From a virus: DNA of 64,000 bases. Below are positions 1-64,000 of this stretch, piece after piece. The stretch is from IMG/VR virus record IMGVR_UViG_3300010352_001565, positions 115,055 to 179,054 of that record, one strand, 5' to 3'. The notes under the pieces are model-generated. The model had not been told where the DNA came from. It saw only the letters and a list, made by a program, of their open reading frames with translations, and made no database searches. Position 1 is the first letter of the stretch. Each line of letters starts with the position of its first letter. The translations under genes were made by a program, and so were the position numbers.

Positions 1-66
1 CACCGCCAACCCATTCATTTGCTGACGAAACCTCAAATTAAACCACAAACCGAAAGGAAACCCATT

Positions 67-414
67 ATGGGAGCAGACGTAGGACAGTTGCTCTTCGGAG
101 CTAAAATATCGGAAAAGATCGCGCAAGAGATCTTCAAAGCGTGCGGACTCGACGAATACGGCCGCAAAGACGACAAGGGCGGTCAAGAAGTCTCTGAAGG
201 AGTCATTGTCGACATGCCGTACGAGACGGACGAGTATTACCTCGCGCTCAACGACGAGACCAATCGTGAGTCGCAAAATGGAGGTGACTTCATTGGCGAG
301 AACATCGAGACGCCTTCGTACGGCCGCGCCAGAATAGAGGCAGCGCTGAAGAAGTTCAATCTGCCGGTCGAGACCGCAAAGATCGGTTGGTATCTGATCG
401 GGCACTATGACTAG
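67..414 (+). CDS. hypothetical protein (ORF 19..414; first ATG at 67)
   Basis: Long ORF, acidic product, same orientation as downstream operon; no recognisable motifs. Confidence 0.4.
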   Translation: MGADVGQLLFGAKISEKIAQEIFKACGLDEYGRKDDKGGQEVSEGVIVDMPYETDEYYLALNDETNRESQNGGDFIGENIETPSYGRARIEAALKKFNLPVETAKIGWYLIGHYD

Positions 415-592
415 AAAGCTCGACCTCAAACCTGATCAAGTTGATCGGCGCATCCACGTCTGGGTGCAGCCGATCAACGGCTACGCGCTGCATGAAGAGG
501 CGCGGAAAGACAGCAGTCTGAAGTACTGCATCTGCCAGCAGATGTTCGTCGCAGCAACCAATCCAAGCTGCACTAAAAGGATTTGTGGCTAA
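407..592 (+). CDS. hypothetical small Cys-containing protein
   Basis: 61-aa ORF overlapping stop of upstream gene by 8 nt (coupled arrangement). Confidence 0.25.
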   Translation: MTRKLDLKPDQVDRRIHVWVQPINGYALHEEARKDSSLKYCICQQMFVAATNPSCTKRICG

Positions 593-779
593 AAAGAAAC
601 CAACCATAATTCGCACCAACGACAAACTGCGGGTTGAAGTCGACAAGAATCACAACTACAACTCCAGGTGCCAGTGCATGGCTTGCCTCCAGTTCTGGCT
701 CGCGTTCGCGAGTGGAGAAATTGAGGTTCTAAGCCCAGATGGGCGCCGCATGGTCCCACCTGGAACGAGACAGGCATGA
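585..779 (+). CDS. hypothetical small protein
   Basis: 64-aa ORF, start overlaps previous stop, CxC..C residues. Confidence 0.25.
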   Translation: MAKKKPTIIRTNDKLRVEVDKNHNYNSRCQCMACLQFWLAFASGEIEVLSPDGRRMVPPGTRQA

Positions 780-957
780 ACGCAAAACACATTTTTCAAG
801 GCCAACCGGCACCTTCACTGGCGCAATGCCAGGCCATGATCGATTGGTATTTCAAGACTTATCCCGAGATGGCGCGCGCAGTCAAGCGCCAGCAGCGCCA
901 ACTCGAGGCTAAAAGACGCGGAATAAAGTAGTCCCGTGATGCGTATCCGACTGGTCG

Positions 958-972
958 TAGTTAGGCCATATG
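958..972 (+). promoter_or_regulatory. late-type motif TAGTTA-N6-ATG (variant spacing) before gene 970
   Basis: gtcgTAGTTAggccatATG; same hexamer as 11 other pre-start sites. Confidence 0.35.
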
Positions 973-3087
973 AAACTACGATCAGTCGCACTGTTAACGG
1001 TTATCGTCCTTCTGGGTACGCGCGCGTTCTGCGGAATTCCGTTCGTCGTCCCACTAGACGAGGAGATCAATTACGAAACTAAGACCAACGTCGCCACCCT
1101 GGCCATCAAGGGCATCAACGAGTTTGGGCAATTACCCATCGACCAGGTAACGGTCGCCTCGAACGTCCTGAACCTCAGAATCGTCACGCTGGAGACCGCC
1201 ACCAAAGCGGACATCACCACGACTTCTAACGCCCTCGACTTCAAGATCATAACTGCATCCAACTTTGTTAGCGCGGCAGTCAATACCGCGTCTAACGAGC
1301 TCAAAGCGGCGATCTCAGGAATTCCAGGAGTGGACGGTTCAGCGTACGTCCCAACTGTAAGTGGCGGAGCTACCAACCTAACGATCTACTCTCAGACCCC
1401 GTCTGGGACTCGCCAGGTGCGCTACCTCGAGGCCAAAACAACAGTCTCTGAGGTCGTCGATGGCACTCAGGTTTTAAACATCGCAGGGGGTCCTGACGGG
1501 CTTATTGGTTCGTACCAGAAGCTGCACGGAATACCAATGCCGGAGCAACGAGCCAGTTCCGGCCCACACCACGTTGTAACGTGGTACTGGAGTGGACCGG
1601 CTCAGCCGTACGGAGTGTTTCCAACTCTTGAGACCGGAGATAAAATCATCAAGGTTGACCAGGTTGGACCGACCTCTGCCATCACTTGGTCTGTTGAAGG
1701 TGACGCAAGCGCCCACATGCAGTGGTCGAGTCTTACAGAGCTGATGAACCAAATGGGTGGCACGTTCGAATCTGGAACGTACGAAATGGCAGTAGAGCAA
1801 GACTACGCCACGTCATCGGATTTTACCGCCGCGTCTGCGTCGCTCTTAGGAACCATCAACGGTCTTCCTGCGGAAGGAACGATGCACAACCTGTCTGTGT
1901 ACAACGTCACGACAAACTTGGAGGTGAATCTAAGCCCTACAATTCCTTCGTCGTACTTTACGTCAATGGGAGTTCCAGTACCTGGAGCGATGGGTCAGTA
2001 CGTCAAAGTTGACGGATCAGACCCATACGCCTTTGAGCAAACATTCGGCGGAATCATGGATCACGCTTACAAGTTTGAAACCCAAGGAGGATCAGTGGCT
2101 CTTGTGCGCCACTCTGACAGCACTGTCATGCATACCTTCACCGTTTCTGAGTGGGAAGCGGCGTTCGCTCAATTCAGAGTGTTTCAGACTAACGCGACCG
2201 TGTCTTCTTCAGGCACCACCTCTACCGCATCTCCTGCAGGTCCAGATCCAAAGACTCGCACCCAGTTTTCTGGAAGTAACGTCGAGCTCGAGCTATATGC
2301 GAACGCTGAGAGCGACTGGACTGGAATCGACTGGATAGCTTCTGACAAGACGACAGTGACGGCCACGATCAAGTACGGAAACTCTACCGTCGTCGGCGAT
2401 CTTCAAAACTCGTTGTTCATCGGACCGAGAAACGGCGGTGACCTCAAGCTAGTCACCGGAGGATACGCAACTCCACGGTTCACCTTGAAGGACAGCGGCA
2501 AGATTGGCATTGGAACGGTTCTAAACCCAGACAGCTTGTTCCAACTTCCTGGATACAACAACGGAGTCTATGGCGCTCTGATGGTAGGAGCCGACAACTT
2601 CACTTGGGATGACGGCGCTGTGGCTTTCGGTATTTGGGCGGACAGCTCGCTTCCTCAGCAGGGTGGAGGATCGTCTCCGCGATTCGCATTTATTCCGAAG
2701 GCTACCGATCACGGTGGCGCTGCAAAGCTGATCATCGGCTGGAATGCACCTTACGGAAGCGTGCTTGACTTTGGAGGCGATGTTTCGATCTACCGCTCGA
2801 CAGACGGCATGTTGGGCTTCTCCATCTACGATGGTTCGAGCGCGGCGTACAACGGCCTCACATTCAGCCAGAGTAAAGTGGCAGACATGACAGCGTGCAC
2901 GACTGTCAAACTTCCTGCGGTTGAGTCATCTGGACCAATCAAGAATGGAAACCTGTATTGGTACACTGCAGCGGACCTGGCTGGGTTAAACGCTGGAGCT
3001 GCCGCGAGTGCTCCTAACGGATCGCTTGGTACGACAGCTGATGGAAACCTCTACCTTCGCACTGGCGGCGCCTGGGTCCAGAAATAA
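970..3087 (+). CDS. large secreted protein (Sec signal peptide), possible fibre/adhesin-like
   Basis: N-terminus MKLRSVALLTVIVLLGTRAFCG (n-h-c signal peptide); N-terminal module after signal similar to gene 30110 (..PLDEEINYETKTNVA.. vs ..PLEEELQDQTRTNIA..). Confidence 0.6.
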   Translation: MKLRSVALLTVIVLLGTRAFCGIPFVVPLDEEINYETKTNVATLAIKGINEFGQLPIDQVTVASNVLNLRIVTLETATKADITTTSNALDFKIITASNFVSAAVNTASNELKAAISGIPGVDGSAYVPTVSGGATNLTIYSQTPSGTRQVRYLEAKTTVSEVVDGTQVLNIAGGPDGLIGSYQKLHGIPMPEQRASSGPHHVVTWYWSGPAQPYGVFPTLETGDKIIKVDQVGPTSAITWSVEGDASAHMQWSSLTELMNQMGGTFESGTYEMAVEQDYATSSDFTAASASLLGTINGLPAEGTMHNLSVYNVTTNLEVNLSPTIPSSYFTSMGVPVPGAMGQYVKVDGSDPYAFEQTFGGIMDHAYKFETQGGSVALVRHSDSTVMHTFTVSEWEAAFAQFRVFQTNATVSSSGTTSTASPAGPDPKTRTQFSGSNVELELYANAESDWTGIDWIASDKTTVTATIKYGNSTVVGDLQNSLFIGPRNGGDLKLVTGGYATPRFTLKDSGKIGIGTVLNPDSLFQLPGYNNGVYGALMVGADNFTWDDGAVAFGIWADSSLPQQGGGSSPRFAFIPKATDHGGAAKLIIGWNAPYGSVLDFGGDVSIYRSTDGMLGFSIYDGSSAAYNGLTFSQSKVADMTACTTVKLPAVESSGPIKNGNLYWYTAADLAGLNAGAAASAPNGSLGTTADGNLYLRTGGAWVQK

Positions 3088-3092
3088 CGAAC

Positions 3093-3968
3093 ATGAAGAC
3101 CATACTGTGCATCGATGGTGGTGGGATGAAGGGACTCATTCCCACCACGTTTCTCGCAAAGCTTGAAGACACGCAAGGAAAGCCATGCTACGAGATCTTT
3201 GACCTAGTTGCTGGCACATCTGTCGGAGGAATCGTTGCGGCGCTGATCGCGAGTGGAAACACCGCTGCGCAGGCGCTTCACTTTTTCGACAAGGACGGTA
3301 CAGACATCTTCAAAAAGAAGCAGTTCATGTCGCTGGACGGGATGTTCAGACCGCGCTACGGCGCCGACAAGATCGAGAAGTGCCTGAAAGCGCGGTTGGG
3401 TGACAACCTGATGAGCAGCGCGAAGATTCCGCTGCTTATCACATCGTTCGACCTGGCGGCGTATGACCCATTCTTCTTCAGGTCTTACGGAAGTGGAATG
3501 TACTACAAGATGTGGGAAGCTTGCCGCGCAACATCCGCAGCGCAGAGCTACTTCCCTGCTTTCAAGCTGACGAATAAAATTCTGTGGGATGGCGGAAGCG
3601 TTTGCAATAACCCGTCGCTAGTTGCGCTATCAGACGCCATCAGCATCTGGGGTAAGGGTGAGGGCTACCGCATCTTGTCGCTTGGGTGCGGCCAGACGTC
3701 AAGCAAGTTCGATCCTGCTTCGATGGCAAACGCTGGTGCCTTGAAAGTTGCGCTTGAAACGGTGTCGCTTATGATTGAAGCGAACGACGACCTCCCAACA
3801 ACTGTTCTCAGCCAGCTGATGGGGAGCAACTACATCCGCGTTCAACCAGAATGCACAGACTTCTCGCTCGATTCTGCCAGTAAAGAAGACATCGAGAAGC
3901 TCAAAGCTGCAGGGGAGGAATGCGCCCGTCTAAACACGGACGTCATTAAGCAGTTCTCAACGAAATAG
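3093..3968 (+). CDS. patatin-like phospholipase
   Basis: N-terminal DGGGMKG oxyanion motif, GTSVGG (GxSxG nucleophile elbow), downstream D in DGG; patatin family hallmarks. Confidence 0.7.
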   Translation: MKTILCIDGGGMKGLIPTTFLAKLEDTQGKPCYEIFDLVAGTSVGGIVAALIASGNTAAQALHFFDKDGTDIFKKKQFMSLDGMFRPRYGADKIEKCLKARLGDNLMSSAKIPLLITSFDLAAYDPFFFRSYGSGMYYKMWEACRATSAAQSYFPAFKLTNKILWDGGSVCNNPSLVALSDAISIWGKGEGYRILSLGCGQTSSKFDPASMANAGALKVALETVSLMIEANDDLPTTVLSQLMGSNYIRVQPECTDFSLDSASKEDIEKLKAAGEECARLNTDVIKQFSTK

Positions 3969-3986
3969 GATTAGGTTATTGGTCAA

Positions 3987-4015
3987 GCCCGAGGCAAAAC
4001 ACCTCGGGCTTTTTA
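3987..4015 (+). terminator. rho-independent terminator
   Basis: gcccgagg-caaaaca-cctcgggc followed by TTTTT, immediately before promoter P1. Confidence 0.6.
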
Positions 4016-4041
4016 GTCTCAAAAATAGTTGCAAATAAATG

Positions 4042-4069
4042 TTTACAAATTTTAGTTTCGTGATATAGT
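4042..4069 (+). promoter_or_regulatory. sigma70-like promoter P1 (TTTACA-N16-TGaTATAGT), ATG 6 nt downstream
   Basis: aaaaatagttgcaaataaatgTTTACAaattttagtttcgTGaTATAGTgccatcATG; conserved upstream 30-bp element present. Confidence 0.6.
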
Positions 4070-4075
4070 GCCATC

Positions 4076-4438
4076 ATGATTACGAACATCCAAGAACGCG
4101 AAGAGCTTGAATTCGTTCACGAGCGTGAAGACCGCATGTGCCTCGAAGAAGCCGCTAGCTCGGTTTCAATGGGCAACGCCGACGCTCGCGCGGAGATCAA
4201 CGCTGCCCTTGCCAAAGGATTGTTCGTAGTGGTCTTTGAGCATCCCGCTTACTGCCGCGCGACTGACGCCATCTGCGGAACGTGGGTTGACGCCCACTCG
4301 ACGCACGCCACTCGCTCCCGCGCTCAAGCCGCCATCGACTCACTTACCAGTAGCGATTTTGACCCTGAGACCAATGTCTACATCCTCCCTCGCGCCGACG
4401 TTCAACCCTCAACCGGAGACGAAGAGCTCCCATTCTGA
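4076..4438 (+). CDS. small acidic protein (early-gene-like)
   Basis: ATG 6 nt after -10 of P1 (leaderless); acidic 120-aa product. Confidence 0.5.
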   Translation: MITNIQEREELEFVHEREDRMCLEEAASSVSMGNADARAEINAALAKGLFVVVFEHPAYCRATDAICGTWVDAHSTHATRSRAQAAIDSLTSSDFDPETNVYILPRADVQPSTGDEELPF

Positions 4439-4441
4439 TTT

Positions 4442-4714
4442 ATGCCTGACATTCCACTGCCACTAAATTTTGAGTCGTTAGCAGAGCAGATTTCCGAAGA
4501 ATACGACGATGACGCTCGCTATTCGCTTAACCGCGACGGAAGCACGCTTTACCTCCAATACTCGGACCACCACAACGGACAGCTCTACGTCGTTGTTTTG
4601 CAGGAGAGCGACGAGCTCTACCAGGCAATTGAGGCCAGAATCGAGGAAGGAGCGTTCTGGGCGACGAAGGAAGAAATGCTGAGACTCGGCGGAAAACTTA
4701 TCGGAGAAGACTAA
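4442..4714 (+). CDS. small acidic protein
   Basis: ORF with AATTTATGCC start context shared by several genes; 90 aa. Confidence 0.5.
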   Translation: MPDIPLPLNFESLAEQISEEYDDDARYSLNRDGSTLYLQYSDHHNGQLYVVVLQESDELYQAIEARIEEGAFWATKEEMLRLGGKLIGED

Positions 4715-4717
4715 TTT

Positions 4718-5032
4718 ATGCCAGAAAAATTACAAATTCAAACCCACCACATCGCCTGGATCTTCGAGTCCGCGCAAGAGCACTTCGCCAAGAAGATTGC
4801 TGAAATGGAACTCGAGATCATGCGCCACGAACACTTCGCGAACGACCCGCTTATCGACGTGCGCATGAGAGTCCGCAAGACCCGCGTCGCTCGAGTTGCC
4901 GAGCTTCGCACGCGCCTTGAGGAATACCGCATGGTGGCTGAGTTCTGTCGCGAAGGTCGCGAGAAAGCGGTCGACGTCTCTGCCGAAGAGTTTGCCAAAG
5001 AATTCAAAAAATCATTCACCAAGGGACAATAG
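4718..5032 (+). CDS. hypothetical protein
   Basis: 104-aa ORF, TAATTTATGCC start context. Confidence 0.5.
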   Translation: MPEKLQIQTHHIAWIFESAQEHFAKKIAEMELEIMRHEHFANDPLIDVRMRVRKTRVARVAELRTRLEEYRMVAEFCREGREKAVDVSAEEFAKEFKKSFTKGQ

Positions 5033-5037
5033 GTAGT

Positions 5038-5301
5038 ATGCCAAAAGAAACCACCATAAAGCACGCGGAGTGGCTTGCGACCGACGAGATCAAGTCGGTC
5101 CACGTCAATAACTCAGAGATGCAGGAGTGCCTTGAGCAGTATCGCAAAACAACGGTGACTGCGTCGACTGACGAAGACTCGAGCGTGCTAGACGCTGCCG
5201 TGTTTGTGGACAACGAGGGATGCATCCAGATCTTCCACAAGAATGGGGGCTGGATTCGCTGCGTGCCGTTCGTCGCTGACGTTGCTCCGTTCGCGGGATA
5301 A
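5038..5301 (+). CDS. hypothetical protein
   Basis: 87-aa ORF in same operon. Confidence 0.45.
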   Translation: MPKETTIKHAEWLATDEIKSVHVNNSEMQECLEQYRKTTVTASTDEDSSVLDAAVFVDNEGCIQIFHKNGGWIRCVPFVADVAPFAG

Positions 5302-5304
5302 TTT

Positions 5305-5619
5305 ATGCCACAGCCATACCTAACCAATCTCAGGGTCAAGAAAGGTCCGCACGGGTGGATCGAGCTTGAAGACTGCAGTGTCCAGGTGGCACAGGCTAGC
5401 GGAGTCATGCGCGAGGACCGAGACGAGACTCAGGCTCGAATCATCCAGTGCATCAACGCCTGCGCCGGAATGCCAGATCCTGTCGCGGACATTCGAAGAC
5501 TCATGGAGGAAAATCGTCGGCTGCGTGAGATGGAGCGCCGCCTTCCAAATGCGGACTCGTCTGACCCCACCCAAGAATTCTGCGATCCGCCTCCCGGCAT
5601 ACAACCGTATGGTATTTGA
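5305..5619 (+). CDS. hypothetical protein
   Basis: 104-aa ORF, TAATTTATGCC start context. Confidence 0.45.
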   Translation: MPQPYLTNLRVKKGPHGWIELEDCSVQVAQASGVMREDRDETQARIIQCINACAGMPDPVADIRRLMEENRRLREMERRLPNADSSDPTQEFCDPPPGIQPYGI

Positions 5620-5935
5620 AAAAGAAGGAAAGAACGTCATCGTCACCGGGCTAGGAAACGGTGACAAGTTCAACATCTCTGAAACTCCGATGCGCGGCAA
5701 GCGCATCTACCGGGTGTGGACCATCTTGGATCGGACCAAGCTCTTGACGCGCTACTGCGACGGCAAACCGTACACCGTTGGAATCAAGGACGCGAATCCG
5801 ATTCACTGGACGAACGCATTCATTGAGGACTGCGTTCACGACTGGACGGTGCGTGGCGACCTTTTCATCTTTCACGCCCACTCGTCATACAAAGGACAAC
5901 AAATCGACCTGCTTATTCAGCTCTACGAGGAATGA
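5609..5935 (+). CDS. hypothetical protein (internal ATG of ORF 5366..5935)
   Basis: Upstream part of ORF 5366 overlaps gene 5305 in another frame; first non-overlapping ATG at 5609 (MVFEKEG..). Confidence 0.4.
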   Translation: MVFEKEGKNVIVTGLGNGDKFNISETPMRGKRIYRVWTILDRTKLLTRYCDGKPYTVGIKDANPIHWTNAFIEDCVHDWTVRGDLFIFHAHSSYKGQQIDLLIQLYEE

Positions 5936-6447
5936 AATACTTTACCGCAATTGCCGCAATGACCCAGGATCGCGTTATAGGCAACGGGGATGCGATACCA
6001 TGGAAGATCAAAGAAGAGTTGGCGTGGTTCAAACGGGTAACAATGGGCCATGCTCTGGTAATGGGCCGGAAGACCTACGAGTCCATCGGGAAACCTCTTC
6101 CAGGTCGCGACACACTCGTATTATCTCGCGCCGGGCGCTGCGGTTTACCGGAGACTCCGAATGGAGTCAAGGTCATCACGTGCCTCGAGTGCGTCAACCC
6201 GAATGACACCTGCAAGACCGTCTTCATCTGCGGAGGCGAGCAGATTTACCGGCAGGCTCTCCCGTATTGCCTCGATCTCTATTTGACCATCGTGCACCGT
6301 TCGTACGAAGGCGACAAATTTTTCCCGAAGTTCGAGCACCTTTTCAAGCGGGTTGAGACGGTAGGAAAGTTCGACGAGTTCACCATCTACCACTACAGAA
6401 ATCTCGCTCCCAGAAACCCACCACGGCTTCAAGGCACAGGTTCTTAA
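5932..6447 (+). CDS. folA: dihydrofolate reductase
   Basis: N-terminal IAAMxxxRVIGxxxxIPW and downstream GRKTYESIG (DHFR NADPH/folate motifs); ~170 aa; ATGA overlap with upstream gene. Confidence 0.8.
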   Translation: MKYFTAIAAMTQDRVIGNGDAIPWKIKEELAWFKRVTMGHALVMGRKTYESIGKPLPGRDTLVLSRAGRCGLPETPNGVKVITCLECVNPNDTCKTVFICGGEQIYRQALPYCLDLYLTIVHRSYEGDKFFPKFEHLFKRVETVGKFDEFTIYHYRNLAPRNPPRLQGTGS

Positions 6448-6612
6448 TAGCGTTCAGATCAGTCAATGCTCCAGAGGAAGCGCCAGCCGCTAGTGCGCTC
6501 TAGAATGAATGCTTGGCCGACTATACTCTCCAAGCGTCCTTGCGGGTTGACGGCAGCCTGAATCATTCACAACTGCGGAGCCGGAGGGTGAGGTGCATAT
6601 TCACCCGTTAAC

Positions 6613-6646
6613 GCCCTGGGTATCTCGAACTACCCAGGGCTTTTTC
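6613..6646 (+). terminator. rho-independent terminator
   Basis: gccctgggta-tctcgaac-tacccagggc then TTTTT; lies 165 nt after DHFR stop. Confidence 0.55.
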
Positions 6647-6667
6647 TTCAAGTTCTTACACCTGACT

Positions 6668-7537
6668 ATGAGCTACGCAAAAATGAGCATTTGGGAGCGC
6701 GCTGGAGATTCAGGGGTTTGGCGCCTGTTTCGAGCTGACGCCAACAGCATCGACCAGCTGAAATCACTGATCACGCTTTGCTACAATGTCAGCTACGACG
6801 CCATCAGCTTTGTTCAAACAGGAAAGGAGTATACTTTCAGCTTCACCGATTTTCGTGAGTCTGACAGTGGAATCAAGTACGACTACACCTACCGCTTCAT
6901 GATTGGTGACAGCGTTGTAGACCCAATTCCAAGCGATGCTGCTGAACCTGGTCACGCGAAGAAAGCGACGCACTACCCTGACCGCATGCGCCGTTCAGTC
7001 TTGCAGGACTGGGTGATGGAGCAAACATTCATGCAGCAGTCTGTCCTCATCGCTGCAATGCGCGGACCTGATGGGGTGGAAAAGAACCACCTGTCAAAGA
7101 AGCTCGCTAAGTGGTATCGCCGTTGCGTGGTCATCTCCGCGTTTGATCGGCGCGCCCTGGACAACCCCTATCATCCCGGTGGCGGATCTTACACAGGACC
7201 AAGCATGGAGGTTGACAGCATGACTCTCCAGGTATTCCAAGACACCGGAAAGGGACTTGACGCCATCAACTGGGAAGCTGCCATGGACGGCGTGGTCAAG
7301 GACTACTTGAAATCCATTGACAGCTTGCCGCACCACTACCACCTTCACTTTCTGCACGCCATCGAGATTCTTGGATACAAGCATAGTGACCTGAGGATCC
7401 GAAAATGGTGGCACAAAACCTATTTGCGCATGGTGCACGACATGCACCTCGCTCCAGAAACCGAACAGCAGCTTGACAACCGACTCGACGATAACGAGTC
7501 GAAATGGAGAGCTGACGAAACACGATTCAAGAAATGA
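6668..7537 (+). CDS. hypothetical protein
   Basis: ORF 6593..7537 trimmed to first ATG after terminator (MSYAKMSIW..). Confidence 0.5.
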   Translation: MSYAKMSIWERAGDSGVWRLFRADANSIDQLKSLITLCYNVSYDAISFVQTGKEYTFSFTDFRESDSGIKYDYTYRFMIGDSVVDPIPSDAAEPGHAKKATHYPDRMRRSVLQDWVMEQTFMQQSVLIAAMRGPDGVEKNHLSKKLAKWYRRCVVISAFDRRALDNPYHPGGGSYTGPSMEVDSMTLQVFQDTGKGLDAINWEAAMDGVVKDYLKSIDSLPHHYHLHFLHAIEILGYKHSDLRIRKWWHKTYLRMVHDMHLAPETEQQLDNRLDDNESKWRADETRFKK

Positions 7538-7902
7538 GAAAAGACTACGTCATCGAGTGCATCTGCGCGGCAGTGACCCTTCAAAAAGGAGCGAGTTCGC
7601 ACAATGTCAACGTGGACAACGCCCTGCAGCTTCTGTCAGACATGATCAGTACTGCGTGGACAGTTGAATACAACAAAAACAAGCAGCTTGAAAAGAGCCA
7701 CGCTGATGTCGTAAATCAAAACTTCTGGAACGCCGTGCATACTGAGCTTGAGTGCACCCAGAAGGTGTACAAGTTCGCCGCCTGGCACGGACCAGTAGTG
7801 AACCCGCCAGGACAAGAGGGCAACGTCCACCTCGAATTTTCAGGAATCAACACCGTCGAGAGAATTTGCTTTGACATAAAACTAGTCGACTTAAAATCAT
7901 GA
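7534..7902 (+). CDS. hypothetical protein
   Basis: 122-aa ORF, ATGA overlap. Confidence 0.45.
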   Translation: MRKDYVIECICAAVTLQKGASSHNVNVDNALQLLSDMISTAWTVEYNKNKQLEKSHADVVNQNFWNAVHTELECTQKVYKFAAWHGPVVNPPGQEGNVHLEFSGINTVERICFDIKLVDLKS

Positions 7903-8402
7903 GAACGTCTACCTGCATAATACGCAAAACCGTATTCAACATAAAAACGCGCAAGTATAAACGTGCAAACAGCCGCCTGTGTGACCAGCACGCCAACTAC
8001 CTGCTGTCTGAGTTTGATTCACCATGCGCCGCTTATCGTCCAACAGGCACTGCGAGATCTGGCAACGTCTATTGGCCGTTCGGAACGCCGAAGGTCGGTG
8101 ACGACTCACAAGTGACCGCAAGCGTTTATCGCGACGAAAACGGAAAGAAGTTCGTCATCTGCCAGACAGAAGCTCAGATGATGGACTGCGGAATCCGTTC
8201 GCCGTTTTTGCCTCTGTTCACTACGCTCCCGCCAAAAGTGGTAACCGTAACACTCACCCCAGAACTGGCGGCATGCGTGAAGAAGCCTCTTCCTGATCCT
8301 ACGCCGATGGCGAAGTTCATGCAGAAGAAGATCAAGTCGATGGAGGCATCCCCAAAGTTTCCAATCTTGACCGAAGGAAAGCGCAACCGCAAAATCAGCT
8401 AG
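7899..8402 (+). CDS. hypothetical protein
   Basis: 167-aa ORF, ATGA overlap. Confidence 0.45.
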   Translation: MRTSTCIIRKTVFNIKTRKYKRANSRLCDQHANYLLSEFDSPCAAYRPTGTARSGNVYWPFGTPKVGDDSQVTASVYRDENGKKFVICQTEAQMMDCGIRSPFLPLFTTLPPKVVTVTLTPELAACVKKPLPDPTPMAKFMQKKIKSMEASPKFPILTEGKRNRKIS

Positions 8403-8403
8403 T

Positions 8404-8661
8404 ATGATTACGGCAAAACAAGCAAGGAAAGCGCTCGCAAGCAGCGCAAAGAAAGAGCCAGATCGGGTTGAGCAGGCGCTCAACAAGATCGACAAAGAGG
8501 TCAGAAAAGCGATTAAGCGCGGTGAATCCAGAATTGTGTTTGCGGATGGCGAACTGAATTCAGGAGAAACTGAGCAGCTTCGATCTGAGCTGCGCAAAAT
8601 TGGATACTCTTTCCAGCGCGAATCAGAAAACGGACTCCACTACGAACTCTTAATTTGGTAA
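8404..8661 (+). CDS. hypothetical protein
   Basis: 85-aa ORF. Confidence 0.4.
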   Translation: MITAKQARKALASSAKKEPDRVEQALNKIDKEVRKAIKRGESRIVFADGELNSGETEQLRSELRKIGYSFQRESENGLHYELLIW

Positions 8662-8849
8662 TGAAAAAGAAACTCCGCCTTAAAATCCGCCGGCACCTCA
8701 TCGCTGGCGGACCAACAGGAGCTTTCGCGGGTATCGCACCGATGTCTGAGATCGAAAAGGTGTGGTCCTCGCTGAGCCAGTCGCAGAGGACGCAAGCATT
8801 CAAAAACACCGTCTCGAGCGTTGAGGCGTACAACAACTCTAAACCATGA
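8655..8849 (+). CDS. hypothetical small basic protein
   Basis: 64-aa ORF bridging two genes. Confidence 0.3.
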   Translation: MVMKKKLRLKIRRHLIAGGPTGAFAGIAPMSEIEKVWSSLSQSQRTQAFKNTVSSVEAYNNSKP

Positions 8850-9526
8850 AATACTTCCTCGACACCGAGTTCGTTGAAAACGGCCAGACCATTGACCTGA
8901 TCAGCATCGCGCTGATCGCTGAAGACGGCCGCGTCTTCTATGCACAAAACGCGATGTGCGACTTCAAGCAAGCTTCAGATTGGGTCTGGCGCAACGTGTT
9001 TCCTCATCTTACTCACTTCGACATGAGCGGGAAGCGCAACTGCTCAAAGTCAGGAGACGCAGACGAGAAATGCTGGGATAAACAAAACTGCCCATGGTCG
9101 TACCGCGGCAAAATAAGAGACAGCATCTTAGAGTTCTGCAACATCGAGAGGTACGGAAAGCCAGAGATTTGGGGATACTTCGCGGACTATGACTGGGTTG
9201 CGTTTTGCCAGCTATTCGGTCGGATGGTCGATCTTCCAAAAGGATTTCCGATGTACTGCCGTGACCTGAAGCAGCTGGCTTCGTCTAAAAACCTGATGAT
9301 AAGCTGCGATGGCACGCACAACGCCAAGAGCGACGCTGAGTGGGTAAAGGCCCAGCACTTCATGGTCGATTCTCTCGACTTAGACTTGCCAAGCGACCGC
9401 ATCAAGCAGATCAGATCTTTAGCGTTGAGCTCAAGGACGACAGAAGCGGCTGTCGCTGCTGCGGCGACTGTCGCCGAGCTTGTGGCGCGTAAGCCTAAGA
9501 AGTGTTCAAAGAAAGCCAATTGTTAA
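8846..9526 (+). CDS. DEDDh-type 3'-5' exonuclease (DnaQ/oligoribonuclease-like)
   Basis: Exo motif I FLDTEF (DxE), motif II YFADYDWVAF, motif III HNAKSDAEW (H-x4-D). Confidence 0.65.
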   Translation: MKYFLDTEFVENGQTIDLISIALIAEDGRVFYAQNAMCDFKQASDWVWRNVFPHLTHFDMSGKRNCSKSGDADEKCWDKQNCPWSYRGKIRDSILEFCNIERYGKPEIWGYFADYDWVAFCQLFGRMVDLPKGFPMYCRDLKQLASSKNLMISCDGTHNAKSDAEWVKAQHFMVDSLDLDLPSDRIKQIRSLALSSRTTEAAVAAAATVAELVARKPKKCSKKANC

Positions 9527-9547
9527 CAGTTTGATGTTCTAACTTGT

Positions 9548-10276
9548 ATGAATTTAAGCTCAATCAAAATTAGCTGTGGAGGACCGAACGTGCTCGTTGT
9601 CGCTGGACCTCCTAAGTCAGGTAAAACGACGGTCGCTCAAGCGATCAGAAAAGCGTTAGCTGAGCTTGGAATGCCCGTTCAGCTTGGAAGTGCTCCTCAT
9701 CCAGGAGTTCATATGGTGAGCATCGTTGAAATGAACGACTCATCAGCTCCAATCATCGATCAAATTCTGAAGATCGCTGCAGATGAGGTGCTGATCAACG
9801 AGCGCAGGTTAAATCCAAACGACAGCGTCAAATCGCTGATGGACAGCCTTGACTGCATCGAGTATGTTATCGCGCTCGAGACCGCGTTCAACATCCAGTT
9901 TAGCGACCAGGAAGCAGACAGCGTCACTGACGCGACTACATTCGTCGATGTCGCAGCTGCAGTTGAAAAGAAAGTTGCGGAGCTTAAAGCAGAGCCTCCG
10001 GTAACCACATCTGCGAGCTCTGACCCAGAGCATCCCGCAAACATCGTTATCTCGATGGCCGAACAGATCGAGAAGACGCGCGTAGGCTGCGGCATTGCGT
10101 GGCGTGACGCGTTCGACAAGACATACGCTGAATTCCCTGACCGCCTCATCATCGCCAAAGGACGCGCAGCCCATCCTGACGCTTGCGAAGAGGTGGTTCT
10201 GATTAACCCATCTGGAATTCGCGACGGTATGATCACTATCAGCGCGCGATTAACCCACTGGGCATTCGTAGCATGA
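9548..10276 (+). CDS. P-loop NTPase with central acyl-carrier-protein-like segment
   Basis: Walker A GPPKSGKTT; segment LMDSLDCIEYVIALETAFNIQFSD resembles ACP helix II with DSL serine. Confidence 0.5.
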   Translation: MNLSSIKISCGGPNVLVVAGPPKSGKTTVAQAIRKALAELGMPVQLGSAPHPGVHMVSIVEMNDSSAPIIDQILKIAADEVLINERRLNPNDSVKSLMDSLDCIEYVIALETAFNIQFSDQEADSVTDATTFVDVAAAVEKKVAELKAEPPVTTSASSDPEHPANIVISMAEQIEKTRVGCGIAWRDAFDKTYAEFPDRLIIAKGRAAHPDACEEVVLINPSGIRDGMITISARLTHWAFVA

Positions 10277-10575
10277 GCAGTAACGAACCAGCAGGAAGTC
10301 GCAGCTCAGGCTTCGCAAAAGTGTACGGAGGAGTGGGTCCTGCGACCGCGCTGACGACTGCGCTCGATCACGACATCGGGATGCAACCCACAAGCACGGA
10401 TTTCTGCATCTCAAACAGCGATCGCGTAGGTTACTTTGATTCGAACTACATGCCTGATAGGATTGATTGCAGCGCGAGGACAGAGTCAGACAAAGAGAGA
10501 CGAGACCGCTTGTCGCGCGATGAAAACAAGAGGGCGCAGCAAGCGCGGTCCGGCAAGAAGAAAAGGTTCTTTTAA
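10273..10575 (+). CDS. hypothetical protein
   Basis: 100-aa ORF, ATGA overlap. Confidence 0.35.
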   Translation: MSSNEPAGSRSSGFAKVYGGVGPATALTTALDHDIGMQPTSTDFCISNSDRVGYFDSNYMPDRIDCSARTESDKERRDRLSRDENKRAQQARSGKKKRFF

Positions 10576-10577
10576 CA

Positions 10578-10826
10578 ATGAACTCAGCAGAGGTTATTGA
10601 AAGCGTTAAGCCGCGCGGGCAGACCCGCATCGGCAGCTTTATCGAGAGCATCACAAATGTCCTTATCGGCTACGTGATCGCCATTCTCACGCAGCTGTTT
10701 GTGTTTCCGCTCTACGGCATCAAGATCCACATTGGCACGAACCTTAAGATCGGGTTCTGGTTTACAATCATCTCGATTATCCGCAGCTACGCCATTCGCC
10801 GCTGGTTCAACTTTAGGAGAAAGTAA
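10578..10826 (+). CDS. small membrane protein (2 predicted TM)
   Basis: Hydrophobic stretches VLIGYVIAILTQLFVFPLYGI and IGFWFTIISII. Confidence 0.4.
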   Translation: MNSAEVIESVKPRGQTRIGSFIESITNVLIGYVIAILTQLFVFPLYGIKIHIGTNLKIGFWFTIISIIRSYAIRRWFNFRRK

Positions 10827-11137
10827 TGAAGATCATATCAGGAAATCAGCGCGACCCAATCATGAGGCTGCTGTTCTGGGTCATCTTCGTGATAATGTGC
10901 GGCGCGTTCACCACAGGAATAGTATGCCTTGCCTGCGAGCACGGTTTTTCGAGGGTTATGGGATTTGCGTTCTTGGTCGTAGGAGGTGGTCTGTTCACCG
11001 ACTTGCACCGCCTACCTTACATCGGAAGGATCGGAGAAGAAAAGGAATACTTCTGCGTACCTGAAAACGCAGCCTGCTTGAAGAACGAGTGCCACCGCTG
11101 GGAGCGCTGCGCCAAGAACCCGGAGAAAAATAAATGA
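10826..11137 (+). CDS. small membrane protein (2 predicted TM), Cys-rich C-terminus
   Basis: LLFWVIFVIMCGAFTTGIVCLA and MGFAFLVVGGGLF hydrophobic segments. Confidence 0.4.
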   Translation: MKIISGNQRDPIMRLLFWVIFVIMCGAFTTGIVCLACEHGFSRVMGFAFLVVGGGLFTDLHRLPYIGRIGEEKEYFCVPENAACLKNECHRWERCAKNPEKNK

Positions 11138-11670
11138 GACTCCCAATCGTCAATAAACTGCTGGTTCGCAGCGTCATAGACAGCATCGCGTCGGTGCAGC
11201 CAATGGCAGGTCCGGCCGAACCTGGCAAGAGCATTCCACTCGAATTCGCATACTACAAAGAGCCGGACAACTTTCGGTCTGGAAACATATTCGCGTGGCC
11301 GCTTCCAAGGTACAAGTGCAAGACATGCGGATCAGTATCAACAGACACTTGCTCCTCTCCGAACCGCAGTGGATGGCTGTGCTGCGACGCCGCTATGGAG
11401 CCTTACCCTGACGACCGCGAGAGCGACATGTCTGGGATTGCCAAGAGAAACTATACTTTTCGGAGTGTCTCTATTGCTGCAGCCACCGAGTATTCGCAGC
11501 GCGTCGCATGGAAGCAGGAGTTCATAAAGGCCATGTCGCAAACGGGCACCAGCATTTGCCTCGCTACGTCTGACGACGCATCATGGGCGCAGATGGCTGG
11601 GCGCGAATTGCTCTTGGTGTTTAACAACGACGGGAATATCCTGTGGCACGCCTGTATAAGATTATCGTAA
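11134..11670 (+). CDS. hypothetical protein
   Basis: 178-aa ORF, ATGA overlap. Confidence 0.45.
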   Translation: MRLPIVNKLLVRSVIDSIASVQPMAGPAEPGKSIPLEFAYYKEPDNFRSGNIFAWPLPRYKCKTCGSVSTDTCSSPNRSGWLCCDAAMEPYPDDRESDMSGIAKRNYTFRSVSIAAATEYSQRVAWKQEFIKAMSQTGTSICLATSDDASWAQMAGRELLLVFNNDGNILWHACIRLS

Positions 11671-11671
11671 T

Positions 11672-11989
11672 ATGAAAAACGTAAATTCAGCCAATTTTGA
11701 AACCGAAGTCATCCAATCGAGCATTCCTGTCGTGCTCGACTTCTGGGCCGAGTGGTGCGGGCCGTGCAAGATGATGCTTCCGGTTCTTGAAGACCTCGAT
11801 CAGTACTACAAAGGACGCCTTGAGATTGCCAAGGTGAACATAGACGAAGACCAGACCTTGGCGTCGCAGTTCGGCATCCGCGCTGTTCCTACTCTGCTGG
11901 TCTTTAAAGGCGGAGTGGTGGTAGAGCAGACTGTCGGTCTGAAGAGCATCCGCGACCTGAAAGAGATCTTTGAACGCGTTACCAAATAG
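11672..11989 (+). CDS. trxA: thioredoxin
   Basis: WAEWCGPCKMM active site (WCGPC), ~105 aa thioredoxin fold length. Confidence 0.8.
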   Translation: MKNVNSANFETEVIQSSIPVVLDFWAEWCGPCKMMLPVLEDLDQYYKGRLEIAKVNIDEDQTLASQFGIRAVPTLLVFKGGVVVEQTVGLKSIRDLKEIFERVTK

Positions 11990-11992
11990 CTT

Positions 11993-12859
11993 ATGCCAAA
12001 ACCCCGCCTTTATGCGTTCGCCACTCCAAACCAGCTTGGCATGGCGAACGCTATGCGAGAATCTGCGGTTGAGTTCGACGTTGTCCTAATTGAAGGAGAA
12101 AGCTCGAATCCATATCTCGACAAAGCGAAGACAATCAAGGCGGGGCTAGAGGCTGAGCTTGAACGAGGATCAGACATCTTTTTCTGGGCCGACAACGACT
12201 GCATATTTCTGCGTCCCGTGGTTCAGGACCTGACGCGCCGGATCCAGGGTGTCCAAGCGGTATTTCAGCAGGACGGTCTCGGCGGCCTTTGCGCCGGGTA
12301 TTTTGCTGCAAAGCCAACCGCGAAGTTTATCGAGTTTTGGGACAAGGTGCTTGGAATGAAAGAGCACTACGTTCCAGGAGACATCGGAGATCAGGCGGCA
12401 CTCAACAAGCTTAGGGGAGAGATATGCTATGACATCCTCCCTCTTGACGAATACTGGACTCCATGCGCGATGCTTCGTGGAGGAGCACAGCACGGGTGGT
12501 CGCTCCCCAACGGGGCAATCAATCCCGACAGAATACGCATGGCGCACATCGCATGCACGTTTGGACCGGACAAGCAGCGGCTGCTAAGTGAAATCAAAGA
12601 GGCTTATATGAACGGACAAGGACCTATGCCGACGCAAGAATCAAACCCGCGTGGGTTTCACCAACGCTTCAATCTCTCTAAAGTGGATGGCACTCCGATA
12701 GATCCTGAAGCTGTCTACTTCGTCCTACGGCTTGACGGAAAAGGAAGAGACCCGAAGCACATCGCCGCTTGCCGCAAAGCGGCGCTTGCTTACGCTGACG
12801 CCATCGAGAGCTCACTTCCAGTTCTCGCCAGTGACCTTCGAAAAATCTGCAATACCTGA
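11993..12859 (+). CDS. hypothetical protein; possible GT-A-like nucleotide-sugar transferase
   Basis: 288 aa; FFWADNDCIF (DxD-like) segment; assignment tentative. Confidence 0.45.
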   Translation: MPKPRLYAFATPNQLGMANAMRESAVEFDVVLIEGESSNPYLDKAKTIKAGLEAELERGSDIFFWADNDCIFLRPVVQDLTRRIQGVQAVFQQDGLGGLCAGYFAAKPTAKFIEFWDKVLGMKEHYVPGDIGDQAALNKLRGEICYDILPLDEYWTPCAMLRGGAQHGWSLPNGAINPDRIRMAHIACTFGPDKQRLLSEIKEAYMNGQGPMPTQESNPRGFHQRFNLSKVDGTPIDPEAVYFVLRLDGKGRDPKHIAACRKAALAYADAIESSLPVLASDLRKICNT

Positions 12860-12863
12860 TCAA

Positions 12864-13271
12864 ATGGAACACAATACCTTTACAAGGAATCCGCAGTGGA
12901 TTCCTCAATCTCAGCACCCAACTGTTGCTGGTTGGTACTACACCAGGCAAGAAGGCGCAGTCAGCGCTCGTTACTTCGACGACTCAGATAAGAGCTGGTG
13001 GCTGTGCTCTGAGGGCGAAATGACCCCGAACAACAGTTTCAGGGTGTGGTACTCAATCCCTGGAGTCAGCGACATTCAGGGACACCGCCGCAGCCCGCAG
13101 GTGGCTGGAGGTTCAATCGAATATAACATCAAGCGCGACGGAAATCAGTGGTGCGCTACCACGAGCATGTTCGTCAATCTTCAAGAATCTCCTGCCGGTT
13201 TTGGAAACTCGCCATCCCGCGCTCTCGAGGAGCTGTTTAAGGCGTTGACAGCGGCCGGAAGGATGTGGTAA
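12864..13271 (+). CDS. hypothetical protein (internal ATG of ORF 12732..13271)
   Basis: Trimmed to first ATG past upstream gene end. Confidence 0.4.
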   Translation: MEHNTFTRNPQWIPQSQHPTVAGWYYTRQEGAVSARYFDDSDKSWWLCSEGEMTPNNSFRVWYSIPGVSDIQGHRRSPQVAGGSIEYNIKRDGNQWCATTSMFVNLQESPAGFGNSPSRALEELFKALTAAGRMW

Positions 13272-13672
13272 TGGGCAACAAGGTTGACAACCACGAAGGA
13301 AAGCCACCGGTCGTAGGAACCGGCATGCCCACTAGCCTATACCTTGAAGAGTTCGGCTCACAGGTGTGGGCAGCTTTTGGAGAACCTCCCTATCTTGTTG
13401 GATCCGCCCTATTTGGCAAGCAGTGGCGCGACGTTGACATTAGGCTCATCCTGGACGACAAGGAGTATGAACGCCTGGGTCTTGGAGATCCTGAGCTACC
13501 GCATCATAACGGGAAGTGGGTCTCGCTGTGCATGGCATACGCAGCTCTCGGAAAGCAGATGACTGGCCTTCCGATTGACTTCCAGATTCAACAGATGACG
13601 CACGCTAACAAGAAGTTCGCAGGCGGGCGTTCTGCCATCGGGTTTGTTTCCCTGAGGATAGTTAAGGAGTGA
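13265..13672 (+). CDS. hypothetical protein
   Basis: 135-aa ORF. Confidence 0.4.
   Translation: MVMGNKVDNHEGKPPVVGTGMPTSLYLEEFGSQVWAAFGEPPYLVGSALFGKQWRDVDIRLILDDKEYERLGLGDPELPHHNGKWVSLCMAYAALGKQMTGLPIDFQIQQMTHANKKFAGGRSAIGFVSLRIVKE
13659..13671 (+). promoter_or_regulatory. late-type motif TAGTTA-N4-GTG
   Basis: gaTAGTTAaggaGTG directly at start of 1410-aa gene. Confidence 0.5.
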
Positions 13673-16600
13673 TTTCACGAGCACTACTCAAAAACATCGT
13701 TAATGAGTCGGTGACCTACCGGTTGCCGACATCAAAAAACGTCCTTTTCTTCGACTTCTACACGCTGGCCTTCCTCAACACGCTCATCCTTGATCCGACG
13801 GCGAAAGGATCGCGGGCCGCATTTACCCAGCGAGACAACGTCACGCACGATATTGAGTACGCTGAGAACCTCCTGGTCCCGCACCTCCGCAAAGAGCTGA
13901 TGGATGCCACGTTCCTGAGCATCTGCGCTGAGATCCGCCACCTTTACGACAACACACAGGACGAGAAAAAGATGCAGCAGATCGTCCAGTCTTCGGTGTT
14001 TAGAAAATACACCAGGAAATACGCTGAGCTGCGATCGTTCTCAGGTCTAGGAGCCGGCGCACAGCAGTACTCCAACGGAGGAAAGCAAGGAGCAGTCGCC
14101 AACGATATTCATCCGCGCCGAATCCGCACCAAGTTTGAGGGATCTCACAATGCCTACACCGTCTCAATGAAGGCGGCTCTATGGGCGATCAAGAAGTCCG
14201 GCCAGAGCGCTCGCGAGTTTGTGACTTTGTGCCGCTATGCTTTCGACAACCTCAGGTGGAGCTCAAGCTACGGCGGCCGCGCCTGGGCAAACATCTGCGA
14301 GGGTTGGCTGATGCTTCAAGACTCGCAGTCTGACAACATCAGGCGAGCCATTGTCAACATTGACCACGTGTTCGACATGCAGCACAACACGGGCACCGTG
14401 CTGAACAAAGTGAAGGAGTATGCGGTCAATGGTGGATACGGATGGCTGTCTGCCGGACTAGATTTTAAGGCTCACGCCACATCTCCGTACCTCCTGGTAG
14501 ACAAATGCTCCAGTGACATGCGCAAGCTTGCTCGGATGGCCTTGAAAGCTGCTGGTTACAGGGACGAGCGCATGGACGCCGCTCTGGCCGACGCTGAAAA
14601 GATGACGAGCAAGACAGCTCCAGTCGACAATGTTGAGTGGCTCGAAAAGTGGATGAAGAAGTCCGGTCAGCAGTTTTCGAACAAACATGGGGTCACACTA
14701 AAGAAGACGGTATCTGATGACGCGATCACCGGACTTGTTATCACAGGCCCCGCAGCTGCAGTTAACGACGCGTACAGTGCGTTCGGGGCGGCTGTTGAGT
14801 ACGCAAAGGGAACTGAAGGGTCTCCAAGCTGGGTTGGACACAGCATCGATCTTGATGGAAAGACCTGGATGATCGAGCTCGCAGCCAGCCACTCTAAATG
14901 GACGAACTGGCAAGCAGCGAACATTGCCGCAAACCACGGATGCACGTTTACTGAGAAAGCTGGAGAGATGTGGCAGGGGAACGCCGTATACTACGAGTTT
15001 ACCGGAAGCAAGGGAGCTGTTGAGTCCGTCATTCATGCATACGCCCAAGGAGACCACGGAAAGGAAATGGTTGTCAGAAAGCATATGCGTCCTGTTGATG
15101 ACAACGAGATTATGTCTGTTGAGTGCAACGCAGGAGCTGGATCGCACGAGTGGGCAGACAAGCATGCCGAAACCTGGCTGAGCGCTCAGGGCATGAACGA
15201 CGTCAAAGCGACAGGAACAAGCTCGGCAGTTGTTTTTACCGGTCCAAAGCACAAGCTTGAAAAGATAGTGAAAAAGTTCTATAGCGGGTATGACACAAAC
15301 ACCCCTGGTGGGAGCAAGCCTTACGTGGATGCCTCAATGCAGACCATGAAACCTGTGCTAAGCGACGATGACCAAGGAGCGGTCACTCTCAGGTCAAGCG
15401 GAGACCTTGCTTACTGGACGATCCACCACGGCCCAAACTTCGAGAAAAAGTTTGGGGTGAAGCTCACGCTTAAAAACGACCACGCGGTAGTCGTTGCTGG
15501 TCCAGTCGGAAGCATCAAAAAGGCGATACAAGACTTCTACGGCTCAGACGCCGTGATGGTCTCTCACTTGACGAAGAGCATCAAGAAGCTTCCTCCACTT
15601 CCAAAACTCCCCGCTGCGCAGAGTGGAGATCAGCAGCATTCGCTGACTCTTTCGGGAGGTCCTCCGAAAGGATACGACACCATGGCAAAATTTGCGGCGC
15701 ACCACGGGTGCACTGTAGATCCGGCTCCTAACATCGTAGACGGAGTCCCGATCTGGACAGTGCGAGGAAGCGCTAAAAGTATGTCAAAGCTTGCGCTGTC
15801 ATACTGCGAAGGTCGCGGAATCGCTCCAGAATCGGCGGCTGCGCACGCCAATAACCTTCTTCATCATGCTAAGCCTCCTATCACTCCGGAAATGTCAGGG
15901 CTGACTAAACCGGATAAACCGGCTGAAAAGAGCGATGGAGCCGTTTACACTGGTATCACAAAGAGCCACCTTTCACTCACTGACGCGAAAGGAATCGCAG
16001 AGACCTACATGTGCGAAATTAACACCGTCTACGCATCAACTGGATTTACGGTGTACCGCATAACTGGGCACAAGGCTCAAGCAAGCGCGGTGCTGTCAAA
16101 GCTCGGAAACAGCACGGAGTACCTGAACAATTTCCATCAAGTAACATTTGCCTCTTACAAGCTCAAAATGTACTGCAGTCCTCACGCCGACACGACAGAC
16201 ATCGAGGGATACGCGCAGCATAGGGGAGTCAAGGTTGTGATAGCGGACCAAGATCAAAACACTAAGCAGCATTTCTGCGAATTTACCGGAGGTCTGGAAC
16301 AGCTTCACGACGTGATCATCAACCTTACAACAGTGCATGACCCGACGACGACGGCGTTTAAAGACATCGCCCAGGGTGGAATCGCACCTCTGAAAAGCTC
16401 TAAAAGCGCTGCAAAGAGTGGGTCTGACGCAGCTAAGCTTGTCATCAAGGGGTTCAAGGTGGCACACTCTAAAGAGTACGCGGAGTACCACATCATTCCG
16501 TGGGCTGATGATCTCGGCGTTGAGTTCAAAATCAACAATCGAAACAAAGCGGGAATTGGCGGAGGAAACTACGCTGACTTGACAGGAACTAAAGAAGCTC

Positions 16601-17901
16601 TCGAAGCTTTCCTGAAGGGCTATTTTGGAACTTCTTTTAGCACTCCTGAGACCAACTACTGGCTGGCCCAAGCATCTCCAGTTCAGGCTCCAGCTCAGGC
16701 TGCTCCGGAGGCTCCTCAGCCAAAAGAAGCGCTTCACAAGCTCACACTCCATCTTCCGGGATACGGGATTGAGCACGCAATAAACTGGTCAGCGCATTTC
16801 GACTGCAAGGCTGAGGATCTTGGAGATGGATCCATACGGTTCACCGGAAATACAGAAGGAATGAAGAAGCTCATCCAAGCGCACCTCGCGAACCGACCTC
16901 AGAAAGTCCCGGAACTTTACGCCAAAGCTGAGCCGCCGATTCCAAGCAGCGACTATTTGGGGGATGGACCGCTTGGCCAATACTCTTACAGCACTAGGGA
17001 TGACAAGTATGCGTATGTTGATGTAAACTGCACGCAAGGCGTCGCAAACTCGGTGTGCGGAAAGTATAACTGTCACGTTCATGTCGGGTCAACTATCCGC
17101 ATATACGGAACTCCTTACCAAATTGAGCTGCTAGTCGGAGCTTACAGCGACATGCTGTCAGGAACGCTGTCTGCGCAAGGGGATCCCTCCAAGCTTAAGA
17201 TTGAGTACACTGAGGCGAGTGAGGTGATTGTGGACTTCTTCAACGGAGACGGGACTATCGCATACGTTGGGAACAAGAATGGATGCGCCGTTTACCACGT
17301 TGGAAACAAGAAATACAGGGTTGTTGGTCCTAAGGGTCTCGTGCACACCGCGCTTAACGAGCTGTTCGACGAGCCCACTGCGGCTAAGCTTGCTAAGGAA
17401 GTCGTTCCTGCGGGGTCAACACCGACAGCCTCAGCGAACAAGAAAAGCACGAGCAGCGCCTCGAGTGACGGCCCTAAATCTCCGTGGATGCGCTACTTCG
17501 GAGATTCGTTTGAAGTCCCTGACCAGCTGTGGACGCATCCCCAAGTCAAAGATTCGTCGAGCACGCCGGATCCGTGCCCGTCATTCATGCTCAAAAACAA
17601 CTTTGCCGTGATAATGTGGGTTGCGCATCCCGATAAAGAGAAGCGCGACACTTTTACAGACCGCTTCACGGTGACAGACGGCGGCCACAAGCCCGCTTAC
17701 GCGGGAGAAGATTTTGAAGCGGCATTCTCCGCCTTTTTAAGCTATCTTCCGAAGAAGCGCAAAAAGGCGGAGCCTGAGCAAAAGCCTGAAGAGCCGAAGT
17801 TTGATCCTCCGTTTGATCCGCCTCCTGGAACTGTAGAAAATGACGGACCGAGCGACGAAGGCGAGAAGCCAGATCCGACAGGTGGAAAACCCCCGGCATA
17901 G
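13669..17901 (+). CDS. large (1410 aa) protein, N-terminal ~450 aa paralogous to gene 49588; probable virion-associated
   Basis: GTG start after late motif; N-terminal blocks (SVTYRLP.SKNVLF.DFY.., FLSICAEIRHL, DHVFDMQHNTGTVLNKV) near-identical to 49588; C-terminal half holds ~5 repeats of a ~60-aa HHGC/.FTG module. Confidence 0.6.
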   Translation: MISRALLKNIVNESVTYRLPTSKNVLFFDFYTLAFLNTLILDPTAKGSRAAFTQRDNVTHDIEYAENLLVPHLRKELMDATFLSICAEIRHLYDNTQDEKKMQQIVQSSVFRKYTRKYAELRSFSGLGAGAQQYSNGGKQGAVANDIHPRRIRTKFEGSHNAYTVSMKAALWAIKKSGQSAREFVTLCRYAFDNLRWSSSYGGRAWANICEGWLMLQDSQSDNIRRAIVNIDHVFDMQHNTGTVLNKVKEYAVNGGYGWLSAGLDFKAHATSPYLLVDKCSSDMRKLARMALKAAGYRDERMDAALADAEKMTSKTAPVDNVEWLEKWMKKSGQQFSNKHGVTLKKTVSDDAITGLVITGPAAAVNDAYSAFGAAVEYAKGTEGSPSWVGHSIDLDGKTWMIELAASHSKWTNWQAANIAANHGCTFTEKAGEMWQGNAVYYEFTGSKGAVESVIHAYAQGDHGKEMVVRKHMRPVDDNEIMSVECNAGAGSHEWADKHAETWLSAQGMNDVKATGTSSAVVFTGPKHKLEKIVKKFYSGYDTNTPGGSKPYVDASMQTMKPVLSDDDQGAVTLRSSGDLAYWTIHHGPNFEKKFGVKLTLKNDHAVVVAGPVGSIKKAIQDFYGSDAVMVSHLTKSIKKLPPLPKLPAAQSGDQQHSLTLSGGPPKGYDTMAKFAAHHGCTVDPAPNIVDGVPIWTVRGSAKSMSKLALSYCEGRGIAPESAAAHANNLLHHAKPPITPEMSGLTKPDKPAEKSDGAVYTGITKSHLSLTDAKGIAETYMCEINTVYASTGFTVYRITGHKAQASAVLSKLGNSTEYLNNFHQVTFASYKLKMYCSPHADTTDIEGYAQHRGVKVVIADQDQNTKQHFCEFTGGLEQLHDVIINLTTVHDPTTTAFKDIAQGGIAPLKSSKSAAKSGSDAAKLVIKGFKVAHSKEYAEYHIIPWADDLGVEFKINNRNKAGIGGGNYADLTGTKEALEAFLKGYFGTSFSTPETNYWLAQASPVQAPAQAAPEAPQPKEALHKLTLHLPGYGIEHAINWSAHFDCKAEDLGDGSIRFTGNTEGMKKLIQAHLANRPQKVPELYAKAEPPIPSSDYLGDGPLGQYSYSTRDDKYAYVDVNCTQGVANSVCGKYNCHVHVGSTIRIYGTPYQIELLVGAYSDMLSGTLSAQGDPSKLKIEYTEASEVIVDFFNGDGTIAYVGNKNGCAVYHVGNKKYRVVGPKGLVHTALNELFDEPTAAKLAKEVVPAGSTPTASANKKSTSSASSDGPKSPWMRYFGDSFEVPDQLWTHPQVKDSSSTPDPCPSFMLKNNFAVIMWVAHPDKEKRDTFTDRFTVTDGGHKPAYAGEDFEAAFSAFLSYLPKKRKKAEPEQKPEEPKFDPPFDPPPGTVENDGPSDEGEKPDPTGGKPPA

Positions 17902-17927
17902 CAGTTCTACACGCCATGCCCGTAACT

Positions 17928-17961
17928 GGCCCCAGACGAAAGTCTCGGGCCAGGCACTTTT
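17928..17961 (+). terminator. probable rho-independent terminator (imperfect stem)
   Basis: ggccccagac-gaaa-gtctcgggcc then cacTTTTaaaa after the 1410-aa gene. Confidence 0.4.
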
Positions 17962-17967
17962 AAAATT

Positions 17968-18225
17968 ATGGAAAATCCACGCGAGACATTCGCAGAGGAG
18001 CTTTTGAGAGTCGGACAAGAGCAGATCAAGAAACAGACTCAAGAGCAAACGAAGAGACCGTACCCATGCTGGTATGAGTGTGAGCACATTAGAGCTCTGA
18101 AGTCGCTCAAACCCCCACCGCGCAGCTACGGATCTCCGATTGGAAGGTCGAGGTGCGGAATCATCGGAGCAGTTCTTATCGCATTTTCAGTTGGAGTTGC
18201 TGTCGGATTTGTGGCATTCCACTAA
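17968..18225 (+). CDS. small tail-anchored membrane protein
   Basis: C-terminal IIGAVLIAFSVGVAVGFVAF TM segment. Confidence 0.4.
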   Translation: MENPRETFAEELLRVGQEQIKKQTQEQTKRPYPCWYECEHIRALKSLKPPPRSYGSPIGRSRCGIIGAVLIAFSVGVAVGFVAFH

Positions 18226-18231
18226 AAAATG

Positions 18232-18260
18232 TTTACAAACTGCGGAAAAGTTGATATACT
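18232..18260 (+). promoter_or_regulatory. sigma70-like promoter P12 (TTTACA-N17-TGaTATACT), ATG 6 nt downstream
   Basis: aaaaatgTTTACAaactgcggaaaagtTGaTATACTctttccATG. Confidence 0.5.
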
Positions 18261-18266
18261 CTTTCC

Positions 18267-18524
18267 ATGAACATCAACACCGCCATTGCGGTAATGGAGA
18301 AGATTCTCTACGCAATTGAGGCTCTGTGCGGAGCTGCTATCACAGCAGTTGGTCTTAGCCACCTGATTGTGGTCCTCTCTGGGCAATTCCTGTGGTGCGA
18401 ACCTTTGGTCGGAGCCTCCGTGTTCTGGGCAGGACTTTACTGGCTAATTCGAATGCACAAATACTATGAAAACAAAAAATCTGAAAAAATCGCAGAAGCC
18501 GAAGAAGAAACAGCTGAAGCTTAA
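18267..18524 (+). CDS. holin-like small membrane protein (2 TM + charged C-terminus)
   Basis: Two hydrophobic helices then KYYENKKSEKIAEAEEETAEA charged tail; class-II holin-like topology. Confidence 0.45.
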   Translation: MNINTAIAVMEKILYAIEALCGAAITAVGLSHLIVVLSGQFLWCEPLVGASVFWAGLYWLIRMHKYYENKKSEKIAEAEEETAEA

Positions 18525-18996
18525 GGAAATCGCTGAAGCCGTTCACGCCGCTGGCGGCGAAATGAGCATCAGCCTGAATCCGTCTAAGCTGCCTGAGATC
18601 TTCCCGAATGATAACCCGCACGTGAAAATGATTCTCGAGGAAGCGGCTCGCTGGAACAAGCTGGCGACCGACATGAGGAACGCCAAGAACCCAAATCCGA
18701 TCGCCATTGAACAGTTTTACCGCGACGGTTGGTCCCACATGCTGGTCGGCGCCTGGCTGCGCTGCAAGCTGGCGGGAGAGCTCCTTGGAGGAGACCGCTG
18801 CAACGAGCGCGAGGGAGTCGCCGAGCCTGTCCTTCCTCCTCACGAAGAGCTGCTAAAGTGCGCCAAAGCTGCTCTGCTCGAGCTCCAGGCTTACAGCAAG
18901 CAAGGAGAAGCCGGTCGGCGTCTTGAGCGCGCCATCTTCCGCGTCGAACGCGAGAACCTGGCCAAGAAGTGCGGTGCTAAGCTCTCCAAACCATGA
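18466..18996 (+). CDS. hypothetical basic protein, start overlaps gene 18267 by 59 nt in another frame
   Basis: 176-aa ORF MKTKNLKKSQKPKKKQ..; out-of-frame overlap. Confidence 0.4.
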   Translation: MKTKNLKKSQKPKKKQLKLKEIAEAVHAAGGEMSISLNPSKLPEIFPNDNPHVKMILEEAARWNKLATDMRNAKNPNPIAIEQFYRDGWSHMLVGAWLRCKLAGELLGGDRCNEREGVAEPVLPPHEELLKCAKAALLELQAYSKQGEAGRRLERAIFRVERENLAKKCGAKLSKP

Positions 18997-19499
18997 GTCA
19001 AGACCTACCAGGCGAATGGATTCCTTATCAGCCAAAACGCGAGCGCGATAAGGAATACTACGACATCAAGCTCCGCGACGGCACCGTTGTCCCGTGCTGC
19101 TACCCGAACGGGACCCACTGGACATTTATGCACCCGGTGTTCAGACCTCCTCGGGCCTACAACGGTCCTGTCGCTGACTACCGCGTGGTGGCTATCCGTC
19201 GTTGCCAGAGCCCGGTTGACATAAGACACGAGCGATCGTCGCGAGATTCAGCTGCGCGCGAGTCAGAGGCTGAGAGGCTCAGCGCGAGGTTCAAGGACCA
19301 TCCAGTGATGGCCATAGTGGGAGCGCTTGGAGCGCCACATCTCTCAGTCGGTACGTGCGGGATCGGCACAAGCACGCTCGTCAGGTCGCTCATCATGGCT
19401 TCTGAGAGGCTTGAGTGCATTGCTCTTGAACCTCCGCAGCCAAAGGTTGATCTGGTATCGTTAATAAAACCGAAGCATATTGACATTCCAAAGGTATGA
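18993..19499 (+). CDS. hypothetical protein
   Basis: 168-aa ORF, ATGA overlap. Confidence 0.45.
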   Translation: MSQDLPGEWIPYQPKRERDKEYYDIKLRDGTVVPCCYPNGTHWTFMHPVFRPPRAYNGPVADYRVVAIRRCQSPVDIRHERSSRDSAARESEAERLSARFKDHPVMAIVGALGAPHLSVGTCGIGTSTLVRSLIMASERLECIALEPPQPKVDLVSLIKPKHIDIPKV

Positions 19500-19996
19500 T
19501 GCATCCTCTCATCGGCCTCATGTTCCCGTCGCTCAGCGGCGGAGTGGACATTCCGTACGGAGCTTGCTACCAGACGCCAAGGCAGGAAGTCTCTGAAGAG
19601 ATGAAGTCGATCAACCGCAAGCTCGACGCCGCTCGAGAGCGGGATGACAGGGCGCGACAGAATAGCGCGTGGGCAAAGCAGTTTAAGAAGTTCTTAAAAC
19701 GAAAGCAGACAAAGTCTATGCTAACAGTGTCTCAAGCGATTGCTTTGTTCGAAGAAGGAAAGATGACAGTCAGCGCGAAGCTTATTGAGGAGCTTCGAAG
19801 ACACCCAGGTGACCATCTTCTCGGTCTGGTTGAGAACGACAACCTTCCTCCAACTCTCGCTGTGATTCCACCGACACCTGAGAATGTCGCCGTTCTAAAG
19901 CGCCAAGATGCGGTCCTCGAAAATCTTGAGCCGTGGTGTCCCGCCGCTGGACTTCAGCGCGGCAAAATAGAGATCTCCCCCTCCGCGCTTCAGTAG
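19496..19996 (+). CDS. hypothetical protein
   Basis: 166-aa ORF, ATGA overlap. Confidence 0.45.
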   Translation: MMHPLIGLMFPSLSGGVDIPYGACYQTPRQEVSEEMKSINRKLDAARERDDRARQNSAWAKQFKKFLKRKQTKSMLTVSQAIALFEEGKMTVSAKLIEELRRHPGDHLLGLVENDNLPPTLAVIPPTPENVAVLKRQDAVLENLEPWCPAAGLQRGKIEISPSALQ

Positions 19997-20157
19997 GAAA
20001 CCAAGCACCACCTGACATACTATTAACACTTAATTGCTGTTTCAGGAATAGCCTAAAGCTACTCTTTTTGTAGGGGGTCGATTTAGGACGCTAGGCTGCG
20101 CACCAATTGCACAGCGGGACAAGGAGAAAACGAAGCGCGGGGGATGTTCTTTAATGG

Positions 20158-20763
20158 GTGAATACTCATGCCATCTTACGCGAGAGGATCCTCATCAAGG
20201 CGGGAATCACCCCAAAACCAAATCCGGCGCTGCTGTACGAGAAGCTTGCCAAGTCTGAGTGGAGCGTCCAGTTTGAGCAGCTCATGCGCAATCGACTTGG
20301 TCCCTACGCGTGGAGCTCAAAGTTCGAGCAGCTCATGCGGAACCGGTTAATAATGGGAGCGTTCAGATACGGGCTTCTCGGCTATCACAAGAAACCGCAG
20401 TATGACCGAATCGCCAGCGCTTTGCGCCGTCTTGAAAAATACGCTGAATTTGGAAATCTAGAGCTTCTTGTCGACGTCGCGAATATGTGCCTGGTCGAGT
20501 TTGTTGAAGGAAAGCACCCGGATAGGCACTGGGACGTCGCATCGGCATTCAAAAACGATCTATTTTGTATAAAAAATTCGACTGGAATTGGCACGCCATG
20601 CATCAGAGAGGCTCTTGACTGCTACACAAGCACAAAGGATCTTGAGGCACTCGTATTGGCAGCCGACTGGTCCATGGTTGAATTTGTTGAAGAAAACCAT
20701 ACGAACAGCCATTGGGAGGCAGCCGATGACGGAGAGCACGCCACAGCGATAGTTAACGCGTGA
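20158..20763 (+). CDS. hypothetical protein with internal duplications (GTG start)
   Basis: Tandem FEQLMRNRL..FEQLMRNRL and two EFVE(G/E)xH..HW(D/E) segments. Confidence 0.45.
   Translation: MNTHAILRERILIKAGITPKPNPALLYEKLAKSEWSVQFEQLMRNRLGPYAWSSKFEQLMRNRLIMGAFRYGLLGYHKKPQYDRIASALRRLEKYAEFGNLELLVDVANMCLVEFVEGKHPDRHWDVASAFKNDLFCIKNSTGIGTPCIREALDCYTSTKDLEALVLAADWSMVEFVEENHTNSHWEAADDGEHATAIVNA
20272..20345 (+). repeat. tandem duplication (~24-bp core repeated at 51-bp period) inside CDS 20158
   Basis: ttYgagcagctcatgcgSaaYcgRYt occurs twice. Confidence 0.5.
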
Positions 20764-21101
20764 ACGCGCGAATGCTAATCGAATCTGCCATGCCTGCTCG
20801 CCGGCGCAAGAAGAAAAAGAGCGACGGAACTTCTCACCAGCCAACCGGTGAGACGTTTGTAGATCACGTCATCGAAAATCAGGAAATCCGCGTCGGTAGC
20901 ATCGTCCGCGTTACGCGCAAGACATCTCCTTCGTACGGAAAGACTGGCCAAGTGTCCTTGGTCTCTGACTACGACAGAGCGCTGGGTGGGCCATCTGCTA
21001 CAGTTAAGATGGGGATGGAACACGCGCTTGGCCTGATTCCTGTACGCTTTGCGCTGTCTGATTTAACCGTCATTGACCAATCGAATGAACAACCTGGTTG
21101 A
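20760..21101 (+). CDS. hypothetical protein
   Basis: 113-aa ORF with RRRKKKK N-terminal basic patch. Confidence 0.4.
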   Translation: MNARMLIESAMPARRRKKKKSDGTSHQPTGETFVDHVIENQEIRVGSIVRVTRKTSPSYGKTGQVSLVSDYDRALGGPSATVKMGMEHALGLIPVRFALSDLTVIDQSNEQPG

Positions 21102-21375
21102 ACAAGTCCTCGGGGAAAAGAAAGAAAAAGACGGGTACGAGACTCGAACGTACACTATCAATGCCCACAAAGATCACCTTGACCTGCTTGAGCAGTTTTT
21201 CAGGTGGATCAACTCTACGCGATCAGGGCACTCTGGCTCTGCTAAGCTCTTCGTCGATGGCGACGGGAGAGCCCGCGTGACAATCGAGAAAAAAGGCGGC
21301 GAGCTTGCGACCTCTGAAAAAGATTTCAAGACGCACAAATCTGATGGGCCAGAGTTTGCTGTGGGATTGGATTAG
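21073..21375 (+). CDS. hypothetical protein
   Basis: 100-aa ORF. Confidence 0.35.
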   Translation: MTNRMNNLVEQVLGEKKEKDGYETRTYTINAHKDHLDLLEQFFRWINSTRSGHSGSAKLFVDGDGRARVTIEKKGGELATSEKDFKTHKSDGPEFAVGLD

Positions 21376-21389
21376 TAAAGCCAACAGCG

Positions 21390-21402
21390 TAGTTAGGGTG
21401 TG
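21390..21402 (+). promoter_or_regulatory. late-type motif TAGTTA-N4-GTG
   Basis: cgTAGTTAgggtGTG at start of gene 21400. Confidence 0.45.
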
Positions 21403-21738
21403 ATCGTACACGCACTAGCATGGGACTATCCCTATACGAATAACGTTCAAGCTCTGGAGTTTGTCGTTGAGAGCTCTCCAGATCTGATTCACTGGAGATG
21501 CCGGGCCACCCTTCCGTTGACTGTCCAAATGTACGTCATCTCCGACCAAGACGCCATCGCGTTTTACCGCGTGGGCGTTCAACCCATTGGAACTCCGCTG
21601 AGAAACGACCCTGTTCCTCCGCCTCCTCCGCCACCCCCTACTGAGGAAACTGAGCACGTTGCTGGAATTTCTGGGAACATCGATTTGCCGCCTCTTCCAG
21701 TCACAACAAATGCCGTCCAGAGTCAGGCCAGAAAATAG
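21400..21738 (+). CDS. hypothetical proline-rich protein
   Basis: GTG start after late motif; PPPPPPPP tract. Confidence 0.4.
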   Translation: MIVHALAWDYPYTNNVQALEFVVESSPDLIHWRCRATLPLTVQMYVISDQDAIAFYRVGVQPIGTPLRNDPVPPPPPPPPTEETEHVAGISGNIDLPPLPVTTNAVQSQARK

Positions 21739-21751
21739 TTGCAAAAAAGTG

Positions 21752-21779
21752 TTTACATTTATGCGTAGCATGATATAGT
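21752..21779 (+). promoter_or_regulatory. sigma70-like promoter P2 (TTTACA-N16-TGaTATAGT), ATG 6 nt downstream
   Basis: gaaaatagttgcaaaaaagtgTTTACAtttatgcgtagcaTGaTATAGTgctaccATG. Confidence 0.6.
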
Positions 21780-21785
21780 GCTACC

Positions 21786-22208
21786 ATGATTAACGCATTT
21801 GACCGTTCGAACCTGGGTCTGATTAACGAAGAAATCAAGACCGCTTTAAAAGCGATTGCTGAAAAGCACGGAGTCAAGCTTGGTGGAATCCGAATCTCGT
21901 TCAGTCCTCAAAACGCCGGTTTCCGCTTCGACCTGTCCACCGTTAGCGAGAACGGAGTGGTAAACGACCGCTACCGCCAATCCTTCATCGCCAACGCTTT
22001 CCAGTATGGCCTTGAGGCCTCCGATCTTGACAAGACCTTCAGCTATGGTGGAAAAACTTACACGATCACCGGTCTGAACACCCGCCGCCACTCGCGTCCG
22101 ATCATCACAAAGCGCTCCGACGGAATGGGAACTGTATTCCCTGCAGCCGCCGTGAAAACCGCTCTCATGCTTGACCGCGCCAAAGCAACCGCTACCAACG
22201 CCCAATAA
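21786..22208 (+). CDS. hypothetical protein
   Basis: 140-aa ORF starting 6 nt after P2 -10. Confidence 0.5.
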   Translation: MINAFDRSNLGLINEEIKTALKAIAEKHGVKLGGIRISFSPQNAGFRFDLSTVSENGVVNDRYRQSFIANAFQYGLEASDLDKTFSYGGKTYTITGLNTRRHSRPIITKRSDGMGTVFPAAAVKTALMLDRAKATATNAQ

Positions 22209-22209
22209 C

Positions 22210-22485
22210 ATGAGTACTGAATCTAAAATCAAAGCAGTGACTGCAATATGGGTTGTTCTTGCACTCGGGTTTTTCGGTACTGCAGTCAAGAGATACTTTT
22301 GCGGCGGTGAAGAAGCGGTGCTCGTCATCTGCGGATGGTTTGCGCTGGTCATCGCCAGGATGGTCTACAAGAGCGAGCATTACGCCCAGGAAATACTGGA
22401 ACTGCGCAGCTCTTACGGCTGCGCAAGGATGAAGGTCGACATGCTCGAAGACAAAATCGAACGCCTTGAACGCGAACAACAATAA
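22210..22485 (+). CDS. small membrane protein (2 TM) with C-terminal coiled segment
   Basis: Internal ATG of ORF 22171; AVTAIWVVLALGFFGTAV and VLVICGWFALVIARMV helices. Confidence 0.4.
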   Translation: MSTESKIKAVTAIWVVLALGFFGTAVKRYFCGGEEAVLVICGWFALVIARMVYKSEHYAQEILELRSSYGCARMKVDMLEDKIERLEREQQ

Positions 22486-22491
22486 AAATTT

Positions 22492-23043
22492 ATGCCACAC
22501 GCTAAACCACGCCAGGACTACCTCAAACTGGTAGTCGAAACTATCGCCAGGCACGGCAACAGGGGAGTGTCTGAGTTCATCGAAGCCTTCTCGGAAGCCC
22601 AGGATGCACTGACTCGCTTCGAGCACGTCGACGAAATCACAGCCGAGAAATTCATGCGCGACGAGGGAACTGTGGGCGTCGTTTGCGACTGCCTCGAGCG
22701 CGGTCTTAAAGCTCACAAGGCTTCTCGCTTTTTCGACGCCGCAGTTGACAAAGCTTACGCAGATTTGAGGCGCGCAGGAGAGGCTGTTGTCGCCACTGAC
22801 ATCGCTGAAGAGCACGCGGAACAAGAATCAGTCTACACCGCGGAAGTTCCGAAGCTAATTCAGGCCGTCGTCTTGGGAATCTCGCAAAACTTGCCGGGAA
22901 CAAAGCCCGGTGAAAAAGACCCACAGCGTGATGACTGGATCAGGCAGACGACCCGCGCGTGGATGACACTCGCTCGATCTAGGAAACAAAATGACCTGGC
23001 GCGGCTGTACAGCGAGATCGAAACCGCAATCGCCCAGAGATGA
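22492..23043 (+). CDS. hypothetical protein
   Basis: 183-aa ORF, AAATTTATGCC start context. Confidence 0.5.
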   Translation: MPHAKPRQDYLKLVVETIARHGNRGVSEFIEAFSEAQDALTRFEHVDEITAEKFMRDEGTVGVVCDCLERGLKAHKASRFFDAAVDKAYADLRRAGEAVVATDIAEEHAEQESVYTAEVPKLIQAVVLGISQNLPGTKPGEKDPQRDDWIRQTTRAWMTLARSRKQNDLARLYSEIETAIAQR

Positions 23044-23249
23044 TCTACCTCTGTGACACCAAGCGGCACTTGATTTGCGCGCCGTACTCGATCCCGAACT
23101 TGCATATAATGGCCCAGGAACTCGGAATCAACAGATGCTGGTTCCACAAGGACCACTACGATGTGCCCAAGCGGCGGATCTTTGAGGTCGCACAGAAATG
23201 TCAGCTCGTTAGCAGTAAAACCATAGCAACCATTGTGAGGAAAAAATGA
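23040..23249 (+). CDS. hypothetical small protein
   Basis: 69-aa ORF, ATGA overlap. Confidence 0.3.
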   Translation: MIYLCDTKRHLICAPYSIPNLHIMAQELGINRCWFHKDHYDVPKRRIFEVAQKCQLVSSKTIATIVRKK

Positions 23250-23926
23250 ACGTATTAAACGTTGATGCAAAATGTCCGGCGTGCGGAAAAACCATCCAGG
23301 TCAAGTACACCCCACCTCGATCGGCGCCACCATGCTCAAATCCAGATTCTTCCGCGTTCTCTGATAGCGGAGACCCATCTGAAGTCGAACTTCCAGAGTC
23401 GTGCCCGCACTGCCTTGTCAAGCTCGCCGAGAGCGACGACTTTGTCGACCAGGTTGCGGCGTGGTGCGATGAGAATGTCAAGTTTCCGGACCCTGGCCCT
23501 GAGCTTGAACCTGACACCACCGAGGACTGGGTGCCTCACACCGACACGGAGTATGCGCTGCTAGCATCAAACTACGCAGAGCTTCAGCGCGTCAGGAACG
23601 GTCTGCACACCGACATCGCGGCTATCTGCAAGACCTGGGCAGAGGCAAATGGAAGCGGCCAGCTCGACTGGAATGGCAGTAAGACTGAGAGCCTTATTAA
23701 ATTCCTGTCAAATGCAATGAGGCGCGACGCCGCCAGGATCAAGCTCATGGACGAGGCACTTGAGCTGATCGCCGGAGAAAACATGATCTGCCGCAGGCTC
23801 GGTTACTCCGAATCTGCAGAACTCGCAAGCAAAGCAAGGAAGACTCAGTTTAAACGCGTAGACGAGATTCAAACAATGGCAGTCGACATCATGACACCGT
23901 TTGAAAGCCACAAACCAATATGCTAA
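23246..23926 (+). CDS. hypothetical protein with N-terminal zinc-ribbon
   Basis: CPACGK..(50 aa)..CPHC. Confidence 0.45.
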   Translation: MNVLNVDAKCPACGKTIQVKYTPPRSAPPCSNPDSSAFSDSGDPSEVELPESCPHCLVKLAESDDFVDQVAAWCDENVKFPDPGPELEPDTTEDWVPHTDTEYALLASNYAELQRVRNGLHTDIAAICKTWAEANGSGQLDWNGSKTESLIKFLSNAMRRDAARIKLMDEALELIAGENMICRRLGYSESAELASKARKTQFKRVDEIQTMAVDIMTPFESHKPIC

Positions 23927-24486
23927 GTCTAAAAACCAGTAGAGACCACCCGCTGTGGGTAAAGGCTCGCCAATTCGCCGAGCTTGCTCATAGCGGCGAA
24001 TTCCGGAAGTTCACCAAGGCGCCGTATCACGTTCATCCACACCACGTGGCTGAGATGCTGGCCGAGGAGATCGACGACCCTGAAGTTGTCGCCGCCGGAG
24101 AGACTCACGACGTCATCGAGAACGAGCGCGATACCTACGAAGGAATAGCAGCGCATTTGGGAGAGCCTGTAGCGAATCTTACCATTGAGCTCACCCATAC
24201 CCACAAGAAAGTCAACGGCGTTTATGTCGGGACTCGAGAGGAGCGCGCCGCTAACGAGCTTGCGCGATTGTCAAAAATATCGCCGCGAGCAGCGTCTATC
24301 AAGATTTGCGACATCATGGAAAACGTGCCGTCGATGGCGCAGTACAATCCCGACTTCGCTCGCAGAGTGTACGTCCCCGAGAAGCTTGCTCAGCTTGAAG
24401 TCCTGAAGGGCGGAAACCGCATTTTGTGGGAGCGTGCGAGCGCGATGCTAAACTCTATCGCCATCCAGCTTCGTGTCCGCCGGTAA
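23920..24486 (+). CDS. HD-domain phosphohydrolase, SpoT/RelA-hydrolase-like (possible (p)ppGpp hydrolase)
   Basis: HVHPHHVAEMLAEE .. GETHDVIEN .. TYEGIAAHLGEPVANLTIELT matches H..H / HD / FG..VA.LV pattern of RelA-SpoT hydrolase domain. Confidence 0.55.
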   Translation: MLSLKTSRDHPLWVKARQFAELAHSGEFRKFTKAPYHVHPHHVAEMLAEEIDDPEVVAAGETHDVIENERDTYEGIAAHLGEPVANLTIELTHTHKKVNGVYVGTREERAANELARLSKISPRAASIKICDIMENVPSMAQYNPDFARRVYVPEKLAQLEVLKGGNRILWERASAMLNSIAIQLRVRR

Positions 24487-24499
24487 TTAAATCGAATTT

Positions 24500-24916
24500 A
24501 TGAAAAGCACAAAAGACATGATAAACGAGATGGTCCCCGAAGGAGGAGCACCTCAAAATCGCGCACTGATTGCGTTTGACGGCTCTGGAGGCGTTGAGGC
24601 CATTGGCACGATGACTGTCGACGGAGAGACGTACCAAGGTGGAAAAGCTGACGGACCTGGATACGGCATCGCTGCCATGTACGCTGACTTGTGGCCCGAC
24701 AATGAAGCTGCCAACATCACAGCCGAGTACGGAGATCCTGACGGAGACCTGATGATTCAAAAGTCAGGAAGCTGGGAGGTTAAATCAGAGGATGTCATGG
24801 AGCTTGTAAAAGTTATGAGCTCAACTCCTGGAGATGGCACAGTGTGGGGAGACATGGCGCAGCATGTCGTTGACAACATGGACGCCGTTGTCGCGGCTTT
24901 AAACGCCCGGCAATAG
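24500..24916 (+). CDS. hypothetical protein
   Basis: 138-aa ORF, AATTTATG start context. Confidence 0.45.
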   Translation: MKSTKDMINEMVPEGGAPQNRALIAFDGSGGVEAIGTMTVDGETYQGGKADGPGYGIAAMYADLWPDNEAANITAEYGDPDGDLMIQKSGSWEVKSEDVMELVKVMSSTPGDGTVWGDMAQHVVDNMDAVVAALNARQ

Positions 24917-24926
24917 TCCAACTCAC

Positions 24927-24955
24927 GGCGTGGCAAAACAGCCACGCCATTTTTG
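24927..24955 (+). terminator. rho-independent terminator
   Basis: ggcgtggc-aaaaca-gccacgcc then ATTTTTG; followed by promoter P3. Confidence 0.6.
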
Positions 24956-24980
24956 TCTCAAAAATAGTTGCAAGTAAATG

Positions 24981-25008
24981 TTTACAAATCTCCGTGGCGT
25001 GATATAGT
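24981..25008 (+). promoter_or_regulatory. sigma70-like promoter P3 (TTTACA-N16-TGaTATAGT), ATG 6 nt downstream
   Basis: aaaatagttgcaagtaaatgTTTACAaatctccgtggcgTGaTATAGTatcgccATG. Confidence 0.6.
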
Positions 25009-25014
25009 ATCGCC

Positions 25015-26004
25015 ATGATGACAAACGACGTTGAAACAAATCAGAGCTCGACGAGCGTGGCCCCGATGACTGATCGCACCATGCACAACGAGACGAATTT
25101 CAACCCGGGCGACTACCAAGTGCTCGAGTATCTCGACAACGAACCTCCCAAATGGCAGATGTTCGTCCCGTTTGTTTTCGGCTGCAGCGCTGAGGCGTAC
25201 AACCACCTCATGGAAGAGGCCCGCACCGAGTATAACGCCGCGCTCCGCCACTGGAACGAGCAGATGGACCGTTACTTTCCTTTCCGCAGCCAGAACCAAC
25301 CCAACATCCATAAGTGCACCCATTGCGGCAACGTTCAAGTGCGCTACATCGTGGCTGTCCGCCACATCCCCACGAACCAAAATGTAGTGTTCGGCGACGT
25401 GTGCGTTGCCCGCCTCGAGTTTGCCAACCGCAATGAGTTTGTCGCTGCTCAGGTCCGCGCCCGTGCCGCTCAAGGAAACGCGCGCATCCAGCTATTCCTA
25501 GCTCGCGAACGTTTCCTGACTGCGAACCCCGAATTTGCCGCCATCGTCAACAACGAGGCGGAGGTGACCAATCCTTGCCATGCCAACAACGCCTTCGTAA
25601 AGGACATCATCGCCAAGTTCAACAAATATGGCAAGCTGAGCGACGCCCAAGTTTCGGCGTTCATTCGCTCGATACAACGCGACCACGAGTTTGCAGCCCG
25701 TCGCGCTGCTCAGGCTGCGGCTGCTCCTGCAGGACCTGTCCCGACTGGCGAGCGCATCAGCGTCGAGGGCGAGATCGTCAGCGTGAAGGTGGTCAATACA
25801 AATTTCGGCTCGGCGACCAAGATGCTAGTCAAACTCGCGAACGGCTCCAAAGTCTGGACTACCGTTCCCACCACTCTCCAAAACCCTCAGAGGAACGGCC
25901 GCGTGACACTGCGCGTCTCTGTCGTGGCGAGTCGCGACGATGTGACGTTCGGCATTGGAAAGCGCCCGCATCTCATCTCTTACACGGCGCCCGCCCAGAA
26001 CTAG
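25015..26004 (+). CDS. hypothetical protein
   Basis: 329-aa ORF starting 6 nt after P3 -10; CTHCGN Cys pair. Confidence 0.5.
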   Translation: MMTNDVETNQSSTSVAPMTDRTMHNETNFNPGDYQVLEYLDNEPPKWQMFVPFVFGCSAEAYNHLMEEARTEYNAALRHWNEQMDRYFPFRSQNQPNIHKCTHCGNVQVRYIVAVRHIPTNQNVVFGDVCVARLEFANRNEFVAAQVRARAAQGNARIQLFLARERFLTANPEFAAIVNNEAEVTNPCHANNAFVKDIIAKFNKYGKLSDAQVSAFIRSIQRDHEFAARRAAQAAAAPAGPVPTGERISVEGEIVSVKVVNTNFGSATKMLVKLANGSKVWTTVPTTLQNPQRNGRVTLRVSVVASRDDVTFGIGKRPHLISYTAPAQN

Positions 26005-26005
26005 T

Positions 26006-26467
26006 ATGAACACCGACTCACTCACTACCGGAACCACTGCCGACCACGTTCGGCAGCGGATGATGCTAATCCCAAGAAACGGTCATTGCCACGTCATTCC
26101 CAGATACAGCGGAGGCTCGCCAGCCATGGTGGATGATGGCACTGCCTTTCAAGTTGCCCTACAGGAGTTCGAGGGATACGAGATGGCACTCTCTGGATCA
26201 TACGGGGAGGAAGCTAAGCAGCGCGCCACAACTCTCGGGCTGGCCAACATCGTTTATGGCCGGTGGGAGAAAGGGCGACAGGTGTGGCGGGTTGACCTGC
26301 TGACAGGCGACATGTTTGTTGAACCTCCCCGCCTTGAGACTCTTGACATTGCCAGAGCTTACAACCTGCAGCTTCAGCGCGCTTATCTTAGTAGAAGTCA
26401 AGCCCAAGAGCTAGCCGATCTCGAGCAGCGCGCAAAAATTCACCGCCAGGAGATCCGAAACGTTTAA
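26006..26467 (+). CDS. hypothetical protein (first ATG of ORF 25955..26467 beyond upstream stop)
   Basis: 154 aa. Confidence 0.4.
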   Translation: MNTDSLTTGTTADHVRQRMMLIPRNGHCHVIPRYSGGSPAMVDDGTAFQVALQEFEGYEMALSGSYGEEAKQRATTLGLANIVYGRWEKGRQVWRVDLLTGDMFVEPPRLETLDIARAYNLQLQRAYLSRSQAQELADLEQRAKIHRQEIRNV

Positions 26468-26534
26468 CACTTTGAGATGAGGCGGGCCGCGTGGCCCAGG
26501 GTGAACAACGACTCCCGTCAAGCCTACATCTCTT

Positions 26535-26590
26535 GTCGGGAAGCCGTCCTTCCGAAGTAGGACTGAGACTGTTTCTCAAGGCTTCCCGAC
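26535..26590 (+). ncRNA. structured intergenic element: 11-bp perfect inverted repeat enclosing an inner hairpin
   Basis: gtcgggaagcc ..(34 nt incl. gtcct-tccgaagta-ggac).. ggcttcccgac, then gTTcaacTTTT; within 139-nt gap. Confidence 0.4.
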
Positions 26591-26601
26591 GTTCAACTTT
26601 T

Positions 26602-26757
26602 ATGAAAGACCTAGTCAAAAAACTCGAGCTCATCCTCACGATCGATGGGTCCGGGAGACCAGAAAAGGCAAAGCGGCTGCTTGAGCTGCTCAACTCCGTC
26701 CCTCAGGAAGAGCTGCGCGCCGCTATTGAGGAACTCTCCAAACGAAAGCACTTCTAA
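26602..26757 (+). CDS. hypothetical small protein
   Basis: 51-aa ORF after structured element (MKDLVKKLELILTIDGSG..). Confidence 0.3.
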   Translation: MKDLVKKLELILTIDGSGRPEKAKRLLELLNSVPQEELRAAIEELSKRKHF

Positions 26758-27281
26758 TGAAATACGTCGTCGTAACGCTACCAGGAGGAATCCGCCTCCC
26801 GGTCATATTCCCAGATCAAATCGCGCACGCCCAGGTTAAAATTGAGGGGTGTGACATCGTGTCGGCTGGATTCGTCACTCCGCTGGCGAAGGTCCATGGA
26901 AAATCTGAGTCGCTGAAGCTCGGACCAGCTAAGGGCGACAACCTGCTGTGCGGCTACTTGCTGTCTGGAGCAGAAGCATTGCTCAACGGACAACTCGATC
27001 TGTTCGACATCGACCCAGGTGAGCTATTCAAACCGCGCCGAAAGTCTGAAAAGTCGGATGATCCGCCTGCAAGCATTTCTCCGCGGGCGTCATCTCAGGC
27101 TAAAGCAGAGATGGACTGTCCGCGCTGCAAGGCTAAGGCTGGAACTGGCTGCGTTACTCCAACGGGTCACAGGGCAAAGTGGAACCATATTGAGAGAGGC
27201 CGAGTCTATCTCGAAAAGATTGGAAAAGAGGAATGGACCAGGCGGCATAACCGAACATCGCTAACAAAACAAAAAAGCTGA
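26757..27281 (+). CDS. hypothetical protein with C-terminal zinc-ribbon
   Basis: DCPRCKAKAGTGC near C-terminus. Confidence 0.45.
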   Translation: MKYVVVTLPGGIRLPVIFPDQIAHAQVKIEGCDIVSAGFVTPLAKVHGKSESLKLGPAKGDNLLCGYLLSGAEALLNGQLDLFDIDPGELFKPRRKSEKSDDPPASISPRASSQAKAEMDCPRCKAKAGTGCVTPTGHRAKWNHIERGRVYLEKIGKEEWTRRHNRTSLTKQKS

Positions 27282-27294
27282 TTCTACCCCGCGT

Positions 27295-28272
27295 ATGATT
27301 TTAACGCTTAGCACCAAAACGCCGGAACAAGCCGGATTCGACGAAGTAACCCGCGCCAGAGCTCACCGCATCCTCGAAAACAGGATGCCAGGCGTGACCC
27401 TGCCATACGTTCCTCTCGGGACCCACCTCTCAAGCGGAGAAGGAGCGCTGATTCACCACACCGGGATTTTTGGCTACTTGATCGCAGCGTGGTCAAACCA
27501 CTACTCGATCGTTATTCGACCTGACGACATTTGGTTTGCGGTTCTGTCTGAGATTGGAGCGGAGATCAAGCGCACTCCGAAAGTCTTTGAAAAGATGTTT
27601 ACCACATCCGACAAGAAGGAGCTGATCGTCATCCCAACTCTTGATCCGACAACTATCGATCCATCCGCCCTCGTTGACGCTTTGAGATCCAGAATGCCAA
27701 CAAACGTGGATGATTTCCTTGTCGAGTTCAGCACCACTACGGTATCGTCACGATTTGCCATGCAAGTTGCACTCTGCGACGCCGTTGATCCTTACTACTT
27801 GTACGGCACTATGCTATGCGGTTTCCCAGCCGTCGACATCTCAGGAACAAAAGAGGATTGGCACAAGCTCGTCGGAAAGCTTTCGAAGCTCGCGTATGCG
27901 TTCGAGCCAACCAGCAGCAAGGTTTGCGGATACTGCGCGAGAGTGGCTCGCATGGTTGACACAAAATTCAGAGCAGCGTTTGACCAGGACATGACTGCTG
28001 AGTTTGAGACCATGCTAAAACTTCGCAGGTGCGGAAGTGGATCGGACAAAGAAGTCAACGGCTGGATCACAGAGCTTTCAATTGGAAAGCGGACGGATTG
28101 GACTGATGCCGGGGAGCTTCCAACTCAGATCGCAATGATCAACTACAAGAATCTCGACACAGGCCGCACGTTCAAAATGTACTGCGGTCTGACCGAGAGC
28201 CGTTTCGCTGAAGGTGGCTTTCTAGTCCCTGATTACAAGGCCTACCGGGTCGAAACGACTCCGCGCAAATAA
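27295..28272 (+). CDS. hypothetical protein
   Basis: 325-aa ORF. Confidence 0.5.
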   Translation: MILTLSTKTPEQAGFDEVTRARAHRILENRMPGVTLPYVPLGTHLSSGEGALIHHTGIFGYLIAAWSNHYSIVIRPDDIWFAVLSEIGAEIKRTPKVFEKMFTTSDKKELIVIPTLDPTTIDPSALVDALRSRMPTNVDDFLVEFSTTTVSSRFAMQVALCDAVDPYYLYGTMLCGFPAVDISGTKEDWHKLVGKLSKLAYAFEPTSSKVCGYCARVARMVDTKFRAAFDQDMTAEFETMLKLRRCGSGSDKEVNGWITELSIGKRTDWTDAGELPTQIAMINYKNLDTGRTFKMYCGLTESRFAEGGFLVPDYKAYRVETTPRK

Positions 28273-28275
28273 GTG

Positions 28276-28304
28276 TTTACAAAATCGCGAATTCATGCTA
28301 TAGT
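28276..28304 (+). promoter_or_regulatory. sigma70-like promoter P4 (TTTACA-N17-TATAGT), ATG 6 nt downstream
   Basis: aagtgTTTACAaaatcgcgaattcatgcTATAGTgggggtATG. Confidence 0.5.
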
Positions 28305-28310
28305 GGGGGT

Positions 28311-28721
28311 ATGAGAAAAGCACCGCATTATGCAGTTGGAGATGTGATCAGCGTCATCAGAGGAAACCACGTCTTTGCTGAAGTTCCTGCAGCGTACGCT
28401 CGCAAGAATCACGCGTACAGCGCTGACAAACTTGGAATGCTGATCACAGTTGGAGAACCGCTGCGGTTAAAGTCGAATCCTGACGCAGAACGGCGCGCAG
28501 TGATCCTTGCCGTTGCAAAGGCGGTCGAGACAAACACTGGCGCAAGACTGCATCCTGACGTCATTGGAGACTTTATGCGCGCCAACCTGAATGAGCAGAA
28601 TCTCAGTGAATCTTACAACACGGCGTATCTTGCCGGCGACTACAGAGTCACGGAAGTCAGCTCAGGATTTGTGCGCGCAGCTAAGATCGACGGCGGAGAA
28701 ACCATCTCGGTATACTGCTAG
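28311..28721 (+). CDS. hypothetical protein
   Basis: 136-aa ORF 6 nt after P4. Confidence 0.45.
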   Translation: MRKAPHYAVGDVISVIRGNHVFAEVPAAYARKNHAYSADKLGMLITVGEPLRLKSNPDAERRAVILAVAKAVETNTGARLHPDVIGDFMRANLNEQNLSESYNTAYLAGDYRVTEVSSGFVRAAKIDGGETISVYC

Positions 28722-28729
28722 CTGCATGG

Positions 28730-28742
28730 TAGTTAGCGCGTG
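28730..28742 (+). promoter_or_regulatory. late-type motif TAGTTA-N4-GTG
   Basis: ggTAGTTAgcgcGTG. Confidence 0.5.
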
Positions 28743-29570
28743 ACTGGAGTAGAAAATGCTACTACGCACGGCGTTAAAGTGCAACTTCGTGGCTACGAGG
28801 GACGGCTCGCTGCATCCACCCACAAAGCAGTCGTTCTCGTGCGCCGCACCGACCCACCCGTAGAAGCTGAGGAACCTCCCGCAGCACCAGAACTTTCTGG
28901 GTCACTCATCGGCGGAAAGCCCGTCCTCACCTGGACCGTCCCGAGCGGAGCCATTGGATTTAAACTATTGCGCGCCAGCGCATTCGATGGGATCTACACC
29001 ACCATCGCTTCAACTTATCTCGTTATGCCAACCTATACCGACAACACTGCTGTGAAGGGAACTCACTACTGGTACAAAGTCATCGCGACCACAGGCGTTG
29101 GAGGTACTGGCACAAATAGTTCCGATTCAAACGTCGTTGACCTTCTTCTGATTCCTGCCATTCCGACAAACGTCGTGGTGACCACGAATGGTCAAGGCGG
29201 TCTAACGATCAGCTGGACTGGATCCACTGGAGCGACATCGTACACCGTGAAGCGCGGCACATCTTCAGGTGGTCCTTACAGCACTGTTGTTGGTAACCCG
29301 TCTGGGACTAGCATCAACGACTCTGGTCTTGCCGACTCGACCACGTACTACTACGTGGTGTGCGCCACGAATGCGACCGGGTCAAGCGCAGATTCGGCCC
29401 AAGGATCTGGGACAACTCTCGCCCCCGCGGCTCCGAACGCTCCGGTGCTCACTGGAGTCCTTCAGGGAGGAGTTCCTAAGCTCGACTGGACTTCGCCATC
29501 TGGCGCTAACGGCTACGTGTTGAAGCGCTCGACTGATGGATCAAACTTCACCGACGTCTATACGGTTTAG
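28740..29570 (+). CDS. fibronectin type III repeat protein (structural/decoration-like)
   Basis: Three ~85-aa repeats with PSGA.G(F/Y).L.R and YYY(V/K)V.ATN FN3-like signatures. Confidence 0.6.
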   Translation: MTGVENATTHGVKVQLRGYEGRLAASTHKAVVLVRRTDPPVEAEEPPAAPELSGSLIGGKPVLTWTVPSGAIGFKLLRASAFDGIYTTIASTYLVMPTYTDNTAVKGTHYWYKVIATTGVGGTGTNSSDSNVVDLLLIPAIPTNVVVTTNGQGGLTISWTGSTGATSYTVKRGTSSGGPYSTVVGNPSGTSINDSGLADSTTYYYVVCATNATGSSADSAQGSGTTLAPAAPNAPVLTGVLQGGVPKLDWTSPSGANGYVLKRSTDGSNFTDVYTV

Positions 29571-29583
29571 TAGTTAGGGTATG
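29571..29583 (+). promoter_or_regulatory. late-type motif TAGTTA-N4-ATG
   Basis: gTAGTTAgggtATG. Confidence 0.5.
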
Positions 29584-30090
29584 AACGGCGTCCAAGTACA
29601 GATATGTGGCCAGGTAGGGTGGCGCGCGTCGCTAGCAGCGAGTGCGCTTGTCCCGGTGTCTGACGACCACGGAGGCACAGGCAATCCTGTCGACGTAACG
29701 GCTGAGCAGGTCGCCGCCAGCCTTGAGTTTCTCTTCTCAAGTCCAAATCGCGTCTTCACAAGAAGCATTGGAGTGACTGAGAGCGGAGAGATGTTCGACA
29801 ACATTGTTTCGAATGGGTCGTACAGCAGCTCGGTCAACGTCAACATTATCAAGGCTTTCTTCCTATCTCCAAATGGGGAGTATCTCAGAGTCGTCACCAC
29901 ACAGAATGATGGGACGCGCATCGATGACGTCATACCGGCTCCTGCTGGAATCGACCGCTCGATTGAATCTCCGATTGTCAGCGCGCTGATACGCAAGGCG
30001 ATGTCTGGAGGCCAGTACTACTTCTTTATGGGGGTTGACAACAACGGACAACGGATTGACGAAGTCCGGGACTATCCTCCTCTAGTGTAA
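29581..30090 (+). CDS. hypothetical structural-module protein
   Basis: 169-aa ORF after late motif. Confidence 0.5.
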   Translation: MNGVQVQICGQVGWRASLAASALVPVSDDHGGTGNPVDVTAEQVAASLEFLFSSPNRVFTRSIGVTESGEMFDNIVSNGSYSSSVNVNIIKAFFLSPNGEYLRVVTTQNDGTRIDDVIPAPAGIDRSIESPIVSALIRKAMSGGQYYFFMGVDNNGQRIDEVRDYPPLV

Positions 30091-30099
30091 AGCTCCTGG

Positions 30100-30112
30100 T
30101 AGTTACGCTATG
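30100..30112 (+). promoter_or_regulatory. late-type motif TAGTTA-N4-ATG
   Basis: ggTAGTTAcgctATG. Confidence 0.5.
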
Positions 30113-31825
30113 ATACGGCGTATACTGCTTGCAGCAATTCTCTTAACGGCTCTCACCGCACGCGCAGGAACTCCCGCAGTTTTCCCTCTTGAAGAGGAGC
30201 TGCAGGATCAGACGCGCACCAATATCGCGAACTGGATGGTGGACGGGATTAACAAGTACGCGACAACTCCGCTTGACGTTCAGCTGATCAACTGGTTCGA
30301 CACGGCCGACACTGTCATGACAAACATCCTTCCTGTCGGGATGCTTGGCTACACCATCGACACCATGCAGCTTAGAGTTGGAGACGGATGCACTCCCGGT
30401 GGCCTTCCGTGCTCCCCGATAAGCATTCGTCCGGCGACGAGAAACAACGGGTACGACACGGCTCCGATGACCGGAATAAAAGGTCTTATTTATGATCCAG
30501 TGTGCGTAATAGTGGACGATCCTCTGTATGCTGCGTATCGGCGGATGGAGTCTGGGATGCTCTCTGAGCGCGGAGGAGTTATACCATTTGCAACTCACAC
30601 AGGAATACCTGGAATCAACTCTACCAACTTTAGCCAAACTGGAGGGTTTAATCTGACGTACGGAACTGACTCCAGTGGAGGAGAATACGCTGGGGGTTAT
30701 CCGATGCTGCTGTCGCTCATAGGAGGAAACTCGTCCTCTGGAACGCTGCTTCGAGGAACCGGAGGGTTAGGACTGCAGGTTTATGCTAGAGGAGGAATGG
30801 GAGGATCAGGTTTTTACACTACAAACGATCAAGATGTGGTGACGCGACATCCTGGAGGAGCTGGAGGTCCAGGATTCGTTATAAGTGGGTTTGCAGGAAA
30901 CGGAGGAGCGACCACAACAAACAAGGATACTGGTGAAGAATACGTAGGAATTTACGCTCTTCCTGCGTTTACCATAGCTTCAAAAAGTGGAAATTCATGG
31001 ACAACGAACAGAGGAGGCCGCGGAGGAGAGATACGCGCATCCGGAGGAAACGCTTCCATAAACGGAAAAAGACGAGGGTACAACGGAGGAATAATCTCGA
31101 TGCAGTCTGGAACTTATGGAGACGCTGGGTGCTTGATCCTTGACGGAGGATGGACTAACGGAGGAACGCTTCAATCCGTACTAAGCACATACGTCTCCTC
31201 AACCATCTTTTCGTCATCCAGCCCATCAGGTCCAATCTTAACCACGGATGAAATAACGCTTTTGGATGGATTTTCTTGTTACTCGAACAACGTTGCAGGA
31301 CTTAGCAAGCCCGCTGGAGGTTTGATCAACTCAATGGATCAAGCTGACCAGCCGCTCGGGTACGAAGCTAAAAATATCCTTAGGATAGCTTCTATGGCGC
31401 ACGAGGGGAGAGTCATTAGGTTTAAGCTCAGCGGATACATGAAAACGTCGGGGACTCCGATGCTTAACGTCAAGCTTAAAATAGGGAGCGCAATAATGTT
31501 TGAAACAGGTCCGCAGCAACTCGCCCAAGCATCCGGGTCTGGACAGCAGAACACTTGGACATACTCAGGAGAGATTGTGTCCACGCACACATTCGGGTAC
31601 GAAAACGTAAGCGACTATTCGACATATTACATCGAGGCGGTAGGACAAGCGTCATTTCAGTACAACACGTCTCACAGCTCTCCGCTTCAATCAATATCTG
31701 TTCCAAAACTAGATTCGACTAGGATCCACTATCTTATCGACAACACTATTGACGTCACAGCGGCATTCTCGGAACCAGGGAACACGCTGATCTGCACCTG
31801 CTCACTATTTGAACTTGTAAACTAA
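30110..31825 (+). CDS. secreted Gly-rich fibre-like protein (signal peptide)
   Basis: MIRRILLAAILLTALTARA signal peptide; N-terminal module like gene 970; Gly-rich GGxGG segments. Confidence 0.55.
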   Translation: MIRRILLAAILLTALTARAGTPAVFPLEEELQDQTRTNIANWMVDGINKYATTPLDVQLINWFDTADTVMTNILPVGMLGYTIDTMQLRVGDGCTPGGLPCSPISIRPATRNNGYDTAPMTGIKGLIYDPVCVIVDDPLYAAYRRMESGMLSERGGVIPFATHTGIPGINSTNFSQTGGFNLTYGTDSSGGEYAGGYPMLLSLIGGNSSSGTLLRGTGGLGLQVYARGGMGGSGFYTTNDQDVVTRHPGGAGGPGFVISGFAGNGGATTTNKDTGEEYVGIYALPAFTIASKSGNSWTTNRGGRGGEIRASGGNASINGKRRGYNGGIISMQSGTYGDAGCLILDGGWTNGGTLQSVLSTYVSSTIFSSSSPSGPILTTDEITLLDGFSCYSNNVAGLSKPAGGLINSMDQADQPLGYEAKNILRIASMAHEGRVIRFKLSGYMKTSGTPMLNVKLKIGSAIMFETGPQQLAQASGSGQQNTWTYSGEIVSTHTFGYENVSDYSTYYIEAVGQASFQYNTSHSSPLQSISVPKLDSTRIHYLIDNTIDVTAAFSEPGNTLICTCSLFELVN

Positions 31826-31826
31826 C

Positions 31827-33203
31827 ATGAAACTTAAACTAACGCTTCTGTTGCTGCTCGGTCTTACTTCAGCGCTTCCTGCTGTGGTGGTTAAATCCCG
31901 TCCTCCAACTCCAGTTCAGTGGTCAGTAACGAATTTGGATTGGAAAGTGGCCGATCCAGCTTCGTTTACCATGCCTCCGTTCACAAAAGATGTGTCGTAC
32001 GGAGTTGTTAAAAAGATCCTCTATTTTAGAGACTATGCCATAACGCGCAATCCTCAGTGGGGAATCTCCACCATAGGGAGCACTTTCGTTTTAAACGAAG
32101 ACGGAAGCAAAGCGATTCAGATTGGAAATGAACCTGGAAGACTAATTTTAGTTTATACCACTCCGCACGGGACGATGACCGCTAGGCTGTCATCCTCACC
32201 GGTTGGAGGTCAGCTTGAGGAATACAAGGACTACAAGCCTGGGACGCTAGGATACGACCTAAAGCACGGGATGTACCCATACTACGCCGGAAAAACAAAC
32301 CTTAGCACTCAATGGAGCTACTGGAGAACGTTTTACAGAAACAGAAACTGCTGGATGTACGGAATGGACATGTCGGGTCTCGCTACAGGCGGTCCTGACC
32401 ACCAACCTTGGACGGCCCAGAACCACGGACCAGACCTCACTTTGATTTCACCGAGTTATGCAGTAACTGCAAAGCACTGCTTAGCATATCCAGGTCTCAC
32501 AGACAAGGTCACAGGATGGACTTGCTACAACGAGGCGCGCTTCACATTTGACAACCATGGCATCGAAGAGGTTGAAAGAGTCACCCACTTCGAAAGCGAA
32601 TCTGGAGAGGTATTCGAAAACTTCATGGACGAGATCGTCTCGTGCCCAGACTCAGCGAAACAATCTGACCTGGTGCTTATCCACTTCAGATACCCATGCC
32701 CGTCATACATCCATCCATTCCAGGTGTTTACAATGGCTTACCATGACTATATCACCACCCCAATGAGCAGCGTTCCAGTCATGTGGCTCAAAAATAACGA
32801 CATCCACGGAAAAAGCGACTACTACTGGGGAGGTCTTATGGTTCTCGGGTATGGAACGGTAGAAGGAGGAAGCTGCAGTGCTAAAATGGTAGACTACACA
32901 TTCAAAGCAGTTCCGAACGAGTGGTACGACGTCAACGAGCTAGACCCCTACATGAATGGACCTTTTGCCCCGTTTGGTTTTAACGCTGCATGGGGAGGAG
33001 ACAGTTCTGGCCCTGTCTTTACCATCCTTAAGGACAACCCACTCCCAGTATTTTTGTTCGCGGTTCAGTCAGCGTCGATCAGCGGACCTGCAATAACAAA
33101 TGAAAGAGAGCTAGAGTGGATTGTAAAAGAGCTCGCTGACCACGGAGAGCACCTTAACGAAGTTGATTTGTCAAAATACCCTAAACTGAGCGAACTTCCA
33201 TGA
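31827..33203 (+). CDS. secreted trypsin-like (S1) serine protease, paralog 1
   Basis: Signal peptide MKLKLTLLLLLGLTSALPA; His motif VTAKHC (cf. TAAHC); Ser motif GDSSGP (cf. GDSGGP); C-terminal DLSKYPKLSELP shared with paralog 2. Confidence 0.65.
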   Translation: MKLKLTLLLLLGLTSALPAVVVKSRPPTPVQWSVTNLDWKVADPASFTMPPFTKDVSYGVVKKILYFRDYAITRNPQWGISTIGSTFVLNEDGSKAIQIGNEPGRLILVYTTPHGTMTARLSSSPVGGQLEEYKDYKPGTLGYDLKHGMYPYYAGKTNLSTQWSYWRTFYRNRNCWMYGMDMSGLATGGPDHQPWTAQNHGPDLTLISPSYAVTAKHCLAYPGLTDKVTGWTCYNEARFTFDNHGIEEVERVTHFESESGEVFENFMDEIVSCPDSAKQSDLVLIHFRYPCPSYIHPFQVFTMAYHDYITTPMSSVPVMWLKNNDIHGKSDYYWGGLMVLGYGTVEGGSCSAKMVDYTFKAVPNEWYDVNELDPYMNGPFAPFGFNAAWGGDSSGPVFTILKDNPLPVFLFAVQSASISGPAITNERELEWIVKELADHGEHLNEVDLSKYPKLSELP

Positions 33204-34516
33204 GAACACTAGTCGCACTGCTATTTTCTGCATACGCCGCCGTCGGCGGTCAGCTCGTGATGAAAGGAAAGGCTCCCGTTCCAGTAAACACAAAGCTGGA
33301 CCTAGCCCTTCGAAGGATCGACGTTCCGTTTACTGAAACGCGCGGCGAGACTATTAAAGGAGCGTTCACTCGCACGAGGGTCAGCCCTATCTGGTACCGC
33401 GAATACAACCCGCAGGTCGTTTGGCCGATGACTTCGATCGGTCCTGTCAGCGTTTCTGGAAATAAAGTGTCTGAGCTTGCGGACGGAAACGCTGTTGTTT
33501 GCTTTAGCACTCCTTACGGGATTATGACAAAACGGTGGTGCATAAAAACGGGAGGAGGGCTTTCATTCACAGACACTGGGTATGCTGAAGGAACGCTTGG
33601 CTACAGCCTTCAAAACGGAATGACCCCGCACTACGCCGGAAAATACGACGAGTCGCAGTGGAGGTTCACGAACACCTACAACAGGAATCCGAACTGCTGG
33701 ATGAAGGACCTTGACATGACCGGGCTGTCGACAGGAGCTTACGCAAACAGGTACGTTTACGACACCCCTCCAGTTCCAGACGCCGGTCCTAACAGGTCTG
33801 GGTTTGACTGCATCCTCATATCTCCGAGCTGCGCAATCACCGCCTGGCACTGCATAAACGGAACAGACGTGGATGTTGTCGGATATGCTCCTGGAAACGG
33901 AGAGACGACTCCATTCATAGCTGCCGACGGAACTGTGCACATAAGCAAAGCCACAACATTCTGGAATGTCTCTAAGGCCGTTAAAGCGTCAGATCCTGGA
34001 AACCCGGGCTACGACCTTTGCCTCGTCATACTCGACACCCCTCTTCCTCCAGATATTCACCCGTTCCAGATGATTCCTCCATGCTTCACAAACTATGTTC
34101 CAAACACTGGATCTTCCGGATACCCAATCCTAAACGGAATTCCAGTTATGTGGTTGAGAAACAACACTCAGAAGATGAATATTCAGTACCTTGGAGGAGA
34201 GAGCATAAATTGGCCGTGGATGGACTACGATCGTGACCCATACTCGGACAGCTACGAGCTCGGGTCCTCAGCAACGTATCCTCGGGTGTTATTTACAGAG
34301 CATGACGCAAACGGGGGAGACAGCGGCGGCCCTGCATTTGCAGTGCTTAAAGATGATCCACTTCCAGCGCTTGTCCTTGTAATTCACGGTCCAGTGTTTG
34401 GACCGACATACTGGTCCTCATACGATTGGATTACGAACAAGATATTCCAGACGTGCGGAGAGAAAGTTCACGAGATCGATTTGTCAAAGTACCCAAAGCT
34501 GGAAGATCTTCCATAA
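33200..34516 (+). CDS. secreted trypsin-like (S1) serine protease, paralog 2
   Basis: Signal peptide; ITAWHC His motif; canonical GDSGGP; C-terminal IDLSKYPKLEDLP; ATGA overlap with paralog 1. Confidence 0.7.
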   Translation: MRTLVALLFSAYAAVGGQLVMKGKAPVPVNTKLDLALRRIDVPFTETRGETIKGAFTRTRVSPIWYREYNPQVVWPMTSIGPVSVSGNKVSELADGNAVVCFSTPYGIMTKRWCIKTGGGLSFTDTGYAEGTLGYSLQNGMTPHYAGKYDESQWRFTNTYNRNPNCWMKDLDMTGLSTGAYANRYVYDTPPVPDAGPNRSGFDCILISPSCAITAWHCINGTDVDVVGYAPGNGETTPFIAADGTVHISKATTFWNVSKAVKASDPGNPGYDLCLVILDTPLPPDIHPFQMIPPCFTNYVPNTGSSGYPILNGIPVMWLRNNTQKMNIQYLGGESINWPWMDYDRDPYSDSYELGSSATYPRVLFTEHDANGGDSGGPAFAVLKDDPLPALVLVIHGPVFGPTYWSSYDWITNKIFQTCGEKVHEIDLSKYPKLEDLP

Positions 34517-34521
34517 AAGTG

Positions 34522-34550
34522 TTTACAAATCCATGGAAGCGCTGTACTGT
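34522..34550 (+). promoter_or_regulatory. sigma70-like promoter P5 (TTTACA-N17-TACTGT), ATG 6 nt downstream
   Basis: aaaagtgTTTACAaatccatggaagcgctgTACTGTgcttccATG. Confidence 0.45.
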
Positions 34551-34556
34551 GCTTCC

Positions 34557-35072
34557 ATGAAGTCATTCATCAGCGTAACGCCGATCCCGTCTGCGGACAC
34601 CGATCTCACTCGGTACGCCGCCGTGGTCAATGTCTCAGATAGCCCTGGGCGGGCGTTTAGCAGCCCAGTTCCACACTTCTGGTTTCCGATTCATGAGACC
34701 GGCTTTTGGGGATACCACGCTTTCTACGGTGCTGCGAAAGTATTTGACAAGTTTCGAGACCAAGGCCAGATTCTGATCCACTGCCACGGCGGCATAAGCC
34801 GCAGCCCATCAGTCGCGTTTGCCATTGCGCTGTCTGAGTTTCAGTCCTGGGTTCAAGCTGAGGAGGCTTTTGGTTATTACGGCAAGCGATACGGAGACGC
34901 TTACCGAGTAGAGCTTAACAGAAAGCGCATTCCAAAGGACGTGGTCAGGTTTCTAATTGAAAGGAAGGTGCATCCTACGTTCAGCCTAGGGGGTCTTCTT
35001 ACATCGATCAAGTCTCCAGATGCTTTCCCTCCAGGATGCAACAGAGGTCATAAGGGGCTCATTGCGGCATGA
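34557..35072 (+). CDS. dual-specificity/tyrosine protein phosphatase
   Basis: Active-site loop IHCHGGISRS (HCx5R(S/T)); ~170 aa DSP size; taken from the in-frame ATG 6 nt after P5 -10 rather than ORF-track start 34398. Confidence 0.65.
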   Translation: MKSFISVTPIPSADTDLTRYAAVVNVSDSPGRAFSSPVPHFWFPIHETGFWGYHAFYGAAKVFDKFRDQGQILIHCHGGISRSPSVAFAIALSEFQSWVQAEEAFGYYGKRYGDAYRVELNRKRIPKDVVRFLIERKVHPTFSLGGLLTSIKSPDAFPPGCNRGHKGLIAA

Positions 35073-35446
35073 ACGGCGTTAAGTCATCAGACAGAGCTTG
35101 GTACGCACCCGACGGAAGGGTGGGTCTGATGCCCATTCGCGGCATAAAGTTCGTTGAGCTCCCTAAAGTTGGGCAGTACGTCCAGGCTTTGCAACCGTGC
35201 GGCACCGGAGAGACGTCAAAGGCTACGTTCTCAATTTATTCTCCTGTAAGCGGCAAAGTGGCAGAGGTTAATCACAAAGCAATTTCAGACCCGTCAAAAA
35301 TATCGACCGACCCGTACGGAACGTGGCTGTTCAAAGTAGCCGCAACAAGCGGGACAGGTCACCTTAAAGCATGCAAGCCCTACCAAATAAAAATCACCGG
35401 ATCTACCTCGTCACACCCGAAACGATTCCTCCGCCGTCCGTTGTGA
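35069..35446 (+). CDS. glycine-cleavage H-protein-like lipoyl/biotinyl carrier domain protein
   Basis: IKFVELPKVGQYV.....GETSKATFSIYSPVSGKVAEVN...DP..I..DPYGTWLFKV parallels GcvH VFVELPEVG..ESVKAASDlysPvsGevvevN..DPygeGWl with Lys at lipoylation position. Confidence 0.55.
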   Translation: MNGVKSSDRAWYAPDGRVGLMPIRGIKFVELPKVGQYVQALQPCGTGETSKATFSIYSPVSGKVAEVNHKAISDPSKISTDPYGTWLFKVAATSGTGHLKACKPYQIKITGSTSSHPKRFLRRPL

Positions 35447-35883
35447 TACGCCACATAACTCGCGAGGTCGCGGATCTTAAGGCTTCGGTATTCTCTGGAG
35501 TTGGAGTTCCGCCACATCTCATCAACCCGCAATCGTTGGACATGAGGGCCGCTGAGCAGCTGTTCGTGGCAGCGGCGTCTGAAGCAATCACGCGAGAAAT
35601 TGCGAACAATCCTGACATTGAGAAGGATCACGCCTGCCGAGTAATGGGGATGCGAAAGTCAGACTACGACGCGGCAGTTCGAGCTTACAGGTCGGATGGC
35701 TACAAGCGCTCGTCTCGAAAACGAAAGAGGCACTGGAAGCGCCAGGTCTACCTCATCATACAGAAGAGGAAGGCTGGATGGGTTTCGAACTTCGCGTCAG
35801 TGTACGGTCATCCAAGCAAAGAAATCTCCGTTCTAATCGGGCATGGAAAACCTCGAAACGGAAGCGCTTCAGTCTGTCCTTGA
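35371..35883 (+). CDS. hypothetical basic protein (true start probably internal)
   Basis: ORF overlaps gene 35069 by 75 nt; basic C-terminal part. Confidence 0.3.
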   Translation: MQALPNKNHRIYLVTPETIPPPSVVIRHITREVADLKASVFSGVGVPPHLINPQSLDMRAAEQLFVAAASEAITREIANNPDIEKDHACRVMGMRKSDYDAAVRAYRSDGYKRSSRKRKRHWKRQVYLIIQKRKAGWVSNFASVYGHPSKEISVLIGHGKPRNGSASVCP

Positions 35884-36127
35884 GATAAACAGGCAGCTGT
35901 ACGAATGCATCCCGCAATTTATTGAAGAAAACGGTCCGCTTGTTGAGTTTGTCAGCATCGGCGAAGACTGCGCGGTGAACTTTATGGGAATCTCGATCTT
36001 TGACTCGGCGGTTGACGAGCGGGAGTGGAAGGACGAGGAAAACGGAGAGCGCGAACCGATTGGTCCATATCTGAAGCGACGGGTTTACGAAGTCGCAGGA
36101 GAACTCGTCAAAATAGAGCTGAAATAG
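35843..36127 (+). CDS. hypothetical acidic protein
   Basis: 94-aa ORF. Confidence 0.35.
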   Translation: MENLETEALQSVLEINRQLYECIPQFIEENGPLVEFVSIGEDCAVNFMGISIFDSAVDEREWKDEENGEREPIGPYLKRRVYEVAGELVKIELK

Positions 36128-36465
36128 TGTACACAACGCCACCAGGATCAACTGTCGCTCGCTGCGCGAGTTACTGCTCGCACTGTGAGGACTACCACTT
36201 TAGTGAGCCTTGGCCGTGCGCCAAAGAGCGCAAATCTGAAGTTAAAAAGGAAGTGAAGGGTCTCGCAAAGTCTGATCTGTGCGAGGAGAGCAAGGCTTAT
36301 CTTAAGGAAACCCGCCGAGCGCGGGCTGCAGCCCATCCGACTTCTGCATCAATCGCTCTGGCCGAGTCTGAGCCAGAGCCGCAGAAGAATCCTGTCATGT
36401 TTAAAAACAGTGGCTTTCTAAGCCTCATTCTTGGAGGAGCGAAAGCCAACAGCATCTCTGACTAG
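36127..36465 (+). CDS. hypothetical Cys-rich protein (GTG start candidate within ORF 36025..36465)
   Basis: CASYCSHCEDYHF..PWPC. Confidence 0.3.
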   Translation: MYTTPPGSTVARCASYCSHCEDYHFSEPWPCAKERKSEVKKEVKGLAKSDLCEESKAYLKETRRARAAAHPTSASIALAESEPEPQKNPVMFKNSGFLSLILGGAKANSISD

Positions 36466-36470
36466 GTCGC

Positions 36471-36483
36471 TAGTTAGCGCATG
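36471..36483 (+). promoter_or_regulatory. late-type motif TAGTTA-N4-ATG
   Basis: gcTAGTTAgcgcATG. Confidence 0.5.
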
Positions 36484-39273
36484 CAGCGACATGATGCTCC
36501 GGGAGTCTACTTAAAGGTTGAGGATCGCAGCCAAGTGATTGGCGGCGAACTTGACGAGTTTGGCTCGAACCTGCGCTACCACCCGAAACCAAGACCAGAG
36601 AAGAGCCCGTTTGCTCCCATCATACTGGTTCAACCTGCCGATCTATTCATTGAGCGAGGCCAGGCCGCGGCGTTCTCTGTGTTTGCGACCGGATCTAAGC
36701 CTCTTCGCTACACATGGTACATCAACTCTGAGCCTGTCCCAAACAATGATACGCCAGAGCTGTCACTCACCAACGTGAGAAACACCACCGACGTCTGGGT
36801 GGACGTCGAGAATGCATACGGAGCCGTGAGGAGCAACCCCGCTTCAGCGAAAGTCCACGTCCCGGTAATAATTCCTCCCTCGATTCGGACGCAGCCTTCC
36901 AGTATCCATGACGCGATTCCGCACATCGAAGTAACGTTTACGGTTGACGCTCGTGGGACAGACCCAGACTACCAGTGGTACGCCGATGGCCAACCTGTGG
37001 GCACAAACAGCAGCGTTCTGAAAGTTCTTGCGGACGCCAACGCCGACTATACCGTGGAGGTCTACAACGAGGCTGGAAGCGTCACAAGCAACGTCGCAGA
37101 GCTTCGTCTTATGGAGGCTCCGATAATCCTCGTTCAACCAGTGGCAGTGTCAGCTCCGAAGGGAAGCCAAGCCACTTTCAGAGTTACGGCATCCGGGGCT
37201 CAGATGTCGTACCAGTGGTTCCGCAACGGAACTCCCGTTGGGATAGACAGCAACGAGCTTGTCGTGAACGCAACCGCATCAGCGAACTTTTGGGTGGTCA
37301 TCACGAATCCTGCAGGACACACCCAGAGCGCGACGGTTCACCTTTCAATTCAGACCGTCATCACATCACAGCCAGCAGACACAACAGTGGCTCCTGGAGA
37401 CTCTGCAATGTTTGCAGTAACGGCAACGGGAGAAGGACTAAGCTACCAGTGGTGCTACGAAAATGGAACTGCAATAAGTGGCGCGACATCGAGCGTGTAC
37501 CAAGTCATAGGAACATCTGGAGCTGGATTCAAGGTCAAAGTCACAGGGTCTGACGGAGTCACTGTGACTAGCAGGGTGGCGCGGTTAACCGTGCAAGCGC
37601 TAGCAACGCGGATCGTCACCCAGCCGGTTGACTCGTTTTCGAACACGTACCATCCAGAAGGGAGATACGATCCGAGCGATCCGTTTCGGAATCCTCCAAC
37701 GGTACAGTTTACTGTAGGCGCCGTGGGCACCAACTTAAGGTACCAATGGTACTGCAACGGGGTTACAACCGAGGATTACGATGGAAGTCCAGGAACATCT
37801 GCTACGTTTGTTCACCCGCGGGCAGACTACCCGAACTGGGAGAATAACGGAGACGTATTTACGTGCAAAGTTACTGGAGATGACGGAGTCACTGTAACAA
37901 GCCAGCCAGCGACGCTTCACCTTACTCCAGATGGAACGTCTCTTGGTCTTGCCACCGGAGGGGCGGACGCCATAGAAGGAACGACAGGATTTGGAATCAT
38001 TTACTACGTTGGTGGAGACGGCCTACTTCTGAAGGTCACAAATAATAGCGGGACTGTCCTGTTTAACGGCGCGCTAAACAGCCGCATAAACAATCCTGGA
38101 ACTTTTGGCGTTCCGGCAGTAGCGCTCGGCACTACCACGTACACATTTGAGCTTAAAGGAGCCGACGGCGTCACGATAACTAAAAGCGCGACGTACACTG
38201 GCAGTCCTTTAACCATAAGTCTGGCTACTCCTCTGACTCCTGCGACCACAACTGTGCTCGGACAAGTGCTGTTTACAGTCGGTGTCACGTCTAACATGAT
38301 ACCAGTCCCAAGTTCTCACGGAGTTGGTGACGGCTGGAATGAAGGCACATACAGCGTCGAGTACACAGTTTGTCCAGCTTCGTACTCGTACTGGTATAGA
38401 GGGAGCGTGGAAACTCCAACACCAGTATTCTTCGCCCACGGGAGCTCGATGAGCGACAACCTTTCTTGCAACACCTGGACGACCAAGTTTTTCCCTCAGA
38501 GCATTGCTGACAATGGAATGGTTGTGACATGCAAGATTACGGCCGTGAATGGAACTGTGCAAAAATCAGTGACAACGACCGCGCTGCTGACGGTAAGACC
38601 TCGTCCTCCACAAATAGTCACAAACCCATCTGCGGTCACGATAGACACGACGCAGACTGCAACATTCACCATAGGCGCGGTAGCTCCCGATGGAGACACA
38701 CTAGCGTATCAGTGGTACAGAGGGTACCTCGACTGGCTTTGGTGGGGAAATCCGATTTCAGGAGCCACGTCACCAACGCTTAACCTGTCAGGACTTAGCT
38801 CATGCGAGGACTGGATAGGGTGCGTGGTAACTGGAACTGGAGGGAACGCCGTCATGACCGTTGGAGTTCCGCTTCACGTTCAGCAAGCACTTCCGCTCTC
38901 TAAGTCATTCACATCCGTAAACCAAAAAGTGGTAGACCTGAGTTTCGGATTTCTTCCTGCTGGAACGTACCACGTCAAGTATACAGGGGGCTTGCTGAAG
39001 TTTAGCCCTGATGGAAACTGGAGAATTGACCAGGCCAACGCCGGGTTTGTAGTTTGGAACAACTTTAACAAGCACACCGACTACCCTCCAGAGTACGTCT
39101 TCTACTACCGGGTTAAAATTCTCGTCAATGAGGGAGGATGGTACGACCACAGCGAAATTGACTTCTACCATGATGGGACCGGAGAAGTGTTCGTCAGGTT
39201 CGTTGACTGGAGCGCTGAGGACAACATTATCGGATCTCCTGCTCCGACCTTCCTGATGACGAGGGTCTCTTAG
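36481..39273 (+). CDS. 930-aa protein with multiple Ig-like repeats (fibre/decoration/receptor-binding candidate)
   Basis: At least five repeats carrying YQW(Y/F/C)..G..(I/V).G(A/T).S..(L/Y) signature typical of bacterial Ig-like domains. Confidence 0.65.
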   Translation: MQRHDAPGVYLKVEDRSQVIGGELDEFGSNLRYHPKPRPEKSPFAPIILVQPADLFIERGQAAAFSVFATGSKPLRYTWYINSEPVPNNDTPELSLTNVRNTTDVWVDVENAYGAVRSNPASAKVHVPVIIPPSIRTQPSSIHDAIPHIEVTFTVDARGTDPDYQWYADGQPVGTNSSVLKVLADANADYTVEVYNEAGSVTSNVAELRLMEAPIILVQPVAVSAPKGSQATFRVTASGAQMSYQWFRNGTPVGIDSNELVVNATASANFWVVITNPAGHTQSATVHLSIQTVITSQPADTTVAPGDSAMFAVTATGEGLSYQWCYENGTAISGATSSVYQVIGTSGAGFKVKVTGSDGVTVTSRVARLTVQALATRIVTQPVDSFSNTYHPEGRYDPSDPFRNPPTVQFTVGAVGTNLRYQWYCNGVTTEDYDGSPGTSATFVHPRADYPNWENNGDVFTCKVTGDDGVTVTSQPATLHLTPDGTSLGLATGGADAIEGTTGFGIIYYVGGDGLLLKVTNNSGTVLFNGALNSRINNPGTFGVPAVALGTTTYTFELKGADGVTITKSATYTGSPLTISLATPLTPATTTVLGQVLFTVGVTSNMIPVPSSHGVGDGWNEGTYSVEYTVCPASYSYWYRGSVETPTPVFFAHGSSMSDNLSCNTWTTKFFPQSIADNGMVVTCKITAVNGTVQKSVTTTALLTVRPRPPQIVTNPSAVTIDTTQTATFTIGAVAPDGDTLAYQWYRGYLDWLWWGNPISGATSPTLNLSGLSSCEDWIGCVVTGTGGNAVMTVGVPLHVQQALPLSKSFTSVNQKVVDLSFGFLPAGTYHVKYTGGLLKFSPDGNWRIDQANAGFVVWNNFNKHTDYPPEYVFYYRVKILVNEGGWYDHSEIDFYHDGTGEVFVRFVDWSAEDNIIGSPAPTFLMTRVS

Positions 39274-39277
39274 CAGG

Positions 39278-39290
39278 TAGTTAAGCCATG
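39278..39290 (+). promoter_or_regulatory. late-type motif TAGTTA-N4-ATG
   Basis: ggTAGTTAagccATG. Confidence 0.5.
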
Positions 39291-39575
39291 AAAACAGCTT
39301 TCATTTTAGCTGGCGGATTGGTTTCGCTGCTGATGCTCTCGGCGTGCAACACAACGGTTGTTGATCAGACGATTGTGGTCAACGGAGTCACAAATCATGT
39401 CCATGTCGCCAACAGCCGGTTTCTCTGGAAGACAGAAGGATACAAGGCTACACCGACAACCAACGGCTACTACTCCATCGACTGTAAAGGAAGCGGAACT
39501 GATGCAGACAGCATTAAAGCTGCCGCTCAGGGAGCCGCTGAAGGAACCGCTCGCGGCCTCGGCGTTGCAAAATAG
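39288..39575 (+). CDS. small lipoprotein
   Basis: MKTAFILAGGLVSLLMLSAC: signal peptide with lipobox L-S-A-C. Confidence 0.55.
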   Translation: MKTAFILAGGLVSLLMLSACNTTVVDQTIVVNGVTNHVHVANSRFLWKTEGYKATPTTNGYYSIDCKGSGTDADSIKAAAQGAAEGTARGLGVAK

Positions 39576-39578
39576 TTT

Positions 39579-39827
39579 ATGAGCATAGAGCGCCTAAAAT
39601 CAGTCCGAGTGTGGGCTCACGGCCTTGGCGCGGCCGCGGTTGGCGGAGGAGCCTCAGCCATTACAGCCATGGTGCTCGATCCAGAGAAGTTCAATTTGAG
39701 CGATCTTTGGATGCTCGCAAAGGCGTTCCTGGTTTCAGCAATTGTCAGCTCTGCGTTTTATCTTGTCAAGTCCCCTCTACCTCCACTTCCAAAGGAAGCC
39801 ACGGAACCCCAGCAGCCTCAGCAATAA
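39579..39827 (+). CDS. small membrane protein
   Basis: Two hydrophobic segments; PLPPLPKE C-terminus. Confidence 0.4.
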   Translation: MSIERLKSVRVWAHGLGAAAVGGGASAITAMVLDPEKFNLSDLWMLAKAFLVSAIVSSAFYLVKSPLPPLPKEATEPQQPQQ

Positions 39828-39834
39828 AAATTTG

Positions 39835-39863
39835 TTTACATTTTGCTGAAAACATGATATAGT
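39835..39863 (+). promoter_or_regulatory. sigma70-like promoter P6 (TTTACA-N17-TGaTATAGT), ATG 7 nt downstream
   Basis: aaatttgTTTACAttttgctgaaaacaTGaTATAGTcagtggtATG. Confidence 0.55.
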
Positions 39864-39870
39864 CAGTGGT

Positions 39871-40260
39871 ATGATGACTGTATCAGAAACTGTGAAGGAA
39901 AAGCCAAAGACTCGCGTATTCCAATACGTTGGTCCTTGCGTTGAGTGTGCATTCAGAGGCGCTCCACCTGGGTACCAAATCCCAGACGACGTCGAACCTG
40001 AGAAAAACAAGCGGCTTGTGCTTCTTCGCGAAGAAAACGGGATCGCAACGTATGGCGTGTTGGACAAGCGCTTCAACCAAGAAGTGACCAACAAGCCGCA
40101 ATTCGCCACTCCGCGCTCGATCACTCCAGCCAGAGCTTCCAGAATGATCGATCTGCTTATCGAGGCGTGCGACAAGTCGATCCGCCATCTGCGCATATCC
40201 CCTCATTTCGTTTCTGCCAGGCCGACAACGGCATCATTCAGAAGGTACATTTCGGAGTAG
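39871..40260 (+). CDS. hypothetical protein
   Basis: 129-aa ORF. Confidence 0.45.
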   Translation: MMTVSETVKEKPKTRVFQYVGPCVECAFRGAPPGYQIPDDVEPEKNKRLVLLREENGIATYGVLDKRFNQEVTNKPQFATPRSITPARASRMIDLLIEACDKSIRHLRISPHFVSARPTTASFRRYISE

Positions 40261-40270
40261 TTAAAGCATG
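40258..40270 (+). promoter_or_regulatory. late-type motif TAGTTA-N4-ATG (TAG is stop of upstream gene)
   Basis: gagTAGTTAaagcATG. Confidence 0.5.
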
Positions 40271-40627
40271 AACAATAGGACGATTGCAAGACAGATCGTT
40301 GAGGAACTCGTTGACGGAGACGACAATTTCAAATATGGAGGGATCGTTGTCATCATTGACGGTGGAGAGCCTGCTAAACCCGAGATCAGGGAGTGCGACG
40401 CTTTCAAAGTTCCGGATGATGTCAACGTCGACCCGTACACCTGCGATGAGTTCGGGTGCGACGACACCGAAGGAATCATCAACTTCTGCCGCAGCTTGAG
40501 ATCAGGAGAATTGGGCCAACCGCTTGGAAAAGCAAAGGTTCAGTTTTTCGGGCTTGACGGTCGCGAAGAACCAGAGGTGCTGACGCCCGAGCACGCCGGT
40601 GCGACGTTGATCTACAACCAGGAGTAG
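40268..40627 (+). CDS. hypothetical acidic protein
   Basis: 119-aa ORF after late motif. Confidence 0.45.
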   Translation: MNNRTIARQIVEELVDGDDNFKYGGIVVIIDGGEPAKPEIRECDAFKVPDDVNVDPYTCDEFGCDDTEGIINFCRSLRSGELGQPLGKAKVQFFGLDGREEPEVLTPEHAGATLIYNQE

Positions 40628-40637
40628 TTAGCGCATG
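40625..40637 (+). promoter_or_regulatory. late-type motif TAGTTA-N4-ATG (TAG is stop of upstream gene)
   Basis: gagTAGTTAgcgcATG. Confidence 0.5.
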
Positions 40638-40991
40638 ACATCGAGAAATGATAAGCTTGCAGAGCGGATTGTTGAAAGCCTTCTTGGCCACAATGAAGCT
40701 GAACCTGGTCCGATTCAACTTCGCCCGTTTACCGAGAGCGACTGGACTGGATACAGCGGCGCTGAACGGCCAGACGGTGGAGAGCCGCTGATCGGCGAGG
40801 TCTCTATTGGCCAGCAAGAGGCCGTGGTGATTGTCAGCAAAAACTCAGTCCAGGTGCTGCTTGGAGAGGATGGAGATACCGTTTACGACTTAGCAACGCC
40901 ATTCAGCCAAGGAAAAGCCGTTGCTGCGTCGCTCGGTCGGGTCAAAAGCACTGCTGAGCTGAAAACGTTAGGATTCCAGCGGATCAATTAA
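40635..40991 (+). CDS. hypothetical protein
   Basis: 118-aa ORF after late motif. Confidence 0.45.
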   Translation: MTSRNDKLAERIVESLLGHNEAEPGPIQLRPFTESDWTGYSGAERPDGGEPLIGEVSIGQQEAVVIVSKNSVQVLLGEDGDTVYDLATPFSQGKAVAASLGRVKSTAELKTLGFQRIN

Positions 40992-41019
40992 CCAGTTCTT
41001 TAAGCGGGGACGAAAATGA

Positions 41020-41053
41020 AAGGCGTGCTGCTACGAGGTGGCACGCCTTTTTA
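41020..41053 (+). terminator. rho-independent terminator
   Basis: ggcgtgc-tgctacgaggtg-gcacgcc then TTTTT; followed by promoter P7. Confidence 0.6.
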
Positions 41054-41078
41054 GTCTAAAAATAGTTGCAAATAAATG

Positions 41079-41106
41079 TTTACATTTTTCCGAAGAATGA
41101 TATAGT
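41079..41106 (+). promoter_or_regulatory. sigma70-like promoter P7 (TTTACA-N16-TGaTATAGT), ATG 8 nt downstream
   Basis: aaaaatagttgcaaataaatgTTTACAtttttccgaagaaTGaTATAGTgcttgtgtATG. Confidence 0.6.
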
Positions 41107-41114
41107 GCTTGTGT

Positions 41115-41996
41115 ATGCCAGATCAAAACAACACTGAACTCGTTACGACCGTCGGCGTCGAGATCGAGATGGAAAACACACGGAATGTCAACTCAGATGT
41201 CCGTTTCATCTCTGACAAGCTCTCCCGTGCCGGTCTCAACTGGGTCGTTAAAACAGACGCTTCTTGCGGCCGCTCTGGAGCGGGAGTTGAGCTAAACTCT
41301 CCCATTCTGCGCACCGACGCTGATCTCAATTCTGTGTCGAGAGTCTGCGAAATGATGGATGAACTTGGTTATAAGGTGACGAAGAAATGCGGGTTGCACG
41401 TCCATATCGACGTCCGCCGTCTCACTGAGGACGAGAGAAACCGCCTTATCCGCTTCTTTGTCCAATACCAAGACTGCTTCTTTGAGCTCGCTCCTGGACG
41501 CCGCGCGGTGCACTACTGCGCGCCGCTGACGGCAGACGTGCTTGCTAAGCTGCGGCAAAACCGCGGTTGGTCTGCGTGGTCTACCCGCTATTTCTGGATG
41601 AACGGGTGCGCTTACACGGAACACGGCACTGTTGAGTTCCGCCTGATGAGTGGCAGCCTCAACCCGAATCATGTGACTGGATGGGTCAACTTCTTGCTTT
41701 ATGTCTATGACAAGGTTGTGAACCACGGAGCTTTCGGAGACGCCACATTCTTCCATCCAGATGCTTCGACTGGACGCGACTGCTTTGACAAAATGCTGCA
41801 CGTCACTGGACTTGACAACCTCGAGGTTGAAGGTCGAGCTGAAGTTGCTCGCAGCTGGGTGACCGCTCGCTGGGACGACGCTCACTCAGATGTCCAGTCA
41901 ATTCGCGCCGAACGACGCCGCCGCCTCCAAGCTGCTTGGCGCGGTGAAGCCCCGTATGTGAAAATCGTATCGCCTAACACCACAATGGCTGACTAG
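41115..41996 (+). CDS. glutamine-synthetase-fold amidoligase (Amidoligase_2/GCS2-like), paralog A
   Basis: TVGVEIEM first strand, GLHVHIDV, VEFRLMSGSLN; same three blocks in genes 43378 and 56981; ORF track start 41109 is alternative upstream codon. Confidence 0.6.
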   Translation: MPDQNNTELVTTVGVEIEMENTRNVNSDVRFISDKLSRAGLNWVVKTDASCGRSGAGVELNSPILRTDADLNSVSRVCEMMDELGYKVTKKCGLHVHIDVRRLTEDERNRLIRFFVQYQDCFFELAPGRRAVHYCAPLTADVLAKLRQNRGWSAWSTRYFWMNGCAYTEHGTVEFRLMSGSLNPNHVTGWVNFLLYVYDKVVNHGAFGDATFFHPDASTGRDCFDKMLHVTGLDNLEVEGRAEVARSWVTARWDDAHSDVQSIRAERRRRLQAAWRGEAPYVKIVSPNTTMAD

Positions 41997-41997
41997 T

Positions 41998-42186
41998 ATG
42001 GGAGACATGGGAGACACATTCAGAGAATTGAAGGACGAACGAAAGCGACTCCGTGAAGAGCACGGAGTCAGCTGTCCTCAGTGCAACGTCAAGCAGCCGA
42101 AGCGGATTCCGACTACCCTTCTGCCGGGACAGCGGTGCAAGGTTTGCGGGTACGTCGACCCGCGTCCGCGACTTCCGTGTTCTTAA
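41998..42186 (+). CDS. small zinc-ribbon protein
   Basis: CPQC..(18 aa)..CKVC. Confidence 0.35.
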   Translation: MGDMGDTFRELKDERKRLREEHGVSCPQCNVKQPKRIPTTLLPGQRCKVCGYVDPRPRLPCS

Positions 42187-42303
42187 AAGCATGGCAGACT
42201 TGAAAGAACTTTTAGAGAAGCTCGCGCAAAGCTCGCAAAGCTAATTTCGCGCCGTGACAGAGAACCCGTTTGACTGGAGCGGTATCCGCATCGCAGTTGA
42301 AGA

Positions 42304-42822
42304 TTGGTCATGCTGTCACGGCGTGTTCTTCTGCTCATGAGCAGACTCTACGCTTTGAGCAAAATAATCTCGTTCCATGACTTGCGCACCTGGAGATCTC
42401 ACCAAGCCGGAAAGGTGGTCGCGACCAATGGAGTCTTCGACATACTTCACGCCGGTCACTGCTCATATCTTCAGCAGGCAAAAGAGCTCGGAGACCGCCT
42501 TGTCGTAGGAATCAACAGCGACTTCGCCGTCAAGTCCCTTAAAGGACCGGCACGCCCAGTAAACTCCCAAGACCACCGCGCCCAGGTACTTGCAGCTCTC
42601 GAGTGCGTTGACGCAGTTTGCATTTTCGACAGCACAAACGCTTCCCTATTTCTTATGCTTGCCGACCCGACCATCTGGGTGAAGGGAAGCGACTACAATA
42701 TCGACAAGGTGAATAAAGAAGAGCGGGATGTGCTTCAGAGCCTCGGGACTGAGATCAAATTCATTCCTTTAGTGGTCGGACTTTCAACAACTTCAACCAT
42801 CGCCAAGATCAATGGACTTTAA
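42304..42822 (+). CDS. sugar-1-phosphate nucleotidyltransferase, RfaE domain II/HldE-like (ADP-heptose synthase-type)
   Basis: TNGVFDILHAGHCSYLQQAKELGDRLVVGINSD..VKSLKG..RPVN..R..VLAALE.VD.V..F...KG.DY parallels RfaE-II FTNGCFDILHAGHVSYL..A..LGDRLIVAVNSD.S.KRLKG..RPVN; HxGH motif. Confidence 0.7.
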   Translation: MVMLSRRVLLLMSRLYALSKIISFHDLRTWRSHQAGKVVATNGVFDILHAGHCSYLQQAKELGDRLVVGINSDFAVKSLKGPARPVNSQDHRAQVLAALECVDAVCIFDSTNASLFLMLADPTIWVKGSDYNIDKVNKEERDVLQSLGTEIKFIPLVVGLSTTSTIAKINGL

Positions 42823-43381
42823 GAAGGATCCGAAGTGCGCCCCGATCGAAATGCGCCGAGATGTGGAGCACCTGGTTGAGATGATCTACACCAACCTGAA
42901 GCAGCCGTATGCATCAATCTGGATCTCCCAGGTGACCCTCCTGGCTCCTCGGTGCAACACAACTAAGCTGTGCAAGGCCATGACATTCTGGATCCTTAAC
43001 GAGCTTACTGGGATGGTCGATTCAATTCGCGCTAGACGCCTAAAAAGGACGATTGCGTTTTACTACAAAATCCATACATCCGAGGCGGCGCACTGCAAGG
43101 CGCTTGTTCATCGGAAAACAAAGAAAGCGGCTCTCCGGTCCAGGGGATACGCCCAGAAGTTCGCCGTTCAGGCCATGGCGTTTGCAATTAAAAACGGGTA
43201 CCGCTCATCAGCCCAGGCTCTTAGGGCGTGCATGCTGTCGCGAATCGCGGTCCGCTCAGGGTCTAAGAAGCACTATCAGCTCAGGCCACATCTTGCTCCT
43301 CACACAGATCCGTTCGGATGCTACACCCATGCCGCCGTAACACTTCTGGTGATGCTTAACCGCTTTGTAGTTAAGCAGTGA
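42812..43381 (+). CDS. hypothetical basic protein
   Basis: 189-aa ORF. Confidence 0.4.
   Translation: MDFKKDPKCAPIEMRRDVEHLVEMIYTNLKQPYASIWISQVTLLAPRCNTTKLCKAMTFWILNELTGMVDSIRARRLKRTIAFYYKIHTSEAAHCKALVHRKTKKAALRSRGYAQKFAVQAMAFAIKNGYRSSAQALRACMLSRIAVRSGSKKHYQLRPHLAPHTDPFGCYTHAAVTLLVMLNRFVVKQ
43368..43380 (+). promoter_or_regulatory. late-type motif TAGTTA-N4-GTG
   Basis: tgTAGTTAagcaGTG. Confidence 0.45.
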
Positions 43382-44373
43382 ACGCCAGACGCGAAATTTG
43401 CAATCTGTTTGAGGACGCTGATCTCAATCTTGGCAGCGTTGGAATTGAGATCGAGATGCTTGCCAGGAAGGACTTGGTTGCAAACCGAGAGCTTGAAGCA
43501 GTTGTCCGCCAGCTCGATTTCACGTACGGGTTCGACGATTCTGTCACTCCAATGGCAGGAAGCCTTGAGGAGCTTTACACAAACGTTGAAATCTCAATCG
43601 GTCCTGATAGGTGGGACTGGATCTCCAAGCGGTTGATGAAGATGCTGGCGTACCTCAAGCACGAGGACTACGTCGCGGTTTCTCGAAAGCACTCAAACAG
43701 CCCTGTCTCAATTTCAACTGAAACGGATCTCTACTCTGATGGCGCAAAGAAAATCAGGCTCGCAAGAGCAAGGGTCCCTCAAAATTTCTCCGCCGGAGTT
43801 CACATCCACTTCGACGCCAACAGCTGGTTTTCAGGAACAGAGCACGCAGCTCGGTTTGTCAAGGTGCTAAATCGCTGGATTGAAGATGTTCCGAGACACC
43901 TGCCAGTTCAGCGTTACGGAAACGACGGCGAGCGAGGCCACGAGTTCGCCAGGATCCAAGGTTATCACGAATTGAACGGGGACAACTGGGGATCAGGATA
44001 CATCAAGCCAGCGGAGTATTTCCACAGAATAGGAAAGAATGTTGACAGGTTCATGGCGCTCAACGTTAAACCAGCTCTGAAACGCGGCGACATTGAGTTC
44101 AGATTCATGCACGGAACTCTCAACTACGCAACAATCGCGGGTTGGTTTGAAACCCTGGCAGAGCTTATGACATACGCGCAGCGCGAGCATGGAGGGTTTT
44201 CGGACTTCGTAGCTTGGTCTGCAAAGAAAGCTCCTGAGACCAAGAAGTTCATCGAGAAATCGTACAAGCTGAGCAAGGCGTCAAAAGAGCCGATCAGAAT
44301 TTCCCCATCAAGAGCCGCTAAAAAGATCCTCAATCCGCGGGCGGCTGACGCGCCTGTGTCAAACCCGGCATAA
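43378..44373 (+). CDS. GS-fold amidoligase, paralog B
   Basis: SVGIEIEM, GVHIHFDAN, IEFRFMHGTLN. Confidence 0.6.
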   Translation: MNARREICNLFEDADLNLGSVGIEIEMLARKDLVANRELEAVVRQLDFTYGFDDSVTPMAGSLEELYTNVEISIGPDRWDWISKRLMKMLAYLKHEDYVAVSRKHSNSPVSISTETDLYSDGAKKIRLARARVPQNFSAGVHIHFDANSWFSGTEHAARFVKVLNRWIEDVPRHLPVQRYGNDGERGHEFARIQGYHELNGDNWGSGYIKPAEYFHRIGKNVDRFMALNVKPALKRGDIEFRFMHGTLNYATIAGWFETLAELMTYAQREHGGFSDFVAWSAKKAPETKKFIEKSYKLSKASKEPIRISPSRAAKKILNPRAADAPVSNPA

Positions 44374-44375
44374 GG

Positions 44376-44404
44376 TTTACAAACTTAAGCAAGCGTGCTA
44401 TGTT
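44376..44404 (+). promoter_or_regulatory. sigma70-like promoter P13 (TTTACA-N17-TATGTT)
   Basis: ggTTTACAaacttaagcaagcgtgcTATGTTagacaaagccATG. Confidence 0.35.
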
Positions 44405-44414
44405 AGACAAAGCC

Positions 44415-44660
44415 ATGGTACTGTTTTTCATACTTCTGCTGGTTTGGACATTTGCGATCGTAATGGCCGCGGCCCTGCTGTGGCTTATTTTTGCCGGACT
44501 TAAACCAGCGCTGAAAGGAATGGCAAACTACTCCGGATTGATTTGGCTAGCTATTGTCATCTCTCTTATCACGCTTTTTGTGGCGCATGACGACCGTGTC
44601 ACCGGATGGGTATTCGTCGTGATGATAGCCATCAGCCTTATTGCTTCGCATCGCAAGTAG
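44415..44660 (+). CDS. small membrane protein (3 hydrophobic segments)
   Basis: MVLFFILLLVWTFAIVMAAALLWLIFAG..; second in-frame ATG of ORF 44400..44660. Confidence 0.35.
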   Translation: MVLFFILLLVWTFAIVMAAALLWLIFAGLKPALKGMANYSGLIWLAIVISLITLFVAHDDRVTGWVFVVMIAISLIASHRK

Positions 44661-44941
44661 TTCTTTTTGACATGCAAGTGTGGGAACTCAGACAGATCCT
44701 TGAAGGACTTGACGGAAACACCGAAATTGTGGCGGGGCAGAAGGGCAGAATCGGCGGCGTTCACCTCTTTGTAGACTGGCAGATTGAACCAGGACGCCGC
44801 GTTGTCTCAGTTGTTCCAGACCAGCCGATGTCTGGTCTGCTTGGAAGGCAGCAAGCGCAAATAACCGCCATGATTGATAAAAAGAAAGCTGATGACGCAG
44901 CTCGCGCGCAAAACACTATCCTCCCTGGCGAGGAGGAATAA
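44606..44941 (+). CDS. hypothetical protein (start uncertain, possibly ATG 44672)
   Basis: ORF 44606..44941. Confidence 0.3.
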   Translation: MGIRRDDSHQPYCFASQVVLFDMQVWELRQILEGLDGNTEIVAGQKGRIGGVHLFVDWQIEPGRRVVSVVPDQPMSGLLGRQQAQITAMIDKKKADDAARAQNTILPGEEE

Positions 44942-45766
44942 CTAGATCACGTGGGGCTCAATCTTTCCAAGAGCTCCGGCCAGCTGTGTAAACGACGACC
45001 CTCTCGTTCCGATAATTTCCTCACACGCTCCTAGGGAGTAGAGATCACACAGCGCTTCAAACATCCCTTCTTTCGACGAGCGATCAACTCCGTTTTCTCC
45101 CCACGCCAGCTTGTTCTGAACCGTTACTCTGCTTCCGTATCTCCTGACAAAGTCTCGAGTCACATCCATGCTGTCTGTCGAGAGAAAGATTGGACGGCCG
45201 GCACAGGCATGATCGATCCTGCAGAAAAATGGCGTTGGCTTGTTTTCATGCCAGTTGACCGACCGCGCGTGGACCCCGACTGACCCGGGTTTCACTCGCG
45301 CGACGCTTGAGTCGATCAGCTTTTGAAGCGCGTCTGTCGGGACAAGCTTGCGAATCCGACTATGGATTTCTCCCATGGCCGTCCCATAGTCGTCGCCGCT
45401 AAACCTCGGGCTTCCCCACGAGCGGATCAGCACGATCGTCTCCCGGTCACGAACGTCTATCGGCTGCTCTGGGTTGTACACCTTCAGAGAGTGCGCAGTA
45501 TCGAGCATCCAGTAGAAGTCCCACTCGCTTATAAGGTGAACGTCCATCTTAAACAAATCGTTGAAGTTGCACCCCACACCGTCGCTTCCGTTTACCGGCC
45601 AATAGAGTGCCAAGTTTCGGCGTGTAACCTCGGCGATCCTCTGGCATCCTGCGAGAGTAAAGATTCTGTTGGATAGACCCGCGCTGCAAGTTGCATACAA
45701 GATCTCGTTTAATCCACTCGGATTCGTGTAGAAAGGCCACACCGCTTTTTCTTTGTAGTGATGCAT
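44942..45766 (-). CDS. GT11/GT23-like (fucosyltransferase-type) glycosyltransferase
   Basis: Minus-strand ORF trimmed to internal ATG (MHHYKEK..); N-terminal CSAGLSNRIFTLAGCQRIA resembles G-x-G-N-x-(L/M)F motif I; C-terminal GTRGSSFTQLAGALG resembles motif III (S-T-F-S..A). Confidence 0.5.
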   Translation of the reverse strand: MHHYKEKAVWPFYTNPSGLNEILYATCSAGLSNRIFTLAGCQRIAEVTRRNLALYWPVNGSDGVGCNFNDLFKMDVHLISEWDFYWMLDTAHSLKVYNPEQPIDVRDRETIVLIRSWGSPRFSGDDYGTAMGEIHSRIRKLVPTDALQKLIDSSVARVKPGSVGVHARSVNWHENKPTPFFCRIDHACAGRPIFLSTDSMDVTRDFVRRYGSRVTVQNKLAWGENGVDRSSKEGMFEALCDLYSLGACEEIIGTRGSSFTQLAGALGKIEPHVI

Positions 45767-45812
45767 CAGAGTATGAGAACGTGTACGTATATAGACTGCA
45801 CCGGAAAGATTT

Positions 45813-46121
45813 ATGAGCGAGAAGATGCGAGAGTTGTTGACCGAGGGCGGGCTGGTTAAGACCCCGTTGGTCGCGGTTTCAGGATGGTTCACCCGGAAGT
45901 GCATAATGCTTTCGGACTGGATGACTTGGGACCACTTTAAAATGTACGCAGAACGCTTTATTCTTATCGCCACTGCAGTCACAGTTGGGATTCATCTGCT
46001 AAACGCTCTCATAAAGCAATACTGGTGCAAGGCGAGACTTTCCGGGAAAAAAGGCGATTGCAAGTTGTGCAAGCTGTACGGCCGCTCTCTGTGCCCCAAA
46101 GGGATAAAAGACGAGGATTAA
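45813..46121 (+). CDS. small membrane protein, Cys-rich C-terminus
   Basis: FILIATAVTVGIHLLNALI TM; CKLCKLYGRSLCP. Confidence 0.35.
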   Translation: MSEKMRELLTEGGLVKTPLVAVSGWFTRKCIMLSDWMTWDHFKMYAERFILIATAVTVGIHLLNALIKQYWCKARLSGKKGDCKLCKLYGRSLCPKGIKDED

Positions 46122-46140
46122 AAATTCTCGCAAAAAAGTG

Positions 46141-46168
46141 TTTACATTTTTCCGTGGCGTGATATAGT
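46141..46168 (+). promoter_or_regulatory. sigma70-like promoter P8 (TTTACA-N16-TGaTATAGT), ATG 8 nt downstream
   Basis: caaaaaagtgTTTACAtttttccgtggcgTGaTATAGTgctctcatATG. Confidence 0.6.
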
Positions 46169-46176
46169 GCTCTCAT

Positions 46177-47310
46177 ATGAGTAACGTATCACCGCAGCAA
46201 GTCGCCTCTGTAATGAGGCTCACGGACAACCAGCTCAAAGCCGAATATTGGATCGGCAATAAGACTGGCCACTTGTTCAGGATCATCCGTATCGAAGGAA
46301 ACGGTTCCGCCCGCGAGGTCACCTACTGCGCTCCCGGCCAGCAAGAGACCTATACGAAGCCTCTTGACAAGTTCGCCAAAATCTTCCACCAAGCTGATCG
46401 CGACGAGATCTACTCTATTCTCGCTCCGCTGATTCAGCCTGTCGGTGAGGATGAAGCTGTTGGTCTGCTTATTGAACCCGACCAACGCCACGACTTCGGC
46501 CGCATCATCCTCCACGAGGAAACCCGCTTAGCCATCTCCACCGGTCTGAAGCGCATTCAAAACCGCGACGCCATGGAGCAAGTTTGGGGTCTGAGCGCCA
46601 TTGAGCCTCTCGGCAACCGCTGCATCTTGAACGGCTGGGGATTGCCCGGCACCGGCAAGACGCTCGCCTGCTACTGCATCGCTCGCATGCTTGAGAAGAA
46701 AGTCTATCAGGTCGACTACTCTGCCATCATTTCAAAGCAGCTTGGTGACACTGCCAAGCACATTGTGGCTGCGTTCGCTGCTGCCAAAAAACACGACGCC
46801 ATCTTGCTTTTCGACGAAGCAGACTCTCTTGTGTCTCGCCGCATCGAGATAGCCATGAGCACGTCGTTCGCGACCAGCATCAACCAAAACCGCAACGTGT
46901 TCATGCAGGAGCTTGACCGCTATGACGGGATCGTTTACTTGACCACCAACATGTTCGAGAACTACGACCCAGCCATGCTGCGCCGCATTGCTCGTCACAT
47001 CCCGTTCAATCTGCCCAATGCAGAAATGCGCCGGCAACTCTTTGCATGGCACCTCCCTCGCGTCGAGCGCGTCCGCATTAGCGATTGGACGAACATCTGC
47101 GCTTCGACAGAGGGCTTCTCTGGCGGCGACATCAAGAATGTTGTCATGAATTCGATCGACCGCGTCAGCATGAGCGAGGACCCGGAAACGTGGTATCTGA
47201 CTGAGGACGCTGTTCTCACTGAGGTTGGACTCATCAAGAGCTCCAAGGAACGCCACGCCCGGAACAACGGCCGCAATGACGAAGCCATCGCCGCAGCCAC
47301 CTTGAAATAA
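46177..47310 (+). CDS. AAA+ ATPase
   Basis: Walker A GLPGTGKT, Walker B ILLFDEADSL, sensor-1 TTN, arginine finger region MLRRI. Confidence 0.7.
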   Translation: MSNVSPQQVASVMRLTDNQLKAEYWIGNKTGHLFRIIRIEGNGSAREVTYCAPGQQETYTKPLDKFAKIFHQADRDEIYSILAPLIQPVGEDEAVGLLIEPDQRHDFGRIILHEETRLAISTGLKRIQNRDAMEQVWGLSAIEPLGNRCILNGWGLPGTGKTLACYCIARMLEKKVYQVDYSAIISKQLGDTAKHIVAAFAAAKKHDAILLFDEADSLVSRRIEIAMSTSFATSINQNRNVFMQELDRYDGIVYLTTNMFENYDPAMLRRIARHIPFNLPNAEMRRQLFAWHLPRVERVRISDWTNICASTEGFSGGDIKNVVMNSIDRVSMSEDPETWYLTEDAVLTEVGLIKSSKERHARNNGRNDEAIAAATLK

Positions 47311-47645
47311 TGCGAGTCGTCCAAACAGTTTCTCACTACGACGGTCGCGTCAGAAAGCGCGACAAGTGGACCTGGGCCGTCCGTCTCGACGGAACGGCCC
47401 AGGAGCTTAAAACCGTCCAGTATGTGGTCTATGAGCTGCACGAGTCCTACCGCGACCCGATTCAGATCGTGGACGACCCGCGGAACAACTTTAGGCTCTT
47501 CGGGGCATCCTACGGCTCATTTACGATTGGAGTTGAGATCTACTTCAAGCACGGGACTCCCGGCATGTCTGGGAAGAAACTGAAAGCGAAGATAAAGCTC
47601 CGCCTGTTTTACCCGACGGGGCTTTATCACCGAATTGAAGACTAG
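47310..47645 (+). CDS. hypothetical protein
   Basis: 111-aa ORF, ATGA overlap. Confidence 0.4.
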   Translation: MRVVQTVSHYDGRVRKRDKWTWAVRLDGTAQELKTVQYVVYELHESYRDPIQIVDDPRNNFRLFGASYGSFTIGVEIYFKHGTPGMSGKKLKAKIKLRLFYPTGLYHRIED

Positions 47646-48526
47646 TCCGCCATGATGGCCTGGACTTTAACCTTTCCAGTCGAGGCCTCTGATTCTCCGT
47701 AGTAGAAACGGAGCCACACCGCGCCGGTCGGTTTAGGAGGACCGCCGCGCTCGATGTGCCAGCCTTCAGAACCATCCGCAAACTCATCCTTGTAACCCGG
47801 CGTCTTAATGTGAAGCTGGGTGTCTTTGTAAATCACGCCAGAGTTGCTCAACCTCAACCTCTCGATCGGGAAGATCCATTCGTTGTGGGTGTGGCCTGTG
47901 CACACAATGTCGGCGTCAGGCAGGTACACCGACATGCGGTTTGTTTGGATCGTTCCTTTGGTAACCGGAGCGTCGCCTCCGTAGCCATGGTGGTAGTACA
48001 GTCGCTTGCTGAGCCGCTGCGTGCCGTGCACGGTAAACATGAACCGCATCCATCCAGAGAATCCTCCGATATAGATCGGGTTGTCGACAGGACGCATTGT
48101 GTTTAGGATCTGAACGAACCTCTCTGTCAGGTTTGTCTGATGATGCTTGAGAATGCTTCCCTCGTGGTTTCCTGGGGCAACAAGAGCAAAATTCTTAGCG
48201 TACGGTTTGTAAAAATCGGCGTTGTAGTTGACGAGCCTGTCGAGGTAGTTCGCTCCTCGAAGCTCGGGACGCATTTGACTTTCGTCAGCGCGCTTATCCC
48301 ATTTTCCTTGCATCGCACAGAAAAGATCCCCGTACTTCACGATCAGCGCGTCGCGCTTAAGCGCCTCATCGAGATGTTTCTTTTCAAGAGCATGATCGCA
48401 ATGAATGTTGTCGTGGTGTTCGTCAGATGAAAGTAAGACCCACTGTTCCCATCCCAATTTAACGTCATCGATGTACACTGACAATACATTCCGGGACTCC
48501 GACCTTAGCTGAATGGAGTTTTTCAT
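47642..48526 (-). CDS. calcineurin-like metallophosphoesterase
   Basis: SSDEHHDN, APGNHEG and GHTHNEWIF blocks (GDxHG / GNHE / GHxH metallophosphatase motifs); convergent with gene 47310. Confidence 0.65.
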   Translation of the reverse strand: MKNSIQLRSESRNVLSVYIDDVKLGWEQWVLLSSDEHHDNIHCDHALEKKHLDEALKRDALIVKYGDLFCAMQGKWDKRADESQMRPELRGANYLDRLVNYNADFYKPYAKNFALVAPGNHEGSILKHHQTNLTERFVQILNTMRPVDNPIYIGGFSGWMRFMFTVHGTQRLSKRLYYHHGYGGDAPVTKGTIQTNRMSVYLPDADIVCTGHTHNEWIFPIERLRLSNSGVIYKDTQLHIKTPGYKDEFADGSEGWHIERGGPPKPTGAVWLRFYYGESEASTGKVKVQAIMAD

Positions 48527-48593
48527 TAGGCGTTACGGTTCGTATTAACTACGCGTCTTTTTCTATTCGCTGAAAATAAACGAATTAAGGGGG

Positions 48594-48622
48594 TTTACAA
48601 GGTTTTGTTAACGTGCTACAGT
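48594..48622 (+). promoter_or_regulatory. sigma70-like promoter P14 (TTTACA-N17-TACAGT), uncertain
   Basis: gggTTTACAaggttttgttaacgtgcTACAGTATG; ATG abuts -10; divergent from minus-strand gene 47642..48526. Confidence 0.3.
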
Positions 48623-48946
48623 ATGAGGGTGGGCAAACAACTTAAACACCAAGTTGAAAGGAAACATATGAACATGACTGATCAAATAATCGCGGGTAAA
48701 CCGGCGGATGAAAAACTTCCTCCGCAGGCAAGGGAGATCGTAAAAGCAGTACGGGCGACGCACGGTGTTACGCTTGACCGGCTAGCCACCAAGTTGGATG
48801 GAAAGCTGAAGACTAAACAGCCTGTCAAGCGTATCATTTCGTTTTACATGCCCAGGCTGAAAAAAGGCGGATACTTGAAAGTCGCACACGCCAAGAAACA
48901 AGAGCCTCGCTCGAAGAAAATTCACGCTTCAGCGAAAGCAGCGTAG
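48623..48946 (+). CDS. small basic protein
   Basis: ATG within ORF 48605..48946; lysine-rich C-terminus. Confidence 0.4.
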   Translation: MRVGKQLKHQVERKHMNMTDQIIAGKPADEKLPPQAREIVKAVRATHGVTLDRLATKLDGKLKTKQPVKRIISFYMPRLKKGGYLKVAHAKKQEPRSKKIHASAKAA

Positions 48947-48956
48947 GTGTGGGGTG

Positions 48957-48986
48957 GGCCAGGGAGTTCGTCTCCCTGGCCTTTAT
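48957..48986 (+). terminator. rho-independent terminator
   Basis: ggccagggag-ttcg-ctccctggcc then TTTAT. Confidence 0.55.
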
Positions 48987-49157
48987 AGTCTACAAAACCA
49001 AATATGAAAAATCAGTTTACAAACAATCCGCGTGAACACAACAACGAAAACAACAATCCTGGTCGAACGCCCAGCATGGCTTGTCAACCTGCTGAAACTT
49101 CGAAAGACTCACCGATACAAACGGAAGATGCCTCGCAAGATCAAAGGTAGATAGTCT

Positions 49158-49580
49158 GTGAATGCGCGCACCATCATCGAGAATCTTGACATATTCGGAC
49201 GGACATTTGCCAGCGCTCCGCGGCACCGGACGCAAGCCGCTGTCGACCCGAACGACGCAAGGATGATGAGGCGCCTGACACCGGCCTCGACCGGAGCTCC
49301 GTACGGGCGCCGCCAACGGACCAGTGAGCCTCAGGCCGCTGGTTCGGCGGTGTGCTCAGAGTGCGGCGTCAGAACCGAGAAGATCGCATTCCGCAAGGAT
49401 GCTAAAAACTGGATCTGCAATCAGTGCTACAGCCCGATCTCCGAGTCGATATTCACCGACAACGAGTTTGTGAGATCCACCATTGCGGCTGGGTACAACC
49501 GTAAACCAGCCCCATTCAAATCCGAACCTCAGACAATTTCCGACTTTCAGGCAAAGCTCGCCGCTCTTAAAGGTGCGTAG
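49158..49580 (+). CDS. zinc-ribbon protein
   Basis: CSECG..(19 aa)..CNQC. Confidence 0.4.
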   Translation: MNARTIIENLDIFGRTFASAPRHRTQAAVDPNDARMMRRLTPASTGAPYGRRQRTSEPQAAGSAVCSECGVRTEKIAFRKDAKNWICNQCYSPISESIFTDNEFVRSTIAAGYNRKPAPFKSEPQTISDFQAKLAALKGA

Positions 49581-49590
49581 TTAGGGGGTG
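49578..49590 (+). promoter_or_regulatory. late-type motif TAGTTA-N4-GTG (TAG is stop of upstream gene)
   Basis: gcgTAGTTAgggGGTG. Confidence 0.5.
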
Positions 49591-51444
49591 AGCTCAGCCA
49601 AAGCACTGCTCGAAGGCCTTGTACAGGAGTCGGTAACGTACCGACTTCCAGCGTCTAAAAACGTCCTGTTTTACGATTTCTACGCCCTCGCCTATCTTCA
49701 GAGCCTTCAACTCGATCCTGAAGCGAAAGGTTCAGACTCTTTCAAAGGAGCTTCTCAAACGTCGTTCACTACCAGAGACTCTGTTTCGCGCGATGTTGAA
49801 CACGCTGCTGGGGTGCTAATTCCGTACCTTAGAAAAGAGCTTAGTAACGCCACCTTCTTGAGCATCTGCGCCGAGATCCGGCACCTGTTTGACAACCATC
49901 AAAGTCCAGAGTTCTGGCAGACGATGACGAATCACCGCCTGTTCAGGTTGTACGCGAGGAAGCAGGCGGAGGCTGTTAGTAGCATATCAAACCTTCCAGG
50001 AGTCAACCGTCCAGTTAGGACACCTCCCGTTTCAGGAACTCAGCCAGGATACGACAAGGCCATGAAAGCGGCCATCTGGGCCATCAAGAAAGGTGGCTCC
50101 ACGATGGGCGAGTTTGTCAGGCTGGCTAGGTATGCGTTCCAGCGCGGTCACTGGAGCTCGTCATACGGCGGTAAGGCGTGGGCTAACATCTGCGATGGAT
50201 GGGAGATGCTCAACTCGGACAAGTCAAACGACCTCAAGTCTGCCGCTGTCGCGATAGACCACGTGTTCGACATGCAGCACAACACGGGCACGGTGCTCAA
50301 CAAAGTCCAGGAGTATGCAATCAACGGCGGCTATGGCTGGCTTTCAGGAGCGTTGAACTACAAGGCAAGCGTTAAATCGATACATGCGCTCCTTGACAGG
50401 TGCTCGAGTGACATGCGCAAACTTTCTAAGGTGGCGTTGAAATCAGCTGGAATACCTGATGAGCACGAGCCTCCTCCGAAGACTCTCAAGCTTGCTGGGT
50501 ATAACGCACAGCCTCCTGACCCTCCGTTGCACGGCAAAGTTGGAGTGGTAGACTCCGCAGGAAACTTCCAGACCACCGCCATAAACCTTACCGGAAGATT
50601 CAAATTCCCGGAAGGAGCGATCGGAAACATTGACGCTCCCGCATGCACGGTTATCAGCGGACCTATAACGTTCCCTGAAAAGTGCAAGAGGCTTTACTTT
50701 CCGAATCTCGTAGCAGCGTCGTTTGACATCGTGTTTCCTCACGAGTGCGAGACCATCAGCATGCCGCGCATTCAACATCCTCACTTTAAAAATCTCCCAT
50801 TTAAGTGCCAAGACTTAAATTTTCTTGGCGCTCTAAGCTTACCGTCGGGATTCGCATTTCCAAAAGTGTGCGGCGACGTCTATCTGAAAAGCTTGAAGCA
50901 CTTTCCGATGAATGTGGTATGGCCAGAAAAGTGCGGCTCTTTTCATCTTGACAGCATGAAAAGCGAAGAGCTTTTGAAGTTCGAAAACCTTCCACAAGCA
51001 CACTTTCTATGCCAGGACAAAATGGTGAACGGGATAGCTCAGGTGGCGCCTAAAGGAGACGAGCCCAAAACTGAAAAGACGCCTCACTGGGTTAAGGAGT
51101 TCGGACCTGAGTACGCTGTTCCTATTGAGCTATACAACAACTCTGATTTTGTGGATGGCTCGTGGCACAACGATGCATGCCCTAGTTTTTACTACCACCT
51201 GAGCGAAGACCTTATAATTTACTGCGAGCACCCTGATCCAGACAAGCGCGAAGATACCTGCAGCGCAAGGTTCACGGCGTGCAGTACCAACGAGTTCTCA
51301 GGCTTTGTTACTTTCTACGAAGGGGACGACGTGCGACGCGCCATGGAAGCGATCAAGAAGGCGTACAAAGAAGGACCACCGAAACAGCAGGAACCGCCAA
51401 GCCAAGAGCCTCCGGCTGGACCCAACCTAAACATCAAAATCTAG
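49588..51444 (+). CDS. 618-aa paralog of gene 13669 N-terminal module, with C-terminal Cys-containing leucine-rich-type repeats
   Basis: N-terminal ~450 aa collinear with 13669 (many identical blocks); C-terminus has repeated F(P)xxC..L..(I/V)..P units (BspA-type LRR-like). Confidence 0.6.
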   Translation: MSSAKALLEGLVQESVTYRLPASKNVLFYDFYALAYLQSLQLDPEAKGSDSFKGASQTSFTTRDSVSRDVEHAAGVLIPYLRKELSNATFLSICAEIRHLFDNHQSPEFWQTMTNHRLFRLYARKQAEAVSSISNLPGVNRPVRTPPVSGTQPGYDKAMKAAIWAIKKGGSTMGEFVRLARYAFQRGHWSSSYGGKAWANICDGWEMLNSDKSNDLKSAAVAIDHVFDMQHNTGTVLNKVQEYAINGGYGWLSGALNYKASVKSIHALLDRCSSDMRKLSKVALKSAGIPDEHEPPPKTLKLAGYNAQPPDPPLHGKVGVVDSAGNFQTTAINLTGRFKFPEGAIGNIDAPACTVISGPITFPEKCKRLYFPNLVAASFDIVFPHECETISMPRIQHPHFKNLPFKCQDLNFLGALSLPSGFAFPKVCGDVYLKSLKHFPMNVVWPEKCGSFHLDSMKSEELLKFENLPQAHFLCQDKMVNGIAQVAPKGDEPKTEKTPHWVKEFGPEYAVPIELYNNSDFVDGSWHNDACPSFYYHLSEDLIIYCEHPDPDKREDTCSARFTACSTNEFSGFVTFYEGDDVRRAMEAIKKAYKEGPPKQQEPPSQEPPAGPNLNIKI

Positions 51445-51508
51445 CCAAAAATGGCCAAAACCGGCTAAGTTGTTCATTTCGAACATACCTTTTGTCAACC
51501 CGGGCATG

Positions 51509-51537
51509 TTTACATTATTTTGGATTCGTGCTATTAT
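51509..51537 (+). promoter_or_regulatory. sigma70-like promoter P16 (TTTACA-N18-TATTAT)
   Basis: catgTTTACAttattttggattcgtgcTATTATtacgagtATG. Confidence 0.4.
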
Positions 51538-51544
51538 TACGAGT

Positions 51545-51751
51545 ATGAGCACGATCAAAAAGACTCAAAGAAGTTCGGGTGGAACATCAGTACTCTCTTT
51601 CAGAATCCCTGACGACCAGCGCACAACTCTTAACCAGCTGGCCGCAACAAGTCTAATCGTCGGGGTTCATTCTGGAGAGCAGCTCGCCCGGCAGATTGTG
51701 ACTGACTTCATTGCTGGAAAAATACGCTATCCGCAAACTCAGCAAGCGTAA
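51545..51751 (+). CDS. small putative ribbon-helix-helix DNA-binding protein
   Basis: 68 aa; SFRIPDDQRTTLNQLA (beta-strand + helix typical of RHH/CopG/MobC-type N-termini). Confidence 0.4.
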   Translation: MSTIKKTQRSSGGTSVLSFRIPDDQRTTLNQLAATSLIVGVHSGEQLARQIVTDFIAGKIRYPQTQQA

Positions 51752-51779
51752 ACGTTTTGAAGCTCAGAACCAAAAAGTG

Positions 51780-51808
51780 TTTACATTTTAGCGTTAATGT
51801 GGTAGTAT
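51780..51808 (+). promoter_or_regulatory. sigma70-like promoter P9 (TTTACA-N17-TAGTAT), ATG 6 nt downstream
   Basis: caaaaagtgTTTACAttttagcgttaatgtggTAGTATtaccgcATG. Confidence 0.5.
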
Positions 51809-51814
51809 TACCGC

Positions 51815-52255
51815 ATGACGTTAAAACAAACTATATTGGTCACTGCTGTATCCATCACTTTACTTAGTTCGATGGACTCAACTGCAAAATCACAAGAAAT
51901 CGTAGCGGCTGTCCTGATCGCTGAAGCTGGGGGAGAAGGAGTTCAGGGAATGGAAGCCGTCTACGAGATCATCAACAACAGGTCCGTTCGTGGAAAGAAA
52001 TCGTACGAAGACGTAGTCACGCAGCCCGCACAGTTCTCGTGCTTGAACGGAGTCACCACCGACGATCTGATCGCAAAGTCAAAGCAGCATCCTCGCTGGG
52101 AACAAGCGCTTCAGATGGTCAAGTCGCCTCCGACTACTCGATATGCGAATGGGGCGACTCACTATTACGCGAACTGGATCAAGAAGACTCCGAAGTGGGC
52201 AGTGGGAAAAACCCCCGTTGCTACACTTGGAAAGCACCTCTTCTTCAGGATCTAG
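51815..52255 (+). CDS. SleB-like cell-wall hydrolase (Hydrolase_2 family) with N-terminal signal/anchor; endolysin candidate
   Basis: Signal-like N-terminus; AEAGGEGVQGMEAVYEIINNR .. QPAQFS .. THYY blocks typical of SleB/CwlJ cell wall hydrolase domain. Confidence 0.6.
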   Translation: MTLKQTILVTAVSITLLSSMDSTAKSQEIVAAVLIAEAGGEGVQGMEAVYEIINNRSVRGKKSYEDVVTQPAQFSCLNGVTTDDLIAKSKQHPRWEQALQMVKSPPTTRYANGATHYYANWIKKTPKWAVGKTPVATLGKHLFFRI

Positions 52256-52267
52256 TTCTTAGGTCGC

Positions 52268-52771
52268 ATGAACACAAAGTGGTCGACGTTCGTGCGACTA
52301 GATCTTCAAGACAGAGACCTCAAAGGTCTTGGTGCAGCTGGGATCATTTCCCAGAAAGCAGATGAAACATGGGTCAACTCCACCTACATGGTGACCCTAA
52401 CCCGAGACGTTCCTGTTGGTCAAGGCTGGACATCCAAGATGATCCGGCTCACCATCAAGCGTCGCGACAAGAAACCCATCCATGACTGGCGCGACATGCA
52501 GCGCATCAAAAACGAGCTTGTCGGTGCTGAGCACGAAGCCATGGAAATGTTCCCTGCCGAGGAGCGCCTGGTAGACACTTCAAACGTCTTCTTCCTGTTT
52601 GTGTTCGCTGACCCAAAGGTTCGCTGGCCGTTCGGCTTCGCGACCAGGTGGGTCAACAACGTTTCGGAGAATGGAAGTGTCCAACGCCCATTCCCTCTCG
52701 ACGACATGCCAAAGGATTGCATGACCGCCGCGCAATATCAGGAATTCCGTGCAACGCAAAAGGAACAATGA
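52268..52771 (+). CDS. hypothetical protein
   Basis: 167-aa ORF, ATGA overlap with thyA. Confidence 0.45.
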
Positions 52772-53697
52772 AGCAATACCATGACCTCCTTCGCTTGATT
52801 CTCAACGAAGGAAAAATAACAACCGACCGCACTGGCACAGGCACGCAGTCTGTGTTTGGTGCTCAAGCCCGCTTTCCTCTGAAAGATGGCTTCCCACTTC
52901 TCACCACCAAGAAGCTTTACACGAAAGCTATCATCCACGAGCTTCTTTGGTTTATACGCGGGGTCGCAAAGCCAGGCGACCCGATGATGCTCAACTACCT
53001 GAAAGATAACGGCGTCACCATCTGGGATGAGTGGGCAGATGAAAACGGAAGCCTTGGCCGCGTCTACGGCGCCCAATGGCGAGATTGGATCGGCGTTGAT
53101 CCTAACACTGGAAGCGTGACGCATACCGACCAGCTCGATGCTTTGATCAAGCGCCTGATCAGTAAGCCAGACGACCGCCGCCTCATCGTCACTGCCTGGC
53201 AGCCTTCTGAGGTCCACTGCATGGGGCTCCCCTCGTGCCACTGCTTCTTCCAGCTGAAAGCGTATCCGCTGACGCTTGAAGAGCGGATCGCCGAATTCCA
53301 TCGCCGAAATCCTTCTGTCGACGCGTTTATCAGCAATGACTCTGACCTCGAGCGCTACGACATTCCGAAGCACAGTCTCGATCTTCAGCTATACCAGCGC
53401 AGCTGCGACACTTTCCTTGGCGTGCCATTCAACATTGCATCATACGCGCTGCTGACCATGATGATTGCCCAGGTCGCCAATATGATGCCCGGAACTTTCA
53501 TTCACACCTATGGTGACCTTCACCTGTATCTCAATCACATCGAACAGGCTAAGCTGCAGCTCACCCGCGATTGCCGCCCGCTTCCGAAGATGGTTATCAA
53601 CCCGAATGTCAAAGACATTAACCAGTTCACCTACGAGGACTTCAAACTCGAAGGATATGATCCCCACCCAACCATCAAAGGCGAAGTCTCTGTATAG
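52768..53697 (+). CDS. thyA: thymidylate synthase (canonical ThyA type)
   Basis: [16 protein letters not shown], catalytic LPSCHCFFQ (Cys), [21 protein letters not shown]; ORF 52648 trimmed to MKQYHDL with AAGGAA SD-like 4 nt upstream. Confidence 0.8.
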
Positions 53698-53700
53698 CAT

Positions 53701-54057
53701 ATGTTTCGCGAAAAAATACTAGCCGTAGTTCGCGTTGAGTTTGCTGAACCCGTCACTGTAAACCTGACGGCTGCAAGCTCGCACGAGCCGGATCTTGTCA
53801 CTATCAATTTCGGATCTGCTTCCGAATTTCCGCTGAACCGCCTTGAGAATCTCAAGAAAGGATCGATTGTCACGATTTACACTCGTCTTCCAAAGAGCCG
53901 CGTGTTGTGGCCCTGGTCTTTTCGCGTGAACCGCCAAGGCCAATCGATGGCATCGCGCCATAAACCGGCAGGATGGCAAGTAGCATTTTCTCCATCCGTA
54001 GGAGATCCTGTCACAATTGAGATTGTGAGCATGGACATAACCGCATCAACTGTATAA
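53701..54057 (+). CDS. hypothetical protein
   Basis: 118-aa ORF. Confidence 0.4.
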   Translation: MFREKILAVVRVEFAEPVTVNLTAASSHEPDLVTINFGSASEFPLNRLENLKKGSIVTIYTRLPKSRVLWPWSFRVNRQGQSMASRHKPAGWQVAFSPSVGDPVTIEIVSMDITASTV

Positions 54058-54075
54058 GTAGTTCTTTAGTACTTT

Positions 54076-54891
54076 ATGTCAAAACAATTCTTCGCGCTAA
54101 ACGACGGGTCAAACCCTCTTGCTTGTAACCTAACAGAGTTGAACGCCGCTGAGTCGGTCGATAATGGCTTCATGAGCCACAACGACTGGATCGCCCACGT
54201 TAACCGTTATGCTTACACCGGCAAGGTCATCCAGAAATCAAAACCTGGCACGATCCTTGACGTGGGATGCGGAAAGCTCCAGCTTCCGTACTACCTGTGG
54301 CGCAACCGCCTACATCTGGAAGAAAACGGGTCCTACTGGGGTATCGAACTCCGCGCCAAGCAGGCGTGGCTTGAACCGATCAACTGGAAGACCAGCATGA
54401 ATCTCATCAAGGCTGACATCATTCTTGACGAGATCAACGAAGACAACATTGAATTCTGGCCTGGCCAGTTCGACCTTGTCACCTGCTTCGAGACGTGGGA
54501 GCACGTTCCGCGCGACAAAGCCATCATTCTGGCCGAGCGCTTGTTCAACTGGACGAAGCCAGGAGGAATCCTGTTGTTCAGCTCTCCGAATGCCGGAGTG
54601 TCCGATTCAACGGCTGACAACCACACGGACGCAGAAGGCGAAAGCCGCGAGTGGGAGATGGAGTCGAAGATTGAAGTTCTCGAAGACGCTGGATTCAGCC
54701 TGCACGAGAACTTTGGAACGTTTTGCGGCATCACTCGCCTTCCTGAGGAGTTCCAGGAGCGCCTGCGCACCGACGCCTTGCTGATCCAGGCGAAGAAGTT
54801 CCTGAACCACGCAAACTTCACGGCGCTTGTGGCCGCGGCATACCCGCAGTTCAGTAACAACAGCCTGATGCACTTTGTGCGCAGAGCGTAA
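54076..54891 (+). CDS. class I SAM-dependent methyltransferase
   Basis: Motif I ILDVGCGKLQ, downstream DLVTCFETWEHV (motif II/III), Rossmann-MTase length. Confidence 0.6.
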   Translation: MSKQFFALNDGSNPLACNLTELNAAESVDNGFMSHNDWIAHVNRYAYTGKVIQKSKPGTILDVGCGKLQLPYYLWRNRLHLEENGSYWGIELRAKQAWLEPINWKTSMNLIKADIILDEINEDNIEFWPGQFDLVTCFETWEHVPRDKAIILAERLFNWTKPGGILLFSSPNAGVSDSTADNHTDAEGESREWEMESKIEVLEDAGFSLHENFGTFCGITRLPEEFQERLRTDALLIQAKKFLNHANFTALVAAAYPQFSNNSLMHFVRRA

Positions 54892-55091
54892 TGTTTAAAG
54901 TTCAGTTCATAGACTCAGTCCCACGGTGGGCGAACGACGCCCGGTATTTTGCGCGAGGTCCTAGCGGTCCTTATAGCCAGCGCGAGATTCACCGGGTGTT
55001 TCGCCGCCGTGGGTTTTTTCCGATTGGTAGAGAAGTGTTCGACAGCGAGTCGAGCACAAAAAGGTTGGTAGCAAAGCTAGTCCCAGCGTAA
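54891..55091 (+). CDS. hypothetical small protein
   Basis: 66-aa ORF. Confidence 0.25.
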   Translation: MFKVQFIDSVPRWANDARYFARGPSGPYSQREIHRVFRRRGFFPIGREVFDSESSTKRLVAKLVPA

Positions 55092-55093
55092 TC

Positions 55094-56107
55094 GTGAAAG
55101 CAAAGTTGTTTTTGGTAGATGGAGCAGACGGAACCGGAAAATCTACCCTTGCAGAGGAGATCCGGAGACAGACAGATGGAGTCATCCTTCACCAGAGTTA
55201 CCGCTGGCGCGACATGATGTTTGTCTACCACACAGCCGCCCTCCACTTCGCCGAAAAGTTCATCGCTAAAGGAAAGACGGTCATCCTCGACCGCCACTGG
55301 CCGTCAGAGATGGTATATGGTAAAGTGTTCAGGAACGGATCCCGTTGGCCTCTTGAAGGACGCATGATGGACCGAGTCATACTCAAGATGGCAGGAACGT
55401 ATATCTTCACCCTTGGAGATCCAGAGGCCATCGCCAAGCGCCATGCCCAGCTTCAGTGCGTCCGAAGGGAAGAGTATTCGCACTCGATTTCTCAAGTAGC
55501 CACAGAATACAACAACCTATTTTATGGGTTTCCGCACAAAGTTGCCAAAGACCACGCCGAATTTATTGCAAGCACCGGAGGCTTCATACACAGGAAAGAT
55601 GCGTTCGCTTATCGTATGGAGATCGAAGGACAGGATGTCTGCGGTTTTGTTGAAGCTCTGATAAACAAGGCTGGAAAATACACCGCAGTGCAGTATCAGC
55701 CAGCTCTTCAGTCCCGATTTCGAAATGTGCTAGGCCACATCGAGTCTGCTCGCTTTCTAATCGTCGGTGACGAGGCAAACCCGAAGATGAACCACATCTT
55801 TTGGCCGTTTCATGACTACGGTCACTCTAGCTTGTTTTTGGCCCGCACCTTGCACAACATCAACTTCCGCGAAGAAGATGCGATGTGGACCAACGTGAAT
55901 CACTCTGACCATGCTGACGCGCACATTCGCGCAATACTAGAGATGAAACCACTCCGCGTGGTAGCTCTCGGCAAGAATGCTGAAGCTGGATTGAAGAAGA
56001 TTGGGGTCAACGACTTTGTGACTGTCAGGCACCCGCAAGCGGCAATGCGATTTTCGTCGCTTTCGGATGTGTCTTACAAGGACGAATTGAGCCGAGCATT
56101 GTTCTAA
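55094..56107 (+). CDS. fusion of P-loop (d)NMP-kinase-like domain and UDG-superfamily-fold domain (5-hmdU DNA kinase / aGPT-Pplase-like candidate)
   Basis: GTG start; N-terminal LVDGADGTGKST (Tmk-like P-loop) and ILDRHW lid region; C-terminal VGDEANPK..WPF.D.G..SLFLARTL (cf. UDG family-4 motif A GEAPG..E...G.PF.G..G.LL) and RHPQAAMR (cf. motif B HPSPL). Confidence 0.55.
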   Translation: MKAKLFLVDGADGTGKSTLAEEIRRQTDGVILHQSYRWRDMMFVYHTAALHFAEKFIAKGKTVILDRHWPSEMVYGKVFRNGSRWPLEGRMMDRVILKMAGTYIFTLGDPEAIAKRHAQLQCVRREEYSHSISQVATEYNNLFYGFPHKVAKDHAEFIASTGGFIHRKDAFAYRMEIEGQDVCGFVEALINKAGKYTAVQYQPALQSRFRNVLGHIESARFLIVGDEANPKMNHIFWPFHDYGHSSLFLARTLHNINFREEDAMWTNVNHSDHADAHIRAILEMKPLRVVALGKNAEAGLKKIGVNDFVTVRHPQAAMRFSSLSDVSYKDELSRALF

Positions 56108-56112
56108 TAGGA

Positions 56113-56928
56113 GTGCAAAAATTTAGAACCCCGAGCGAGGCTTATTTGGCTGTCCTCGCCGACGTTGTAGACAACCCAGAATACCGCGTTTCTCCACGCG
56201 GGCAGCCGATAGCCGAGAAGACAGACTACTCGTTTGAGGTAGCTCTCCCAGATGCAAGCCCGATCGTCACCCGTTCAGAGTCCCGCAACAAAACCATTGC
56301 CGACTACACCCACAAGGAGTTTGAGGTTTACGAGAGCGGATCTCGCAGAGTTGAGGATTTCGCGAAGATCAGCAGCTTCTGGAAATCACTCGCAAATCCA
56401 GATGGAACGATCAACTCGTCTTACGGACACTTGATCTTCAAAAACCAGTCGTGCGGAAATCCAACGTACGAAGTTCAGCGCAAGTTTCTGAACGAGCACG
56501 ACGGCAATGGCGGATCGGAAGGAGTGAACCTCAGCGAGCTTGAGCGAACACCATGGGAGTGGGCTTCCGAGTCTCTCATCCAGGACAAAGATACCCGCCA
56601 AGCCATCATGCACTTTAACCTTCCTGAACACTGTTGGGTCGGCAACCGTGACGTCACATGCACGATGCATGGAATCTTCCAGATACGCCAGGACAAACTC
56701 AACCTCTCAGTGGTCATGCGGTCAAATGACGTCGTTCTTGGTCTCGTATTCGATCTACCATGGTTCATGCACCTGATCGACAGGATGGTCGCAGCGCTGA
56801 AGCCAACGTATCCTGCCCTCACAAAAGGCCACTACCGCCACATGGCGCACTCAATGCACGTCTACGGACGCGACATGGAAAAGGTGAATATGATGCTCGG
56901 CAGGGGTATGCTCAGCGGCGCTCAGTAA
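56113..56928 (+). CDS. divergent thymidylate-synthase-family paralog (pyrimidine hydroxymethylase candidate)
   Basis: GTG start; DVTCTMHGIFQ aligns to ThyA PCHAFFQ (Cys retained); VVMRSNDVVLGLVFDLPWFMHL aligns to [23 protein letters not shown]; far more divergent than thyA at 52768. Confidence 0.55.
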   Translation: MQKFRTPSEAYLAVLADVVDNPEYRVSPRGQPIAEKTDYSFEVALPDASPIVTRSESRNKTIADYTHKEFEVYESGSRRVEDFAKISSFWKSLANPDGTINSSYGHLIFKNQSCGNPTYEVQRKFLNEHDGNGGSEGVNLSELERTPWEWASESLIQDKDTRQAIMHFNLPEHCWVGNRDVTCTMHGIFQIRQDKLNLSVVMRSNDVVLGLVFDLPWFMHLIDRMVAALKPTYPALTKGHYRHMAHSMHVYGRDMEKVNMMLGRGMLSGAQ

Positions 56929-56946
56929 AATAGTTGCAAATAAATG

Positions 56947-56974
56947 TTTACAATTTTCCGTATCGTGATATAGT
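56947..56974 (+). promoter_or_regulatory. sigma70-like promoter P10 (TTTACA-N16-TGaTATAGT), ATG 6 nt downstream
   Basis: taaaatagttgcaaataaatgTTTACAattttccgtatcgTGaTATAGTtctgatATG. Confidence 0.6.
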
Positions 56975-56980
56975 TCTGAT

Positions 56981-57961
56981 ATGAACGCTGTACTACCAGT
57001 CACGGTCGGTTTTGAGCTTGAGTTTGGCTCGCCGAACCAGCAGATACTTTCTGTGATTGCCGACGCCATGGCGAGGAACAACTACCCCGTCACCAACTTC
57101 GGCCGCTGGCGCCACACTCCTGCCAACCCATCAACGTGGGATCTCAAAACCGATTCGAGCTGCGGATACCGCGAAGGCGTGGGCGGGTTTGAAGTTGTGA
57201 GCCCCGTGATTCGCACGTACGACGAGCTCGTGCACGCCGTCAAGGTTGCCAACATCGTCACCCGTTGTGGCGGAAGTGCGAATCGCCGCTGCGGTCTGCA
57301 CGTCCACATCGGGTTTCGCCAGTTCAACACTCCCGAAATTCGGGAGCGCCTGTTTCGATTTCTGTCTCGCTACGAGGAGGCATTCTACATGCTCGTTCCA
57401 GAAACCCGCCGCAACAACCCCTACTGCAAACCGATGAACGTGCGAATCATCGAGTCGGTTAAAGCGAAGCATGGGCGCGTTGACGTGGGAATGGCATGGC
57501 AAGACAAGAACACCTGGATCAACTTCGCGACTCTGAACCGCATCGGCACCGTAGAGTTTCGCTTCATGGAAGGAACTCTCGACCCAAATCTCATCCTCAA
57601 CTATGTGATGTTCCTCGTCCATGTTATGGACACGATTATCGCTGGGAAGCGGGTGTCCTGGGGTCGCGCCAGCGCCAAGAGCAACCGCATGCTGTTTTTC
57701 ACCATGCTGCAGCAGCTCAATCTCTACGGAAAGAAATCCAAGTCGCAAGACGAAGACCGCGCCAAGACAGTTCGAAAATGGACGGTCAAGAGGTTTGCCG
57801 CGTTCAACCCAAATCCAAATCAGCCTCGGCAAGAGCTGACGGGTCGCGCAGAAGACCGTCCTGCTTTGACTGAAGCAGACATTGCGAACCGCGCACAGGC
57901 TGAGGCCGTCCCAACACCAGCGCCCGCCAACCCGGGTCAACCTAATGGAGGTGTGCAATGA
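56981..57961 (+). CDS. GS-fold amidoligase, paralog C
   Basis: TVGFELEF, GLHVHIGFR, VEFRFMEGTLD. Confidence 0.6.
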   Translation: MNAVLPVTVGFELEFGSPNQQILSVIADAMARNNYPVTNFGRWRHTPANPSTWDLKTDSSCGYREGVGGFEVVSPVIRTYDELVHAVKVANIVTRCGGSANRRCGLHVHIGFRQFNTPEIRERLFRFLSRYEEAFYMLVPETRRNNPYCKPMNVRIIESVKAKHGRVDVGMAWQDKNTWINFATLNRIGTVEFRFMEGTLDPNLILNYVMFLVHVMDTIIAGKRVSWGRASAKSNRMLFFTMLQQLNLYGKKSKSQDEDRAKTVRKWTVKRFAAFNPNPNQPRQELTGRAEDRPALTEADIANRAQAEAVPTPAPANPGQPNGGVQ

Positions 57962-58305
57962 TGTCAAACCCAATGGGCTCTCCCGGAGAGGAGAGCAGCG
58001 AAGAGAAGTTTCGCAGGCACGAAGAGATCAAGAAGACGGTGTTCACCATCAGCGCCACTGATGGCCCATGCATGGCATGCATGAGCGCGAGAAACCGCAT
58101 CGGAGCTAAGCCAGGTGACATACTTCGAATCGAGCACGACCGCTCTGTGATCCACCGCAGGGTGTTTAAAATTCCGCAGATGGCGGTGCCAATGGCAAAC
58201 AAGAATATGATCTGGCTTAACGTGTCAGACATGGGGCTGCTTGAAGCTGAAAACGGCTCACAAGCACTCGTGACCGTCTCTGAAGAAACTGACGAATTCC
58301 CATGA
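57958..58305 (+). CDS. hypothetical acidic protein
   Basis: 115-aa ORF, ATGATG overlap. Confidence 0.4.
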   Translation: MMSNPMGSPGEESSEEKFRRHEEIKKTVFTISATDGPCMACMSARNRIGAKPGDILRIEHDRSVIHRRVFKIPQMAVPMANKNMIWLNVSDMGLLEAENGSQALVTVSEETDEFP

Positions 58306-58496
58306 ACTCGATTATTAAAGCATCTTTAAGGCTGACTGATTGCGAAGGCTGGAGAATCGGCGACCGCTTTCTTTACGACGGAGTGCGGTACACATTCACC
58401 GGCAAGGATCAAGTCGGAGGACTGCACGCGAGCCGTGACGACGCGCCAAAGCAGGATGTTTTCGAGTCGTCTGGCGCGTGGGAGGGAGTTGGATGA
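58302..58496 (+). CDS. hypothetical small protein
   Basis: 64-aa ORF, ATGA overlap. Confidence 0.3.
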   Translation: MNSIIKASLRLTDCEGWRIGDRFLYDGVRYTFTGKDQVGGLHASRDDAPKQDVFESSGAWEGVG

Positions 58497-58721
58497 CCGA
58501 CAGCGAGAAAATCATTGACTGGTATCTCAGAATAAGGAGGGTAGTCTTCTCGCTGCAGATCTCAAAAACTCTGTGGTGGATTAAGAGCGAGCATGGCTAC
58601 CGCCATTACATTCCGCTTGGAACGACGTACTGCCGCATCGACCGCGAGAAAGGCTATGGACACCAGTTCGCGCTTATCGCCGGTCCGCTGCGGCTTGGAA
58701 TCCTTCGCGTTAAAAAATATG

Positions 58722-58883
58722 AACCAAATCATAGTTTATCACAGTCAATCTGACGCAAACAGCGACTGGTACTGGAATCAGATATTCTGGCCGTGGGTGT
58801 ACAACCACTGGTTTGCATGTTTCGTTGCCGGGTTTGTCATCGGTTTCACCATCATGCTCATTCGAAGGATTGTTCGAAAATAG
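58722..58883 (+). CDS. small membrane protein
   Basis: Internal ATG of ORF 58593; WFACFVAGFVIGFTIMLI TM helix; its stop TAG lies in the upstream element of P11. Confidence 0.3.
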   Translation, partial: NQIIVYHSQSDANSDWYWNQIFWPWVYNHWFACFVAGFVIGFTIMLIRRIVRK

Positions 58884-58896
58884 TTGCAAATAAATG

Positions 58897-58924
58897 TTTA
58901 CAAATTTCCGTAGCGTGATATAGT
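58897..58924 (+). promoter_or_regulatory. sigma70-like promoter P11 (TTTACA-N16-TGaTATAGT), ATG 6 nt downstream
   Basis: cgaaaatagttgcaaataaatgTTTACAaatttccgtagcgTGaTATAGTcctcccATG. Confidence 0.6.
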
Positions 58925-58930
58925 CCTCCC

Positions 58931-59518
58931 ATGAACGACAAACTTTTGGTGATACCCGGCGTCCAAATGCCGTTTTTCCCGATGCGCCCGACAACGGGTT
59001 CGATGATCAGGGGAATCGAGCAGATTGACACCATAATGGAAATGATCTCCTCCCACACCTGGGAGGTTCAACCCAAGCTTAACGGTGACCGCGTGACGGT
59101 GGCTGTGATTGACGGCAAAGCTTACGCCCAAAACCGCCACGGAAAGTGGTACAGCTACACCATCGAAAATCTCAAGTCTTACCTGGCGCTTCCAAACCGC
59201 ACACTGCTTGACGGAGAAGTCTACGAGAAGATGTTTTATCCGTTTGAAGCTCTTGCTATCGGCGGCGAATCCCTGATGCGCGAGTGCCCGTCAGTCCGAA
59301 TCGGGACTGCCAAAGCGTTCTCTCACGTCATTGGCGTCGAGTGGAAATTTGAAACCCCTACTCGCGAGTGGCTGATCAAAAATTTTCAGGAGCAGACCAA
59401 GCTGCGTGTTCCCGTGTGGGAAGGAATCGTTCGCAAGAAAGTCGGCACGCCGTACGCGATTCTCGGATCTGATAGCCAAGAGAGCACTAACGTCTTCAAA
59501 AACAAATGGATCAAGTAA
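58931..59518 (+). CDS. minimal ATP-dependent ligase-like nucleotidyltransferase domain protein
   Basis: KLNGDR (motif I-like KxDGxR variant), LLDGEVY (motif III), WEGIVRKK (motif IV EGxVxK); only ~195 aa. Confidence 0.5.
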   Translation: MNDKLLVIPGVQMPFFPMRPTTGSMIRGIEQIDTIMEMISSHTWEVQPKLNGDRVTVAVIDGKAYAQNRHGKWYSYTIENLKSYLALPNRTLLDGEVYEKMFYPFEALAIGGESLMRECPSVRIGTAKAFSHVIGVEWKFETPTREWLIKNFQEQTKLRVPVWEGIVRKKVGTPYAILGSDSQESTNVFKNKWIK

Positions 59519-59519
59519 T

Positions 59520-60134
59520 ATGATTGCATTCCAAATTCAAGCTGTGACAACAGGGTGCCAACCGTGGGTGTTTAACGGGGTGCACCGTGTAGAAAGCCAC
59601 AAGCAGCTCAAGCAGGAGCTCGGTCGGTTGATGACCCAGATGAACGCTGGGACGACCATCTCGCTCGCCATCAACGCAGATTTCACGCGGCATCAGGTGT
59701 GCAATTACATCGCGCTATGCCGCAAAAGCTGGGACAACCTGCAGTTCATGGCAGGTCACGAAGGCTCTGCACCGGCAAATCCGTGGAGGTCGATGCGCAA
59801 CAACGAAGCGCTCGATCTTTCAGAATTAAGCACCCGCAGCGTCACCATTACTCCGACAAATGGCGTCATCATCTACCTGCTCTGCGGGGTGACAACCGTC
59901 GAGGTTATTTGCGCCTTCGCTTATCGAATGCTGAACATGGCAGAGTGGTGCATCAAATACGGAAGTGAAATCAAGCTGACGTCGGATACCGTTCTTAAGC
60001 GCGAGACATTTGACGCGATAACTCGCGATGTGAAGCCAGCGCTCACCCCGCAAGCCAGGGCAGAGTCCAGAGTGGAGCCCGTAGAGCCCGAGGATGAAGA
60101 CGAGAGCGAAGGCGAGGACCCAGAAGAGAATTAG
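59520..60134 (+). CDS. hypothetical protein with acidic C-terminal tail
   Basis: First ATG beyond gene 58931 within ORF 59406..60134; C-terminal EPEDEDESEGEDPEEN. Confidence 0.45.
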   Translation: MIAFQIQAVTTGCQPWVFNGVHRVESHKQLKQELGRLMTQMNAGTTISLAINADFTRHQVCNYIALCRKSWDNLQFMAGHEGSAPANPWRSMRNNEALDLSELSTRSVTITPTNGVIIYLLCGVTTVEVICAFAYRMLNMAEWCIKYGSEIKLTSDTVLKRETFDAITRDVKPALTPQARAESRVEPVEPEDEDESEGEDPEEN

Positions 60135-60162
60135 TCAGCCAACCCAATAAACCCAGAGATCA

Positions 60163-60190
60163 GCCGGCGATTAACTTCGCCGGCTTTTTT
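60163..60190 (+). terminator. rho-independent terminator
   Basis: gccggcga-ttaact-tcgccggc (8-bp perfect stem) then TTTTTTATT. Confidence 0.65.
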
Positions 60191-60202
60191 ATTCTGCAAT
60201 AG

Positions 60203-61750
60203 ATGATCGATTTAAAGCGCGTAACATACTTCCTTGCAGACGGCCGTCCAGTAACTGACAGCTTCATTCGAAATGTCACAAAGCTCGTTGACACCGCGAG
60301 AAAGCACTTCAACTTCAGCGCTGTTAAAATCGGGTGTCCAACCGATCCAAAAATACCAGGAGCCGAATGGGTCGAAACTCCGGTGATGCTCAATCTTGAT
60401 GCGTACAGCAGATTTTGCTTGTATGAGATGGCCGACCATGTAGACTCAGAGTTTGTGCTGGTCTTTCAGGAGGATGGTTTCATCGTCAACCCTGACACCT
60501 GGGACGACAGCTTCTTGAACTACGACTATATCGGATCTCCGTGGCCGCAGCTCGGCATGAGAGTCGGAAACGGAGGATTCAGCCTTAGGAGCAAGCGCCT
60601 GCTCCAGGAGGTCAAGAAGCTCGGAGAGTTTGTTGGAAACGAGGACTGGATCATGTGCTTCCAGCTCAAAGATCAGCTCGAGAAAGCTGGGATGAAATGG
60701 GCTCCTCTAGAGGTAGCCCGTAAGTTCTCAATCGAGTATCCCGTTGATGACAGCCACCTTGTGTCGACCAGCTTTGGTCAGCACTCGCGCAGGCCTTCTA
60801 ACGTTCTGGGCGAGATCAGGCACCAGAACATTAGCGCCGAAGTTCGCGAGGTGCTAAACGACATCGTGGAGCTTGGGTACGCGGTATTTGACAGCGACGG
60901 CGCGTATCGGTACATTGCGCCAAAGGTAAATCTGTGGTCTGGCCGCTGGAGACAGATGTCGCAGTTTTTGCAGGGGCTCAACGGCGCTGGAAAGCTTTCT
61001 GGAGAGTTCTTTGTCTGCTTGTTCGACGGCTGGAGAGAGTACGCGCATCCGAGTGACGAGAAAGTCTTCGTGCCGTGGAGTTCAGTCGACAAGAGCTTGT
61101 TCCTTGGAAAAGGAACGTGTGAAGAGCCGCGGTTTGTGCATGCCTGCCAAGACACGAACATTTTTCCAATCATGCCACATCCGGTCATCGCGTTCAACCG
61201 CCACACCGACGACGCCAACACCCTAGTCATTCCTGACCCCGACTTTATAGACACTGGGTTCAAGGAATTCGCGAAGGAGGTTGCTGACAACGACATTCCA
61301 TGGGAGCGAAAAGTAGACCTGGCCATCTGGCGCGGAAGAAGGCACGTTTCAGACTACAAGGTTGATCCAGTTTTGCATGCGCGAGACAGAATCACGCGCC
61401 TAGACGATTCCCTCCTGAGCGCATCGTACTCGTACGACACACCTATTAGCGAGCAGCTCAAGTACAAGTTCATCGTTGACGTTGAAGGAACGACCTCGTC
61501 GTGGAGTGGGCTTTATTGGAAGCTCCTGTCCAACTCGCTGGTCATCAGGATCAAGTCACACTGGGAAAACTGGTATTCCTCTAGCCTAATCAACGGCGAA
61601 AATTGCGTGGTAACAACAATTGAGGACCTTCCAAAGTGCATCCGCTGGTGCGTAGACCACCCGGTCGCTTGCGAGCGCATGGCTGCCAACGGCACCAAGC
61701 TGGCCCGCAAGCTCAATTACCAGCACGCCATCGAGCGCTTCCCGCGCTGA
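60203..61750 (+). CDS. two-domain glycosyltransferase: DUF5672-like N-terminal domain + GT90 (CAP10-type) C-terminal domain
   Basis: N-terminal DGFIVNPDTWDDSFLNYDYIGSPWP..GNGGFSLRSK (DUF5672-like); C-terminal DLAIWRGRR .. KYKFIVDVEGTTSSWSGLYWKLLSNSLVIRI (GT90 signature KY..IDiDG...S.RL..LL.S.SVVL). Confidence 0.6.
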   Translation: MIDLKRVTYFLADGRPVTDSFIRNVTKLVDTARKHFNFSAVKIGCPTDPKIPGAEWVETPVMLNLDAYSRFCLYEMADHVDSEFVLVFQEDGFIVNPDTWDDSFLNYDYIGSPWPQLGMRVGNGGFSLRSKRLLQEVKKLGEFVGNEDWIMCFQLKDQLEKAGMKWAPLEVARKFSIEYPVDDSHLVSTSFGQHSRRPSNVLGEIRHQNISAEVREVLNDIVELGYAVFDSDGAYRYIAPKVNLWSGRWRQMSQFLQGLNGAGKLSGEFFVCLFDGWREYAHPSDEKVFVPWSSVDKSLFLGKGTCEEPRFVHACQDTNIFPIMPHPVIAFNRHTDDANTLVIPDPDFIDTGFKEFAKEVADNDIPWERKVDLAIWRGRRHVSDYKVDPVLHARDRITRLDDSLLSASYSYDTPISEQLKYKFIVDVEGTTSSWSGLYWKLLSNSLVIRIKSHWENWYSSSLINGENCVVTTIEDLPKCIRWCVDHPVACERMAANGTKLARKLNYQHAIERFPR

Positions 61751-61766
61751 TACTTAGTCTAGACTT

Positions 61767-64000
61767 ATGGCATCAGAAAACTCATTACGCTACCTGAAAC
61801 TTGACTTCCAGTCCCACAAGGACGCTTTGATTCAACGCGTTCGGTCTCGGTGGCCAACCGTATGGAATGACTTCCTGGCTAACAGCCTTGGAATCCTGCT
61901 GATTGACATCATCGCCTGGTCAACTGCGACTTTGGCGTACGTCATCAACCGAGCTGCTGCCGAGAATTTCATCACTACGATGACCCTACGCGAATCGGCA
62001 ATACGGCTTGGGTCGTTTGTCGGCTACAACCTCAGGGGACCCACTCCGGCCACCCTGCAATGCGAGGTGGTGCTTCCTGGACCCGCCACGTCTCAAGTTA
62101 AGATCTCAAAGGGAACTCTGATCCGCGCCGGTGACGACGCTCTTCCGTTTGAAGTCATTCAGGACTACGCCATCATGGTTGGAAAGACCACGCCTGAAAA
62201 CACGGCGGCGGCGTTCTCGCAAGGGCTTACTGGAACAAAGACAGTGTCTAGTAACGTGGTTGTGACTGGCGGATCCGCGTACGTCGACGTGATCGACAGC
62301 ACCGTTGACCTCACCCAGCTCATCCAGCCTGGCATGACATTCAGAGTGAGCCCGTCAGTGGCCGGAGAGCAGATTTATACTGTTCAAGCCATCGAGTCGT
62401 CTCCTGGCGCTATCAGCAAAAATCGCATGGTCATTACTCCTCCATGGTCGGGTCAGATCGCTGACGCAGTTGAGGACGGGGCGACATCTGAAGTTCAGGC
62501 TGAAGTCTATGACAGGCGCATCGCCCTTATCCAGGGACAGACAATCTCTGATCGCTACGTCACGCCAGCTGTCGAAGTTCCTGGCTACACCGCCAAGCTG
62601 AGCCGCACACCCGTCATCGACGGGTCTGTTTCGGTTACTGTCAACGGCGAGGCGTGGACTCAAGTTCAATCTGTCCGAATCGAGCCTGGAGACTCGAAGG
62701 TTTATCAGGTCAGCACGCTCCCATCCGGGGATACCGTTGCGCAGTTCGGAGACGGACAGTTCGGGTCGATTGTACCCACTGAAGGTTCAGTGGTCATCAC
62801 TTATCGCATTGGCGGCGGCGTCGCTGGAAACCTTGCCATTGGCACGGTCAACACGTCCATCACGGCGACTTCAGGCAAAAACGTAATCAGCGTCACGCTT
62901 CGCAACGATACGTCCCAGGGGCAAGGCGGGCGCAACCCAGAAAGTCTTGAAGAAGCGCGCGTGAGCATTCCGTATCACATTCGCACAAATGGAAGGGCTG
63001 TTACTCTCGACGACTACCAGACGCTTGCTCAGCAGTACAGCCACCAGCAGTATGGGTCAGTGGCCTACGCCAGAGCGCACGTCCGCACTGAAAACTCGCT
63101 CCTTGAAGGAAACATCGTCTTCATCTACGCTTGGACGACTGGGGCGAGTGGACTGACCACTCTCCAACCTCAGCTGAAGACCGCGCTCAAGGAATATCTC
63201 CAAACCAAGGCAGTTGGAACAGACTACATCGTCATCGGTGACGGAACAAGCCGGCCTGTTCCACTGAGCCTTCGCTTCAAAACGTACAGCGGATTTGACG
63301 TGTTTGCAACCACTAACCTGGTCACAGACACTATTAAGAGCATGGTTGAGACCCTTCGCCCTGGAAGCCCACTGGTTTACTCTGATCTCGTCCGCAAGCT
63401 TGACGAGGTTTACGGAGTCGACTCGGTCAACATGGCCTCTCCTATTTCCGACCTCATGACCACAACTCCGATGGAGCTTTTCACGGCTCCTGACGACTCC
63501 TTCAACTATGTCTTGGACGCTGTTACCAACGAGGAAGACGGCACTGGGGGTTACTTCTCGCAGATGCCCGTCTCTCCGCTCCGCGCCTGGTCATTCCAAA
63601 TGTTCCTTAACGGATCGCAACTTACTGTCATCCCTCATACCATAGCGGGTCAGGCGCGCATCCTCTGTAACGGAATCATCGACGAGACCCGCGGCCCGTC
63701 TTATGTCAACCTCCTAACAGGAAAGATCAAATGGTACCCTGTTCAGTCTGGAAGCAAGCTGACGGTGCGCTTGATCTCGGTTCAAGGTTATGACCGCGAG
63801 CGCCCGATCGACGTTTTCATCGGGTACACTGGCGACAACACCATCGTCAAACGCCGCGAAATCAGGGCTGCTTTGAGGTCGTGGAGCGACAATCTGACGA
63901 TCGGTGGAGCAATGTTTGCTGGAGATCCTACGAACCTTCCGAACTACGACACCCACGGCATTCCAGCATCAATGAGCAACATCGCGGCAGTTGTGAAGGC
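61767..64000 (+). CDS. Baseplate J / gp6-like baseplate wedge protein (3' end beyond window)
   Basis: Open frame from ATG 61767 to window end, not in ORF track because no stop; contains IRTNGRAVTLDDYQTLA, the RAVT..DY..LA hallmark of Baseplate_J family. Confidence 0.65.
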   Translation, partial: MASENSLRYLKLDFQSHKDALIQRVRSRWPTVWNDFLANSLGILLIDIIAWSTATLAYVINRAAAENFITTMTLRESAIRLGSFVGYNLRGPTPATLQCEVVLPGPATSQVKISKGTLIRAGDDALPFEVIQDYAIMVGKTTPENTAAAFSQGLTGTKTVSSNVVVTGGSAYVDVIDSTVDLTQLIQPGMTFRVSPSVAGEQIYTVQAIESSPGAISKNRMVITPPWSGQIADAVEDGATSEVQAEVYDRRIALIQGQTISDRYVTPAVEVPGYTAKLSRTPVIDGSVSVTVNGEAWTQVQSVRIEPGDSKVYQVSTLPSGDTVAQFGDGQFGSIVPTEGSVVITYRIGGGVAGNLAIGTVNTSITATSGKNVISVTLRNDTSQGQGGRNPESLEEARVSIPYHIRTNGRAVTLDDYQTLAQQYSHQQYGSVAYARAHVRTENSLLEGNIVFIYAWTTGASGLTTLQPQLKTALKEYLQTKAVGTDYIVIGDGTSRPVPLSLRFKTYSGFDVFATTNLVTDTIKSMVETLRPGSPLVYSDLVRKLDEVYGVDSVNMASPISDLMTTTPMELFTAPDDSFNYVLDAVTNEEDGTGGYFSQMPVSPLRAWSFQMFLNGSQLTVIPHTIAGQARILCNGIIDETRGPSYVNLLTGKIKWYPVQSGSKLTVRLISVQGYDRERPIDVFIGYTGDNTIVKRREIRAALRSWSDNLTIGGAMFAGDPTNLPNYDTHGIPASMSNIAAVVK

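What the first reader, a model, noticed from the sequence alone, without database searches (positions are those of the whole stretch)
958..49590. Conserved TAGTTA-N4-ATG/GTG element at 12 late-looking gene starts (gp55-type late promoter analogue?)
The hexamer TAGTTA, usually preceded by G/GG, sits exactly 4 nt before the start codon at 13669, 21400, 28740, 29581, 30110, 36481, 39288, 40268, 40635, 43378 and 49588. At 970 the spacing is 6 nt. These are nearly all structural or virion-type genes: the Ig-repeat protein, the FN3 protein, the secreted fibre-like proteins and the giant paralogs. There is no conserved -35. In several cases the TAG of the hexamer is the stop codon of the upstream gene (40258, 40625, 49578), so the element is embedded in tight gene junctions. 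The fixed spacing argues for a -10-only late promoter recognised by a phage sigma or RNAP, as with T4 gp55 and TATAAATA. That would again give leaderless transcripts starting at the A/G of the start codon. Alternatively it is a translation re-initiation signal. Five of the twelve genes start with GTG.
Basis: seen in the sequence. Interest (0 to 1): 0.75.

Follow-up and report, generated by a model that had tools for sequence, protein, structure and literature searches.

The report
Start-codon-adjacent TAGTTA promoter-like box
An uncultured giant phage and its distant relatives place the exact six bases TAGTTA four bases before the start codon of a subset of genes, most likely as a second, phage-specific promoter type that makes messenger RNAs beginning right at the start codon.

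Summary
No other hexamer behaves this way. The window belongs to a ~222-kb, T4-like, uncultured jumbo phage. The same TAGTTA-N4-ATG/GTG element recurs in five relatives whose AAA ATPase is only 44-52% identical, giving 24 N4 sites in all.

These genomes use no Shine-Dalgarno sequences. Their sigma-70-type promoters (GTTTACA-N16/17-TATAGT-N6-ATG) are already leaderless.

I read TAGTTA as a second, -35-less promoter class that places the transcript 5' end at, or a few nt before, the start codon (confidence about 0.6). Four results support this:
- It occurs at first genes in divergent intergenic regions, sometimes as outward-facing pairs and at 6-19 nt spacing.
- Its start regions are GC-rich and no more accessible than random sequence, like the leaderless class and unlike ordinary internal genes.
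- GTG starts are enriched.
- Nothing upstream is conserved.

No phage sigma or RNA polymerase was found in the 81 kb examined. The "late/structural" label is not established. An RNA-level translation or processing signal remains possible.

The parts
958..972 (+). TAGTTA-N6-ATG before the 705-aa gene 970..3087. This is the only plus-strand copy not at N4. The base at N4+1 is A, preceded by C.
13659..13671 (+). TAGTTA-N4-GTG before the 1410-aa gene, which carries the phrog_20946 domain. The upstream gene ends in the GTGA overlap.
20750..20762 (+). TAGTTA-N4-GTG before the 113-aa gene 20760..21101. The upstream gene ends in the GTGA overlap.
21390..21402 (+). TAGTTA-N4-GTG before the 112-aa gene.
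28730..28742 (+). TAGTTA-N4-GTG before the 276-aa fn3-domain gene.
29571..29583 (+). TAGTTA-N4-ATG before the 169-aa gene. The upstream gene's TAG stop abuts the motif.
30100..30112 (+). TAGTTA-N4-ATG before the 571-aa gene of unknown family.
36471..36483 (+). TAGTTA-N4-ATG before the 930-aa Ig-repeat gene (tail / Hoc-like PHROG hits).
39278..39290 (+). TAGTTA-N4-ATG before the 95-aa gene, which has a lipoprotein-type signal (..LSAC).
40258..40270 (+). TAGTTA-N4-ATG before the 119-aa gene. The motif's TAG is the stop codon of gene 39871..40260.
40625..40637 (+). TAGTTA-N4-ATG before the 118-aa gene. The motif's TAG is the stop codon of gene 40268..40627.
43368..43380 (+). TAGTTA-N4-GTG before the 331-aa amidoligase-like gene. 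The orthologous junction in relative L007 (38% aa identity) keeps GTAGTTA-N4-GTGA.
49578..49590 (+). TAGTTA-N4-GTG before the 618-aa paralogue of the 1410-aa gene. The motif's TAG is the stop codon of gene 49158..49580.
49148..49160 (+). TAGATA-N4-GTG before the 140-aa gene 49158..49580. This is the only one-mismatch variant at N4 before a gene start, and its function is less certain.
48524..48551 (-). Minus-strand TAGTTA (48551..48546) 19 nt before the ATG (48526) of the isolated minus-strand gene 47642..48526. That gene needs its own promoter.
61751..61769 (+). TACTTA-N10-ATG before the baseplate-wedge (T4 gp6-like) gene starting at 61767. This is a degenerate or lost counterpart: the orthologue in relative L051 (55% identity) has exact TAGTTA-N4-ATG.

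Best explanation
TAGTTA is the core of a second promoter class of this jumbo-phage clade. The fuller consensus is G-TAGTTA-R-S-G-Y followed by ATG or GTG.

The first class is an ordinary sigma-70-type promoter, GTTTACA-N16/17-(TG)n-TATAGT. It sits 6-8 nt before an ATG, so host RNA polymerase makes leaderless mRNAs.

The second class has no -35 element. Its six invariant bases lie at -10 to -5 relative to the first base of the start codon. I infer that it is read by a phage-specified transcription apparatus. That could be a gp55-like sigma on host core enzyme, which is plausible because the phage has T4-like baseplate and neck genes, or a phage RNA polymerase.

Transcription would start on the A or G of the start codon, or at most about 4 nt before it. 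The product is a leaderless or near-leaderless mRNA that 70S ribosomes can translate without any ribosome-binding site.

Because the promoter must abut the start codon, it is embedded in the last codons, the stop codon or the short spacer of the upstream gene.

Shown here: the motif, its spacing, its clade-wide conservation, its use at unit-first genes, the lack of Shine-Dalgarno sequences, and the closed, GC-rich start regions.

Inferred, not shown: that it acts on DNA as a promoter, the transcript 5' end, the enzyme that reads it, and its timing (middle or late).
For: (1) Specificity. In the window, 12 of 13 plus-strand copies are N4 before a start codon (P = 1.7e-18), and no other hexamer comes close.

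(2) Deep conservation. The same element is found in relatives whose AAA ATPase is 44-52% identical. In L005, L006, L007, L043 and L051, 11 of 18 copies are N4-RTG at gene starts (P = 1.3e-13). In L043 this is 3 of 3, and in L051 the single copy. An orthologous gene pair at 38% identity keeps GTAGTTA-N4-GTGA. Two further ATPase relatives, L045/L046 and L047, do not use it, so it is a clade trait rather than a compositional artefact.

(3) It occupies the place of a promoter.
- In L005 a 48-nt divergent intergenic region holds nothing recognisable except two outward-facing TAGTTAs, N4 and N14.
- L006 2561-2642 has another outward-facing pair, N6 and N10.
- In the L007 divergent region one gene has the sigma-70-type promoter and the other has TAGTTA at N7.
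- The window's isolated minus-strand gene has TAGTTA at N19.

(4) The genome already works leaderlessly. Eleven sigma-70-type promoters in the window, and more in relatives, end 6-8 nt before ATG. Shine-Dalgarno-like 4-mers are at background frequency: 6/49 and 3/12 against 16%.

(5) TAGTTA start regions resemble the leaderless class, not internally translated genes.
- GC of -4..-1 is 3.08/4 for TAGTTA genes, 2.36/4 for the sigma-70 class and 1.55/4 for other genes (P = 4e-5).
- Predicted unpaired probability of -15..+6 in the window is 0.43 (TAGTTA) and 0.43 (sigma-70 class), against 0.54 (other genes) and 0.46 (random positions).
- This was replicated in the relatives: 0.38 and 0.41 against 0.49 and 0.43 (P = 0.02 and 0.005).

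(6) GTG starts are enriched: 13/24 against 7/52 (P = 5e-4). This fits an initiating purine that may be A or G.

(7) Nothing is conserved from -50 to -12.

(8) Precedents.
- Short, near-invariant late promoters at fixed distance from the start site exist in jumbo phages: AR9 AACA-N6-TA/G and phiKZ TATG (PMC5312081).
- Thermus phage phiYS40 makes most middle/late mRNAs leaderless (PMC3594737).
- A TA-rich signal about 10-12 nt before the start codon is the accepted signature of leaderless genes (PMC3160421).
- Leaderless mRNAs beginning with GUG occur in Deinococcus (PMC4007540 abstract).
- T4-like baseplate-wedge and gp13-like genes in the clade make a gp55-type factor plausible.
Against: There are no transcript data.

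No sigma factor or RNA polymerase gene was found by Pfam or PHROGs in the 81 kb of this genome or in the relatives' loci. About 140 kb of the genome could not be read.

The element is 2 nt closer to the presumed start site than a canonical -10. It lacks the A(-11)/T(-7) pattern of sigma-70-family -10 elements.

In the window every N4 site is operon-internal and within about 25 nt of the upstream gene's end. The motif carries stop codons in two frames (TAG, TAR) and RTGA supplies the third. That also suits a termination-reinitiation signal.

The strict N4 spacing at internal sites contrasts with the N6-N9 tolerance of the sigma-70 class.

The 5'-terminal 12 nt of the presumed leaderless mRNAs are not more open than in other genes (0.55 against 0.65).

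The pyrimidine at -1 is not significantly above background: 19/22 against 35/52 (P = 0.15).

The baseplate-wedge orthologue in the window lacks the exact motif.
Confidence: 0.6

Rival explanations
1. RNA-level translation signal. UAGUUA, 4 nt before the start codon, would act in the polycistronic mRNA. It could be a Shine-Dalgarno-independent ribosome-positioning element. Or it could be a termination-reinitiation module that stops ribosomes in every frame (UAG, UAR, RUGA) and restarts them at the adjacent AUG/GUG.
For: - All 12 N4 sites in the window are at tight junctions. In 3 the motif's TAG is the upstream stop, and in 3 the upstream gene ends in the GTGA overlap.
- The position -10..-5 is where a Shine-Dalgarno sequence would sit.
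- The genome has no Shine-Dalgarno sequences, so some other signal could be needed.
- Spacing is very strict (24 N4 sites).
- Invariance of six bases would suit base pairing.
Against: - The element also occurs at first genes of divergent units where no upstream ORF exists, at spacings of 6-19 nt, and as outward-facing pairs in 48- and 82-nt intergenic regions with no other promoter candidate.
- About 50 other internal genes in the window are coupled without it.
- TAGTTA start regions are GC-rich and no more accessible than random sequence, whereas ordinary internal starts are clearly open.
- UAGUUA is not complementary to the conserved CCUCC 3' tail of 16S rRNA (established knowledge).
- Wobble variants that pairing would tolerate, such as TAGTTG and TGGTTA, are not used at starts.
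Confidence: 0.22
2. RNA-processing site. A phage or host endoribonuclease would recognise UAGUUA and cut within it or just after it. This would convert internal cistrons of long early transcripts into leaderless or near-leaderless mRNAs.
For: - The geometry is the same as in the promoter model.
- All window sites lie inside units driven by upstream sigma-70-type promoters, with no terminators in between.
- AG|UU resembles the loose RNase E preference (my recollection, not tested).
- The host evidently translates leaderless mRNAs.
Against: - Known sequence-specific endoribonucleases cut inside short motifs, not 4 nt downstream (established knowledge).
- The divergent-region sites would still need promoters that are not visible.
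- Monophosphorylated 5' ends are normally degradation-prone.
- No nuclease candidate is linked to the motif. The Rv2179c-like exoribonuclease in the window is a 3'-5' exonuclease family.
Confidence: 0.07
3. Operator for a regulatory protein. TAGTTA would be the binding site of a phage DNA- or RNA-binding regulator: a RegA-like translational repressor over the initiation region, or a transcription factor. It would not be a promoter core.
For: - A strictly invariant hexamer at a fixed position over the initiation region is what a protein site would look like.
- A related TAGTTG lies about 13 nt upstream of the -35 in six sigma-70-type cassettes.
Against: - This does not explain how unit-first genes with only TAGTTA upstream are transcribed.
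- Six bases with no dyad symmetry is short for a dimeric DNA binder.
- No candidate regulator was identified.
Confidence: 0.08
4. By-product of junction composition. Stop codons (TAG, TAA) cluster before starts, so TAGTTA would simply be a frequent junction word.
For: The motif contains stop codons, and junctions are tight throughout the genome.
Against: - No other hexamer, including other stop-containing ones, shows the pattern.
- In several sites the TAG is not in the upstream gene's frame.
- The exact hexamer and spacing are kept across relatives with 44-52% protein identity and GC from 0.50 to 0.60.
- The motif is absent from two further relatives.
Confidence: 0.01

Closest known systems
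T4-type late promoters (TATAAATA, read by gp55 with gp33 and the gp45 clamp)
   Same: Both are short, nearly invariant, AT-rich elements about 10 bp before the start site with no -35. Both are often buried in the end of the upstream gene and are superimposed on units also read from early promoters. The phage here has T4-like baseplate-wedge and gp13-like genes. Aligned as GGTAGTTA against TATAAATA, the two share nnTAnnTA.
   Different: The sequence differs. It lies at -10..-5 rather than -13..-6. T4 late mRNAs have leaders with Shine-Dalgarno sequences, whereas here the element is fixed 4 nt from the start codon. No gp55 or gp33 homologue was found in the part of the genome that could be read.
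Leaderless middle/late transcription of Thermus phages phiYS40 and P23-45
   Same: In both, phage mRNAs start at the initiation codon, the promoters lack a functional -35, and the host copes with leaderless translation (PMC3594737; PMC7403470).
   Different: The Thermus phage promoters are extended -10 promoters read by host sigma-A holoenzyme. TAGTTA is not a TANNNT -10 and is shifted by 2 nt. The host here is unknown.
Late promoters of jumbo-phage non-virion RNA polymerases (AR9 AACA-N6-TA/G; phiKZ TATG)
   Same: All are very short motifs at fixed distance from, or abutting, the start site in giant phages, and some genes carry both early and late promoters (PMC5312081).
   Different: Those phages are independent of host RNA polymerase. 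Their 5' UTRs are 26-491 nt, and phiKZ has no leaderless transcripts (PMC8244752). This phage has canonical sigma-70-type promoters, and no split beta/beta' genes were seen.
Bacterial leaderless-gene signal (TANNNT about 12 nt before the start codon)
   Same: The logic is the same: a promoter element at fixed distance from the start codon marks a leaderless gene (PMC3160421). The window's sigma-70-type class fits this exactly.
   Different: In TAGTTA the first T is at -10, not -12. The last base is A, not T. It is invariant rather than degenerate.
Termination-reinitiation and translational coupling signals (for example TURBS in caliciviruses, ATGA overlaps)
   Same: Stop and start codons lie within a few nucleotides of each other, with a short conserved upstream element.
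   Different: TURBS pairs with 18S rRNA and lies tens of nucleotides upstream. Here no rRNA complementarity is evident, and the element also occurs where there is no upstream ORF.

Membership tests
Sigma-70-family -10 element / bacterial leaderless promoter (TANNNT) | Hexamer TANNNT with A at -11 and T at -7, located -12..-7 from the start site. | tested here: not met
   If the start codon's first base is +1, TAGTTA spans -10..-5, and -11 is G in 15/22 sites. If it is forced into the -12..-7 register, -7 is A and +1 falls on the G of ATG.
Sigma-70-family -10 element / bacterial leaderless promoter (TANNNT) | -35 hexamer or extended -10 TG. | tested here: not met
   There is no information content from -50 to -12. 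By contrast the sigma-70-type class in the same window has GTTTACA and TGn.
T4-type gp55 late promoter | Consensus TATAAATA centred near -10. | tested here: not met
   The sequence is (G)GTAGTTA, sharing only nnTAnnTA, and it is shifted 1-3 nt downstream.
T4-type gp55 late promoter | No -35 and near-invariant core. | tested here: met
   one single-mismatch variant against 24 exact N4 sites, and nothing conserved upstream.
T4-type gp55 late promoter | gp55-like sigma with gp33 co-activator encoded by the phage. | tested here: inconclusive
   Pfam and PHROGs scans found none in the 81 kb read (precomputed Pfam).
T4-type gp55 late promoter | Drives late (virion) genes. | tested here: inconclusive
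   Consistent: Ig/Hoc-like and fn3 genes, and the baseplate wedge gene in L051. Not consistent: tubulin, cytidylyltransferase, lipase and amidoligase-like genes, and the window's baseplate-wedge gene lacks the motif.
Promoter in general | Primary transcript 5' end at a fixed distance downstream. | not testable with these tools
   No transcriptome is available. The phage occurs in only about five assemblies, and all are long DNA contigs.
Promoter in general | Present ahead of first genes of transcription units, including divergent ones. | tested here: met
   L005, L006 (two regions), L007 (two regions) and the window's minus-strand gene.
Shine-Dalgarno-type ribosome-binding site | Complementarity to the CCUCC 3' tail of 16S rRNA. 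| tested here: not met
   UAGUUA has no GGAGG-type core. SD-like 4-mers are at background frequency before all gene classes. The host's 16S rRNA is unknown.
Shine-Dalgarno-type ribosome-binding site | Lies in an accessible initiation region of the mRNA. | tested here: not met
   Unpaired probability is 0.43 (window) and 0.38 (relatives). That is no higher than random positions and lower than ordinary internal genes.
Jumbo-phage non-virion RNA polymerase promoter (phiKZ / AR9 type) | Phage-encoded split beta/beta'-like RNA polymerase subunits. | tested here: inconclusive
   None were detected in the readable 81 kb or in the relatives' loci. The large orphan proteins (1410, 705, 571 aa) have no PDB or Pfam match.

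The most novel reading that the evidence does not exclude
UAGUUA acts in the RNA, not the DNA, in one of two ways. It could be a Shine-Dalgarno-independent, strictly spaced ribosome-positioning or termination-reinitiation box, used by a phage clade whose host ignores Shine-Dalgarno sequences. Or it could be the recognition site of an endoribonuclease that cuts polycistronic early transcripts into leaderless mRNAs. That would give temporal control at the level of mRNA 5'-end generation rather than transcription initiation.
Probability: 0.25. Interest if true: 0.8.

Novelty: new variant of a known kind. Interest (0 to 1): 0.5.

Why it matters
If the reading is right, this clade of uncultured, T4-like jumbo phages runs its whole expression programme on leaderless mRNAs. 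Host-type promoters and a second, phage-specific promoter class both abut start codons, and there are no ribosome-binding sites at all.

This has three practical consequences:
- It gives a simple sequence rule for finding start codons and a temporal gene class in these genomes, which automatic gene callers get wrong at several sites.
- It predicts an undiscovered sigma-like factor or polymerase with TAGTTA specificity.
- It offers a compact 6-bp promoter to test.

It also shows how a promoter can be packed into the last codons of the preceding gene.

If instead the element works in RNA, it would be a new kind of bacterial translation or processing signal.

Tried and rejected
**Searches for close relatives**
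- INPHARED by DNA and by protein gave nothing useful.
- IMG/VR by promoter pattern, by the 1410-aa protein and by an ATPase profile gave nothing useful.
- JGI metagenome contigs by the 1410-aa protein gave nothing useful.
- Relatives were reached only through the AAA ATPase homologue search plus exact-protein contig look-ups.
- Two look-ups returned no DNA.

**Literature**
- A search for TAGTTA with promoter and phage found nothing relevant.
- PMC3018760 (P23-45) is not held.

**Test for TAGTTA ahead of non-coding genes**
- Such sites would prove a DNA-level role.
- tRNA genes of the relatives have no TAGTTA upstream.
- The window has no tRNA and no Rfam hit.

**tRNA-like fragment before L048 5188**
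- ARAGORN and Rfam do not call it as a tRNA.
- It has no exact match in GTDB genomes, so it gave no host clue.

**Other negative or inconclusive tests**
- Intrinsic terminators are at chance level and do not bracket the sites.
- Pyrimidine at -1 is not significant against the background of other genes.
- Openness of the 5' end of the presumed leaderless mRNAs showed no support.
- Depletion of the motif on the antisense strand would favour a DNA-level role. The numbers are too small: 1-2 observed against about 4 expected (my estimate).
- The TAGT shared between TATAGT-N6-ATG and TAGTTA-N4-ATG falls in the same register. Relatives' sigma-70-type -10 hexamers vary (TAGACT, CATAAT, TATGTT, TACAAT), so this may be coincidence.
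- GUAGUUAG is complementary to the CUAACUAC stretch of 16S helix 18 found in many bacteria (my recollection, not tested). I rejected this as mechanistically implausible, because that helix is at the mRNA entry side and is base-paired.
- No sigma or RNA polymerase was found in any readable sequence.

Full report
**1. The observation**

TAGTTA occurs 13 times on the plus strand and 3 times on the minus strand of the window. Dinucleotide shuffles give 9.4 for both strands together.

Every plus-strand copy lies just 5' of the first start codon of a long plus-strand ORF.
- Twelve are at exactly 4 nt. Their starts are 13669, 20760, 21400, 28740, 29581, 30110, 36481, 39288, 40268, 40635, 43378 and 49588.
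- One is at 6 nt (958 -> 970).
It missed 20750/20760.

ATG or GTG occurs at a given offset with probability 0.027, so 12 of 13 has P = 1.7e-18. Among all hexamers the runner-up scores 6 of 19. Only one single-mismatch copy is used the same way: TAGATA at 49148 before GTG 49158.

A logo of 22 N4 sites reads G(-11) TAGTTA R(-4) S G Y(-1) RTG A(+4). There is no information from -50 to -12.

**2. What the window is**

The window's AAA ATPase is encoded identically on several metagenomic contigs. A 100%-identical, slightly shorter form of it lies on a contig of 222,710 bp. There are no relatives in INPHARED or IMG/VR.

Gene content:
- DHFR, two or three thymidylate-synthase homologues, at least four amidoligases, methyltransferase and glycosyltransferases;
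- thioredoxin, patatin, a YEATS-like protein, and Ig and fn3 proteins;
- a T4 gp6-like baseplate-wedge gene at 61767.

A relative carries a T4 gp13-like gene, and another carries a tubulin gene. This is therefore an uncultured jumbo phage with T4-like structural genes.

**3. How genes are expressed in this genome**

There is no Shine-Dalgarno usage. SD-like 4-mers precede 6/49 ordinary genes, 3/12 TAGTTA genes and 0/11 class I genes, against 16% of random 17-nt windows.

Eleven genes in the window are preceded by a textbook sigma-70-type promoter. I call this class I. Its form is GTTTACA, then 16-17 nt, then TG-n-TATAGT, and it ends 6-8 nt before the ATG. These transcripts must be leaderless.

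The same architecture is found in the relatives. The AAA ATPase gene is one example.

Other genes follow one another at stop/start distances of 0-10 nt with A/T-rich spacers.

**4. Conservation of TAGTTA (class II)**

Relatives were reached through the AAA ATPase at 44-52% identity.
- L005: 1 N4 site, plus one at N14 on the other strand.
- L006: 3 N4 sites, plus sites at N6 and N10.
- L007: 3 N4 sites, plus one at N7. The N4 genes include tubulin and a cytidylyltransferase.
- L043: all 3 copies are N4.
- L051: its single copy in 11.5 kb is N4, before the baseplate-wedge orthologue.

Eleven N4 sites out of 18 copies gives P = 1.3e-13.

The same genome's flanks add one more N4 site and no stray copy in 17 kb.

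The window gene 43378 and its L007 orthologue (38% identity) both keep GTAGTTA-N4-GTGA. Three paralogues sharing a phrog_20946 domain all carry the motif.

The motif can also be lost. The window's baseplate-wedge gene has only TACTTA-N10-ATG, while its 55%-identical L051 orthologue has the exact element.

Two more distant ATPase-bearing contigs (L045/L046 and L047) do not use the motif.

**5. DNA-level promoter or RNA-level translation signal?**

Several results bear on this.

(a) Position at unit-first genes.
- In L005 a 48-nt divergent intergenic region contains two outward-facing TAGTTAs and nothing else promoter-like.
- In L006 an 82-nt divergent region has another outward pair, N6 and N10.
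- In L007 one gene of a divergent pair has class I and the other has TAGTTA.
- The window's isolated minus-strand gene 47642..48526 has TAGTTA 19 nt upstream.
- Each of these placements is individually unlikely by chance, roughly 0.5% by my estimate from motif frequency. They are where promoters must be.

(b) Sequence just before the start codon. The four bases are GC-rich in class II (3.08/4) and class I (2.36/4) but AT-rich in ordinary genes (1.55/4). Class II against ordinary genes gives P = 4e-5.

(c) Accessibility if read as part of a long mRNA.
- Ordinary internal starts are more accessible than random positions: 0.535 against 0.458 (P = 8e-4).
- Class II (0.431) and class I (0.434) are not.
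- The relatives replicate this: 0.379 and 0.408 against 0.488 for ordinary genes and 0.431 for random positions. Class II against ordinary genes gives P = 0.005.
- Class II genes therefore lack the signature of internal translation initiation and look like the leaderless class.

(d) GTG starts are 13/24 in class II against 7/52 elsewhere (P = 5e-4). This is expected if the constraint is an initiating purine. Leaderless GUG mRNAs are documented in Deinococcus (PMC4007540).

(e) Points favouring the RNA-level reading.
- All N4 sites in the window are at tight junctions.
- The motif provides stops in two frames and RTGA provides the third.
- N4 spacing is stricter than the N6-N9 tolerated by class I.

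(f) Tests that did not discriminate: pyrimidine at -1, 5'-terminal openness, terminators, and antisense depletion (numbers too small).

**6. Most likely mechanism**

TAGTTA is the core of a -35-less promoter read by a phage-specified sigma-like factor or polymerase. Transcription starts on the start codon or up to 4 nt before it, and the mRNA is translated as a leaderless message.

Because these promoters lie inside units that also have class I promoters, with no terminators between them, class II genes would be transcribed twice. This is as in T4 and AR9 (PMC5312081).

The closed, GC-rich, often GTG-initiated start regions suggest that these genes are poorly translated from read-through early RNA and efficiently only from the class II transcript. 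This last step is inference.

I put the confidence at 0.6. The rivals are:
- an RNA-level translation or re-initiation box (0.22);
- an RNA-processing site (0.07);
- a regulator's operator (0.08);
- a compositional by-product (0.01).

**7. Comparison with known systems**

The element works most like a T4 gp55 late promoter: short, invariant, no -35, and buried in upstream genes. In its output it resembles Thermus phage phiYS40, which makes leaderless middle/late mRNAs (PMC3594737). In brevity and fixed distance it resembles jumbo-phage non-virion polymerase promoters (PMC5312081).

It is not a member of any of these by sequence.
- It fails the TANNNT and -35 tests of sigma-70-type promoters.
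- It is not TATAAATA.
- phiKZ has no leaderless transcripts (PMC8244752).
- No gp55, gp33 or polymerase gene was found in the 81 kb that could be read.

Ig, fn3 and a baseplate-wedge gene carry the motif, but so do tubulin, cytidylyltransferase, lipase and amidoligase-like genes.

**8. Verdict**

The feature is real, highly non-random and clade-conserved. It is best read as a new variant of a known kind: a phage-specific promoter giving leaderless mRNAs.

Interest is moderate (0.5). It gives a clear, testable rule and predicts an unknown factor, but the principle has precedents. The RNA-level reading is not excluded (about 0.25) and would be considerably more novel.

Noticed in passing
window gene starts 4076, 18267, 21786, 25015, 28311, 39871, 41115, 46177, 51815, 56981, 58931: There are eleven near-consensus sigma-70-type promoters of the form GTTTACA-N16/17-TGnTATAGT. 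They end 6-8 nt before an ATG, so these genes are leaderless. The same class is present in all relatives of the motif clade.
   Followed up: yes
window 4000-4075, 21710-21785, 24940-25014, 41030-41114, 56905-56980, 58855-58930: Six of the sigma-70-type promoters are embedded in a longer repeated cassette. It consists of a hairpin plus T-run (terminator-like), then AAAATAGTTGCAAATAAATGTTTACA. The cassette contains TAGTTG, one mismatch from the motif, about 13 nt upstream of the -35. It resembles the promoter/stem-loop cassettes of T4-type phages.
   Followed up: partly
whole window: There are no Shine-Dalgarno sequences before any gene class (SD-like 4-mers at or below background). Ordinary internal genes instead have A/T-rich, structurally open start regions. 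The host is probably an organism that does not rely on Shine-Dalgarno pairing. The only host hint is that the closest cellular homologues of the ATPase are from Prosthecobacter (Verrucomicrobiota).
   Followed up: partly
window 13669-17901, 49588-51444; L048 5198-6529: Three paralogous orphan proteins (1410, 618 and 443 aa) share a domain matching phrog_20946 of unknown function. The first two are 55% identical over 307 residues. All three are preceded by TAGTTA-N4.
   Followed up: partly
window 41115-41996, 43378-44373, 52648-53697, 56113-56928, 56981-57961, 5932-6447, 54076-54891, 60203-61750: There is a dense set of amidoligase, thymidylate-synthase-like, DHFR, methyltransferase and glycosyltransferase genes, and a glutamine amidotransferase just beyond the window. 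This is the kind of set associated with thymidine hypermodification of phage DNA, which could matter for promoter recognition.
   Followed up: no
window 46177-47645 and the same position in L007, L043, L044: The AAA+ ATPase gene is followed by a small YEATS-like (pYEATS) protein gene, and the pair is conserved across the clade.
   Followed up: no
window 39288-39827: A 95-aa protein with a lipoprotein signal (..LSAC) is followed by an 82-aa protein with predicted membrane helices. This may be a spanin or holin-like lysis pair. The first gene carries the TAGTTA element.
   Followed up: no
L048 5150-5187 (about 3.9 kb upstream of the window start): A sequence resembling the T-arm, acceptor 3' strand and CCA of a tRNA (GCAGGTTCGATTCCTGCCGCGTTCGCCA) ends immediately before a TAGTTA-N4-ATG site. 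ARAGORN and Rfam do not call a tRNA, and there is no exact match in GTDB genomes.
   Followed up: yes
window 61767-64000 (runs off the end): This is a T4 gp6-like baseplate-wedge gene (phrog_219, E = 2e-31). It shows the phage has T4-type tail genes. Its start has TACTTA-N10-ATG, whereas the L051 orthologue has the exact TAGTTA-N4-ATG.
   Followed up: yes
L006 11732 and 11850; L007 11305: Three TAGTTA copies in relatives lie in long intergenic regions, 1-11 nt before short ORFs of 11-36 codons. They may drive small genes or non-coding RNAs.
   Followed up: partly
window 49588 (L001 versus L002 gene calls), L043 3379, L006 1424: Automatic gene callers placed several starts downstream of the TAGTTA-N4-GTG start. 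Examples are 506 aa instead of 618 aa, 3400 instead of 3379, and 1680 instead of 1424. The motif could be used to correct start-codon annotation in this clade.
   Followed up: partly

Follow-up and report, generated by a model that had tools for sequence, protein, structure and literature searches.

T4-type phages carry promoter-terminator cassettes (PeSLs), and the early promoters of T4 and its relative PST, TTTACW-N17-TAYWAT, are read by host sigma70 (PMC4122927, PMC2988021). Degraded half-PeSLs have also been described (PMC4122927). The closest known cases to the layout reported here are these cassettes, the Thermus phage phiYS40, and the leaderless genes of Deinococcus and Actinobacteria. 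We analyzed a 64,000-nucleotide stretch of IMG/VR record IMGVR_UViG_3300010352_001565 (here referred to as the window), which is part of an uncultivated giant phage whose proteins are also found on a 222,710-bp contig. Three copies of the promoter element described below (class 1) sit just after an intrinsic terminator and are built like the T4-type cassettes; unlike those cassettes, they have no leader and no ribosome-binding site after the promoter.

The exact pattern TTTACA-N16-18-TATAGT occurs nine times in the window, always on the plus strand, and never in 100 shuffles. The composite pattern TGTTTACA-N16/17-TAnnnT-N6-8-ATG gave 13 matches, again all on the plus strand, compared to 0 expected, and two looser copies raise the total to 15 (Table 1). 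A relaxed scan recovered at the same coordinates all 15 sites listed in an earlier sequence-only reading of this DNA, and the -10 variants it had named (TATACT, TACTGT, TAGTAT, TATGTT, and TATTAT) are correct, with TACAGT as an addition. The motif given in that reading is real but was described too briefly, as it also comprises an A-rich, UP-like upstream part, a G before the -35 hexamer (G-TTTACA, invariant across the 15 copies), a TG extended -10 (in at least 90% of copies), and a TAnnnT box that always has T and A at positions 1 and 2 and T at position 6 but differs between copies at the inner positions. A 20-nt upstream block, AAAATAGTTGCAA(A/G)(T/A)AA(A/G)TG, is common to six copies, pairwise identity among copies is 80 to 94% over 37 to 65 bp, and an intrinsic terminator hairpin lies directly upstream of cassettes 1, 4, and 8. 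The 15 copies vary in the way that the sigma70 recognition rules predict, and judged by its sequence the class-1 element is a strong housekeeping (sigma70-type) bacterial promoter, as had been proposed; it carries all the sequence hallmarks of this type and varies only at tolerant positions.

Table 1. Coordinates of class-1 and class-2 sites in the window
Feature	Position	Strand	Details
Class-1 cassette 1	3985..4078	+	Terminator hairpin 3985-4011, A-rich AAAATAGTTGCAAATAAATG, TTTACA 4042, N16, TGA-TATAGT, 6 nt, ATG 4076 (120 aa)
Class-1 promoter 2	18232..18269	+	TTTACA-N17-TATACT, 6 nt, ATG 18267 (85-aa membrane protein)
Class-1 promoter 3	21732..21788	+	A-rich upstream part, TTTACA-N16-TATAGT, 6 nt, ATG 21786 (140 aa)
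Class-1 cassette 4	24927..25017	+	Terminator 24927-24948, A-rich part, TTTACA 24981, N16, TATAGT, 6 nt, ATG 25015 (329 aa)
Class-1 promoter 5	28276..28313	+	TTTACA-N17-TGC-TATAGT, 6 nt, ATG 28311 (136 aa)
Class-1 promoter 6, weaker copy	34522..34559	+	TTTACA-N17-TACTGT, 6 nt, ATG 34557 (171 aa)
Class-1 promoter 7	39835..39873	+	TTTACA-N17-TATAGT, 7 nt, ATG 39871 (129 aa)
Class-1 cassette 8	41029..41117	+	Terminator 41029-41049, A-rich part, TTTACA 41079, N16, TATAGT, 8 nt, ATGCC 41115 (amidoligase-like, 293 aa)
Class-1 promoter 9, atypical	44376..44417	+	TTTACA-N17-TATGTT, 10 nt, ATG 44415 (81-aa membrane protein)
Class-1 promoter 10	46141..46179	+	TTTACA-N16-TATAGT, 8 nt, ATG 46177 (AAA+ ATPase, 377 aa)
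Class-1 promoter 11, uncertain	48594..48631	+	TTTACA-N17-TACAGT, ATG 48623 directly abutting
Class-1 promoter 12	51509..51547	+	TTTACA-N17-TATTAT, 7 nt, ATG 51545 (68 aa)
Class-1 promoter 13	51780..51817	+	TTTACA-N17-TAGTAT, 6 nt, ATG 51815 (cell-wall hydrolase-like, signal peptide, 146 aa)
Class-1 promoter 14	56927..56983	+	A-rich part, TTTACA-N16-TATAGT, 6 nt, ATG 56981 (amidoligase)
Class-1 promoter 15	58877..58933	+	A-rich part, TTTACA-N16-TATAGT, 6 nt, ATG 58931 (195 aa, weak DNA-ligase-like match)
TAGTTA, 6-nt gap (class-2 spacing variant)	958..972	+	ATG 970, 705-aa gene
TAGTTA-N4-GTG	13659..13671	+	Before 1410-aa gene
TAGTTA-N4-GTG	20750..20762	+	113-aa gene
TAGTTA-N4-GTG	21390..21402	+	112-aa gene
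TAGTTA-N4-GTG	28730..28742	+	276-aa protein with fn3 domain
TAGTTA-N4-ATG	29571..29583	+	169-aa gene
TAGTTA-N4-ATG	30100..30112	+	571-aa gene, no detectable homologs
TAGTTA-N4-ATG	36471..36483	+	930-aa protein, Ig-like domains, resembles tail or decoration protein
TAGTTA-N4-ATG	39278..39290	+	95-aa lipoprotein with lipobox
TAGTTA-N4-ATG	40258..40270	+	119 aa; TAG is the upstream gene's stop codon
TAGTTA-N4-ATG	40625..40637	+	118 aa; TAG is the upstream gene's stop codon
TAGTTA-N4-GTG	43368..43380	+	331-aa amidoligase-like protein
TAGTTA, 19 nt upstream of ATG 48526	48526..48551	-	294-aa phosphoesterase-like gene
TAGATA-N4-GTGA, one-mismatch variant	49148..49160	+	Before 140-aa gene at 49158
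TAGTTA-N4-GTG	49578..49590	+	618-aa gene; downstream of terminator hairpin 48957-48981, no class-1 promoter between

The distance from the -10 box to the ATG is 6 nt in nine copies (4042, 18232, 21752, 24981, 28276, 34522, 51780, 56947, and 58897), 7 nt in two (39835 and 51509), and 8 nt in two (41079 and 46141). A gap of 6 to 8 nt had been assigned to 14 copies; the pattern holds, but for 13, and 13 or more of the 15 copies would share this register by chance with p ~2e-16. The remaining two have gaps of 10 nt (44376), for which a leader of ~3 nt is predicted, and 0 nt (48594). Behind the latter, an in-frame GTG (48629) lies at a gap of 6 nt and ATG 48668 is preceded by AAGGA, and this gene may instead have a leader and start at ATG 48668. 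In each of the 14 copies whose ATG is usable, -1 is a pyrimidine and +1 is A (p = 3e-5 to 7e-4), a geometry that fits the proposed transcription start on the A of the ATG. In 10 copies, the open reading frame offers no start codon ahead of this ATG, with an in-frame stop 12 to 24 nt upstream in nine of them (often the TGA of TGATATAGT) and 81 nt upstream in the tenth (28276). Promoter 6 sits within a longer open frame that offers TTG/ATG alternatives upstream. Metagenome matches to the promoter core (n = 23) serve as a natural control for ATG spacing: both of the related matches have N6-ATGA, compared to 0 of 21 unrelated matches with an ATG at a gap of 6 to 8 nt.

The promoter-abutting-ATG layout ahead of the AAA-ATPase gene (46177) is kept at its orthologs in six related phages with 47 to 77% protein identity. 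Five of these (L036, L010, L011, L012, and L037) have TTTAC(A/G)-N16/17-TAnnnT with gaps of 6 to 9 nt, and L038 has the same promoter pattern with a gap of 13 nt; the L012 copy also has a terminator directly upstream. In the outgroup L039, which is more distantly related, an ordinary Shine-Dalgarno site (AGGAG) takes this position. Two further orthologs in L010 are preceded by TTTACA-N16-TATGTT-N6-ATG (51545) and TTTACA-N17-TATTGT-N5-GTG (56981). The N-termini of five relatives align from the predicted Met, and relatives favor GG over TG ahead of the -10 box.

We compared anti-Shine-Dalgarno duplex energies upstream of 90 open reading frames (median, -2.35) with those at random positions (median, -2.80). 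Complementarity to the 16S rRNA tail upstream of genes is thus at background, and no Shine-Dalgarno signal was found in this phage, including at class-1 genes, for which its absence had been claimed. The same test detected no signal in the relatives L011, L012, L037, and L038. In outgroup L039, however, 64% of genes lie at or below -6 kcal/mol, a clear signal that validates the test. Most other genes of the phage begin between -8 and +6 nt from the preceding stop codon.

The motifs, their spacing and statistics, the fact that relatives conserve them, and the lack of Shine-Dalgarno signals were all directly observed; from these we infer a likely best explanation that covers the transcription start point, the polymerase that reads the promoters, leaderless translation, and the nature of a second motif. 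Its core, expression of the class-1 genes as leaderless mRNAs, is well supported by sequence. RNA polymerase would start where the ATG sits, 6 to 8 nt past the -10 box, and the transcript would begin with AUG or carry at most ~3 extra bases. Such mRNAs would be translated presumably by direct 70S binding, an ability that the host is assumed to have. Genes following a class-1 gene would be translated by termination-reinitiation coupling, since they lack Shine-Dalgarno sites and start only a few bases from the stop codon before them. Where no terminator intervenes, upstream read-through would also carry class-1 genes internally, and the promoters need not be their sole source of mRNA.

The second motif, TAGTTA-N4-RTG (class 2), has 12 copies in the window compared to 0.29 expected, and every plus-strand TAGTTA in the window adjoins a gene start. 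In relatives, 10 of 17 TAGTTA sites are followed by N4-RTG. The class-2 signal marks 12 to 14 genes, including the five largest open reading frames, all of which carry it (p = 2e-5). GTG starts are enriched at class-2 genes (6/13, or 46%, versus 2/37; p = 0.002), and this enrichment, with a first base that is only ever A or G, fits a purine at +1. A search of the 64-kb window for a sigma factor or RNA polymerase gene that might explain the motif found none. Class 2 is probably a second class of leaderless promoter: TAGTTA-N4-(A/G)TG would act as a -10-only promoter for a modified or phage-directed polymerase, again yielding leaderless mRNAs.

The strongest competitor, plausible although not favored, is that TAGTTA-N4-RTG acts in RNA rather than DNA. 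Three such roles are conceivable: a processing site at which cleavage yields leaderless internal cistrons, an operator over the start codon for a translational regulator, like the T4 RegA sites, or a non-Shine-Dalgarno ribosome-recruitment signal within class-1 operons. The sites alternate gene by gene with class-1 units (28276 to 30112 and 39278 to 40637), lie mainly at intergenic gaps of 7 to 24 nt, which are too long for direct stop-start coupling, and show no -35-like or other conservation upstream; the lack of a polymerase or sigma gene in the window also fits an RNA-level role, as does one carrier gene that is metabolic rather than structural (amidoligase-like). However, spacing varies (6 nt at 958, 19 nt at the minus-strand site 48551, and 6 to 11 nt at several sites in relatives), which would be intolerable for a ribosome-positioning signal but tolerable for a promoter. 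The minus-strand copy faces class-1 promoter 11 in a divergent intergenic region, a place that calls for a promoter, and between genes 49158 and 49588 and the terminator hairpin ahead of them there is no other promoter. The purine first base and frequent GTG likewise argue for a promoter, as does the association of the motif with the largest, partly virion-like proteins (and, in L038, a baseplate-J-like gene).

A more tentative proposal, which does not exclude leaderless expression, is that the 60- to 95-bp class-1 cassettes additionally act as substrates for recombination by which gene modules are shuffled, a role already put forward for the PeSLs of T4-type phages. The high identity among copies, the shared 20-nt block, and the terminator half present in three copies are consistent with this role, as is a half cassette at 48957-48990 that consists of a terminator plus TTTATAGTCT without a promoter. 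On the other hand, gene order is nearly the same in the public copies of this phage, and the promoter is kept at orthologous positions across ~50% protein divergence, which points to regulatory selection first.

It is unlikely that a polymerase or sigma factor encoded or modified by the phage, instead of the unmodified host housekeeping holoenzyme, recognizes the class-1 cassette; on this view the mRNAs would still be leaderless. Most of the 222-kb genome lies outside the window, every strong copy has G-TTTACA and not TTGACA at -35 and preferentially TATAGT and not TATAAT at -10, and the GG preference of relatives could be read the same way. Against this, the two hexamers, 16- to 17-bp spacer, TG, and invariant T/A/T form a group-1 sigma signature, the early promoters of T4 and PST use host sigma70, and the 64 kb revealed no polymerase or sigma gene.

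Equally improbable is that the class-1 promoters are real but their mRNAs start elsewhere, or that the true start codons lie downstream and are used via a non-Shine-Dalgarno mechanism: public gene callers do pick other starts for some orthologs (12 codons downstream in P0002, further downstream in L012, and 21 codons upstream in L037), at copy 48594 an ATG preceded by AAGGA lies 45 nt downstream, and gaps of 10 and 13 nt exist, but the gene-caller alternatives are not conserved while the promoter-adjacent ATG is, downstream in-frame candidates have no Shine-Dalgarno site, the Pfam match of the gene 56981 amidoligase begins at residue 7, the N-termini of relatives align as described, and the 6- to 8-nt register with its Y(-1)A(+1) context is too regular to be incidental.

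Two suggestions of the sequence-only reading found no support. We found no supporting evidence for "early/middle" timing, and the class-1 copies drive one endolysin-like gene and two small membrane proteins. A Gram-negative host had been proposed from a lipobox lipoprotein and signal peptides; one lipobox protein is present, yet lipoproteins are not specific to Gram-negatives, and two scans of collections offered no pointer to the host. The hint at the translation preferences of the host was right, and is stronger than first thought: the sequence suggests that gene expression in this phage probably relies on leaderless mRNAs and on tight coupling of translation, a mode that is known but uncommon.

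The window carries 15 copies of a sigma70-type promoter (class 1, each copy named by its -35 position), and every site that the sequence-only reading had listed is present. The strict motif TTTACA-N16-18-TATAGT occurs nine times, on the plus strand only, and never in shuffled sequence, while the composite TGTTTACA-N16/17-TAnnnT-N6-8-ATG occurs 13 times against an expectation of 0. Nine copies have 6 nt between the -10 hexamer and the start codon (the gap), two have 7 nt, and two have 8 nt; single copies have 10 nt and 0 nt. A regular spacing of 6 to 8 nt had been claimed for 14 copies; the regularity is borne out, and the count comes down to 13 of 15, an arrangement with a chance probability of ~2e-16. 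In these 13 copies the -10 element adjoins the open reading frame as it does in bacterial leaderless genes, the exceptions being the copies with gaps of 10 and 0 nt.

The -35 hexamer, TTTACA, matches TTGACA at five of six positions and, together with a preceding G, is invariant in an alignment of all 15 copies. It is separated from the -10 hexamer by 16 bp in seven copies and by 17 bp in eight (17 +/- 1 bp is expected), and at least 90% of the copies have a TG ahead of the -10. Within the -10 hexamer, the T, the A, and the last T are invariant and the inner positions vary (TATAGT, TATACT, TACTGT, TATGTT, TACAGT, TATTAT, and TAGTAT). Farther upstream, at the position of an UP element, six copies carry the block AAAATAGTTGCAA(A/G)(T/A)AA(A/G)TG and most of the others an A-rich sequence. 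A terminator composed of a hairpin and a T-run precedes three copies and is absent from the other 12; a half cassette elsewhere in the window retains the terminator and the first half of the cassette without the -35 and -10 hexamers. Judged from sequence, the 15 copies vary as would be expected of promoters that a group-1 sigma factor recognizes. An archaeal TATA/BRE reading is ruled out by the two-hexamer layout, the invariance of -10 positions 1, 2, and 6, and the hairpin-plus-T-run terminators, which are bacterial. Bacteroidetes-type promoters have TTTG at -33 and TAnnTTTG at -7, and this type was also rejected: no -10 region of class 1 has TTTG at its end, and in the relatives the upstream TTTG stands at a distance that does not fit. 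Words containing TAGT recur in three of the cassettes and also in class 2, a second motif described below; one factor might read a common TAGT(T) core.

At a gap of 6 nt, the A of the ATG falls on the canonical +1 position. Bacterial RNA polymerase prefers to start at an A preceded by a pyrimidine, and this context (pyrimidine at -1, A at +1) is found in 14 of the 14 copies with a usable ATG (chance probability, 3e-5 to 7e-4). In ten copies no other start codon precedes the ATG within its open frame. Nine of these ten have an in-frame stop 12 to 24 nt upstream, in many cases the TGA of TGATATAGT; in the tenth the stop is 81 nt away. Stops at 12 to 24 nt leave a space too short for a leader with a ribosome-binding site. 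In gene 56981, the amidoligase Pfam domain begins at residue 7. From the geometry and the -1/+1 context, the mRNA is predicted to begin on the start codon or no more than ~5 nt away from it.

Shine-Dalgarno (SD) sites are absent across the genome. For the 20 nt upstream of 90 ORFs, the median anti-SD duplex energy is -2.35 kcal/mol versus -2.80 kcal/mol at random positions, and energies of -6 kcal/mol or lower are reached by 16% of the ORFs versus 11% of random positions. Genes without a motif start -8 to +6 nt from the preceding stop, many of them with ATGA overlaps or a stop-N1-5-ATG arrangement. The first cistron of an operon would be translated as a leaderless message and the later ones through termination-reinitiation coupling. 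Because the coupled genes rely on translation of the first gene, it can be argued that the promoter-adjacent ATG is really used.

Other metagenomic phages encode full-length relatives of the AAA+ ATPase at 46177, and the promoter layouts ahead of these orthologs are collected in the table together with the coordinates of features in the window. The N-termini of the orthologs align from the promoter-adjacent Met, which, like the domain start in gene 56981, lends support to the assigned start codons. Public starts lie elsewhere in three orthologs: 12 codons downstream in the public protein P0002, further downstream in L012:1155, and 21 codons upstream in L037:6235. Start calling in this SD-free clade appears unreliable. 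The promoter-ATG layout of genes 56981 and 51545 is kept in their orthologs in the related locus L010, and another related locus, L038, has two more class-1 copies with gaps of 6 and 7 nt. Relatives with the promoter layout likewise lack SD sites. A more distant relative, L039 (43% identity, 41% G+C), has AGGAG before its AAA-ATPase, and 64% of its genes have duplex energies of -6 kcal/mol or lower, a signal that validates the duplex-energy metric.

Feature coordinates in the window, with the corresponding layouts in related phage loci
Sequence	Position	Feature	Motif or layout	Protein identity
Window	3985-4011	Terminator ahead of a class-1 copy	Hairpin, T-run
Window	4013-4041	Class-1 cassette with TAGT words	TTTAGTCT, ATAGTTG, TATAGT (words recurring among the three cassettes)
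Window	24927-24948	Terminator ahead of a class-1 copy	Hairpin, T-run
Window	24950-24980	Class-1 cassette with TAGT words
Window	41029-41049	Terminator ahead of a class-1 copy	Hairpin, T-run
Window	41051-41078	Class-1 cassette with TAGT words
Window	44376	Class-1 copy with 10-nt gap
Window	48594	Uncertain class-1 copy with 0-nt gap	GTG in frame at gap 6; later ATG with AAGGA
Window	48957-48990	Half cassette, homologous to the class-1 terminator half	Strong hairpin GGCCAGGGAG-ttcgt-CTCCCTGGCC, then TTTATAGTCTACAAAA
Window	958	Class-2 site with 6-nt gap	TAGTTA
Window	13659-49590	Twelve class-2 sites	TAGTTA-N4-(A/G)TG
Window	48551 (minus strand)	Class-2 site	TAGTTA
Window	49148	One-mismatch site upstream of gene 49158	TAGATA-N4-GTGA
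Window	44657	Site ahead of ATG 44672	GTAGTTCTTT
Window	54058	Site ahead of ATG 54076	GTAGTTCTTT
Window	39288-39575	95-aa protein behind a TAGTTA site	Lipobox LLMLSAC
Window	41115-44373, 52648-57961	Cluster of two thymidylate-synthase-like, kinase/UDG-like, methyltransferase, and three amidoligase-like genes, syntenic with L010
Window	46177-47645	AAA+ ATPase, followed by small prokaryotic YEATS-domain gene
L012	1089-2565	AAA+ ATPase, followed by small prokaryotic YEATS-domain gene
Window	4438, 4714, 5301, 22488 (also 41115, 11993)	Met-Pro N-termini	stop-(A)TTT-ATGCC(A/T)
Window	61767-64000	ORF of at least 745 aa, ATG at 61767, continuing past the window end	Preceded by TTAGTCTAGACTT
L036		Promoter before AAA+ ATPase ortholog	TTTACA-N17-TATATT-N6-ATG	77%
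L010		Promoter before AAA+ ATPase ortholog	TTTACA-N16-TATAGT-N7-ATG	49%
L011		Promoter before AAA+ ATPase ortholog	TTTACA-N17-TAGACT-N9-ATG	48%
L012		Promoter before AAA+ ATPase ortholog	Terminator, then TTTACG-N16-TAGTGT-N6-ATG	52%
L037		Promoter before AAA+ ATPase ortholog	TTTACA-N16-TAAGAT-N8-ATG	51%
L038		Promoter before AAA+ ATPase ortholog	TTTACA-N16-TAATAT-N13-ATG	47%

A metagenome scan with the promoter core served as a natural control for the ATG spacing. Among its 23 matches, N6-ATGA follows the core in the two fragments related to the window phage (L016 and L019), and an ATG at a gap of 6 to 8 nt follows in none of the 21 unrelated ones; the scan gave no clue to the host. When 185,579 species genomes were scanned for the promoter-plus-ATGA pattern, at least 100 unrelated single matches came up, with no member of the clade among the matches listed. 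Four Spirochaetes MAGs (loci L053, L062, L084, and L114) share a conserved TGTTTACAAT...TTATAGT-N6-ATGAATAC(A/G)(A/C)GA, which looks like a conserved leaderless-type promoter ahead of a single gene family and has no relation to the phage. Several contigs of the Gammaproteobacteria MAGs CB4_SCM.74 and ANT-8 (L047, L050, L069, and L086) carry a near-identical 65-nt element with TGTTTACA-N16-TATAGT-N6-ATGA, in which a multicopy mobile-element gene probably has its promoter and start.

The central proposal of the sequence-only reading, that sigma70-type promoters systematically yield leaderless transcripts, is the best-supported explanation and is a prediction for class 1. This reading is strengthened because the layout is kept in relatives and SD sites are absent genome-wide. 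The assignment of these transcripts to an early/middle temporal class, made in the same reading, is unsupported.

The second motif, TAGTTA (class 2), abuts gene starts. It occurs 13 times on the plus strand, always at a gene start. The minus strand has three copies against ~4.7 expected, a difference that does not discriminate between a function in DNA and one in RNA, and one minus-strand copy is counted among the class-2 sites. The full arrangement, TAGTTA-N4-(A/G)TG, is present in 12 copies against 0.29 expected, and an A may follow the start codon, as in TAGTTA-N4-(A/G)TG(A). The hexamer is invariant and is preceded by G in 10 of 13 copies; nothing else is conserved from -50 to -2, and there is no -35. 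In the relatives, N4-RTG follows 10 of 17 TAGTTA sites, and one site lies ahead of the baseplate-J-like gene of L038. The motif is not a by-product of upstream stop codons, whose position with respect to the start varies between -4 and +24 nt. The sequence GTAGTTCTTT, found 11 to 13 nt ahead of two ATGs, may be a degenerate TAGTTA motif with a longer gap.

We favor TAGTTA as a candidate -10-only promoter that would be read by a second form of the polymerase to give leaderless mRNA, on four grounds. The first base of class-2 starts is always a purine, and GTG is the start codon of 6 of 13 class-2 genes versus 2 of 37 coupled ones (p = 0.002). Each of the five largest ORFs has a TAGTTA site (p = 2e-5). 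The spacing is occasionally 6 to 19 nt, one instance being the minus-strand copy situated between divergent genes. Finally, no other promoter separates genes 49158 and 49588 from the terminator ahead of them. Alternatively, TAGTTA may act in RNA, as a processing site, a translational operator, or a non-SD recruitment signal. Its sites alternate gene by gene with class-1 units, no sigma factor or polymerase gene was found within the window, and the motif precedes an amidoligase-like gene as well as genes for an Ig-domain tail-like protein and an fn3 protein; the first two points and the amidoligase-like gene speak for a role in RNA. The four grounds listed favor the -10-only promoter.

Among the closest known systems, class 1 recalls the early promoters of T4, which are "uber" promoters combining UP, -35, TGn, and -10 elements (PMC2988021), and the promoter-early stem-loop (PeSL) of T4-type phages, which consists of a stem-loop, an AT-rich region, TTTACW-N17-TAYWAT, an SD site, and a start codon (PMC4122927). 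Class 1 shares with these the stem-loop or terminator, the AT-rich UP-like region, the -35, the TG, and the -10, and its TTTACA-N16/17-TATAGT matches the PST/T4 consensus TTTACW-N17-TAYWAT. Also alike are the many copies per genome, all ahead of small-gene operons, the occurrence of a degraded half-cassette, and the T4 gp13-like and baseplate-J-like proteins encoded by relatives. A stem-loop as in the PeSL is found in three window copies and in L012. Unlike the PeSL, whose 3' end is an SD site and start codon, class 1 has neither leader nor SD site, and its ATG lies 6 to 8 nt past the -10.

A TGnTA-like promoter motif of leaderless phage genes is known from the Thermus phage phiYS40 (cited in PMC4842269). 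The two systems have in common a large phage, leaderless mRNAs (predicted ones in the window), and extended -10 promoters. Sevostyanova et al. are said to have reported in 2007 that phiYS40 is a large phage using host RNA polymerase, with many leaderless mRNAs from extended -10 promoters. Its leaderless mRNAs are reportedly middle/late and come from -10-only promoters, early -35/-10 promoters giving leadered mRNAs; in the window phage, by contrast, the full -35/-10 class abuts the ATG, and there is no sequence relationship between the two. The host phylum of phiYS40 is known to use leaderless mRNAs.

In cellular genomes, leaderless genes of Deinococcus-Thermus have, as a rule, a -10 box adjoining the ORF (PMC12340547), and so do those of GeneMarkS-2 "group C" genomes, which make up 90% of Actinobacteria, 97% of Deinococcus-Thermus, and 5.6% of Proteobacteria (PMC6028130). 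The window phage resembles these cellular systems in having TAnnnT 6 to 8 nt before the operon's first start codon, in the use of both ATG and GTG starts, and in the miscalling of starts. Internal operon genes of group C genomes retain SD sites (PMC6028130), unlike those of the window phage. A good -35 is, moreover, frequently missing from cellular -10-adjacent promoters; class 1, by contrast, comes near the consensus in its -35, its TG, and its UP-like part.

The late promoters of T4 are read by gp55 at TATAAATA, ~5 nt from +1. TAGTTA shares the TA..TA pattern of TAAATA and precedes the largest, partly virion-like genes. The late promoters of phiEco32 and 7-11 consist of a 9-bp -10-like element recognized by a phage sigma factor (PMC8948821). 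Like such phage-sigma promoters, (G)TAGTTA is short, invariant, and confined to the -10 region without a -35, and it lies 4 nt from the presumed +1. However, known late promoters lead into SD leaders whereas TAGTTA, whose promoter role is putative, abuts the start codon, and no gp55-like or other sigma gene was found within the 64-kb window to accompany it.

The window has 53% G+C, and nearly all of its genes lie on the plus strand. It had no DNA match among 50,697 phage records in near and distant modes. Metagenome contigs with lengths of 68 kb, 90 kb, and 222,710 bp encode proteins identical to those of the window, indicating that the window belongs to an uncultivated giant phage. Its genes include two thymidylate-synthase-like genes, three amidoligases, and genes for a kinase/UDG-like protein, a methyltransferase, DHFR, thioredoxin, a cell-wall hydrolase, an Ig-domain tail-like protein, and an AAA+ ATPase adjoining a prokaryotic YEATS protein. 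The gene cluster that is syntenic with L010 resembles phage thymidine or base hypermodification pathways. The first ~90 residues of the phage AAA+ ATPase are missing from cellular homologs. Met-Pro N-termini recur in one stop-ATGCC context, and ATGCC likewise opens the AAA-ATPase orthologs of L011, L012, L037, and L038. No T4 core gene was recognized within the window; a 221-kb contig of a relative encodes DNA polymerase A, a T4 gp13-like protein, and Cpn10, and L038 a baseplate-J-like protein. The tRNA and Rfam scans of the window gave no match, and the 571-aa protein has no relatives in IMG/VR and matched itself alone among 5.8 billion clusters. The large proteins (1410, 618, 705, 571, and 458 aa) were rejected as RNA polymerase pieces or known structures: they have no PDB sequence match, and the DFDGD motif is absent from every frame. 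No sigma or polymerase family was detected among 63 small ORFs of the 64-kb window. The region from 61.8 to 64 kb is not ORF-free, being occupied by a long ORF.

A Gram-negative host had been proposed in view of a lipoprotein and signal peptides. The lipoprotein was found, as a 95-aa protein with a textbook lipobox, but this protein alone does not indicate a Gram-negative host, and the proposal is unsupported. Prosthecobacter is the sole taxon name on the cellular AAA-ATPase homologs, which is not evidence for the host. SD-poor phyla include Bacteroidetes, Cyanobacteria, Chlorobi, and Planctomycetes (PMC5397173).

The leaderless principle is not new in itself. The novelty lies in its being joined to a consensus-grade T4-style cassette, a fully SD-free giant phage clade, and a second start-abutting motif. 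Taking all parts together, one could imagine, though we think it improbable, that a giant phage clade dropped SD-dependent initiation, every gene using start-codon-first mRNAs (through the two start-abutting signals) or stop-start coupling, and that the phage disables anti-SD-dependent initiation in the host, for example through an altered 16S rRNA 3' end or initiation-factor balance, so that only its own messages are translated. TAGTTA-N4-RTG would then be a new start-codon-coupled signal, either a new class of promoter or a site of RNA processing or recruitment that makes leaderless cistrons inside operons.

In practical terms, the promoter and TAGTTA motifs could correct misplaced public start calls in these phages. 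If mapped 5' ends confirm the prediction, an environmental giant phage clade would have an expression programme that bypasses the SD interaction entirely, relying on strong consensus-type promoters fused directly to start codons, on stop-start coupling for the other genes, and on a second signal that abuts the start. Such a clade would supply many natural copies on which to test the synthesis and translation of leaderless mRNAs beyond Actinobacteria, Deinococcus-Thermus, and archaea, and would mean that a T4-style promoter cassette is able to work without a leader. The host would be narrowed to one with weak reliance on SD sites, or else a translational takeover of the host would be indicated.

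Follow-up and report, generated by a model that had tools for sequence, protein, structure and literature searches.

A tandem pair of putatively exported S1-fold serine proteases encoded directly behind a fibre-like gene in a large virus-derived element

Why would a phage-like element encode two adjacent secreted trypsin-like serine proteases, and what might such enzymes cut? The question is raised by positions 31827-34516 of a 64,000-nt stretch (the window) of IMG/VR virus record IMGVR_UViG_3300010352_001565, for which an initial annotation, made from the letters of the DNA, had proposed such a pair. The boundaries of the two open reading frames are exact: gene A (31827..33203, plus strand) encodes a 458-aa and gene B (33200..34516, plus strand) a 438-aa S1-fold serine protease paralog, with A starting 1 nt past the stop of the preceding gene and B overlapping the end of A in an ATGA. 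The paralogy of the two products is confirmed by BLASTP (31% identity, ~478 columns, E 1e-52). Both comprise a predicted Sec-type signal peptide, an N-terminal beta-sandwich, a linker that holds a conserved NCW...DxSG block, the S1 domain with His, Asp and Ser, and a C-terminal cap. Gene A is shortened to 410 aa (start at Met49) in some assemblies; the long form, with signal peptide, is preferred because the DNA is 100% identical across the six contigs/assemblies that carry the locus and because residues 1-48 of A can be aligned with the N-terminus of B. The minus-strand sequence TGATATAGT within gene A was considered as a promoter and rejected, being coding sequence without -35 and UP architecture.

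The locus had been placed in a structural or late region of the genome. Fibre-like, fn3 and Ig neighbours agree weakly with this placement, but they are mixed with metabolic genes; as no capsid, portal, terminase or tail-tube domain was found in the window or in the 10 kb past either end (~84 kb), the phage identity and the structural context of the window stay tentative.

The gene directly upstream of A (30110..31825, plus strand) encodes a 571-aa glycine-rich, fibre-like protein, here termed the partner, and is preceded by a start-associated element, TAGTTA-N4-ATG (30100..30112, plus strand); the window has 12 copies of TAGTTANNNNRTG, compared with 0.29 expected, and each of these is on the plus strand at the start of an open reading frame. 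An 11-bp hairpin (34532..34559, plus strand) lies 16 nt past the stop of B (-19.5 kcal/mol, z -4.03; none of 200 shuffles folds as well) and is the sole inverted repeat of at least 10 nt in 29500-35500. Partner, A and B form one predicted operon, with its start at the element at 30100 and its end marked by this hairpin. The partner has no match in the PDB, by single sequence or by profile, nor in NCBIfam or PADLOC, and its Pfam search is negative for Mtd_N (PF18454) even at E <= 5; its comparison by hhalign with the Mtd_N-bearing partners of other family members gave a weak match (E 3.7e-4, probability 36%), centred on LRVGDGxTxGG. Homologs of the partner gene lie immediately in front of a protease homolog in two other elements (L012, E 8.8e-28; L015, E 1.3e-23), in which, by this sequence similarity, the pairing of partner and protease is conserved.

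For the catalytic residues, the initial annotation had pointed to a His and a Ser motif in each protein, and these were found as VTAKHC (His217; codon 32475..32477) and GDSSGP (Ser393; 33003..33005) in A, and as ITAWHC (His217; 33848..33850) and GDSGGP (Ser375; 34322..34324) in B, all on the plus strand. The catalytic Asp was assigned, on the same strand, to Asp281 in A (SDLVLI; 32667..32669) and Asp272 in B (YDLCLV; 34013..34015), by position and D(L/I)x(L/V)(V/I) context rather than by residue-level superposition. The spacing of the triad in B (55 and 103 residues) is chymotrypsin-like, and its His and Ser motifs align with His57 and Ser195 of urokinase. Lack of triad conservation in an alignment had been named in advance as evidence against the protease reading; the alignment has His in 60, Asp in 59 and Ser in 61 of 61 family sequences and thus does not refute it. 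The overall fold is that of S1/chymotrypsin, i.e. a pair of six-stranded beta-barrels whose cleft holds the active site, as modelled with AF2, which reached a pLDDT of 26.7 from the two paralogs alone and succeeded only with a 65-sequence alignment. By Pfam, the trypsin family PF00089 is reached marginally by B (20.7 bits; cut-off 20.6) and by only three of 65 relatives (E <= 0.01), whereas A stays below threshold (12.0 bits, E 0.19); A is kept as an S1 protease despite this score, because it is a full-length paralog of B and has all three triad residues. No evidence for zymogen activation by insertion of the N-terminus was found. At the position equivalent to 189 in the S1 pocket, B would have Asp369 and A an Ala.

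A trypsin fold may also serve as a non-catalytic binding module, as in haptoglobin or in UmbA of the Streptomyces umbrella toxins, but we regard such a pseudoprotease as very improbable here: His, Asp, Ser and the oxyanion Gly (Gly373, in 60/61) are each kept in 59-61 of the 61 sequences at an overall identity of ~20-30%, which is a signature of selection for catalysis. A and B are probably catalytically active, as judged from these conserved residues, and would represent a tandem duplicate pair of serine endopeptidases with chymotrypsin (S1, PA clan) fold.

The N-termini are signal-peptide-like, in line with the initial annotation, with an n-region of MKLK (A) or MR (B), an uncharged hydrophobic core of at least 11 residues (mean Kyte-Doolittle 2.2-2.5) and small residues at -3/-1. 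In A, this region covers approximately residues 1-19 (MKLKLTLLLLLGLTSALPA; 31827..31883, plus strand), and in B residues 1-17 (MRTLVALLFSAYAAVGG; 33200..33250, plus strand), of which 2-15 are helical in the model. The same features were found in the partner (MIRRILLAAILLTALTARA, followed by G) and in a 705-aa protein (970-3087), which has a 37-aa post-signal module in common with the partner; all four calls are by hydropathy and charge heuristics, by which a cleaved peptide and an uncleaved anchor are not distinguished. A and B are probably exported. Virion proteins are normally assembled in the cytoplasm, and the signal peptides therefore argue against a simple tail-fibre role.

The proteases belong to a family that is so far unannotated, but recurrent. 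Searches with single sequences retrieved nothing from the PDB (phmmer) or PHROGs, blastn and tblastn nothing from 50,697 phage records, a peptide-pattern search nothing from IMG/VR, and a word-indexed search of 5.8 billion proteins the query protein and its paralog only. By exhaustive HMMER searches, 60 remote relatives were collected, two of which, P0010 and P0054, were then rejected because their similarity to the NCW...GLATGG stretch is a spurious match between repeats; a further homologous-protein search from the family alignment gave no new members. The family has no match in PHROGs, NCBIfam or PADLOC, the last of which also led us to discard a role as a defence system, and its Pfam matches are marginal.

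Secreted S1 proteases had been called very unusual cargo for a tailed phage. This view is not supported: relatives are encoded in at least five phage-like contigs, in each case adjoining a fibre/RBP-like gene, and are simply unannotated. Two follow Mtd_N fibre genes and precede holin/amidase genes (L007, L008), one forms the distal end of the structural operon in a complete podovirus, and one is found between giant fibre-like genes. In L014 and L012, the relatives adjoin beta-helix, lyase-like fibre genes; a location in a tail/receptor-binding cluster is seen in L007, L008 and L014, and the neighbours in L012 and L015 are not recognised by PHROGs. Phage members almost always lie directly after an RBP/fibre-like gene and are translationally coupled to it, with gaps to the stop of the upstream gene of +1, +1, +2, +2, +5 and -4 nt in six phage-like contexts. 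Because the family sits directly after a receptor-binding fibre gene in several phages, A and B may cut host surface proteins instead of being free secreted enzymes that carry a sorting tag.

The same arrangement would suit a protease for fibre maturation or assembly, which trims or chaperones the upstream fibre-like protein and does not target host proteins. The coupling in all six phage-like contexts, the highly conserved extreme C-terminus of the partner (FELVN / FELIN / VEIVN) and the shared kind of N-terminal export signal, by which partner and proteases would share a compartment, are in its favour. We nevertheless hold this role to be unlikely: the upstream partners come from at least three unrelated families, among which a common specific cleavage site is hard to imagine, a pair of paralogs that have diverged to 31% identity is an odd provision for a single client, N-terminal Ig-like (Big_2) domains are typical for binding or structural proteins, and the bacterial members of the family are found as fusions with large surface proteins and not beside fibre genes.

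The neighbourhood of relatives to holin/amidase genes in L007 and L008, and the location in the envelope that the heuristically called signal peptides imply for A and B, would also fit accessory enzymes of lysis and release, which, towards the end of the infection, would weaken proteinaceous parts of the envelope such as outer-membrane tethers or a surface coat and so aid the escape of progeny. Such a function appears quite improbable, as fibre genes are normally the last structural genes before a lysis cassette, the relatives near lysis genes have no signal peptides, and the sole lysin-like gene in the window (Hydrolase_2, ~51815-52255) is 17 kb away from A and B.

Outside phage-like contigs, the domain occurs in Kiritimatiellae and Verrucomicrobia MAGs (L018-L020) as the C-terminal module of ~1,000-aa surface proteins adjoining PEP-CTERM genes. 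P0003 (in L010), a stand-alone protein of 291 aa, adjoins exosortase/PEP-CTERM genes, has no PEP-CTERM tail itself, and has no GTDB relative when searched alone.

Both A and B end in DLSKYPKL(SE/ED)LP (A residues 447-458, DLSKYPKLSELP, 33165..33200; B residues 427-438, DLSKYPKLEDLP, 34478..34513; both plus strand), as the initial annotation had observed, and this dodecapeptide is identical at 10 of 12 positions compared to 31% identity overall. Gene conversion as the origin of the shared end was rejected (codon identity 7/10 in the motif, 81/147 gene-wide). The dodecapeptide had been read as a sorting or anchoring signal of free secreted proteases, for which its conservation between otherwise diverged paralogs and the exosortase/PEP-CTERM genes beside some bacterial relatives might speak. 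However, the whole family shares the core of this dodecapeptide, [VI]DLSx[YF]Px[FYL], as a C-terminal cap. Of the members with this cap, ~45 have no signal peptide, and in multidomain members the cap is internal: it is followed by 860 aa in P0028, by 238 aa in P0019 and by another domain in P0024, and is internal also in P0053 and P0025. Sortase (LPXTG), PEP-CTERM/exosortase and GlyGly-CTERM signals consist of a motif, a TM helix and a basic tail, and the T9SS CTD is a beta-sandwich of ~80 aa; none of these was found in A or B. Both proteins terminate 11 residues after DLS and lack, after the dodecapeptide, any hydrophobic or TM segment, any basic tail or cluster, and any LPXTG, PEP or GlyGly motif. 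There are also no PEP-CTERM proteins or tails in the window, and P0003 lacks such a tail even next to an exosortase-like gene. In the model, the cap directly follows the C-terminal helix of the catalytic domain with pLDDT >90, in keeping with a structural part of this domain; a sorting signal is thus highly doubtful.

Compared to peptidase family S1 (PF00089, PA clan; thrombin, matriptase, Streptomyces trypsins), to which their similarity is at or below the Pfam threshold, A and B have the additional N-terminal beta-sandwich, the NCW...DxSG linker and the conserved cap past the last helix; further, most of the family has PRH...AH in place of TAAHC, and the genes are coupled to fibre genes. In gene position, A and B resemble T4 gp38, the Tfa proteins of lambda, Mu and P2, and peptidase S74 (endosialidases, T5 pb1), which are encoded at or right after the 3' end of a fibre gene and co-expressed with it. 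Tfa and gp38 are non-proteases, and S74 is a serine peptidase of fibre biogenesis with a Ser-Lys dyad, fused in cis; the folds of all three are unrelated to that of A and B, and none of them is known to carry a signal peptide.

Almost all phage enzymes known to give access to the surface of the host are glycanases or lyases. Virion-borne depolymerases are tailspike glycanases and lyases (PMC6966330). They are comparable to the proposed role of A and B as enzymes tied to the receptor-binding apparatus, which would degrade a layer of the host surface; in contrast, they cut polysaccharides and are beta-helix trimers, whereas here a protease is found on a separate polypeptide. No description of a chymotrypsin-fold fibre enzyme was found in the literature searched. 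Trypsin-like serine proteases are annotated in the T4-like rhizobiophages phiM9 and P10VF (PMC10783043); these are likewise S1-type proteases of large tailed phages, but have no detectable similarity to B (tblastn, 50,697 phage records). The bacterial proteins (L018-L020 and P0003), in contrast, are of the same family (NCW, PRH..H, DQEEKA, GDSGNP and DLSxF blocks) and are extracytoplasmic. In the MAGs, the domain is chromosomally encoded beside PEP-CTERM genes, as part of a fusion with thrombospondin-type repeats and a choice-of-anchor Q domain, whereas A and B, a duplicated pair, are stand-alone proteins with a fibre-like gene as partner.

The best explanation, which we favour with some reserve, is that A and B are an active S1 pair, exported together with the fibre-like partner and cutting host surface proteins. 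The reading frames with their paralogy and coupling, the fold, the conserved triad, the synteny and the spread of the family are direct results, whereas we infer export, catalysis, substrate, host and role; the most likely role is that of fibre-directed proteases which attack proteins of the host surface. The partner would provide the targeting to a structure of the host surface, and the proteases would digest proteins of that surface, in a host that may belong to the PVC group of bacteria. Cleavage by proteases at the fibre tip would aid entry, as with a protein 'depolymerase'; alternatively, cleavage on the infected cell's own surface would destroy the receptor. A bolder version, offered as a rather speculative proposal, is that a large phage exports a fibre-plus-protease module via the host Sec system, and that the RBP-like protein guides the two S1 proteases to the surface of the infected cell, where they shave off a proteinaceous receptor or coat (receptor destruction/superinfection exclusion), or that fibres with tip proteases mature outside the cytoplasm; in both cases the module would have been recruited from PEP-CTERM-associated PVC surface proteases.

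A widespread, unannotated S1 family tied to receptor-binding genes, if real, would point to fibre enzymes that degrade proteins. Such enzymes may serve as tools against S-layers, pili or protein coats and would constitute a novel type of host-range determinant. The predicted signal peptides across the whole fibre-like module raise the question of where it is assembled and where it acts. The PEP-CTERM link in Kiritimatiellae and Verrucomicrobia is the first host lead for this 222-kb element, and the family link, conversely, hints at what a so far uncharacterised surface-protease domain of bacteria does.

Downstream of B, the initial annotation had noted a protein phosphatase gene, and a gene for a dual-specificity/PTP-like phosphatase is indeed predicted outside the protease operon (34533..35072, plus strand; Pfam DSPc 26.5 bits, E 6.2e-6, below the 33.5 cut-off; PTP loop HCHGGISRS at 34779). 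The separate promoter that had been assigned to it is weakly supported: in the promoter-like TTTACA-17 nt-TACTGT (34522..34550, plus strand), which resembles the sigma70-type cassette of this genome in degenerate form and lies 6 nt upstream of the ATG at 34557, the -35 sequence TTTACA fits the promoter class of this genome, but the -10 sequence TACTGT is weak and overlaps the strong hairpin. Both candidate start codons of the phosphatase gene (34533, 34557) are located inside the hairpin, and a transcription-unit boundary between B and the phosphatase gene is likely.

The window encodes two adjacent trypsin-like serine proteases on the plus strand, gene A (31827..33203; 458 aa) and gene B (33200..34516; 438 aa; ATGA overlap with A), exactly where the initial annotation had placed them. 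The products are clearly paralogous (31% identity, E 1e-52), and catalytic-triad motifs are found in both A (VTAKHC, His217; SDLVLI, Asp281; GDSSGP, Ser393) and B (ITAWHC, His217; YDLCLV, Asp272; GDSGGP, Ser375); the His and Ser motifs and the common C-terminal end, DLSKYPKL(SE/ED)LP, are as first described. A rival explanation, that the two proteins are pseudoproteases retaining the fold only, has to be weighed against these triads. Signal-peptide N-termini are predicted for both (basic n-region, uncharged hydrophobic core, small residues at -3/-1), though A is called from Met49 in some assemblies (410 aa; family member P0002). Because window positions 30051-34600 and six contigs from independent ENA/JGI/Logan samples (L001-L006) are 100% identical over 4.55 kb, and because A residues 1-48 align with the N-terminus of B, the long form of A with its predicted signal peptide is judged the better gene model. 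The element is strikingly clonal across these datasets.

The family is described in no curated library: Pfam assigns Trypsin to 3/65 members and Big_2 to 5/65, PHROGs matches are confined to the Ig-like N-domains of a few members, no match was obtained in NCBIfam or PADLOC, and BFVD has only one full-length structural match, an uncharacterised Caudovirales protein from an uncultured phage (E 5.6e-16). The protease fold is well known; the clade and its architecture are new and unannotated. Trypsin-like proteases have been noted in some rhizobiophages (PMC10783043); no description of a chymotrypsin-fold fibre enzyme was found in the literature. In a crude neighbour-joining tree, a branch with signal-peptide-like N-termini separates from a branch of proteins that lack signal peptides (about 350-460 aa). 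A and B pair as sisters and therefore arose by tandem duplication; they fall with or near the former branch, closest to P0050.

Gene A starts 1 nt past the stop of the gene for the 571-aa glycine-rich, fibre-like protein (30110-31825), for which a signal peptide of the A-x-A type is predicted, and these three genes form a local operon. In all six phage-like contexts, window included, the protease start lies -4 to +5 nt from the stop of an upstream fibre- or receptor-binding-protein-like gene, a conserved genetic partnership that is previously undescribed. The genes upstream of P0020 (364 aa) and of P0050, the latter on a 51.8-kb phage-like contig with Cpn10, Laminin_G_3, He_PIG and a T4_Y16D-like giant, are homologous to the 571-aa protein (E 8.8e-28 and 1.3e-23), with homology reaching the terminal FELVN/VEIVN/FELIN. 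P0020 is flanked by giant fibre-like genes (970 and 1513 aa). In the complete podovirus MW202510.1, a relative occupies the structural operon's distal end, with a beta-helix 'rhamnogalacturonan lyase'-like gene on one side and an fn3 gene on the other. P0073 and P0066 are encoded directly downstream of a gene for an Mtd_N receptor-binding tail fibre; the 571-aa family matches the Mtd_N region of other partners weakly in hhalign (E 3.7e-4, probability 36%) and not in Pfam. The same two genes lie just upstream of holin and amidase genes, a setting for the rival explanation of a lysis accessory; in the window, the only lysin-like gene seen, for a SleB-type cell-wall hydrolase (PF07486, Hydrolase_2; ~51815-52255), is 17 kb downstream of the protease pair.

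Among bacterial relatives, P0003 has PEP-CTERM proteins and an exosortase-like gene as neighbours. Three MAGs, two from Kiritimatiellae and one from Verrucomicrobia (L018-L020), encode secreted proteins (1,035-1,102 aa) with the S1-like domain at the C-terminal end; these also carry thrombospondin-type (thrombospondin-3) repeats and a choice-of-anchor Q domain, and a small PEP-CTERM gene comes after each of their genes. The L018 gene is split by a frameshift (pseudogene or assembly error). The S1-like domain in PVC bacteria was noted for L010/L011 (L010 being the P0003 locus) together with these MAG loci.

Since the phage relatives occur in receptor-binding modules and those from bacteria form part of surface proteins close to PEP-CTERM loci, the best-supported reading of these sequences is an exported module, in which the fibre-like protein would provide targeting and the two diverged proteases would act on proteinaceous host surface structures; the bacterial relatives also hint at a PVC-group host. 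Polysaccharide depolymerases may serve as an analogy for protease relatives placed in phage receptor-binding modules. Coupling to fibre genes also invites the rival explanation of a fibre-maturation protease; the predicted signal peptides are more compatible with a role at the envelope of the infected cell itself (receptor destruction or release) than with virion assembly of the classical, cytoplasmic kind. However, at the P0020 locus (L012, 783-9329) the 970-aa protein, P0020 and the 1513-aa protein are encoded consecutively, all three with signal-peptide-like hydrophobic N-termini. Export-type signals across a whole fibre module thus recur in this element group.

While the pair itself was confirmed, its interpretation was upheld only in part. 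The C-terminal motif had been proposed to be a sorting or anchoring signal. The family consensus at the domain end is [VI]-D-L-S-x-[YF]-[PT]-x-[FYL] (D 49/61, L 51/61, S 40/61, Y/F 53/61), and the proteins usually end about 5 residues past the aromatic residue. The motif is found equally in about 45 members without any signal peptide, and it is internal in P0028 and P0019 (860 and 238 residues after), in P0024 (followed by a second protease domain), and in P0053 and P0025 (29 and 21 residues after). In the predicted model it has pLDDT above 90 and comes after the canonical C-terminal helix; no TM helix, basic tail, LPXTG, PEP or GlyGly element, or anything similar, is seen beyond it. We therefore interpret the motif not as a sorting signal but as a cap belonging to the structure of the domain, with a docking role as a possible alternative. 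What is particular to A and B is confined to the four final residues, (S/E)(E/D)LP. Recent gene conversion is not indicated as the source of the common C-terminus, since codon identity in the motif (7/10) is not judged above that of conserved residues gene-wide (81/147).

The 571-aa protein and a 705-aa exported-type fibre-like protein (970-3087), otherwise unrelated, have a 37-residue post-signal module in common (43% identity, E 7e-8), which looks like an attachment or docking module; a common attachment module is typical of fibres using one adaptor. A patatin-like phospholipase gene (3093-3968) follows the 705-aa gene.

TAGTTA-N4-ATG (30100, plus strand) stands in front of the 571-aa gene. 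TAGTTA exactly 4 nt before an ATG/GTG start occurs in 12 copies in the window (0.29 expected), always at a plus-strand ORF start (13659, 20750, 21390, 28730, 29571, 30100, 36471, 39278, 40258, 40625, 43368, 49578), with no Shine-Dalgarno sequence visible at these starts; three genes in succession (starts 28740, 29581, 30110) each carry it. The element might act in transcription, as a -10-only promoter of near-leaderless mRNAs, or might instead signal the initiation of translation. Eight near-identical plus-strand cassettes (AAAATAGTTGCAAATAAATG, TTTACA, 17-nt spacer, TGATATAGT; 4061, 21771, 25000, 39855, 41098, 46160, 56966, 58916) lie 5-8 nt before ATG, and their exact 9-mer occurs 9 times (0.2 expected), which implies putative sigma70-type promoters making leaderless mRNAs; their genes probably form a temporal class different from the TAGTTA genes.

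The phosphatase-like gene after B had been assigned its own promoter. This putative promoter has a -35 (TTTACA) and a spacing to ATG 34557 identical to those of the sigma70-type cassette, but a weak -10 that lies inside a hairpin. The 11-bp hairpin (34532-34559; -19.5 kcal/mol, z -4.0) is found 16 nt past the B stop, and no other such inverted repeat occurs in 6 kb. Its arms contain both candidate start codons of the phosphatase-like gene (34533, 34557); it could terminate transcription, although it lacks a U-tract, or it could control translation. A transcription unit boundary between B and the phosphatase-like gene is likely.

The supposed structural region is represented by fibre-like neighbours only; no capsid, portal, terminase or tail-tube genes are recognisable in the window plus 10 kb each side. 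This interval encodes nucleotide-metabolism enzymes, namely DHFR (5932-6447) and two thymidylate-synthase-like proteins (52648-53697, 56113-56928; a kinase-like gene lies at 55094-56107), as well as thioredoxin, a PHROG-only-family AAA ATPase, several Amidoligase_2, the SleB-type hydrolase, and patatin-like, fn3- and Ig-rich proteins. Judged by this gene content, the element resembles a jumbo phage (up to 222.7 kb). The second thymidylate-synthase-family gene may encode an enzyme of the dCMP/dUMP hydroxymethylase type, a possibility that would hint at base modification of the DNA. The Amidoligase_2 paralogs (PF12224; 41109-41996, 43378-44373, 56981-57961, and a further copy beyond the window, L021 14157-15152) co-occur with GCV_H-like lipoyl/biotinyl-carrier-type (35069-35446), cytidylyltransferase-like (42304-42822) and DSP-like phosphatase genes, and this set may represent a peptide or metabolite modification system. 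Two further large proteins (13669-17901, 1410 aa; 49588-51444, 618 aa), both with a TAGTTA start element, have in common a similar C-terminal segment and a conserved N-terminal domain of about 300 aa that matches phrog_20946 (unknown function).
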